Source: Candidatus Heimdallarchaeota archaeon (lineage in GTDB: Archaea > Asgardarchaeota > Heimdallarchaeia > JABLTI01). Taken from it: DNA of 32,000 nucleotides. Below the pieces are notes generated by a model that did not search any database, was not told the origin of the DNA, and worked only from the letters and a program-made list of their open reading frames with translations. Both the position numbers and the translations under genes were made by a program. Of this stretch, positions 1-32,000 are shown in pieces (position 1 is the stretch's first letter; each line of letters starts with the position of its first letter). The stretch spans positions 2,840 to 34,839 of the forward strand of contig JAUWKS010000033.1 of NCBI GenBank assembly GCA_030614005.1, written 5' to 3'.

Positions 1-1
1 T

Positions 2-343
2 GTCATCCCTCCAGATTTGCTTGGAAGTAAAGATTACAAAACATTGGTTATTGGGTGGGGCTCAACTTATACAGCGATAAAGGAAGCAATAGAAACCATC
101 GGTAGAGATGACATTGGTTTTCTCTATTTCAAACAAGTATATCCTCTTCATCCGGATACAAGAAAATGGCTCAAAAAAGCTGAAAAACTAATCATTGTTG
201 AAAATAATGTTACAAGTCAATTTGGTAAATTGATCCATCTTTTCGCTGATATTAAAATCAAAAATAAAATATTGAAATTCAATGGAATGCCTTTCTCTGT
301 TGAAGAATTAATAGAGAAAATAAAGAAAATTGTGGAGGCCTAA
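2..343 (+). CDS. 2-oxoacid:ferredoxin oxidoreductase alpha subunit, C-terminal part (5'-partial)
   Basis: Frame is open from the window edge (VIPPDLLGSK...). Motifs IGWGSTY, IIVENNVTSQFGKLI and KFNGMPF are typical of the OFOR alpha C-terminal domain. The beta subunit starts 3 nt downstream. Confidence 0.9.
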   Translation, partial: VIPPDLLGSKDYKTLVIGWGSTYTAIKEAIETIGRDDIGFLYFKQVYPLHPDTRKWLKKAEKLIIVENNVTSQFGKLIHLFADIKIKNKILKFNGMPFSVEELIEKIKKIVEA

Positions 344-346
344 AAA

Positions 347-1195
347 ATGTCTGATAATATTTTCGATTTAGGTGAAATAGATATCTCATGGTGTCCAGGA
401 TGCGGGGATTATGCCATCCTACGAACATTAAAAGAAGCACTTGTGGAATTGAACATCAAACCAAAAGATCTTGTTATGGTTTCAGGTATTGGTCAAGCAG
501 CAAAATTACCTCAATATTTGAAATGTAATTATTTCAATGGTCTTCATGGAAGATCTCTACCTCCAGCTTGGTCAATTAAAGTAACAAACCCTGAACTAAC
601 GGTTATAACTGAAAGCGGGGATGGTTGCTCATATGGTGAAGGCGGGAACCACTTAATTCATACGATAAGAAGAAATCCCAATATTACTAACATCGTTCAT
701 AACAATATGATCTATGGGTTAACAAAAGGACAAGCATCTCCAACATCACAATTTGGTTTGAAAACTGGTGTGCAAGTCGATGGAGTCATTCTTACTCCTT
801 TTAATCCATTATCTTTTGCAATAGGACTTGAAGCATCATTTGTTGCAAGAACTTATGCTGGAGATCAAAAGCATATGAAAGAAATGATGATAAAAGCAAT
901 CGAACATGAAGGGTATGCTTTGCTAGATATCCTCCAACCATGTGTTTCATTCAATAAAGTAAATACATACAAATGGTTCAAGGAACGCATCTACTATCTC
1001 GAAGAGTCTCATAATCCGAAAGATAAACTTGAAGCAGTAAAAAGAGCTTCAGAAACAGATAGATTTCCATTGGGAGTATTCTATATTAAAGATAAACCAA
1101 CCTTTGAACAAAATCATGATTTGTATCAAAAATCTGATGAAGCACTCTATAAAAGAAAACGAGATCTCAAGAAATTCGCAAAGAAGTTCTTCTAG
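347..1195 (+). CDS. 2-oxoacid:ferredoxin oxidoreductase beta subunit (TPP-binding, KorB/PorB family)
   Basis: [25 protein letters not shown]...[23 protein letters not shown]. Substrate specificity cannot be determined from the sequence. Confidence 0.95.
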
Positions 1196-1227
1196 ATCTC
1201 CAAAACCTTCTTTTTTTTATTAGAAAA

Positions 1228-1704
1228 TTATCCACCTGGACTACCGTGGAATGGAGCATATTTGTACATCCAATCTTCCAACATATCTTCTGTGAGAGTT
1301 TCCTTTTCAATCAGTGCTTTTAGCAATGTTTTGAGGAAAGTATGATGTCGAACTTCATCTTTGTGAATTTCACTGATGACAGTTTTCACTGAATCTGAAG
1401 GAGGATCTTTCAATATTTCTTGATAGGTTTCAATGGCTTTTGCTTCCAATTCAATATGTTTCTCAATGGTTGCTTTTATCTCATCAAAACTCTCTTCTTC
1501 GATCAATGGAGTTGGACCTATGAGCATACCTTTCAATGCACCTAAAAGTAAAGCATGTTTCTTAGAGTCCATCGTAATACCTCTAATCAACTCCCTAACA
1601 AGGATATTCTTAATGTTATCAACACTGGCATTGGAAATTTCGATAATCTCTTTTTCCAAAGCTATTTGTTCATCAAGAAACTCAATTAATTTTTCTTCAT
1701 CCAT
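1228..1704 (-). CDS. Ferritin-like/rubrerythrin-type di-iron four-helix-bundle protein
   Basis: Two repeated carboxylate/His modules: E..LE...DSKKH and H..LE...DEVRHH. All-helical and acidic. Confidence 0.75.
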   Translation of the reverse strand: MDEEKLIEFLDEQIALEKEIIEISNASVDNIKNILVRELIRGITMDSKKHALLLGALKGMLIGPTPLIEEESFDEIKATIEKHIELEAKAIETYQEILKDPPSDSVKTVISEIHKDEVRHHTFLKTLLKALIEKETLTEDMLEDWMYKYAPFHGSPGG

Positions 1705-1918
1705 AATGTAACACCTTTTAGCTATTAATTAGTAACAATAACAAACATTCCATTTAAAACCTATTCCTAAATAATCTGAGATAAAAGAGTTTATTTTTTC
1801 TTAGTAAAATAAAATAAATAAACAAATAAATAAATAGTTAACAAAAATCAAGCTGCTGCGATGGATTAAAAAACAGTAAGGGTATAACAAAGATAAGTAA
1901 TAATTCGAGTGTTTGATT

Positions 1919-2077
1919 ATGGTAATAACACCTGATGGTCCTTGGTTTTATCTAATTATCTACGGTAGTTTTATGGTTTTTATTTTTATTGTTGGAATGA
2001 TACTTTCTCTCACTCAAAAGAATAAGGGAAAGGGTAAAGAACAAAAAACAGAAGACGATAACCAGACACCAATTTGA
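1919..2077 (+). CDS. Small single-pass membrane protein (52 aa), below the ORF-track cutoff
   Basis: Manual translation MVITPDGPWFYLIIYGSFMVFIFIVGMILSLTQKNKGKGKEQKTEDDNQTPI: one TM helix followed by a Lys-rich tail. It fills an otherwise empty gap. Confidence 0.55.
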   Translation: MVITPDGPWFYLIIYGSFMVFIFIVGMILSLTQKNKGKGKEQKTEDDNQTPI

Positions 2078-2187
2078 AATCTGATTAATAATCTATTGTA
2101 GAGAAATCCTTTAACTTTAATTTCTTTCACAGAAGCTTTTATTATAGTAAGAGAATTAGTTCCATAGACTAAACTGAGGTTTAAAAA

Positions 2188-2490
2188 ATGCATGAAGATT
2201 TAGACTTTGTAATTGAATCAGGAACTAAAAAACCAGCAGACATAACAATTTACGCATTATCCACTTGCGGTTTTTGTAAAAGTGCTTTGAACTTTCTTCG
2301 CGAGAATGATATTGCTTTCAAATATATCTATGTAGATAAACAATCATCTCAAGTTAAAGTTCAGATTAAGAAAGATTTACGAGATAATTATGAAGAGAGA
2401 TTGGGCTTCCCCTACTGTGTTGTCAATGGTGGAGAAAAAGTTATGGTAGGATTCAAAACAGAAAAATGGGAAAAAGCCTTTCTAGTGTAA
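2188..2490 (+). CDS. Glutaredoxin/NrdH-like thiol-disulfide oxidoreductase
   Basis: YALSTCGFC (CxxC), cis-Pro motif GFP and VGF. Adjacent to the FTR catalytic subunit. Confidence 0.9.
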   Translation: MHEDLDFVIESGTKKPADITIYALSTCGFCKSALNFLRENDIAFKYIYVDKQSSQVKVQIKKDLRDNYEERLGFPYCVVNGGEKVMVGFKTEKWEKAFLV

Positions 2491-2511
2491 TATAATAAAT
2501 CGTACAATAGT

Positions 2512-2871
2512 GTGATGAAGATGCCCGTGCCTAAAAAACTGAAGACCAAAGAAGAAGTCCGAAAATTTGTTGAAATGGTTGCAAATAAACAAGGTTGGTA
2601 TTTGCACCCCGATGAGAAATTTTTAGTTATGTTAATTGAAGGCTTACAAAGTAATTACAATGAACATGGCTATTTTGGTTGTCCTTGTAGGTTATTAGAA
2701 GGTGACAGAGAACACGATAAAGACCTTCTTTGCCCTTGTGACTATTGCAATCCTGATCAATTAGAATATGGTCATTGCTATTGTGGACTCTATTGTACTC
2801 ACGAATTCCATGCTTCTGGTAAGACACCAGACGGAATACCAGAAAGACGACCAGAAGAGAAATGGTTCTGA
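2512..2871 (+). CDS. Ferredoxin-thioredoxin reductase catalytic subunit (FtrC/FDR-like)
   Basis: CPCR-x13-CPC-x12-CYCGLY cysteine pattern of the [4Fe-4S] plus disulfide site. The start may be ATG 2515 or 2521. Confidence 0.93.
   Translation: MMKMPVPKKLKTKEEVRKFVEMVANKQGWYLHPDEKFLVMLIEGLQSNYNEHGYFGCPCRLLEGDREHDKDLLCPCDYCNPDQLEYGHCYCGLYCTHEFHASGKTPDGIPERRPEEKWF
2779..2800 (+). repeat. 22-bp direct repeat, copy 1 (inside the FTR gene, CYCGLYC codons)
   Basis: TATTGTGGACTCTATTGTACTC is identical to 3620-3641. Confidence 0.9.
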
Positions 2872-2898
2872 TAGTCTTTCTAATTTTGATAAAGTGTA

Positions 2899-3546
2899 CT
2901 ATTTTTTCCTTTTAAAATGGATAACTAACATAATCAAAGCTGAAATTATTAATCCAAAGATAACCTTGCTTGTAATAGAAATATTGATTGTTGATACGTA
3001 GGAGAAATCAAAAGATGGTACACCATTTCGTATCCTCATCAATGCTCTTGTTGAATTTAGCATCGTTTCACCATAGCCATAGAGGTATAACCAAAGAATA
3101 TACGTCCCATCTGGGATTATTTCAATTCCCCCTTCATCAAGAAACAAATAACTTACAGATGTTATCTTTCTTTCTCCTGCTGGAATTGTTTCATTCATTT
3201 CTGCCGGGAATATACTACTACAATAGCATTTAAAACGAAAGGTTAGTTTTTCATTCTTTAGATTTATCGAGGCATTCGTTCCAAACATTTGTTCAGGATA
3301 TGTTGGAAATACTAGCTCAATAGGACCATTTGGATTGTTCACCGTTGCATTGGTTGTTATCTCAATAGCTGATTTATTCTCATCACTATAGTCCTCTATC
3401 CATTTCCATTTTATATCAGTAATATCTGTTTTGATATTTTGAAATTCACCACTAGTTTCTAGGATCGGATTAACAATACTATTAAAACAACATACTATAC
3501 CTACAATTACTAGCGATAAAACACTCTTCCTTATCATTCTCCTCAT
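2899..3546 (-). CDS. Hypothetical surface protein (N-terminal signal/TM, beta-rich body, C-terminal TM + KRKK)
   Basis: Hydrophobic N-terminus after basic residues; C-terminus VIFGLIISALIMLVIHFKRKK. Confidence 0.75.
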   Translation of the reverse strand: MRRMIRKSVLSLVIVGIVCCFNSIVNPILETSGEFQNIKTDITDIKWKWIEDYSDENKSAIEITTNATVNNPNGPIELVFPTYPEQMFGTNASINLKNEKLTFRFKCYCSSIFPAEMNETIPAGERKITSVSYLFLDEGGIEIIPDGTYILWLYLYGYGETMLNSTRALMRIRNGVPSFDFSYVSTINISITSKVIFGLIISALIMLVIHFKRKK

Positions 3547-3619
3547 TTAATAATAACTCAAACAGCTTTAATTAGTTTTCTTCTTTTCGAATTACTACTA
3601 ATCCTTCAGGGTCAATTGA

Positions 3620-3641
3620 TATTGTGGACTCTATTGTACTC
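3620..3641 (+). repeat. 22-bp direct repeat, copy 2 (intergenic relic of the FTR 3' region)
   Basis: Identical to 2779-2800, with similar flanks (GGTCA.TTG upstream, GAATTCCA downstream). Confidence 0.9.
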
Positions 3642-3742
3642 TAGAATTCCAAGATCATTGGTATCAATACTATCAACCAAAAACAAGATAATTAATGATG
3701 AATGATATAATGTATGTATTTATGAAGTGTTGAGGGTTTTAA

Positions 3743-4303
3743 ATGAAAAGAAAAATGGATTTACTGAAAACGATAATGCTACTGTCATTATTCTTTCTTT
3801 CTTTCTCCTTTTTTGTACAAGAGATAAAAGCAAAAGAATTTGATAATTGTCAGCTTTATAGAATCAATCAATATATCGAAGAAGAATTATCTATTGATTG
3901 GGATTGTTCTCGATCACTGGCAACACCTTATGTATACGCCAGTGGAATAGTTTTTGTGAATATGACACTTCTACCTACTTCTAATTCAAATGTTTCACTT
4001 ATATTTGTAGATGATGAGAGAGTTACCTGGTCACCGATACCATTGGATAACTTTACTCTAAATCAAGGTGAAAGTTATTCACAAACCTTTGCCTTGGTAA
4101 GCAGTGGAGTAGGTTATTCAGGTAGCATCCATTTTTCCTGTGCGGTGTTACAAGAAAATGCTACTGCAACCATACTCTGGGGTTACAATGTTCTGATTAA
4201 AGGCACTTCTCCGGTTTCTTTGGGTTTCATACCTGTTTTAATTGGATTAATACTTCTATCTTCGAGTTTCTATTTACTAAAACGAAAATCTAAGAAGAAT
4301 TAA
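3743..4303 (+). CDS. Hypothetical surface protein (signal peptide, beta-sandwich-like body, C-terminal TM + basic tail)
   Basis: MKRK + hydrophobic leader ending IKA; C-terminus SPVSLGFIPVLIGLILLSSSFYLLKRKSKKN; GAGG SD-like sequence upstream. Confidence 0.75.
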   Translation: MKRKMDLLKTIMLLSLFFLSFSFFVQEIKAKEFDNCQLYRINQYIEEELSIDWDCSRSLATPYVYASGIVFVNMTLLPTSNSNVSLIFVDDERVTWSPIPLDNFTLNQGESYSQTFALVSSGVGYSGSIHFSCAVLQENATATILWGYNVLIKGTSPVSLGFIPVLIGLILLSSSFYLLKRKSKKN

Positions 4304-4556
4304 TCCCTTTATTTTTTTTAAAATCTTTAAACTTCATTCCTTTTCCTCATAAAATCTCTATAAGTTACTTATTTCTCAGTGTATTTCTTTTCCGCTGATT
4401 TGCCCTTTTATATTCCTCATCTGCACTTTTTAGTAATTATTGACTTACTAAACCAAAACTTAAGGAGGTCTATCCGATAACTCCAAAAAAAGATTGGAAG
4501 CAAAAACAAATTTAGTCATTTATAAAGAATAGTTAAGAACAAGGACCTATATTTCC

Positions 4557-5498
4557 TTATTCTTGATTTACAATTAATCCTTTGGAGTCAATGGTAATTG
4601 TTGATAATGCTTTTCCCTTCGTTTGATTTAGTGCTGTTGTTATTTTATCTCGAGTATCTTCTGTAACCAATGCAAGCATATTATCACCTACCCCTGCTCC
4701 TGAGAGTTTAGCACCAAGTGCATCATTATCAATTGCAGCCGAAATCAATTCTTCAAGTATAGATGAACTAACATTTAACGCTCTTAGCAAATCTTGATTT
4801 TCGTTCATCAAATTACCCAAAGTTCTTTGATCATTCTCTAATATTGCTTCTTCTGCATTAATTACAATTTCCCTTATTCTATCGAATATTTTCTTGGCTT
4901 CAATAGGATCTTTGTATTCATAATCACGAACTTGCTGAACAATAGGTCCACTTGGAGCTTTAAACCCAGTATTGCCCACAACAAATTTTACATTCTCATA
5001 AGGCAATGACTTCGGCTTCCTGCCCATTTGAAATTTTATAATACCGCCATAAAGTGAGGTAGCAATATCTAAACCACTACCGTACCCTTTGAAATCTTGG
5101 TTGAAATCAATGCAAATCTTCAGGAATTCAAGTCTGGATGGCATGATATCGAAGTAGGTAAAAAGTGCTCCATATAGTGCAACAATAAGCGCTGCCGAGC
5201 TTCCGAAACCAGATTGAATATCAGACTCAATAACGATATCAAGTGGTTTTTCTGAAAGACTGTATTTTCTAAAAAAAGTAGCAATAAGACTTGAAACCAT
5301 ATCCAATTTCATCGTTGGATATTCTTCTTGATAAACATTGAACTCTTTACTAGTGAGTAAAATTTTATGCACTTTGCATTTTGAGAGAGTAACTGTTAAA
5401 CGCTTGTTTACAGCAAATACAATTGCCGGTTTTCCTCGGCTACTAGCATGTTCTCCAAAAAGAATTAATTTTCCTGGTGCTGAGCTAATTATTTTCAT
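4557..5498 (-). CDS. GHMP kinase of the mevalonate pathway (mevalonate kinase or phosphomevalonate kinase)
   Basis: SAPGKLILFGEHA, SGFGSSAA (GHMP ATP loop), GSGLDIA...YGG, GAKLSGAG. Co-oriented with an MVD-family gene. Confidence 0.85.
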   Translation of the reverse strand: MKIISSAPGKLILFGEHASSRGKPAIVFAVNKRLTVTLSKCKVHKILLTSKEFNVYQEEYPTMKLDMVSSLIATFFRKYSLSEKPLDIVIESDIQSGFGSSAALIVALYGALFTYFDIMPSRLEFLKICIDFNQDFKGYGSGLDIATSLYGGIIKFQMGRKPKSLPYENVKFVVGNTGFKAPSGPIVQQVRDYEYKDPIEAKKIFDRIREIVINAEEAILENDQRTLGNLMNENQDLLRALNVSSSILEELISAAIDNDALGAKLSGAGVGDNMLALVTEDTRDKITTALNQTKGKALSTITIDSKGLIVNQE

Positions 5499-5528
5499 CT
5501 AATCATCCTTCGTTTGTTCGAGTATTAT

Positions 5529-6539
5529 TTAAAATAAATGTTCATTTACAACTTTAACCCCTGGTCCTGGTTTACTCGAGATTATTTTCTCTGGGAGAAT
5601 TTTTTCCTCAAGCTGTTTTACTATTTCATGCTCAAATTTTGGTATTGTTAAAATGTGTAAATTTGCTCCAGTATCTATTGTATAGTAAGCATCTATTTTT
5701 TCTTCGCGAAGATTTTCAACGAAATGCATCACTTTTACAGTGTCAGGTGTCCAGAAAATTTGCGGAGGATTTGAAGTGATTGCTACAGAATGCATTGAAA
5801 GGCAATCCATTTCAGCAACTGACCCTAATGAATTGAAATCTCTCTCTTTTATAGCCAATCTGATTTTAGCAAGATTTGTATCCAAAGTATCTAAACGAGA
5901 TTTAAAGAAAGGACTTGTCTTTATTGATAATTTCATAGCATCTCGAGTGCTCATTTTTCTTTCAGGTGTTTTCAATACAACAACGATATCTCGTATATCA
6001 AACCAATTTTCATCTGCTAATTGGATAGCGTAGGATTCATTTTGTTCGTTATTGGCAATCCATTCAACATAACCACCATAAAAGGATCTACAAGAGGACC
6101 CCGAACCTCTTCTAGAAATCATTGATAATTCTTTTTTGTCTAGCTTCAAACCAGCTGCATTTGTTGCAGCGGATGTTAGTGCTGCAAAACCAGAAGCAGA
6201 AGAAGCCAATCCGGCAGCAGTTGGAAAATTGTTTTCAGAATAAACCTTGGCTTTAACATTTGTTTGAGAGATTTCACGTATAATTGCAAGATGGTCTACA
6301 ACTCTCTTCAAAGGTTTACCAGTTTGTTCAGTGCCATTCAAAATGAAATTATCTTTAGTTAATTCTTCTGAAAATTCAACTGTTGTAGTAGTTGTAAGTG
6401 CTTCTGTTGTGAATGAAATACTGTTGTTCATTGGTATAATCAGTTCTTCATCTCGTTTTCCCCAGTATTTGATTAGTGCAGTATTGGAATGGGCTATGGC
6501 TGTGGTTTTCGTTGTGATCACGCTCTTTAGTATAATCAA
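5529..6539 (-). CDS. mvaD: Diphosphomevalonate decarboxylase family protein
   Basis: AHSNTALIKYWGK, NNSIS, NNFPTAAGLASSASGFAAL, RRGSGSSCRS, TIDTGANLH. Confidence 0.9.
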   Translation of the reverse strand: MIILKSVITTKTTAIAHSNTALIKYWGKRDEELIIPMNNSISFTTEALTTTTTVEFSEELTKDNFILNGTEQTGKPLKRVVDHLAIIREISQTNVKAKVYSENNFPTAAGLASSASGFAALTSAATNAAGLKLDKKELSMISRRGSGSSCRSFYGGYVEWIANNEQNESYAIQLADENWFDIRDIVVVLKTPERKMSTRDAMKLSIKTSPFFKSRLDTLDTNLAKIRLAIKERDFNSLGSVAEMDCLSMHSVAITSNPPQIFWTPDTVKVMHFVENLREEKIDAYYTIDTGANLHILTIPKFEHEIVKQLEEKILPEKIISSKPGPGVKVVNEHLF

Positions 6540-6664
6540 TACGAATTACTAGTAAATAAAGTCTATTCAATTACTTTCTATTTTACCTATTTCTTATGTA
6601 AACACTTAATTAATCTATCAAACCACAATACTTCTTAGTTATTGTAAAAAATGGGGGATTTCAA

Positions 6665-7948
6665 TTGGAAGAAAAAATTAGCTCAGATTATGTACCACAT
6701 AATATCAAAAAAGATTTAAATTTTTTTAAATTAAGCATAGTTATTGGAATAATTGTCTTAAGCATTTATACAATACGTAAATTCATAAATATCCTATCGA
6801 TATTTATAATAGAAGGATATAGAATTTTACCTAGTTTTATTTTTTACTTTATACAATCTGCTATAATAATAACAATGATTCTTATTACTTTAAGCAGTCG
6901 AAAAGTTGCGAATATTATACCTGAAAGATCACAAGAAAAAATGAAAAATTTCAGCTTTATTTATTTCTGTATGGTAATTTTACAACTGTTATATTTAATC
7001 TTTGAAATCTTATCGTTATCTCAACTTCTACTTGGTGTTATTGTGTTCTTCATATTCTTGATATTTGACATTCTCTTTCTAATAGGCTATGGTGCTTCAC
7101 TCTACATTTTAGGACAGATGTTTGAGTTAGAAAAGGAATTTTTCGAGAATAAAACGAGAAAGCTATACTCATTTTATGGTATAATTGCTGTTTATGGAAT
7201 AATTATGATATTAATTGTTTTTAAATTAATCTTACCATCATATAGTATTAACTTAAGAGACTTCATCATAGGTGTAATGGGCATTATTATGTTTGGAGAG
7301 ATTTATACAATCATAAATAAAATTACATCAGAAATGTTTGATTCAAATAGAGTTGCAAAATTTAATGCTGAAAATTTGGTGCAAAATGAACAAATTTCGA
7401 AATCTGATACCAGCCATCCTAATGATAAATTATCAAATAAAGATAAGAAAATTACCACCTTACTTTGTTTGTTTTTTGGAGAATTAGGGGTGCATAGATT
7501 CTATGTTGAAAAACCCCTCTCAGGATTATTATATCTCTGCACAGGAGGAGTTTTTTATTTTGGTAAAGTATATGATTTCATAAGGATCCTTACAGGAAAA
7601 TTCACTGATGGTGATGGTAAGTTAATAACAGACAGCTCAACAACAGCACAAGTTACTCAGCAACCTTCTATACAACATCAATTAGCTACCTCTGAACCAA
7701 ATATTCAAAATATAAAGCAAGAAATGGATACAGAAATAGAAGCTGTAATAGAAGCTAAACTAGAGGATAAAATTAACCTTATGACTTCAGGTGAAGTAAT
7801 TGATCTAAATGATATTGCTAAACAATATAGTTGTAGTACAGAACAAGTGAAGTCAATTTTAAGGAAACTTCTCTCCAAAAGAAGAATTTGTGGTTCCTTA
7901 AACCTCGTCAAAGATATTTTTACAACAAAAGAAATTCAAATAAAATGA
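6665..7948 (+). CDS. Multi-pass membrane protein with a TM2 domain and a C-terminal PCI-like winged helix
   Basis: About 6 N-terminal TM helices. TM2 signature LCLFFGELGVHRFY...GLLYLCTGG..FGKVYDFIRIL.GKFTDGDG. C-terminal IDLNDIAKQYSCSTEQVKSILRKLLSKRRICGSLN. TTG start. Confidence 0.75.
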   Translation: MEEKISSDYVPHNIKKDLNFFKLSIVIGIIVLSIYTIRKFINILSIFIIEGYRILPSFIFYFIQSAIIITMILITLSSRKVANIIPERSQEKMKNFSFIYFCMVILQLLYLIFEILSLSQLLLGVIVFFIFLIFDILFLIGYGASLYILGQMFELEKEFFENKTRKLYSFYGIIAVYGIIMILIVFKLILPSYSINLRDFIIGVMGIIMFGEIYTIINKITSEMFDSNRVAKFNAENLVQNEQISKSDTSHPNDKLSNKDKKITTLLCLFFGELGVHRFYVEKPLSGLLYLCTGGVFYFGKVYDFIRILTGKFTDGDGKLITDSSTTAQVTQQPSIQHQLATSEPNIQNIKQEMDTEIEAVIEAKLEDKINLMTSGEVIDLNDIAKQYSCSTEQVKSILRKLLSKRRICGSLNLVKDIFTTKEIQIK

Positions 7949-8093
7949 AAGTAGAGATGATTAAATCTCCTATTCTTTCTTTTTTCTCTTTATTAAAACC
8001 GATTTGCTCTATATCTTTCAATTTAACTGACAAATTTTTATTTAAATAAAGTACATCACACTGCTTCCTTGTTAAGCACAAATTACAAAAATA

Positions 8094-8834
8094 ATGAAGA
8101 GCTACTCTTTTATTATGTCTGAAAAGAATTTTGTAAAATTATGTGGAGTAAGCTCTATTATCAGTGCATTTGCATATATTGGCACGGTTATTTTTTCTAG
8201 TGTAGCAGGAGTAGTAAATCCTGAAAACCTCACAGGAATGGCTGCTTTTTTGCAAAACTGGTATGATGCAAGAGTGCTGATGTCCGCTTATGGATGGTTC
8301 GGTATTTTAGGGTCACTCTTTACTTTACCTCTCATAGTAGGAATGTATCAAGTACTAAGAAAACAAGCACCTTGGCAATGGGCACCTATTGCAATTATCT
8401 TTCATGGGGTACTATTGCTAACTATTGCATATACTATACCTCTAGTGATTTCCTTTAATTTAGCTCCAAGATTTGTTACTGAAACTCAACCAGAACTATT
8501 ATCTTCAATAATGGTTACAACAGAAGTATTACGAACTATAGAAGATGTTTGTGTAAAAGTTGGAACAATTTTAACCCTACTAACAGGAATAAGCATTATG
8601 GCAATCATCGATTGGAAAGAATCGAGATTCCCAAGAGGAATAAATATTCTAGCAATTGTAACTGGTATAATCAGTTTATCTTTCCTTGGAACTTTTACCA
8701 CAACTGGAATAGTTTACACTATCTTCAATATAACGTCCATTGTTAGTTTAGGATTGATGCTATTGTGGATGATAGCAATAGGAATAGTAATGATTTTACC
8801 AATGAAAGCTGTTGAAAGTGAAGAAGAGAAGTGA
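8094..8834 (+). CDS. DUF4386-like multi-pass membrane protein (paralog 1)
   Basis: About 6 TM segments. Aligns by eye with 10672-11430 (NLAPRFV vs ELAPSFV; AIVTGI vs AISSGI). Confidence 0.6.
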   Translation: MKSYSFIMSEKNFVKLCGVSSIISAFAYIGTVIFSSVAGVVNPENLTGMAAFLQNWYDARVLMSAYGWFGILGSLFTLPLIVGMYQVLRKQAPWQWAPIAIIFHGVLLLTIAYTIPLVISFNLAPRFVTETQPELLSSIMVTTEVLRTIEDVCVKVGTILTLLTGISIMAIIDWKESRFPRGINILAIVTGIISLSFLGTFTTTGIVYTIFNITSIVSLGLMLLWMIAIGIVMILPMKAVESEEEK

Positions 8835-8957
8835 TTCTCTCTTTCATTTCTACTTTTTTTCAAGAATTTTGAATGAAAAATTGTTTCTTCAAACTAATCA
8901 ATAAAAAACGAATTTCTATCCAAATAAATAAGTAAACAAAATAGAAAAAAGAAAATT

Positions 8958-10454
8958 TTATTTGAATGAAATTTCTGAACAAGAATGAGTAGAGATTTTC
9001 TTTCGTTTCCGATTCAAAAGAATAGGAATTATAATTGAAATAGTAAATGACAGTATCAAAAATGGTAATCTAGGCATCGAAATAATCCTTGTCTCATTTA
9101 TTGTATGATATTGTATCTCAGGAGCTACTACTACTAGAGAAGCGGTTTTTATTCCAAAGTGATCAATTTTCCAAAGAAATACTTGAAAACCATTTTGTCC
9201 ATCATTCACATACCATGAGATAATCATTTCAGATTCCATATCAAGAATAATCTTAAGATCAAAAATAGCTGGACCCCAAAAACAATATTCATTCTTTAAA
9301 AATCGAATTAGTAATTTTGTTTCTATGTGAGATTGATTTTGAGTTGGACTAAAGAGTGAATAATAAATTTCAACGGGATCGTAAATTGCAATACTCGCAG
9401 ATAATGAAGCTATGTGAGTAGAATTCAAACAAACAGTTGTATCTGTGAAAAAATGATCATTCAAAGTTCCTGAATCACCCAAACTTCCATCAGAATTTAA
9501 CAGAAATGATTCATGATAGTAAAACTGTGTAGTATCATTATGCACTCGCCAACAGAAATAGAATGTATTTTCAACCTTATGCAAACGAGCATAGTGGATG
9601 AGCATATCTGTAGTATCAAATAGTAAATTTCTACTCTGTTCTATTATACTTGTTGCGCCTATAGTATATTTAATGCTAGAAATACTCTCAGAGTCATCAT
9701 CTACACAGAGAACTAGAGCATCTCCTTCACTATCTAATAATAAATCTTGAACTTGACCCAGTTCTGTAGGGATTTCAGTTGAAGCTTTGATATTTCCGTC
9801 ATTATTCATCAGATAGTAAAAATTATCCTTTATTAACAGATGAATTGAATCCGTTTCATCTAGTAATAATCCTCTAATTGAATCGTGAGGGCAATAATTT
9901 GAATTCCCAGCTTGTTCAAACGTATGTACAATTTTTGGTGTTATTATTGTTTCTAAGTTTGTATTTAATTTTTGATAAAAGATATTTATTCTTTGAGGTA
10001 TACTAAATTCAATTAAACACCAGAATAAATGCAAGTTATTTACAGAATCGATAAGTAATTGATGTAATCCAAGATCATATTCATTATTTAATGCTAAAGA
10101 ATCTGTATCAAGCACTATTTGAGAACCCTTTACAAGACTTAGATTGGAAGAAAATTCTGAAATTAATAAGTTCTTTTCTCCTTCTCGCCACATAATAAAT
10201 ATGTGGTTATTACTTGAACAAACTGTTCTTGGATTATGAACCTCGGCAGTATCTCCTGAAATAAGATAATCGGATCCATTCTCAGCAGTAATTTGATTGG
10301 ATATATCCAACTCTCCACTATCATTTCTTATAGTGTCAGGTGTATTAACAATTATTTTCATTGGGTGAGATTTAGTTTGAACTGAATCAAATGAAACTAA
10401 AATTAGGATTATTACCAGAATAAAAAGAGTAATTATTTTAGATATCCTTTTCAT
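8958..10454 (-). CDS. Hypothetical surface protein (signal peptide, beta-rich and possibly propeller-like, C-terminal TM + NRKRKK)
   Basis: MKRISK + hydrophobic leader; repeated beta-hairpin motifs (NNHIFIMWRE, NNLHLFWC, FYFCWR, MIISWY); C-terminal anchor. Confidence 0.7.
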   Translation of the reverse strand: MKRISKIITLFILVIILILVSFDSVQTKSHPMKIIVNTPDTIRNDSGELDISNQITAENGSDYLISGDTAEVHNPRTVCSSNNHIFIMWREGEKNLLISEFSSNLSLVKGSQIVLDTDSLALNNEYDLGLHQLLIDSVNNLHLFWCLIEFSIPQRINIFYQKLNTNLETIITPKIVHTFEQAGNSNYCPHDSIRGLLLDETDSIHLLIKDNFYYLMNNDGNIKASTEIPTELGQVQDLLLDSEGDALVLCVDDDSESISSIKYTIGATSIIEQSRNLLFDTTDMLIHYARLHKVENTFYFCWRVHNDTTQFYYHESFLLNSDGSLGDSGTLNDHFFTDTTVCLNSTHIASLSASIAIYDPVEIYYSLFSPTQNQSHIETKLLIRFLKNEYCFWGPAIFDLKIILDMESEMIISWYVNDGQNGFQVFLWKIDHFGIKTASLVVVAPEIQYHTINETRIISMPRLPFLILSFTISIIIPILLNRKRKKISTHSCSEISFK

Positions 10455-10671
10455 TATAATAAGTGTCTCCCAAATATATTATGATCTTTTTATAATTAAA
10501 TTATTCTATATTTTTAAATTTTTAAATAATTTTTGAGAGTTTTTAACGATGAAAAAAGAGCAACTGAAGAAGAAAAGCAATTTTTTGTTATTTATTCTCT
10601 TTTTTCATCAAATTAGCTAAAGTATGATTCCTTTTATATTGATGGCGCACTAATGATATTTGTAGTAGCAA

Positions 10672-11430
10672 TTGCTGAAGACTAATTGGTTGGAGAAATC
10701 GTTATTGAATAAAAGTCGAGAAACACTTACAATCATTGGAGCCATATCGGCAATAATTGCTACAATATGCACAATAGCAGTTATAGCTTTAAGTTTTGTT
10801 ATGACCAATAGTATTCAAACTCCAGGAATAGAAGCCTATATTGTTATGATAAATGACTTGTCTACTTTAAACCTGTTGGAGGCGATATTTGGCATTATGA
10901 GTGGAGTATTCATTATTCCTGCAGCAATTGGCTTTTTGTTCTTTCTGCGATCGAAAATAGACGAAAGAAAACAAAAAATACTCATTTTACCAACGATTAC
11001 ATTTATTCTTGGAAGTGGATTATTAATAGCACTTTATATAATTAAAATAAAAATTATTTTTGAACTGGCACCAAGTTTTGTTGCAGCGATAGAACCGGAA
11101 AAAACACAATTATTAACTCAATTCAATGAGTTAAATTTAATCATAGATATTATTCAATCAATAGCTTATATTTTCGTTTATACTTTAGGAGCAGGTACTT
11201 ACGGATTACTTATTGTAAAAATTGATGAATTAAAAGGCACTCTTGGTTGGACCGCTATTTCAAGTGGTATTTTTGCTCTACTAGTTTTTGGACTATTTAT
11301 TGATGGTACATTTGGAGTAATCTTGCAACTTGGTGCTCAAATAGGATCAATAATGTTCTTCTTTTGGTTGATCAGTATGGCCTATGCTATTCTCTTTCTG
11401 CGAAGAGAAGCAAAGAAAGAAACTCTCTAA
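10672..11430 (+). CDS. DUF4386-like multi-pass membrane protein (paralog 2)
   Basis: About 6 TM segments; homologous to 8094-8834; TTG start. Confidence 0.6.
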   Translation: MLKTNWLEKSLLNKSRETLTIIGAISAIIATICTIAVIALSFVMTNSIQTPGIEAYIVMINDLSTLNLLEAIFGIMSGVFIIPAAIGFLFFLRSKIDERKQKILILPTITFILGSGLLIALYIIKIKIIFELAPSFVAAIEPEKTQLLTQFNELNLIIDIIQSIAYIFVYTLGAGTYGLLIVKIDELKGTLGWTAISSGIFALLVFGLFIDGTFGVILQLGAQIGSIMFFFWLISMAYAILFLRREAKKETL

Positions 11431-11497
11431 ACGAGCACTTGCCATTTATAGATTAAATAGAAAAAAAGTAGCAAAAATGATTAGCTACATAAAATAT

Positions 11498-12187
11498 TCA
11501 TCTGCTTAATTTTATAGAAAACTCTATCGCATAAACTATCTGATTTATACTTAAACAGAGAATACCAATAAAATAGAACAATCCACTTAGAGCACCTATG
11601 TTAAGAAGAGCTAGAATTAAACTAATTCCAATAACAGGAATCCAAACAGGTAAAACATATGCAGAAATTGCTTTCAAGTTAATAGTACTTTCTCCTTCAG
11701 CTAGTTTACTCTTTGTAAATGTAACAACAAACTGCACTAGTATTACAAGAATCATTTTGAGAGTAACATAAGAATAGCTGATATATGCATAATAAAATAC
11801 CATATCAGTGAAAGTAACAGTGACAATTGTGTATAGAATTACATCTATTATATTGATGAACATTATAAAAATAAAAGTCATAGCACCAATTAATAATGGT
11901 ATTTTTGCAGAACCTTGTACCAATCTTGAAGTACCAATAAAACCTATTGTTAAAGTAAGCATTCCAATGAGTAATATATAACTATAAATCATAGTTCCGA
12001 TATGCGCAATTAATATAGTTATAAGTCCAACACCTCTACAATGAAAAATAATTTCAATTATAGAATAGAAAATTAGAAATAAGTGGCTAATACCAATAAT
12101 TATTGTACCAGTCTTTATTAACTTCTTTAACCAATTAACCTCATTAGGAGGATTTGAGCGTTTGATAGTATTTTCTTCAACGTACAT
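11498..12187 (-). CDS. Hypothetical multi-pass membrane protein
   Basis: About 6 hydrophobic segments; GGGGA SD-like sequence upstream; no family recognised. Confidence 0.7.
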   Translation of the reverse strand: MYVEENTIKRSNPPNEVNWLKKLIKTGTIIIGISHLFLIFYSIIEIIFHCRGVGLITILIAHIGTMIYSYILLIGMLTLTIGFIGTSRLVQGSAKIPLLIGAMTFIFIMFINIIDVILYTIVTVTFTDMVFYYAYISYSYVTLKMILVILVQFVVTFTKSKLAEGESTINLKAISAYVLPVWIPVIGISLILALLNIGALSGLFYFIGILCLSINQIVYAIEFSIKLSR

Positions 12188-12337
12188 TTAGTAATGTTCC
12201 CCAAACCCATCTGACATTATAGAGTATATAAACGCTTACAAAAAAATCATGACAAAAATAATTGTTTTAACCAATGTTGGTAAAAAGACAAATTACTTTT
12301 AAAAGATAAATAGCAATTATATTAGGGGGAAATTCGA

Positions 12338-14137
12338 TTGTTTTCCAAGAAAAAACTCAAATTAACAATTATTAGTTTTATACTCTTATCGGGATTTCTA
12401 ACAATTGGATCTAATCGTTACTTTTCTGTTTCAGGAACAGATTGGTCGATAGAAGATACATTTACTGCTAATGGAGATATTTTCCATACAGATATTACTA
12501 CAGCAGTTAATCCGAGTGTAGTTCATATTCTCTTGAATTTTACAACTGCGACAGAAGCAACTATATCACTTTCTGTTTATAATATAACTGCCGGAAATAA
12601 TACTCAAATTTGGAATTCAGGATATGTGGCTTACACTGAGAGATTCGAAAAATCAATTCATCTCAATATTACTGTGGAATCGACAGGAGGATCATATCCT
12701 GCTGAATTTAAGCTATTTATTCATGAGAATGAAATTGAATTATTAACAGATGAAGAAGAATACACTTGGAAAGAAACTTTTTACGCAAGTGGAGATTTCA
12801 ACTATCTAGAAATCACTTATACTGAAATGACAATTGTTAATATTCACACTCAATTAGATATTACTGGATTAGATGATTTTGAGCTTCACACCAAAGTTTC
12901 TCCAGATTATTATGAAGGATGGATGTACTTGGATGGTCCTGAAGAAGAAGAAACACATCTGACCTTTCAAGCAGATCCTGGAGATGTATGGACAATCTAT
13001 TTTGAGCTAATTGGGAATCCGGATTATTTCCCAATGAATTTTACAGTATATATAGACACAACAGACAAAGTTATTGTTGATTCAACAACTGAAACGTACA
13101 CTAATTCGTTATCAGAAGAAAACCAAGTTGATCTATATTCAATTGATGTTACTGAAACACCTCAAAAACTTCGCTGGCATTATGTTGCTAATTATACTCT
13201 TACAATAGACATCTATAATGAAACCGAGCAATTATATCATGACTGGGATGAAGGAGATCATATTACATTCGTAAATATTGATACTTACCTCTTCAAAGTT
13301 TCTTGGGAAACTCCAATCGCAGGTGTAAAAAACAATTATACTTTACGAATGCAATTAGGAAATGTTGTAATTGATTTAGTACCAGAAACTATTACTATTA
13401 TTGATGATATATTCTTTGGTGGACTTGATGAACAGCCTGGATTTACTGTGAATATTCCTTCAGGTGTTTACCAACTTAAAATAATTGAGCTAGGTGATCG
13501 TCATGAATGGGAGCTCGATTTTACTAATGGTTACACAGATAGCTGGAAAAATTATTACTATACAATAATCATAATCGTTCCACCATTTCCAATTCAGGTT
13601 CATAATTGGAAGGAGTTAGTTTATTCAAAACTAACGAACACAACTTGTTCCTTCAATTTTATACTAGATCGACACGGGTCGAGTTCAGATTATGAAATTG
13701 GCTTTTTAATAAGAGAATATACACTACCAAATGACCTAGTGCAAGAAAACCTTGATGGAGATCTTCGTAATTTTCAAGATTTCGATTTCTATCGAGTAAA
13801 CCTACAAGAGACTCAATTTTTAAATATGAGTCTCAATAGCCAGATATTTCTAGCACAAGAATTGTCTGTTGAAATCTTTGATGAGGATTTTATTCATCAA
13901 GGTATTTGGGAAATAAATCATTCCTCTTATGGAATCTTTGAACCCACATTTGCTGGGTATTATTATCTGAAAATTATGCCCAATGATAATGACACATATT
14001 CTTATTCTCTTACAATTAAAATTTTAGAAGTAACGAAAAAAGGTTCTGGATTGAATTTTGGATATTCGTTACTAAGTATACTATCATTAGAATTAATAAT
14101 AATGATTTATATGAAAAAGAAGTCACAGAAAAAATAG
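12338..14137 (+). CDS. Large surface protein with tandem beta-sandwich (PPC-like) modules and a C-terminal TM + basic tail
   Basis: Signal peptide; PPC-like segments (QVDLYSIDV, DFDFYRVNL...GYYYLKI...YSYSLTI); GSGLNFGYSLLSILSLELIIMIYMKKKSQKK. Confidence 0.7.
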   Translation: MFSKKKLKLTIISFILLSGFLTIGSNRYFSVSGTDWSIEDTFTANGDIFHTDITTAVNPSVVHILLNFTTATEATISLSVYNITAGNNTQIWNSGYVAYTERFEKSIHLNITVESTGGSYPAEFKLFIHENEIELLTDEEEYTWKETFYASGDFNYLEITYTEMTIVNIHTQLDITGLDDFELHTKVSPDYYEGWMYLDGPEEEETHLTFQADPGDVWTIYFELIGNPDYFPMNFTVYIDTTDKVIVDSTTETYTNSLSEENQVDLYSIDVTETPQKLRWHYVANYTLTIDIYNETEQLYHDWDEGDHITFVNIDTYLFKVSWETPIAGVKNNYTLRMQLGNVVIDLVPETITIIDDIFFGGLDEQPGFTVNIPSGVYQLKIIELGDRHEWELDFTNGYTDSWKNYYYTIIIIVPPFPIQVHNWKELVYSKLTNTTCSFNFILDRHGSSSDYEIGFLIREYTLPNDLVQENLDGDLRNFQDFDFYRVNLQETQFLNMSLNSQIFLAQELSVEIFDEDFIHQGIWEINHSSYGIFEPTFAGYYYLKIMPNDNDTYSYSLTIKILEVTKKGSGLNFGYSLLSILSLELIIMIYMKKKSQKK

Positions 14138-14155
14138 ACTTCTATTTTCCTTTTT

Positions 14156-14716
14156 TTATTCGATTACTACATCTACTTCCTCGTTTTCTAAATCATCTTT
14201 ATCTTCTTCATCTTCATGCCAAAGATCATCATCTATTCGTTTACGATGTTCTTTTTGAGATATTTTACTTTTCATGGATTTATTTTTATCATGACCGATT
14301 TCAATTGAGGTGGTTATAGTTGATTTTATACTAATCCTACTTTTAAGATAACCTTGGTAAATATCTGGTAAGCTATTAGCAATAGATGCGAGATCACCTT
14401 TTTGTTTATCACGCAAAACAGCAATAGATTTTTTAAAATGAGATTTAACTTTTTCTGGATTAAAATCATCCTTTTTAAAAACAGCTGTTAGAGATGCTAG
14501 TATAGCTTCTTCATTTGATGGAATTAGAAAAACATAACTTGCAAAAAAGCGTTTGCCAATTTTTGATGAAATGAAATCCCCTTCCATTGCTCCAAATGGT
14601 AAGCTCACTGCGGGTAAATTTTTGACTTTTCGTTTAAAGAGTAAATCAGGAATTATCCTGATTATTTCCAAACCAGTCTTACTTTTTACAATCAGACAGA
14701 TACATTCTGGTTTCAT
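14156..14716 (-). CDS. Hypothetical cytoplasmic protein, tentatively a uDENN/longin-like domain, with an acidic tail
   Basis: Beta-beta-alpha-beta-beta-beta-alpha pattern with LPAVSLPFGAMEGDF and a C-terminal DEEDKDDLENEE. The fold call comes from motif recall only. Confidence 0.45.
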   Translation of the reverse strand: MKPECICLIVKSKTGLEIIRIIPDLLFKRKVKNLPAVSLPFGAMEGDFISSKIGKRFFASYVFLIPSNEEAILASLTAVFKKDDFNPEKVKSHFKKSIAVLRDKQKGDLASIANSLPDIYQGYLKSRISIKSTITTSIEIGHDKNKSMKSKISQKEHRKRIDDDLWHEDEEDKDDLENEEVDVVIE

Positions 14717-14774
14717 TTTCTCAAACTCAAGATATTTTTGCTAGGATAAATTAAAATGTATTTCTCTTATTTAA

Positions 14775-14858
14775 AAATGATTAGCGGTAAAAATGAACCT
14801 AAGTTCTATGTTAAAAAACTTTATTTATCTGTGTTTTATTGTATAAATGGAGGGTATT
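14775..14858 (+). promoter_or_regulatory. Orphan copy of the promoter/RBS block found upstream of the second tandem paralog
   Basis: Shares AAATGATTAGC, AAAAAACTTTATTTAT (14813-14828 = 15738-15753) and GGAGGGTATT, in the same order, with 15697-15785. No ORF follows its SD. Confidence 0.65.
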
Positions 14859-15020
14859 TTAACTAAGTATAGTAATTTGAAGCTCTTATTTTGTCAAGAA
14901 TCAAATTAGTATTGCTACATAGCTTAACAGAATACAATATTTACAGTCGCAAATAAAATCTGAAAATCAAATACTAACCGTTGTTAAGAGATTCTCAATA
15001 TTTATTTTGGAGGGTAATAT

Positions 15021-15662
15021 ATGAAAAAGAAAATTATGATTGGAATTTTAGGCATATTACTATGTATTATGATACTACAGATTTCTCCAATTAGAGGAGC
15101 AAATTTTAAAATCGATGATGATATTGCAGATCTAGAATATCACAATAATTCAACAGAGGGGAACCCAGGTCCGAATATTCATTCTGAAATTGATATTGCA
15201 TCTGTGGAAATAGACGGAGTTTCAATATTAATTACTTTCGTTGAAACGCCCAAAGGGGATAATGATACTAGATATATAGTTCGTGTCTATTGGGATGGTG
15301 ATGATTTTCTTGGGAATTGGACAAAATGTCAATGGGGAGAATCATCAAACTCAATTCATACACATTTTGAAAATAGCACCAGTGGAGAAATACTTGATGA
15401 ATATGTAGATGATGTAATAGGTGCAGCTGGCAAAATAATTGTTATACCTATATACCATACAGACTTGATTGCAAATATTATGGATCCACACATTGTTGCT
15501 GTTGATACCCAATTTAGGGTTGCTGTAGGAGAATCTTATACTGATGAGCTAGACTATGCAACAGGTACCTTTCCCTTTCCTGGATTCACTTCATGGATTA
15601 CAATTGGTGGAATATCTCTAATAGTAATGATAGGTTTACTAGTGAAAAAGAAGAAAAGCTAG
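15021..15662 (+). CDS. Surface protein with a PGF-CTERM-like sorting signal (tandem paralog 1)
   Basis: GGAGGG SD; signal peptide; C-terminus TFPFPGFTSWITIGGISLIVMIGLLVKKKKS. Confidence 0.8.
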   Translation: MKKKIMIGILGILLCIMILQISPIRGANFKIDDDIADLEYHNNSTEGNPGPNIHSEIDIASVEIDGVSILITFVETPKGDNDTRYIVRVYWDGDDFLGNWTKCQWGESSNSIHTHFENSTSGEILDEYVDDVIGAAGKIIVIPIYHTDLIANIMDPHIVAVDTQFRVAVGESYTDELDYATGTFPFPGFTSWITIGGISLIVMIGLLVKKKKS

Positions 15663-15787
15663 CTTTTTAGTGAATTCTTCTTTCTATACTTTTTTTAAAT
15701 GATTAGCTGTTAAACTGAATTTTAAATAAATATTATAAAAAAACTTTATTTATATTGTTTTTCATTATTTATATTGGAGGGTATTAT

Positions 15788-16433
15788 TTGAGAAAAAAAA
15801 ATATGATAGAAATTATTGGAATATTACTTTGTATTTTGATACTACAAATCTCTCCTATTCGAGGAGAAATTTTTAAAATCGATGATGATATTGCAGATCT
15901 TGAATATCACAATAATTCAACAGAGGGCAACCCAGGTCCGAATGTTCATTCTGAAATTGATATTGAATCTTTGCAAATAAACGGTGAAGAAATAGCAGTT
16001 TCTTTCGTTGCTACACCTATTGTCGATGAAGATATTTTTTATTTAATTCGTATCTATTGGACAGGTGATGATTTTCTTGGGAACTGGACAAAATGTTGGT
16101 TGAAGGGCTCAGATAACTATGTTCATACTTTTATTGAAGATAGCTCCGGTGGAGAAATAACTGATACACATGAATATGATGTAATAAGTATTGTTGGTTC
16201 TTCTTTAATTATGCCTTTATACAACATATCATTGATCACTAACATGTTTGATCCCTGGTATTGTTAAGGTATGGACTCAATTAACCATTGTAGAAGGAGA
16301 AGAAAATTATGTTGATCATTTAGACTATGCAACAGGTACCTTCCCCTTTCCAGGATTCACTTCTTGGATTACTATGGGTGGAATATCCCTAATAGCAGTG
16401 ATAGGTTTACTAGTGAAAAAGAAGAAAAACTAG
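15788..16433 (+). pseudogene. Surface protein with a PGF-CTERM-like signal (tandem paralog 2), split by a +1 frameshift (real or sequencing error)
   Basis: TTG start at 15788 after GGAGGG, aligned to the paralog 1 start. An extra C in CCC at 16253-16255 joins track ORFs 15755-16267 and 16248-16433 into one full-length paralog. Confidence 0.8.
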
Positions 16434-16642
16434 TTTTTTAGTGAATTCTTCTTTCTTACTTTTTTTTATTCGTTAATCTTTAAATCTAGTAATCAAGAGA
16501 ATGTTTTGAGTTCTGTTATTTTAACTTCGCACGTATTCTTATTCAAGCGAATATAAGCCCTTCATTTTTGTAGTTATATTTGCTATCTGCAGTTATCGTA
16601 CATTTATTAAGGAGAAATATTTCCTTTAGTATTTGATATAAA

Positions 16643-17175
16643 ATGACTGGACAATTATCTGATATTTTTTTATTTAAGGGTGATGTATATAATATTGCAG
16701 CATAGAAGGTAAGGGTCTATTTGTTCCTGAAGATTATGAGATAGAAACCATTCCAGGTGGAACAAACTGTTGGCGAGGATTTCAGGCTTTATATCAAATC
16801 AAGAATAACAAACTAGTGCTAGATCAATTGCAAATCAATGTGAAAGAGGACCCAAAACAAATCAATAATCAAAAGGCAAAGAAAAACAAGTCTTCTTCAT
16901 TTATGTATAATTATAACAAACTTGATCTCGTAATGAAATTCACAGGTTCAGTACATATTGCCAAGGACTTTATTAGAGAATTGTATGTCCACATGGGTCA
17001 TCAGAAAACAAGTTCCTATAAAACTGTTTTTGAACTTCATTTTAAAAAAGGTAAGCTAAAAAAGGAAGAAGACATTTCTAAAGAAATGGCAGAACTACGG
17101 GAACTATATTCTGAAGAACCTACAAAACCTGATAAATGGATTAAAGATTCTTTTTCATTGGATTTTGAGGAATAA
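16643..17175 (+). pseudogene. Conserved-looking hypothetical protein with a 1-nt deletion near codon 20 (real or sequencing error)
   Basis: ATG 16643 MTGQLSDIFLFKGDVYNIAA stops at TAG 16703-16705. The frame from 16702 continues IEGKGLFVPEDYEIET...CWRGFQALY... straight into track ORF 16816-17175. Confidence 0.7.
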
Positions 17176-17207
17176 AAAGAAAAGGAGTTAAAATGAATCA
17201 GTAGCAT

Positions 17208-18145
17208 TCATTTTAAGAGTGGAGCTTTCCTTAGTGTGATTTTCATATCATATTTTTTACCTTTTCTGTAATAAGTTATTTTTACCTCATCACCGATTCT
17301 TCTCTTAACGATTTTTTGAGTTAGAATCTGCACACTAACGATCTCTTCATCATTTAATCCAACAATAATGTCACCAATTACTAAACCCGCTTCTTTGGCT
17401 GGACCTTTTGGAACATCGAGTAACAAAGCACCTTTTTCTACCGGAAATTTATAATAGGTTGCTAATTTTTTAGCAATAGTGTAACCGACTACACCCATCC
17501 AAGGAGTGCTTATTGTTTTTGTATCTCGAAATTCTTCAAGAACTCCTTTTATTGAATCAATGGCAATAGCGAATCCTAATCCTTGAGAATGCTGTATAAC
17601 TGCAGTATTAATACCTATTAATTCACCTTGAGTATTAACTAAAGCACCACCACTATTTCCAGGATTAATATCAGCAGTTGTTTGAATCAAACCTTCTAAT
17701 TGCATTTTATCGGCAGATATTGTTCTATTTAAAGCGCTAATCATTCCAAAAGTAACACTCTTTCCAAGACCTAGAGGATTTCCTATTGCTAAAGCAAACT
17801 GACCAACTTGAAGAGAACTAGAATCACCAATTTTTATTGCTTCGAGTTCTGGAACTTTATCTACTTGTAGAAAAGCAATATCTTGTCCGCGCATTTTTCC
17901 CAGTACTTTGGCTTTTAATTTTTTGCCTTCGTGTAATTGCACTTCAACTGCTGTGGCATTTCTAACGACATGACCATTTGTCACAATTATTCCATCTGCA
18001 TCAAAAATAACACCTGAACCTTGCCCTTGGACAGGTTGCATACGAAATAAATCAACTCTTGCTAATACTGAGTAGAAACACTAACTACACAAGGTAAAAC
18101 GTCATCTACTACTTCAACAATATTTTTTTCTAAACCCTGAAACAT
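17208..18145 (-). CDS. htrA: HtrA/DegP-like trypsin serine protease with one PDZ domain (cytoplasmic; apparent frameshift near 18070)
   Basis: GSGVI, VTNGH, DIA, LIQTTADINPGNSGGAL and a C-terminal PDZ domain. The upstream frame MFQGLEKNIVEVVDDVLPCVVSVST (ATG 18145) joins VLARVDLFRMQP if 1 nt is restored at about 18070. Confidence 0.9.
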
Positions 18146-18222
18146 TTACAATCATTTCATTTCTATAATATTAAATTAAATGAACTTTTTAATAATGACT
18201 AATAAATTATTTTTGGAAAAAA

Positions 18223-19440
18223 TTATTTTGTCATTTGTTTTAAATCCATTGTATCCAGATCTATTGTACAAGCAATAGCTGCTTGACAAACTTTCTTAAT
18301 GAATTCAAAATCTAATTTGTCTATAGTATCCGCTTCAGTATGATAGTATGGATAGCGAAAATTTGCTGTATCTGTTATCATTAATGCAGGGATGCCATGT
18401 TGCCAGAACGGTGCATGATCCGATCTTAGCAGGTCTCCTGCTTTATCAGCTATTGTTTCAAAGCTGAACGGTAAAGCAAGATTTGCATAAGGAAGTTCTA
18501 TTTGTTTAAGTTTACAATTTTTACAGAATCTTTTAGCCAACCATCTTGATTGTTTATCACCTATGACTGCTATGAAGTCTCCAATTTCCTTTCTCATATT
18601 AGTTTTGTATTTGGGCATCAATGTAAATAACTTTGATGGGAATCTTTGTGAGTGATTTTGTTTTGACGTATAGCCAATTGTTTCGAAGTTTAATACACCG
18701 ATTATCTCTCTTTTATCTTTGATTGCTTGTTCTACCCACTTGCTACTACCGACAAGTGCGGTCTTTCCTATCCAATCAGTACTGCTTTTGATTTCTTTCC
18801 AAGTTTTTACAAGATACAAAAAGTATTCCTTTTCTGCTTCAGTTAGCTCATCTTGAATTTTCTCGTATGCTTGTTTCCCTGCTTCTCCGTAACTGTTGCC
18901 GGAGGTTGCTAACTTGAAAAACAGCTTGGTAAATTTTCCAAGCAATTTTTGAGTATGATACTTAAGAATACGCTTTTTATCATCTATTAATCCCAATTCT
19001 TTGGCTTTCTTTCTGTTTTCGCTGTATTGAACTGGATGTAACTCTTCCAAAGTAAAACTTACAAAACGAAAATTTTTGTTTCCCTTATAATTCTCAGCCA
19101 ACACCCTTGCAGCTTCCAACATTGCTGTAATACCTGATCCATTATCATTAGCTCCTGGAGTATTGTCAACAGTGTCATAATGACTTACTATAAGTATCTC
19201 AGGTTTTGTCCCTTCACCAATAACTCCTTCAATATTTCTAAAAGTAAAATCTAATCCTTCTAATGTAAACGTCTGTTCACTTACCGTTAATCCATAATCC
19301 TTCAGTTCGTTTTTGATGTATTCAGCAGTTTCATTTAACTTCTTAGGATCAACTTCGTGATGCTTGATTCCCTCAATATTCAGAATATGTTCATACATGC
19401 GTTCAATACTAACTTTTTCTAATATCTTTTCTAAATTCAT
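18223..19440 (-). CDS. M28-family Zn metallopeptidase with a large internal insertion
   Basis: SHYDTV, PGANDNGSG, TLEE, NFETIG, RSDHAPFW, YPYYHTEADT. Start placed at MNLEKIL, where a GAGTGG SD-like sequence lies upstream; the track start is 19470. Confidence 0.9.
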   Translation of the reverse strand: MNLEKILEKVSIERMYEHILNIEGIKHHEVDPKKLNETAEYIKNELKDYGLTVSEQTFTLEGLDFTFRNIEGVIGEGTKPEILIVSHYDTVDNTPGANDNGSGITAMLEAARVLAENYKGNKNFRFVSFTLEELHPVQYSENRKKAKELGLIDDKKRILKYHTQKLLGKFTKLFFKLATSGNSYGEAGKQAYEKIQDELTEAEKEYFLYLVKTWKEIKSSTDWIGKTALVGSSKWVEQAIKDKREIIGVLNFETIGYTSKQNHSQRFPSKLFTLMPKYKTNMRKEIGDFIAVIGDKQSRWLAKRFCKNCKLKQIELPYANLALPFSFETIADKAGDLLRSDHAPFWQHGIPALMITDTANFRYPYYHTEADTIDKLDFEFIKKVCQAAIACTIDLDTMDLKQMTK

Positions 19441-19634
19441 TATTTGCCACTCAATATGAAAACAATTCAATAATTGATAAGTCTATCTTTCAACATTGTT
19501 TTCGTTAACAAAAATCTCTTTGAGAATTTTTCTTTTTGAGTTGTTTAATTGTATTATTAAATATATTTTTAAAGATAAACCGATTTTGATAGTTTAACGG
19601 TTTTAGAACACAATACCCGCTACGTGATAATGAA

Positions 19635-21113
19635 ATGGCTCCTGAAAAGAAGATAGTTGAGGCAAAAACATCATTCAAAGATGTTATCAATTCTATGAAC
19701 TATAATATCAAATTAGTTTTTGCTTTCTATATTACGAGTTCTTTAGGTAGAGGTATTTGGATGGGCAACGTTCTTAGCACATACATCTATCTTTTTTCTG
19801 AAAGTGGTGGAGGATTTTTAGGATTAAGTTCTAATGTTATTCTAGGGTTAACTTCAGCCGCTTCAGGAATTACTATGACTCTATTCGTTTTCCCCGCAGG
19901 ATTTATGGCTGATAAGTTCCGACGAGATATTATCCTCAAATCTGCGACAGGCATTGGTATCGCAGCAATGGGATTTCTTATCTTTGGAAATTCAATAATT
20001 TTCATTTTTATTTCATTGTTATTGTGGGGATTGTTTAATGCTTTAGTCCGTCCTTCACTTGAAGCATTGTTTGCTGATTCTGTTGAATCTGGATACCGTT
20101 CAAAGATTTATTCTTGGGGACATTTAGTACGGCAGATAGCTATGGCGCTTGGACCTTTCATTAATATTGGACTATTCTTCATTTTTGGCGATAAATGGGA
20201 TTTAAATATTCTCCGGAGTGTCATGATCGTAGGCTTAGCTATCACATTAATTTCAATTGTTTTGATGTTTTTCTTCAAAGATGACAAAACACTTGGTGAT
20301 GAAAGTGAAGAAATAGCTGAAGATGTTGTTACAATTGCACCAAGCGTTCAACAAAAGGAAGATATCAATGAAAATGGAAGACACTTCAAGAATCGGCTTG
20401 CAAATCTAGATTCGGAGCGGAAAAAGAAACTCATACCGATAATTCTAGTCTCTAGCAATGTAATAATTGGTGTTGGTGCTGGGATGACAGTAAAATATTT
20501 CCCAATATTCTTTATGAATGAATATAACCTATCTCCAGTTTTGTTGCAAGTAGTAATGGGTGCTACTGCATTAGTTACTGGTTTATTTGGAGTTGCTGCA
20601 CAAAAAGCATCGCTGAAATTAGGCCGAGTCCAAACGATATTTTACGTTCAGTTCATTGCTACTGCTTGTTTACTTTTTATTGCTGTGTATCCACCAATTG
20701 CAGTCCTTATTCCTCTGTTTATTCTTAGAGGGGCATTTATGAATGCAGGTCAACCATTAAGTCGATCAATACTGATGGATATGATCCCTAAAACAAACCG
20801 GGGAAAATGGAATTCAGTTGAAGCAATTGCATGGGGTCTCTTTTGGAATGTATCAGCTGTTGCAGGTGGTTTCCTAATTGGCAACTCAAACAGGTACAAT
20901 CTCTGTTTCGTCATCACTACCTTTGTCTATATTTTTGGCATGGTTCCAATTATTATATTAATGCCTTTAGTAGGTAAAGAGAAAGAAGCTAAAATAAAAG
21001 AAAAACTTCTTGAAGATTCAATCTACAATGAGGATGGATTTGATGAAGTTTTTGGAGAATCAGAACATGTTAAAAAAGATGATAGTGAAAATGCTAAAAT
21101 CGAAGTACTATAA
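19635..21113 (+). CDS. Major facilitator superfamily transporter
   Basis: About 12 TM helices in two halves with a charged central loop; motif A-like GFMADKFRR; SRSILMDMIPKTNRGKWNS. Confidence 0.92.
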   Translation: MAPEKKIVEAKTSFKDVINSMNYNIKLVFAFYITSSLGRGIWMGNVLSTYIYLFSESGGGFLGLSSNVILGLTSAASGITMTLFVFPAGFMADKFRRDIILKSATGIGIAAMGFLIFGNSIIFIFISLLLWGLFNALVRPSLEALFADSVESGYRSKIYSWGHLVRQIAMALGPFINIGLFFIFGDKWDLNILRSVMIVGLAITLISIVLMFFFKDDKTLGDESEEIAEDVVTIAPSVQQKEDINENGRHFKNRLANLDSERKKKLIPIILVSSNVIIGVGAGMTVKYFPIFFMNEYNLSPVLLQVVMGATALVTGLFGVAAQKASLKLGRVQTIFYVQFIATACLLFIAVYPPIAVLIPLFILRGAFMNAGQPLSRSILMDMIPKTNRGKWNSVEAIAWGLFWNVSAVAGGFLIGNSNRYNLCFVITTFVYIFGMVPIIILMPLVGKEKEAKIKEKLLEDSIYNEDGFDEVFGESEHVKKDDSENAKIEVL

Positions 21114-21533
21114 ATTACTATTCTTTCAAAATTAGCCATTAGCTATTCGCAAACTTACACAAAAAGTACTAATATAGCTATTTTGCACCTATCGCAAGGC
21201 GAGAAAGATTTTCATCTTCCAATTATTCCTAATATGAAGATGAGAACCCTCAACTCAATTACTCAAGTTTGAACTTTGTTAAAAATTGTAGCTATTAGTT
21301 AATTTATTAACATATACAATTTATTCCCTCAGTTATACTCATTGTAAATTAATCTAATTGTGTGATAGTGTTTCACTATTGTAAATGAAGGAAATTGTTG
21401 TTATAATAGATTTACTTACTATAATTATGAGCGACAAAAAATTCACAAGACTTATATATATCTAGAAAAATACTATCACTCAATATTACTTTGAAAGGAA
21501 GTATTAGAGAGAGATTAGATGTAAGAAATAGAT

Positions 21534-21560
21534 TTTTCTTCGAAATCTTTTCTTCGAAAT
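21534..21560 (+). promoter_or_regulatory. Tandem 13-bp direct repeat (TTTTCTTCGAAAT x2), operator-like
   Basis: Copies at 21534-21546 and 21548-21560 (period 14), each containing the palindrome TTCGAA, ending 13 bp before ATG 21574. Confidence 0.5.
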
Positions 21561-21573
21561 AGGAAATGATAAG

Positions 21574-22746
21574 ATGAAAAAAATATCAACAATTAATACT
21601 TTGCTAGTATTTTTGGTTATAATTGGAACTGTTTTTGCAAATGTGAATGCAATAGTTTCAATAATGCCAATAAATATAGTGGAAAGAGATGTGGAACGAG
21701 TAGACAATAAAACTACTATTAGTGATATAAACGAGTTTGATGTAAAGACATTGACAGAAATTGCTGACTATATTAGTATTCAAGCAGCTCAAAATAATTT
21801 TGAGATTTCTGCTATGGTATATTCCTCAGGATTATTATTTGAATCTGACAACTCCCTAATAATAATAGGTCATGGACATTTTAGTTCTAATGATCAATAT
21901 TTTATTGCTGATTATTCAACAAATAGAATTAGCAAAATGGCTGAAAATAAAGAAGTGGTTGCTTTACTTGCTTGCTATTCCAATAATATTGGATTAGAAA
22001 ATGACTTACAATTAACCTATGCAGATACAATCGATCTAATATCTGCGATACAAGATTTATTTAATCTACTAAGTTGGACAGAAAGCTCCCAACTTAATCC
22101 TATAAAGAATATACGACTTTTTGATTTGGATCCTGGACCCGGTGGATATGTTGAAGCAGTTTACTTGATGAATGGTGTAAGATATGCTCATTCCAGAAAC
22201 AAGTTTTGGAATCTATATAGTGGACCTGCACGAGCAAATTTAGCAGCATACATGCAAAATAATAAATATACACTTGTAGAATTAACCTTTTCTGGGATTT
22301 TTGCTGTTGAACAAGGAAGAAATACTGGTATATATGAATTAGAATACCATAAAGTTACTTATGATACTTGGCTTACAATTGAAGGAGATACTAAAACGTA
22401 TCTTAAAATTACTAATGTTAAACACAACGGAGTAAGAAAAAGAACAATGAATCGATTAATAAAACTTGATAAAGTAAATGCATTACTTGAAGCAAATTTC
22501 ACTGGTGCTGGTCTTATAGGTTCTCTAGATCATCTCGGAGATATTTTCTTAGCTATTGGCATTGCATTACTTACTTCGAGTACATTATTGATAATTGCTG
22601 CTAAGACTGCAACTTCTCTAGCTGCAGCAGTAACTGCTGCTTTGATTAAATTGGCTGCAGTAGCATTATGGTTTGCTGTTGCTTGCTTTGCTATTGCATT
22701 AATGCTTGCAATATCTTGTGTAATACTTCAACTCTGTTGGATTTAG
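21574..22746 (+). CDS. Secreted protein: caspase/gingipain-like (HG...AC) domain + central domain + Ala-rich hydrophobic C-terminus; candidate toxin/bacteriocin precursor
   Basis: Signal peptide; SLIIIGHG (His100) and VVALLACYS (Cys134); DPGPGG linker; an ~80-aa hydrophobic C-terminus with no basic tail. The function is inference. Confidence 0.6.
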   Translation: MKKISTINTLLVFLVIIGTVFANVNAIVSIMPINIVERDVERVDNKTTISDINEFDVKTLTEIADYISIQAAQNNFEISAMVYSSGLLFESDNSLIIIGHGHFSSNDQYFIADYSTNRISKMAENKEVVALLACYSNNIGLENDLQLTYADTIDLISAIQDLFNLLSWTESSQLNPIKNIRLFDLDPGPGGYVEAVYLMNGVRYAHSRNKFWNLYSGPARANLAAYMQNNKYTLVELTFSGIFAVEQGRNTGIYELEYHKVTYDTWLTIEGDTKTYLKITNVKHNGVRKRTMNRLIKLDKVNALLEANFTGAGLIGSLDHLGDIFLAIGIALLTSSTLLIIAAKTATSLAAAVTAALIKLAAVALWFAVACFAIALMLAISCVILQLCWI

Positions 22747-22771
22747 AAAATAAAAAGGAGGAAATGTCAAT

Positions 22772-23212
22772 TTGAGTACTATAGCTAATGAACAAACAAA
22801 GTTACAAAAGAATGCATTTGTTGTTTACATGGTTTTAGCAATAAGTCAACTAATGCTTCTTATACTTTCAGCGATTTTTCGAGCTATAACCAAGAAGCAA
22901 TATCATGATGAACTTACAACACTAAATCATCAGTATTATTATAGCTTTACATTCTTCATGAATCTTGCAACATATCTATTTTTCTTTGCAATGGTGATTT
23001 ATTTCAGCTTTTTAAGTTCTAAAATTGAAAGTATAAAAAATGTTGATATAGATAAACTAGATTTCGGAAATGCATTAGAAGAGATATTTAGACCTACAAG
23101 TCCAAAATTCAAACGAAGAAAGATTCTCTTAGTAATCGTTCTAGTACTTGCATTTCTAGTAATGATATGTTCTCAAATCTATATACAAATTGGTATTGTG
23201 TTTATGTTGTAG
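22772..23212 (+). CDS. Small three-TM membrane protein; candidate immunity protein
   Basis: AGGAGG at 22756-22761 and a TTG start 25 bp after the upstream stop; three hydrophobic segments. Confidence 0.6.
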   Translation: MSTIANEQTKLQKNAFVVYMVLAISQLMLLILSAIFRAITKKQYHDELTTLNHQYYYSFTFFMNLATYLFFFAMVIYFSFLSSKIESIKNVDIDKLDFGNALEEIFRPTSPKFKRRKILLVIVLVLAFLVMICSQIYIQIGIVFML

Positions 23213-23645
23213 CTTATTTTAGAAGGCTATTCGTCTAAATTTTTTTTCTTTTTTCTGGGAATTAACTGCTTATGTTAACAGATAAATAATTACGACAATT
23301 TTATAACAAAGTTCCAACTTACACAATTTGAGAAGAAAAAGACTTATCTGGACATTCTTTGTTCTAACACTTATTTCTCTAACTGCAACGCAAAGTTACT
23401 TGCTCATTATTCTATTTGTTGTGTTATGATATTCACATTTGGGGTAGTATTCAACCCAAATATCTTTTTTTTTCTTCTTTCAGCAATAATTTTTTTGTAT
23501 CTCCGTCTTTTTAGAACGAAAAAAATTGATGGAATAAGTATACTATGTAACGCTATTCCACCAAAAAACTATTCCTAAAATTGCAGGCATTTTTTCTTTA
23601 TTAACAATAAGATTGTAGTTTGTTAATTGTTGTATCTATTATTGT

Positions 23646-23789
23646 ATGATTTCAATCATCATATTAGTACCTTTAGTAGGTAAAGAAAAAGAAGAACTAC
23701 TTGAAGATTCATTCGACAGTGTGGATGGATTTGAAGATGTTTTTGGAGACTCAGAACCAATTAAAAAAGATTCTAGTGATGTTAGTTGA
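23646..23789 (+). pseudogene. Relic copy of the 3' end of the MFS gene
   Basis: Translates MISIIILVPLVGKEKEELLEDSFDSVDGFEDVFGDSEPIKKDSSDVS* versus MFS C-terminus MVPIIILMPLVGKEKEAKIKEKLLEDSIYNEDGFDEVFGESEHVKKDDSE. Exact 17-mer CCTTTAGTAGGTAAAGA at 20964 and 23670. Confidence 0.9.
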
Positions 23790-23852
23790 AAGCAAGGCAC
23801 CTAATCATGTTAAGCCTTTTGTAGATTTCTTAATCAATTGCTTTATGATTCC

Positions 23853-24326
23853 TTAACTGACAAAATCTTTTGTAACTGCATTAGCAAAATCTAATCGATC
23901 AAAATAAAGTCTCAAACTTTGAATCAGATAATTTTTGTAAATGAGAACTTCCGCTTGTTTAGACTCAACAAATGTTCCATCAAGTAATTTTGCTTTAACA
24001 ATAAATTCTTCAAAGAAAACATCACCATCTACTAAAATAATCACTGGTTTGAATTGGATTTCTGAAATATGACTGAAAAACCATTGCAACCATTTTCGCG
24101 CACCATCTTTACCGTGCAATTTTACATTTAATAATTCAATTTCACAATCCTCAGCAAAATAAGTGACAATTTTTTCAATATTCATCTTTTCTAGAGCAGT
24201 ATCTAATTCCATAGCAATTTTTTTTATCTTATCAGAATCTTGTTGAGAAATAACAATATCCTCCTTTATAATAAAATTACAGTATTCATTCTTCTTTTTA
24301 TTGTAAGGAATTTTTATATTTCTCAA
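23853..24326 (-). CDS. SnoaL-like/NTF2-superfamily protein
   Basis: IVTYFAEDCEI, GKDGARKW, DGDVFFEE, IQSLRLYFDRL. The start is uncertain and the stop may be premature (see findings). Confidence 0.8.
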   Translation of the reverse strand: MRNIKIPYNKKKNEYCNFIIKEDIVISQQDSDKIKKIAMELDTALEKMNIEKIVTYFAEDCEIELLNVKLHGKDGARKWLQWFFSHISEIQFKPVIILVDGDVFFEEFIVKAKLLDGTFVESKQAEVLIYKNYLIQSLRLYFDRLDFANAVTKDFVS

Positions 24327-24341
24327 AATACTTTATAATTT

Positions 24342-25532
24342 ATGCTTAATCATAGATTTTTAACTCAATATAAGGATCCTGAGAGCTTTGTGGAGGGTGC
24401 TGTTGAATTTATTCAAAAGCATATCAAAGATAAGAAAGTTTTTTGTGCTCTTTCAGGGGGAATAGATAGTTCAGCTGCTTATCTTCTTTTAAAGAAAGCG
24501 GGTGTAAATGTCTTACCAGTCTTCATAGATCATGGACTAATGCGAATTATCCGAGGTAAAGAGGAGCGAGTTTGGATCAAAGAAACATTTCCAGATGTAA
24601 AAGTGGTTGATATTCGTGATGAATTTCTCCCGCAAATTTACGGAGAAGGAGACGCAGAGAAAAAAAGGAAATTATTCAAAAAAGCTTATTCAGGTACTTT
24701 TGACAAAATAATTAGAGAAGAGAACTGTCAGCTATTGACTGATGGAACCATTTTACCCGATCTAGAGGAAAGTTTTGGTGTTGGAATGGATGAAATCAAA
24801 GAAAGCATGTCTTTTGATGATGAAACTGCTCTTCGTGAAGCTCAAAAAGGACTAGGCTTTGTGAAAAGTCAACACAATGTGGAAATACAATATGATGTTG
24901 AAGCCACTGTCCAACCTGTTGCTTCTTTGACAAAAAATCAAGTTAGAGAAGTGCTCCAGTATTTGGATATGCCTGACGATGTTGTCTTTAGGAAAGCATT
25001 CCCAGGTCCAGCCTTAGCTGCTCGCATTGTTGGTCCAGTCACTGAGGAGAAACTGACATTCCAAAAGAAAATACATGATATTGTTGAATCTGCTGTTGAT
25101 GACTTTTATATTGCAAAACATGGTAAATCTATGATTATCAATGAAAAAGGTGAACAAGAACCATTCCAAGTTTTTGCAGCCACTTTTGAAGATGCAACAA
25201 ATGCAGAAGTCACCGGGTTAAAAGATGGTAGAAGAACATACGATAAAGCCAAATGTGTTTCCGGTGATTGGAATTTTGATCAATTAGTGAAAGATGGTTT
25301 AGCCTTAACTGGTCACACTCGATTATTTTATCAATTAGGTGAAAAAGAAGATGGTAAATTTGATGCTGTTATTAGGTGTATAAATAGTATAGATGCTCGA
25401 ACAGCATATATCACCAATTTACCTTATGAATTGCTCCAAGAGTTAAGTAGTAAGTTGTTAGAAGTGCCAGATGTTCGACGAGTTTACTTTGACGTAACAA
25501 CAAAACCACCTAGCACAATTGAATATGTATAA
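24342..25532 (+). CDS. guaAB: GMP synthase, ATP pyrophosphatase subunit B (split archaeal type)
   Basis: ALSGGIDSS, IDHGLMR, KSQHNV, FPGPALAARIVG, SIDARTA, RRVYFDVTTKPPSTIEYV. No glutaminase domain. Confidence 0.92.
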   Translation: MLNHRFLTQYKDPESFVEGAVEFIQKHIKDKKVFCALSGGIDSSAAYLLLKKAGVNVLPVFIDHGLMRIIRGKEERVWIKETFPDVKVVDIRDEFLPQIYGEGDAEKKRKLFKKAYSGTFDKIIREENCQLLTDGTILPDLEESFGVGMDEIKESMSFDDETALREAQKGLGFVKSQHNVEIQYDVEATVQPVASLTKNQVREVLQYLDMPDDVVFRKAFPGPALAARIVGPVTEEKLTFQKKIHDIVESAVDDFYIAKHGKSMIINEKGEQEPFQVFAATFEDATNAEVTGLKDGRRTYDKAKCVSGDWNFDQLVKDGLALTGHTRLFYQLGEKEDGKFDAVIRCINSIDARTAYITNLPYELLQELSSKLLEVPDVRRVYFDVTTKPPSTIEYV

Positions 25533-25542
25533 ATAAAAAAGT

Positions 25543-25562
25543 CTAGGATTGAATAATCCTAG
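25543..25562. terminator. Perfect hairpin between convergent genes (possible bidirectional terminator)
   Basis: CTAGGATT-GAAT-AATCCTAG (8-bp stem, 4-nt loop), preceded by an A-run and followed by T-rich sequence. Confidence 0.55.
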
Positions 25563-25567
25563 CATCT

Positions 25568-26398
25568 TCATTTCTTTTTCTTCTTTGAATATAAAATACT
25601 TGCAAAAGTCATTGAAATTATCCCAACGATAATTGGAAATATCTGCACAGGTGTAGTAGCAGTGCAACCAATTCTTAATGCATTGTAATCGAAATCACTG
25701 TCTGCTTGTCTAATCTGCGAATAGATTATCATTGCAACAGCATTATCGTCTTTATAATAGAAGAAGATTTCAATATCATCATTGAGTGCTAAAGCAGGGT
25801 CTTTTCCAGGAGTGTCTCCAGAATCTAAAGGAAATTCGAGTTCGTATTCATCATAGTTTATTTTTGGATGAACTTTTCCTACACTGTCTTCAGTACCAGA
25901 AACGCTTACGTCATCCTCCCATATAAGACCAGCAACATCTTTTGTAACACCATCAATTGAATCGTTGTTGTGTGCATAAATGTATTTTATATCTTGTTCT
26001 TTGCCATAGCCCCAACCTTCATCGTATATTCGAACTAGTGGTTCAGCTGTATTTGTTTTCAATACGATTGCTAGCTGGTCATCTCCTTCGCCTTTATCAG
26101 TATCAGGAACGGTAACTGCAAAAATCAAGTTGTTTTCTTCAGTATACAAAGTCTTTACTACTATGATAATTGTATCAGCTTGGTTGTCCAAATTGTAGAG
26201 AGTGATATTATAGGTCAAAGCAGGTGCCCATTCTGTGGTACCAATATGTCCATCTATTACAGGTGGAGTAGAGTTATAGCAAGTTAATATAAGGTCTTTT
26301 TTTACAGGAGCTTTTATAACAGCTACTGGAATTAAACATAGGAATATTAAACTAAAAATTATCCCACTTATAGTTGATTTTCTTAAAAATGGTTTCAA
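25568..26398 (-). CDS. Surface protein with a CBM9/DOMON-like domain and a C-terminal TM + KKKKK
   Basis: Signal peptide; PPVIDG...EW and YELEFPL; TTPVQIFPIIVGIISMTFASILYSKKKKK; GGAGG SD and TTG start. Confidence 0.7.
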   Translation of the reverse strand: MKPFLRKSTISGIIFSLIFLCLIPVAVIKAPVKKDLILTCYNSTPPVIDGHIGTTEWAPALTYNITLYNLDNQADTIIIVVKTLYTEENNLIFAVTVPDTDKGEGDDQLAIVLKTNTAEPLVRIYDEGWGYGKEQDIKYIYAHNNDSIDGVTKDVAGLIWEDDVSVSGTEDSVGKVHPKINYDEYELEFPLDSGDTPGKDPALALNDDIEIFFYYKDDNAVAMIIYSQIRQADSDFDYNALRIGCTATTPVQIFPIIVGIISMTFASILYSKKKKK

Positions 26399-26556
26399 TA
26401 TACTTCCTCCAATGAAATGTATGTATGAATAAAAATACCTTTTTTTATATAAATATCTAATGGAGATAATTTAGAAGGTCATTATTGAGAGTTTACATTG
26501 TAAAATAAAGACTTTATAACAAGCAATAGTATTTAATTCATATATATAGGTAATGT

Positions 26557-27456
26557 GTGATCAAGATGACAAAAATAGCTGTTGTAGTCACAAAAGACAG
26601 AGCATTTGGTGTGAACAAATCTATTGAATTATTAGGGATAAATCCTGTTAAAGGCAAAGAAGTAATCTTCAAACCAAATTTTAACACTGCGGATCCTCCT
26701 CCAGCTTCAACATCAATGGAAACCTTCAAGCCACTGTTACTCAAACTAAAAGAAATGGGTGCAAAAACAATTACTGTTGCTGAAAGAAGTGGTCCAGCAA
26801 ATACAGAAGAAGTCTTTAAAGAAAAAGGACTCTTCAAATTAGCTGAAGAAATGGGTTTTAAAATTGTTAATCTAGCAACAATACCAGAAGAAGAGTATAT
26901 TTTAAAGAAACCAGAAGGAAGTCATTGGAAAGATGGTTTTCTATTCGCGAAGATTTACGACGATGCTGAATGTATCGTTGAGACTTGCTGTTTGAAAACC
27001 CATCAATATGGCGGTCATTTCACACTTTCAATGAAGAACGCTGTTGGACTAGTCCCTCGAGATAATTACCAATATATGAAAGAATTGCACTCTTCTGAAC
27101 ACCAGAGAAAGATGATTGCTGAAATAAATGGTGTGTATAAAGCTGATTTAATTGTTATAGATGGTATCGTGACATTCATTGATGGTGGACCAGATAAAGG
27201 AACACGAAAAGAAGCCAATGTTTTCCTAGCAGGAACAGACAAAATCGCATTAGATGCTGTTGGTGTGGCAATTCTAAGAATTCTCGGAACAACTCCTGAA
27301 GTGATGAATGGAGCAATTTTTGATCAAGAACAAATTAAAAGAGCTGTAGAATTAGGAATAGGCATTTCATCACCAAATGAAATAGAATTTTTAACAGATT
27401 CTGAAGAAAGTATAGAATTGGTTAATCAGATTAAGGTTAAATTAACTGAAAAGTAG
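26557..27456 (+). CDS. DUF362 domain protein
   Basis: FKPNFNT, VAERSG, LKTHQYGGHFTLSMKNAVG, LIVIDG, DKIALDAVG. Confidence 0.85.
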   Translation: MIKMTKIAVVVTKDRAFGVNKSIELLGINPVKGKEVIFKPNFNTADPPPASTSMETFKPLLLKLKEMGAKTITVAERSGPANTEEVFKEKGLFKLAEEMGFKIVNLATIPEEEYILKKPEGSHWKDGFLFAKIYDDAECIVETCCLKTHQYGGHFTLSMKNAVGLVPRDNYQYMKELHSSEHQRKMIAEINGVYKADLIVIDGIVTFIDGGPDKGTRKEANVFLAGTDKIALDAVGVAILRILGTTPEVMNGAIFDQEQIKRAVELGIGISSPNEIEFLTDSEESIELVNQIKVKLTEK

Positions 27457-27460
27457 AGAG

Positions 27461-28060
27461 TTAAGATTTTTCTTGGCTTTTCATTTTTCTTATTTTTTCA
27501 ATGAACACTTTAACATCCTTTGGATTCTTAAGAATTAGATAATTGTCAGTTCCGAGTGCTTGTTTTACCTCTTCAATTATTCCTTTGATTTTGTAAACTT
27601 TATATCTAATACTAAATGATGATAGCTCATAAATTGCATACAAAGGTTTCTCTTTCGTGCCACTTTCCTCAATTCTCTTAGGCAGATGAGTTGATCTATG
27701 AAAAGTTAATTTTGTATTTCTTGATAATGTTCGAGCAACAATTCTCCATAATGAAATGTATAAAGGTAAATCTAAAACAATAGCAAAAGTTGCTTGAGGT
27801 AAAAGCATATCACGTACTTTTGAGTAATTACCATCGATAACCCATGATTTTCTAGAAAGCTCTTTTTTGACTATTTTACGAAATGCTTTCTTTGTTGGCA
27901 TTGTCCAATCTGGAAACCAAAATAAATCATCCAAATGAATATAATCTATATAAAGAATTTCACCCAATGATTTGGCTAAGGTGGTTTTACCACTACCCGA
28001 AGCACCATAGATAACTATTCGATTAAAATTAACCATTGAGCTATTCACACTCACATCCAA
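27461..28060 (-). CDS. P-loop kinase, adenylate kinase/FlaR (topology modulation protein)-like
   Basis: RIVIYGASGSGKTTLA, HLDDLFWFPDW, WVIDGNY. Likely start is ATG 28036. Confidence 0.85.
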   Translation of the reverse strand: MDVSVNSSMVNFNRIVIYGASGSGKTTLAKSLGEILYIDYIHLDDLFWFPDWTMPTKKAFRKIVKKELSRKSWVIDGNYSKVRDMLLPQATFAIVLDLPLYISLWRIVARTLSRNTKLTFHRSTHLPKRIEESGTKEKPLYAIYELSSFSIRYKVYKIKGIIEEVKQALGTDNYLILKNPKDVKVFIEKIRKMKSQEKS

Positions 28061-28185
28061 AAATTACTAATATATCTATTTTACGTTTATTAAAAAAAAA
28101 GGAAAAATAATACTGAAGAGATAAAAAAAATGGAAGAGAAAAGGAGCATTCCTTTCTCTCGAAACTCTTTTCCATTTACGAACAG

Positions 28186-31100
28186 CTAAGCAAGACGCCT
28201 GCGTCGAATGACAGCTACTACAAAAGTCAAGGCAATGCTAAATGTTACAATAGAAACAGCAATAATAATACCACCTTCTTCGGTGATAGTAGTATTCTGA
28301 CCTGGAATTGTTATAGTTGTTGTTGGGGGAGTCTCGGTAATATCCGGAGTATCAGAACCATCAGTAGGATCGGAACCAAGAGCAATTTCAACAAAATCAC
28401 TGTATGTATCACCATCTGTGTCAACAGCATTAGGGTTCGTTCCATGAATCATCTCAACATTATCATCCAGACCATCGTTATCTGAATCCATATCATTAGG
28501 GTCAGTCAAATAACCATCTGTACCAGCGTTTACCTCCTCAAAATCATCCAAGGTGTCCCCATCTGAATCTGCACTTGTAGGGTCGGTAAGGCTAGTATTT
28601 ATTTCATAGGCATCAAGTAGAAGGTCGCTATCCGTATCATCATTGTTAGGGTTTGTAATCCAACCATCAACTCCAGCAATGACTTCCTCACCATCAAGAA
28701 TTGTGTCATCATCCGAGTCATCATCAAGAGGGTCAGTAGAATAGATATTTACTTCTTCTCCATCTAAAGCTCCATCATCATCGCTGTCAGGATCGTTAGG
28801 ATTAGTAAAACTAATAGTAGTTTCATATGTATCTGAGAGGCCATCCCCATCGGTATCTAATTCAGGGATATCTGATGAATTATTAGGGTCTGTACCAGCG
28901 ATGAATTCATTGTAATCGGAATAGGTATCACCATCGGTATCAGGATTATTAGGGTCAGTATTGGTTAAAATCTCATCACTATCTGAGAGTAAATCATCAT
29001 CGCTGTCGGTGTCATTTGGGTCTGTTACATATCCGTCAGAACCGGTTGTTACTTCCTCTTGATCATCAAGACCATCTCCGTCCATATCATCATTAGTAGG
29101 GTCAGTGGAATAAATACTGATTTCATCATCGTCTGTTAAACCATCCGAATCTGTATCATCACTTAATGGATTGGTCACATAACCATCTACTCCGACAACT
29201 ACCTCTTCATCATCAGTTATGGTATCTCCGTCAGAGTCAGTATCATTTGGATTGGTGCCATAGGAATATTCTGTTCCATCTGAAAGGTTGTCGTTATCGC
29301 TGTCTGCATCGTTAGGGTTGGTTATATAACCATCATTTCCAACATTTAGCTCTTCAAAATCGTCCAAACCATCTCCATCCGAATCAGTTTCAGTTGGATC
29401 AGTATTGCTAGTGCTTATTTCATAAGCATCATTGAGTGTATCACCATCTGTATCAACACTTAACGGGTTGGTTACGTATCCATCTGCTCCAGCAATAACT
29501 TCTTCTCCATCGAGGATAGAGTCATTATCGCTATCGGAATCATTAGGATTAGTACCATGAAAATATTCGCCATAATCAGTTAAACCATCAGCATCACTAT
29601 CTGGATTAGTTGAATTCGTTATATAACCGTCGACTCCTAAAGTATCTTCTTCATTATCATCTAAGCCATCACCATCTGTATCATCATCAATAGGATTTGT
29701 GAAACTGATATTTATTTCATAACTATCTGATAACCCATCCCCATCGGAGTCTGCATCGTTAGGATTGGTAATATACCCATCAGCTCCAGCAACAACTTCT
29801 TCACTATCCAAGATAGTATCACCATCGCTGTCATTATTATTGGGATTTGTACCATAAACGGCTTCTTCGTAATCAGTAAGACCGTCTGTATCCGAATCGC
29901 TGTCATTAGGATCGGTTACATAGCCATCTGAACCATTTGTTACTTCTTCCTGGTCATCAAGACCATCATCATCAGAGTCCGCATCATTGGGATTAGTATT
30001 GTGAGTATTCACTTCAACGTTATCGTTAATACCATCTCCATCTGTGTCAGTAAGTGTTGGGTCTGTCAAACTGGTGTCTATTTCATAATCATCTGTGAGT
30101 GTGTCCCCATCTGTGTCAGCACTTAACGGGTTGGTAATATATCCATCTACCCCAGCAACTACTTCTTCTCCGTCTAAAATTGAATCATTATCGGAATCAT
30201 TATCGTTCGGATTAGTATTTTCGGCATCCTCACCACCATCTGATAATCCGTCATTGTCTGAATCGCTATCGTTTGGATCGGTTATATAACCATCAGAACC
30301 TAAAGTTACTTCTTCTTGGTCATCCAATCCATCCCCGTCTGTATCTGCACTACTTGGATTTGTATCATAGGTATTTACTTCATCAATGTCGTCGAGCCCA
30401 TCGCTATCTGTATCTGTTAAGGTTGGGTCAGATATATAACCATCGTCTCCAAGAGTTAATTCTTCGAGATCAGCTATTCCATCAGAATCAGTATCAGTTA
30501 ATAACGGATTTGTTCCATAATCATGTACTTCTGCACCATCGCTCAATCCATCGTCATCCGTATCTGGATCGTATGGATCTGTGCTATTGTTATATTCATC
30601 CACATTGGATAGAGTATCCAAATCTGCATCATACCCACCATCAGCGAACAGTAGAGGATCAAATGATTGCGCTAGTTCATAGTCATCTGGCATGCCATCG
30701 TTATCTGTGTCAGTATCGGTTGGATCAGTTCCGTGGTAATATATTTCATCCCAATCTTCTAGAGTATCTCCATCGGAATCGGCATTCGTTGCATTTGTTC
30801 CAAAATAATCTTCCGTTTGGTCATCAATGTAATCACTATCGCTATCCATCTGTCCCGTATTGAATGCTGACCCATGGAAGCTTGCCCAGACCAAATCGCT
30901 AAAACTTGTTGTTCCCGTTATTGTTAAGCAGTATACTTTTGAAGCATAATCACCGACTACCACTTCAAGATCGCCATCGTTATCGAGGTCTCCAATTGCA
31001 GCAGTGCCACGTGTTTCTAGATCGGTATTAAAAGTCCAAAGCTCATTTCCAGTGCTGTCTAAACAATAAATGGTATTTTCATAAAGTGTATTATTATATT

Positions 31101-32000
31101 CTCCAATTATTATCTCTAAATCTCCATCGCCATCCAAATCGCCAATAACCGGTGAAGCATAAACACGATTAGTAGTAGTATAGTTCCATTCTTGAATTCC
31201 TTCGTGACTAATGCAATAAACTCTAGTATCCCAACAACCTATGATTACTTCATATGTTCCATCAGCATCTAAATCTGCAACCGCAGGTGATGAATAGATT
31301 GCATCGGTGACATTATACATCCAAAATTTGTTTCCATTACTATCTATACAATGAATGCTTTTATCATTTGAACCAACAATTACTTCCAATTTTCCATTCC
31401 CGTTAAGGTCTGCTAAAGCTGGTGCAGAATAGATAACCCCCGCAGTCTGATATGACCATACCAAATCACCTGTGCCATTCAGACAATGAACATAGCTATC
31501 TCTCGATGTAGCAATTATTTCTATATCTCCATCGCCATCCAAATCTCCTAGTGCAGGAGTAGCTACGAAATCAGCTTGAATTAGTGAAGATGAATAGTTC
31601 CATTGTTCCAACCCAGTATCATCTAAACAATAAATTCTGTTATCATCTGAACCAAAAACTATTTCCAACTTTCCATCGCCATCAACATCTCCAACTGCAG
31701 GGGAACCATCTATATTTTCACCTATACTACCTACAGTATAATACCACAACCTTGTTCCATTATTAGCTAAGCAATATAAGTTACCATCTGTTGAACCTAC
31801 AAGAATCTCTAATTCTCCATCTCTATCTAAATCAGCAATAGTTGGGGCAGCAGTAGTTATTGTATCATTTGTAGCATACTCCCAGATGACTGTTCCATCA
31901 TAATCAAAACAATATAACTTTCCATCAAGCGAACCAATGAGTATTTCCAAGTCGCCATCTTTATCTAAGTCTACTAAAGTTGGGGAACCTCGTATTTCTC
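28186..32000 (-). CDS. Giant surface adhesin-like protein (5'-partial): FG-GAP/VCBS-type propeller + Ca-binding TSP3-like repeats + Thr/Pro linker + TM + RRRR
   Basis: The frame stays open beyond the track start to the window edge (EIRGSPTLVDLDKDGDLEIL). At least 8 repeats of SPAxxDLDxDGxxEIxxG, then 34 DxDxDxxxDxxE...T[DN]P units. Confidence 0.9.
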   Translation of the reverse strand, partial: EIRGSPTLVDLDKDGDLEILIGSLDGKLYCFDYDGTVIWEYATNDTITTAAPTIADLDRDGELEILVGSTDGNLYCLANNGTRLWYYTVGSIGENIDGSPAVGDVDGDGKLEIVFGSDDNRIYCLDDTGLEQWNYSSSLIQADFVATPALGDLDGDGDIEIIATSRDSYVHCLNGTGDLVWSYQTAGVIYSAPALADLNGNGKLEVIVGSNDKSIHCIDSNGNKFWMYNVTDAIYSSPAVADLDADGTYEVIIGCWDTRVYCISHEGIQEWNYTTTNRVYASPVIGDLDGDGDLEIIIGEYNNTLYENTIYCLDSTGNELWTFNTDLETRGTAAIGDLDNDGDLEVVVGDYASKVYCLTITGTTSFSDLVWASFHGSAFNTGQMDSDSDYIDDQTEDYFGTNATNADSDGDTLEDWDEIYYHGTDPTDTDTDNDGMPDDYELAQSFDPLLFADGGYDADLDTLSNVDEYNNSTDPYDPDTDDDGLSDGAEVHDYGTNPLLTDTDSDGIADLEELTLGDDGYISDPTLTDTDSDGLDDIDEVNTYDTNPSSADTDGDGLDDQEEVTLGSDGYITDPNDSDSDNDGLSDGGEDAENTNPNDNDSDNDSILDGEEVVAGVDGYITNPLSADTDGDTLTDDYEIDTSLTDPTLTDTDGDGINDNVEVNTHNTNPNDADSDDDGLDDQEEVTNGSDGYVTDPNDSDSDTDGLTDYEEAVYGTNPNNNDSDGDTILDSEEVVAGADGYITNPNDADSDGDGLSDSYEINISFTNPIDDDTDGDGLDDNEEDTLGVDGYITNSTNPDSDADGLTDYGEYFHGTNPNDSDSDNDSILDGEEVIAGADGYVTNPLSVDTDGDTLNDAYEISTSNTDPTETDSDGDGLDDFEELNVGNDGYITNPNDADSDNDNLSDGTEYSYGTNPNDTDSDGDTITDDEEVVVGVDGYVTNPLSDDTDSDGLTDDDEISIYSTDPTNDDMDGDGLDDQEEVTTGSDGYVTDPNDTDSDDDLLSDSDEILTNTDPNNPDTDGDTYSDYNEFIAGTDPNNSSDIPELDTDGDGLSDTYETTISFTNPNDPDSDDDGALDGEEVNIYSTDPLDDDSDDDTILDGEEVIAGVDGWITNPNNDDTDSDLLLDAYEINTSLTDPTSADSDGDTLDDFEEVNAGTDGYLTDPNDMDSDNDGLDDNVEMIHGTNPNAVDTDGDTYSDFVEIALGSDPTDGSDTPDITETPPTTTITIPGQNTTITEEGGIIIAVSIVTFSIALTFVVAVIRRRRLA
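28343..30846 (-). repeat. 34 acidic Ca-binding repeat units (22/23/27 aa) within the adhesin
   Basis: Units parsed by hand from the translation; a recurring 23-27-22-27 aa (99-aa) super-repeat. Confidence 0.9.

What the first reader, a model, noticed from the sequence alone, without database searches (positions are those of the whole stretch)
2770..26435. Recurring gene-capture signature: cargo inserted at 3' ends of resident genes, leaving a duplicated tail
Seen: up to four times in 32 kb (FTR, MFS, guaAB, weakly DUF4386) the order is resident gene, then accessory secreted/surface gene(s), then a decayed copy of the resident 3' end. In three of the four the cargo is a single antisense gene. 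No integrase, transposase or terminal inverted repeats are present. Known: tyrosine integrases and homology-facilitated recombination both duplicate target ends, but classically at tRNAs or a few fixed sites. Inference: a general, possibly undescribed route by which this lineage shuffles cell-surface and competition genes into many protein-coding 3' ends without disrupting them.
Basis: partly seen in the sequence, partly recalled or inferred. Interest (0 to 1): 0.7.

Follow-up and report, generated by a model that had tools for sequence, protein, structure and literature searches.

The report
Displaced gene-end scars beside inserted genes
In this Heimdall-group Asgard archaeon, small blocks of accessory genes (mostly surface proteins) sit between conserved genes and are often followed by a decayed copy of the neighbour's end; this is real and recurrent, but it looks like the known scar of sloppy recombination, not a new gene-capture machine.

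Summary
Three of the four claimed cases hold:
- FTR: 42 nt, 90% identical.
- MFS: 166 nt, 76% identical.
- The DUF4386-like gene: about 75 nt, 0 of 2000 shuffles score as high.

The guaA case fails. Its match is no better than chance (p about 0.04), and its "cargo" gene is syntenic in four relatives.

The bracketed genes in the three real cases are missing at the same sites in relatives. One is also missing in a contig from a 95-99% identical strain.

A genome-wide scan finds 13 tail copies downstream and 9 head copies upstream in non-coding DNA, against 2 and 0 for the opposite arrangements. The pattern is therefore recurrent but not specific to 3' ends. A genome from another family of the same class shows a similar density.

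I found no recombinase, no fixed site and no shared breakpoint motif. At two loci the scar is a permuted fusion of the ends of both flanking genes, joined at microhomology. That is one illegitimate join stacking two versions of an island.

Best reading: homology-facilitated illegitimate recombination, or unequal crossover, as proposed for rhs/CDI/T6SS "C-terminal displacement". The mechanism is a known kind that I found no description of in Asgard archaea.

The scan earlier noted cassettes bounded by 23S-tail repeats elsewhere in this genome (e1-5394726). They may be related; I did not test this.

The parts
2512..2871 (+). Resident gene A1: ferredoxin-thioredoxin reductase catalytic subunit (FTR). 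Its segment 2770-2810 is the source of the relic.
   Evidence: PF02943, E 6e-22; repeat.
2899..3546 (-). Cargo 1 of the FTR-MVK island: antisense surface protein with a signal peptide and a C-terminal TM plus basic tail.
   Evidence: No Pfam hit. Hydropathy classifier. No tblastn match in the loci fetched around FTR/MVK in G010, G009, G003, G008, G006 and G005.
3576..3628 (-). Relic of the mevalonate-kinase (MVK) 3' end, including the stop codon and 5 nt beyond it.
   Evidence: 53 nt, 74%, E 1e-6 against 4552-4604. Also found in the genome scan. It is closer to the G010 MVK tail than the resident tail is.
3610..3651 (+). Relic of FTR codons about 87-100. It overlaps the MVK relic by 19 nt (3610-3628), and this overlap resembles both parent sequences, so it is an imperfect-microhomology junction.
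3743..4303 (+). Cargo 2 of the FTR-MVK island: surface protein with a signal peptide and a C-terminal TM plus basic tail.
   Evidence: no tblastn match in the relatives' loci.
4313..4509 (+). Relic of the promoter and first ~13 codons of a small gene that is intact at C24:9793-10071 and starts near the end of contig C9. In the window copy the ATG has mutated to AAG. It is a leftover of an earlier, displaced cargo gene.
4557..5498 (-). Resident gene B1: GHMP kinase (mevalonate kinase-like). In G009, G003, G008 and G006 it converges directly on FTR, 53-60 nt apart.
   Evidence: Pfam; synteny.
6665..7948 (+). TM2-domain membrane protein inserted between the divergent genes mvaD and 8094. No scar was found. 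The flanking genes are adjacent in the relatives examined (G010, G003, G008, G006).
   Evidence: Contigs in X1, X4 and X6 diverge at 6548-6577.
8094..8834 (+). Its tail plus terminator, 8794-8869, is duplicated.
8958..10454 (-). Cargo: antisense 498-aa surface protein. It is absent between the two paralogues in G009, G003 and G006. An X6 metagenome contig skips it, joining 8808 to 10610.
10541..10614 (+). Relic of the 8094-gene tail and terminator. It sits in the ancestral position, just upstream of the paralogue 10672-11430. Homology with G010 and the X6 joint both begin at about 10606-10610.
19635..21113 (+). Resident gene A3: MFS transporter. Its tail 20923-21088 is duplicated. The resident tail runs 6 codons beyond the stop position shared by the relic and G010.
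   Evidence: PF07690.
21574..23212 (+). Cargo: a two-gene module, a 390-aa secreted protein plus a 146-aa 3-TM protein. It is absent between MFS and its neighbours in G010, G009 and G003. A 55%-identical copy of the module sits behind the 8094-like gene in G010.
21265..21328 (.). Left arm of a 65-nt, 80% inverted repeat. The right arm is 23257-23320. Together they bracket the MFS cargo.
   Evidence: not present at the G010 copy.
23630..23782 (+). Relic of the MFS 3' end: 47 open codons and a stop. It lies next to the convergent SnoaL gene, as the real MFS end does in G009 and G003. The 15-nt deletion is absent from the X2 strain.
23853..24326 (-). Ancestral neighbour of MFS (SnoaL-like).
   Evidence: PF12680; synteny in G009 and G003.
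25568..26398 (-). It is syntenic in G010, G009, G003 and G007, so it is not an insertion of this lineage.
   Evidence: tail match not significant.

Best explanation
The decayed gene-end copies are scars of illegitimate, microhomology-guided DNA joins. Each join added a second stretch of DNA to an island between two conserved genes while keeping both flanking genes whole. The most economical route is homology-facilitated illegitimate recombination. DNA from a related strain, carrying the same flanking gene plus different accessory genes, pairs with the resident gene at one end. Its other end is then joined non-homologously a little 'too early', inside the resident gene's end. The incoming gene end becomes the working one, and the old end is pushed beyond the new genes, where it decays. 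If the join falls in the far flanking gene, the ends of both genes are left fused back to back. Only events that keep both neighbours intact survive, so the copies always lie beyond the end they duplicate: tails downstream, heads upstream.

Shown here:
- the scars themselves;
- their position next to the ancestral neighbour;
- the empty sites in relatives and in one conspecific strain;
- the permuted two-gene junctions with microhomology;
- the lack of a recombinase, a fixed site or a shared motif.

Inferred:
- that the added DNA came from another strain and not from the same genome;
- the order of events.
For: 1. The scars are significant.

2. The genome scan of 3043 ORFs against their 6-kb flanks finds, in non-coding DNA, 13 tail copies downstream and 9 head copies upstream. 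The geometrically 'wrong' classes give 2 and 0.

3. Relics sit in the ancestral position.
- The MFS relic abuts SnoaL, as the real MFS end does in G009 and G003.
- The 8094 relic ends where homology with G010 and the X6 joint both start.
- In four relatives FTR and MVK converge only 53-60 nt apart.

4. Permuted junctions.
- In the window, MVK-tail' and FTR' share a 19-nt imperfect microhomology.
- On contig C119, B-tail' (24829-25051) and A-tail' (25045-25187) lie side by side, both 87% identical to their resident genes, joined at a 4-nt AATA microhomology. They are flanked by two different cargo sets.
- G010 carries only the first cargo set, with no relics.
- A-tail' still overlaps the start codon of the next cargo gene (TAATG). 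The second version was therefore a working arrangement somewhere.

5. In the MFS, MVK and C119-A cases the relic keeps the G010-like gene end, while the resident end differs.

6. The resident 8094 tail and its relic are only about 70% identical, yet a 95-99% identical strain lacks the insert.

7. No recombinase was found in the window or in the cargo of 12 other loci. The whole genome has a single PF00589 hit.

8. Breakpoints lie 35-240 nt from gene ends and share no motif.
Against: - No donor arrangement (the same flanks with only the second cargo) was found.
- The three-way comparisons rest on 40-200 nt. The mosaic test for MFS is only suggestive (p 0.06).
- Resident and relic are each other's closest relatives at C119. 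That fits an in-genome duplication equally well.
- Synonymous-site identity to G010 is flat across the region, so no imported block is visible.
- A partner relic from the far flanking gene was found at only 2 of 22 loci.
- The FTR relic stops abruptly after 42 nt instead of running on to the FTR stop.
- DNA uptake and recombination biochemistry are unknown for this uncultured lineage.
Confidence: 0.5

Rival explanations
1. Purely in-genome events. Short tandem segmental duplications, or template switching during replication at microhomology, spanned the gap between two genes. Gain, loss or replacement of cargo in the two spacers followed. No foreign DNA is involved in making the scar.
For: - The junction geometry is identical to a tandem-duplication junction.
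- The window holds a plain tandem duplication of a surface-protein gene, 14992-15714 against 15759-16484, 77% identical.
- At C119, resident and relic are closer to each other than to G010.
- The short MVK'+FTR' block could be templated filler copied from nearby DNA.
Against: - It needs extra unexplained insertions to put different cargo in each spacer (FTR/MVK, C119).
- The relic, which should decay freely, keeps the G010-like end while the selected resident end differs, in three cases.
- Identity between the 8094 tail and its relic is about 70%, although the insert is polymorphic among 95-99% identical strains.
Confidence: 0.25
2. The islands are decayed integrative elements. A tyrosine or serine integrase inserted a circular element whose attachment site carried a copy of the target gene's end, as phage 21/e14 do in icd or elements do in tRNA genes. 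The integrase was later lost.
For: - This route restores the gene and leaves a displaced end, with the same outward pattern (own knowledge: Campbell-type integration into icd and tRNA genes).
- One island, on contig C9, holds a LAGLIDADG-HTH gene.
Against: - No integrase in the window or in 12 other islands, and only one PF00589 gene (probably the chromosome-resolving Xer type, my inference) in 3.6 Mb.
- Inserts are 0.6-5 kb and hold one to four ordinary accessory genes.
- Duplicated lengths vary from 35 to 240 nt with no shared core.
- The permuted two-gene junctions place the cargo in the spacers, not between the two relics. A circle integrating through a copy of that region cannot produce this.
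Confidence: 0.08
3. One reading: a dedicated, undescribed gene-capture system of this lineage that targets the 3' ends of many protein-coding genes to shuffle surface and competition genes.
For: - The pattern is recurrent and the cargo is enriched for surface proteins.
- The same sites hold different cargo in different genomes.
- Another scan note reports cassettes bounded by copies of the 23S rRNA tail in this genome (not tested here).
Against: - 5' ends are hit about as often as 3' ends.
- No motif, no fixed distance and no candidate enzyme.
- Several insertions in the window leave no scar at all: 6665-7948, and the 15021-17175 and 18223-19470 blocks, which are absent in G010.
- Density is similar in a genome of another family.
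- Cargo also includes toxin-antitoxin pairs and ordinary enzymes.
Confidence: 0.08

Closest known systems
Homology-facilitated illegitimate recombination (HFIR) in naturally transformable bacteria (de Vries & Wackernagel 2002, PMC122324; Prudhomme et al. 2002, PMC122325; both as cited in PMC5361080)
   Same: One homologous anchor plus one non-homologous join at short microhomology. No dedicated recombinase. It adds foreign genes next to a conserved gene.
   Different: HFIR was shown by experiment in bacteria, where it usually deletes some recipient DNA. Here it is inferred from scars in an uncultured Asgard archaeon. The surviving events duplicate the gene end instead of deleting it.
C-terminal displacement in rhs / CDI / T6SS effector loci, with strings of orphaned 3' ends (Jackson et al. 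2009, PMC2935791; Kirchberger et al. 2017, PMC5361080)
   Same: An intact gene is followed by new accessory gene(s) and then by the displaced old 3' end. The events are successive. HFIR is the proposed mechanism. The cargo is linked to cell-surface functions and competition.
   Different: Those loci are polymorphic toxins with immunity genes. Here the resident genes are ordinary ones (FTR, an MFS transporter, a GHMP kinase, a membrane protein). The displaced pieces are short (35-240 nt), and 5' heads are displaced as well.
Gene-restoring site-specific integration (phage 21/e14 in icd; elements in tRNA 3' ends; own knowledge, and Williams 2002, PMC100330, as cited in PMC8813620)
   Same: The gene stays intact and a copy of its end flanks the insert.
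   Different: It needs an integrase and a fixed core site. Neither was found.
Unit of evolution spanning the 3' part of one ORF, the spacer and the 5' part of the next in tandem paralogue clusters (Tsuru & Kobayashi 2008, PMC2568036; abstract only read)
   Same: Recombination breakpoints lie inside gene ends, so that the spacer with its flanking gene ends moves as a block.
   Different: That case concerns homologous exchange among tandem paralogues in Staphylococcus, not the insertion of unrelated cargo.

Membership tests
Homology-facilitated illegitimate recombination | A non-homologous join at short microhomology on one side | tested here: met
   The FTR/MVK junction has a 19-nt imperfect microhomology at 3610-3628. 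The C119 junction has a 4-nt AATA microhomology. Junctions at the other loci are too decayed to read.
Homology-facilitated illegitimate recombination | A homologous anchor on the other side, giving a resident gene that is part recipient and part donor | tested here: inconclusive
   The three-way comparison of MFS tails is suggestive only (Mann-Whitney p 0.06). Resident ends differ from G010 where the relics do not. No imported block shows up in synonymous-site identity.
Homology-facilitated illegitimate recombination | The inserted DNA comes from another genome | tested here: inconclusive
   The cargo is absent at these sites in relatives, and one cargo gene is absent in a conspecific strain. 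No donor arrangement was identified.
Homology-facilitated illegitimate recombination | DNA uptake and RecA/RadA-dependent strand invasion | not testable with these tools
   The lineage is uncultured.
Integrase-mediated gene-restoring integration | A tyrosine or serine recombinase in or beside the element | tested here: not met
   Pfam scans of all window ORFs and of the cargo at 12 other loci. The genome has a single PF00589 hit, on contig C58.
Integrase-mediated gene-restoring integration | A fixed attachment core shared by the two flanking repeats, and shared between events | tested here: not met
   Breakpoints lie 35-240 nt from gene ends, and only AT-rich k-mers are shared.
rhs/CDI/T6SS C-terminal displacement arrays | Displaced orphan 3' ends downstream of an intact gene, with new genes in between | tested here: met
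rhs/CDI/T6SS C-terminal displacement arrays | The resident gene is a polymorphic toxin with a variable toxic C-terminus and a cognate immunity gene | tested here: not met
   The resident genes are FTR, an MFS transporter, a GHMP kinase and a membrane protein.
Integron cassette array | An IntI integrase and attC-type cassette sites | tested here: not met
   There is no integrase, no repeated site among the window's intergenic regions, and no Rfam match in the window.
Transposon or MITE insertion | Terminal inverted repeats conserved between copies, and short target-site duplications | tested here: not met
   Only one locus has an inverted repeat, and the G010 copy of the module lacks it. The duplications (42-166 nt) are far longer than target-site duplications (own knowledge).

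The most novel reading that the evidence does not exclude
Heimdall-group Asgard archaea build and reshuffle their many small surface-protein and toxin-antitoxin islands mainly by a recombinase-independent (or unknown-enzyme) stacking process that uses the ends of flanking genes as anchors. On this reading the same process produces the cassette arrays bounded by 23S-rRNA-tail copies noted elsewhere in this genome. It would be a lineage-typical mode of genome growth, closer to eukaryote-style segmental duplication and end joining than to classical prokaryotic mobile elements.
Probability: 0.12. Interest if true: 0.65.

Novelty: new member of a known kind. Interest (0 to 1): 0.4.

Why it matters
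Asgard genomes are large and rich in accessory and duplicated genes, and how they gain genes bears on ideas about the archaeal ancestor of eukaryotes.

These scars give a concrete, countable record, about six per megabase. They suggest that many small islands grew by illegitimate recombination at gene ends without mobile-element enzymes. They also mark hot spots, such as FTR/MVK, the 8094 gene and the MFS gene, where different strains and species carry different cargo.

For annotation, the scars explain short open 'gene tails' and orphan promoters in spacers.

The mechanism itself is probably the one already known from bacteria. The value therefore lies in documenting it in this lineage and in quantifying it, not in a new principle.

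Tried and rejected
- guaA tail copy. No nucleotide alignment, and only a 16-26-nt AT-rich match (p about 0.04). The bracketed gene is syntenic. Rejected.
- tRNA and Rfam scans of the window: nothing found.
- Search for a SnoaL or guaA fragment left of the MFS relic: none at nucleotide or protein level.
- Search for relics in the G010 and G005 FTR-MVK gaps, and upstream of the G010 10672-like gene: none.
- Synonymous-site scan for an imported block against G010: flat, so uninformative.
- Partner relics at the other 20 loci: none detected.
- Shared breakpoint motif: none.
Two 21-nt probes had no match in the window, so the variant contigs at 6577 and 21089 run into DNA that the window does not hold.
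- Wu et al. 2022 (PMC8813620), searched for hypervariable regions, direct repeats and integrases: no description of such scars.

Full report
**Setting.** The window is C21:2840-34839 of a 3.62-Mb, 126-contig genome with 33.5% G+C. Earlier scan notes place the genome in the Heimdall group of Asgard archaea. The window holds conserved housekeeping genes:
- a pyruvate-ferredoxin oxidoreductase beta subunit and a glutaredoxin;
- the ferredoxin-thioredoxin reductase catalytic subunit (FTR) and a GHMP kinase (mevalonate kinase-like, MVK);
- diphosphomevalonate decarboxylase (mvaD) and an HtrA-like protease;
- an MFS transporter, a GMP synthase subunit (guaA) and a DUF362 protein.

Interleaved with these are many genes for proteins with a signal peptide, or with a C-terminal membrane anchor and a basic tail. 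These have no Pfam family. No ORF in the window matches an integrase or transposase. The window has no tRNA and no Rfam match.

**Check of the four claimed cases.**

*FTR.* 2770-2810 recurs at 3610-3651 (42 nt, 90%, E 3e-6 in a self-comparison of the whole window). The antisense surface-protein gene 2899-3546 lies between the two copies. The copied piece is internal, ending 61 nt before the FTR stop.

*MFS.* 20923-21088 recurs at 23630-23779 (166 nt, 76%, E 1e-27). It is in frame, with a 15-nt deletion, and still reads as an MFS C-terminus. Between the copies lies the two-gene module 21574-23212.

*'DUF4386'.* There are two full-length paralogues, 8094-8834 and 10672-11430. There is also a true relic of the first gene's tail plus its terminator: 8794-8869 against 10541-10614 (local score 26.5; 0 of 2000 shuffles reach it). 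My BLAST scan had missed it. The antisense gene 8958-10454 lies between.

*guaA.* I found no alignment, only an AT-rich match of 16-26 nt that 79 of 2000 shuffles equal. This case is rejected.

**Relatives.** I located the orthologues of MFS and FTR in genomes of the same genus and class and compared gene order.
- In G009, G003, G008 and G006, FTR and the kinase converge with only 53-60 nt between them.
- G000 has 1.7 kb there, holding two surface-protein genes.
- G010, the closest relative (about 75% identity at synonymous sites), has a RelE-type toxin-antitoxin pair there instead, and no relic.
- MFS is followed directly by the SnoaL gene in G009 and G003, and directly by guaA in G010. The 21574 module is absent at that site in all three.
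- A 55%-identical copy of that module, with its own upstream region, lies behind the 8094-like gene in G010.
- The two DUF4386-like paralogues are adjacent in G009, G003 and G006.
- The gene after guaA (25568-26398) is present at the same place in G010, G009, G003 and G007.
- Other insertions private to G000 leave no scar. These are the TM2-domain gene 6665-7948, the tandem surface-protein genes at 15021-16484, and the M28 peptidase gene 18223-19470.

**Strain-level evidence.** Contigs from four public metagenome runs were laid on 4401-24400.
- One contig in X6 (95-99% identical flanks) joins 8808 to 10610, with about 53 nt in between. It skips the 498-aa cargo gene, so this is an empty site in a conspecific population.
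- The right end of that joint coincides with the point where homology to G010 begins.
- A strain in X2 carries the MFS cargo and the relic. Its relic lacks the 15-nt deletion, so the relic is decaying by slippage.
- Single contigs in X4, X1 and X6 diverge from the window exactly at 21089 (the end of the MFS repeat) and at 6548-6577. They run into DNA not present in the window. This hints at further alleles, at low depth.

**Genome-wide test.** I called 3043 ORFs of at least 90 aa (86% coding) and compared each with its 6-kb flanks. Counts below are for direct partial copies lying in non-coding DNA.

| Genome | Tail copy downstream | Head copy upstream | Head copy downstream | Tail copy upstream |
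|---|---|---|---|---|
| G000 (3.62 Mb) | 13 | 9 | 2 | 0 |
| G016 (800 kb) | 4 | 0 | 1 | 0 |

- With a cut-off of E 1e-3 per ORF, about three chance hits are expected over all classes together.
- The scan is conservative: it missed both the FTR relic (classed as internal) and the 8094 relic (too weak).
- The pattern is therefore real and recurrent, but it is symmetric for 5' and 3' ends.
- The asymmetry against the 'wrong' classes is what any event must give if it keeps the gene intact while leaving a partial copy.
- G016 is a complete genome of another family in the same class. Its density is about 5 per Mb against 6 per Mb here, so the phenomenon is not private to this genome.
- I could not run a comparator outside the Asgard group.

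**Cargo.** The 41 ORFs bracketed at the 22 loci are enriched about twofold for an N-terminal hydrophobic segment. The figures are 15/41 against 534/3043 (Fisher p 0.003, crude classifier). They also include:
- PIN/SocA and MNT/HepT toxin-antitoxin pairs;
- an arginine deiminase;
- an FMN reductase;
- a kinase;
- an S9 peptidase.

None is a recombinase, and one is a LAGLIDADG-HTH protein. The genome has a single PF00589 gene. Breakpoints lie 35-240 nt from the gene ends and share no motif beyond AT-rich words.

**Anatomy of the junctions.** Two loci keep enough signal to read.

*In the window.* The block 3576-3651 is a fusion. First comes a copy of the last 48 nt of the kinase gene plus 5 nt beyond its stop (74%, E 1e-6). 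Then comes the FTR piece. The two overlap in 19 nt (3610-3628) that resemble both parents. The order along the DNA is:
1. FTR
2. cargo 1
3. kinase-tail'
4. FTR'
5. cargo 2
6. kinase

*On contig C119.* The same order is seen with longer, 87% identical copies:
1. gene A
2. surface gene plus nucleotidyltransferase
3. B-tail' with 58 nt of its downstream spacer
4. A-tail'
5. arginine deiminase plus LVIVD surface protein
6. gene B

The join falls at a 4-nt microhomology. G010 has A, the same first cargo and B once, without relics. A-tail' runs collinear with the G010 gene to its stop, and that stop overlaps the start codon of the deiminase gene.

This permuted order cannot come from two independent insertions at the two 3' ends. 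Nor can it come from a circle integrating through a copy of the A-B interval, because that would put the cargo between the two relics. It is the order produced by one non-homologous join between two versions of the same interval: version 1 up to a point in B, then version 2 from a point in A.

**Which end is old.** For the MFS, kinase and C119-A cases, the relic keeps the G010-like end: the same stop position and the same last codons. The resident end differs, by a 6-codon extension in MFS, several substitutions in the kinase, and a 1-nt indel in A. The MFS and 8094 relics also sit directly beside the ancestral neighbour. This fits relics being the original ends, with the working ends arriving along with the cargo.

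The regions are short, however. The positional mosaic test for MFS gives only p 0.06. Fast evolution of unconstrained C-terminal tails could mimic the pattern. The 8094 case adds one more argument: resident tail and relic are only about 70% identical, although the insert is polymorphic among near-identical strains. Long-lived alleles exchanged by recombination could also explain that.

**Interpretation.** The most economical account is homology-facilitated illegitimate recombination, or the equivalent unequal illegitimate crossover between two island alleles. It needs one homologous pairing in a conserved flanking gene and one microhomology join inside a gene end. Selection then keeps only the products in which both neighbours stay whole.

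Joins that fall in the spacer would leave no scar. This fits the several scar-free insertions in the window. Successive events overwrite older cargo. The 197-nt piece at 4313-4509 is the promoter and first ~13 codons of a small gene that is intact on contigs C24 and C9. It is a leftover of this kind.

The process is described for transformable bacteria. It has also been proposed for the strings of orphaned 3' ends at rhs, CDI and T6SS effector loci (PMC5361080 and the references it cites). I found no description of it for Asgard archaea. The paper on Heimdallarchaeum mobile elements does not mention such scars.

The main rival, in-genome tandem duplication or template switching followed by cargo turnover, shares the illegitimate join. 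It differs only in the source of the DNA, and I cannot exclude it. Decayed integrase elements and a dedicated capture system are poorly supported.

**Verdict.**
- It is not 3'-specific and probably not an undescribed route.
- It is a new instance, in an interesting lineage, of a known kind of recombination scar.

Noticed in passing
window 4313-4509; G000 C24:9645-9840 and C9:169487-169681: A 197-nt repeat, about 80% identical in three copies. In C24 and C9 it is the upstream region plus the start of a small gene (92 aa in C24). In the window the ATG has become AAG and homology stops after about 13 codons. It looks like an orphan promoter and head left over from displaced cargo.
   Followed up: partly
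window 14992-15714 and 15759-16484: A tandem duplication (727 nt, 77%) of a surface-protein gene. The second ORF (15755-16267) is shorter, although DNA similarity runs on to 16484. The whole block 15021-17175 is absent in G010. A 33%-identical homologue lies between SnoaL and guaA in G003.
   Followed up: partly
window 11498-12187: A multi-TM gene that is only 35% identical to its G010 counterpart, while its neighbours are 74-82% identical. In the X2 strain the same 655 nt fall below 90% identity while the flanks stay at about 98-99%. It looks like a hypervariable replacement allele.
   Followed up: partly
window 21101-21184 and 27998-28082: An 87-nt direct repeat (80%). One copy is the DNA just after the MFS stop. 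The other covers the start and upstream region of the minus-strand P-loop gene 27461-28060. Unexplained.
   Followed up: no
window 21265-21328 / 23257-23320: A 65-nt, 80% inverted repeat brackets the two-gene MFS cargo. It is absent from the G010 copy of the module. It may be a by-product of the joining event.
   Followed up: partly
L031 (G010:C4) 8238-8680: In G010 the FTR-kinase gap holds an antitoxin plus a RelE-type toxin pair, where G000 has two surface-protein genes and four other relatives have only 53-60 nt. One hot spot carries three different states.
   Followed up: partly
L036 (G000:C119:16000-34000), 4561-13936: The best-preserved example of the scar. The tails of two convergent genes are fused back to back between two different cargo sets. 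The resident gene A has a 1-nt indel that changes its last codons, compared with both the relic and G010.
   Followed up: yes
window 21089 and 6548-6577 (metagenome contigs): Single low-depth contigs in X4, X1 and X6 match the window up to exactly these points and then continue into unrelated sequence. This suggests further alleles at the MFS end and upstream of mvaD.
   Followed up: partly
G016:C1, at 297375-299255 and 304528-304687 of my 800-kb extract (add 100000 for G016:C1 coordinates): In the comparator genome, a 160-nt copy of a gene tail that is 100% identical lies 5 kb downstream in non-coding DNA. It may be a very recent event of the same kind.
   Followed up: no
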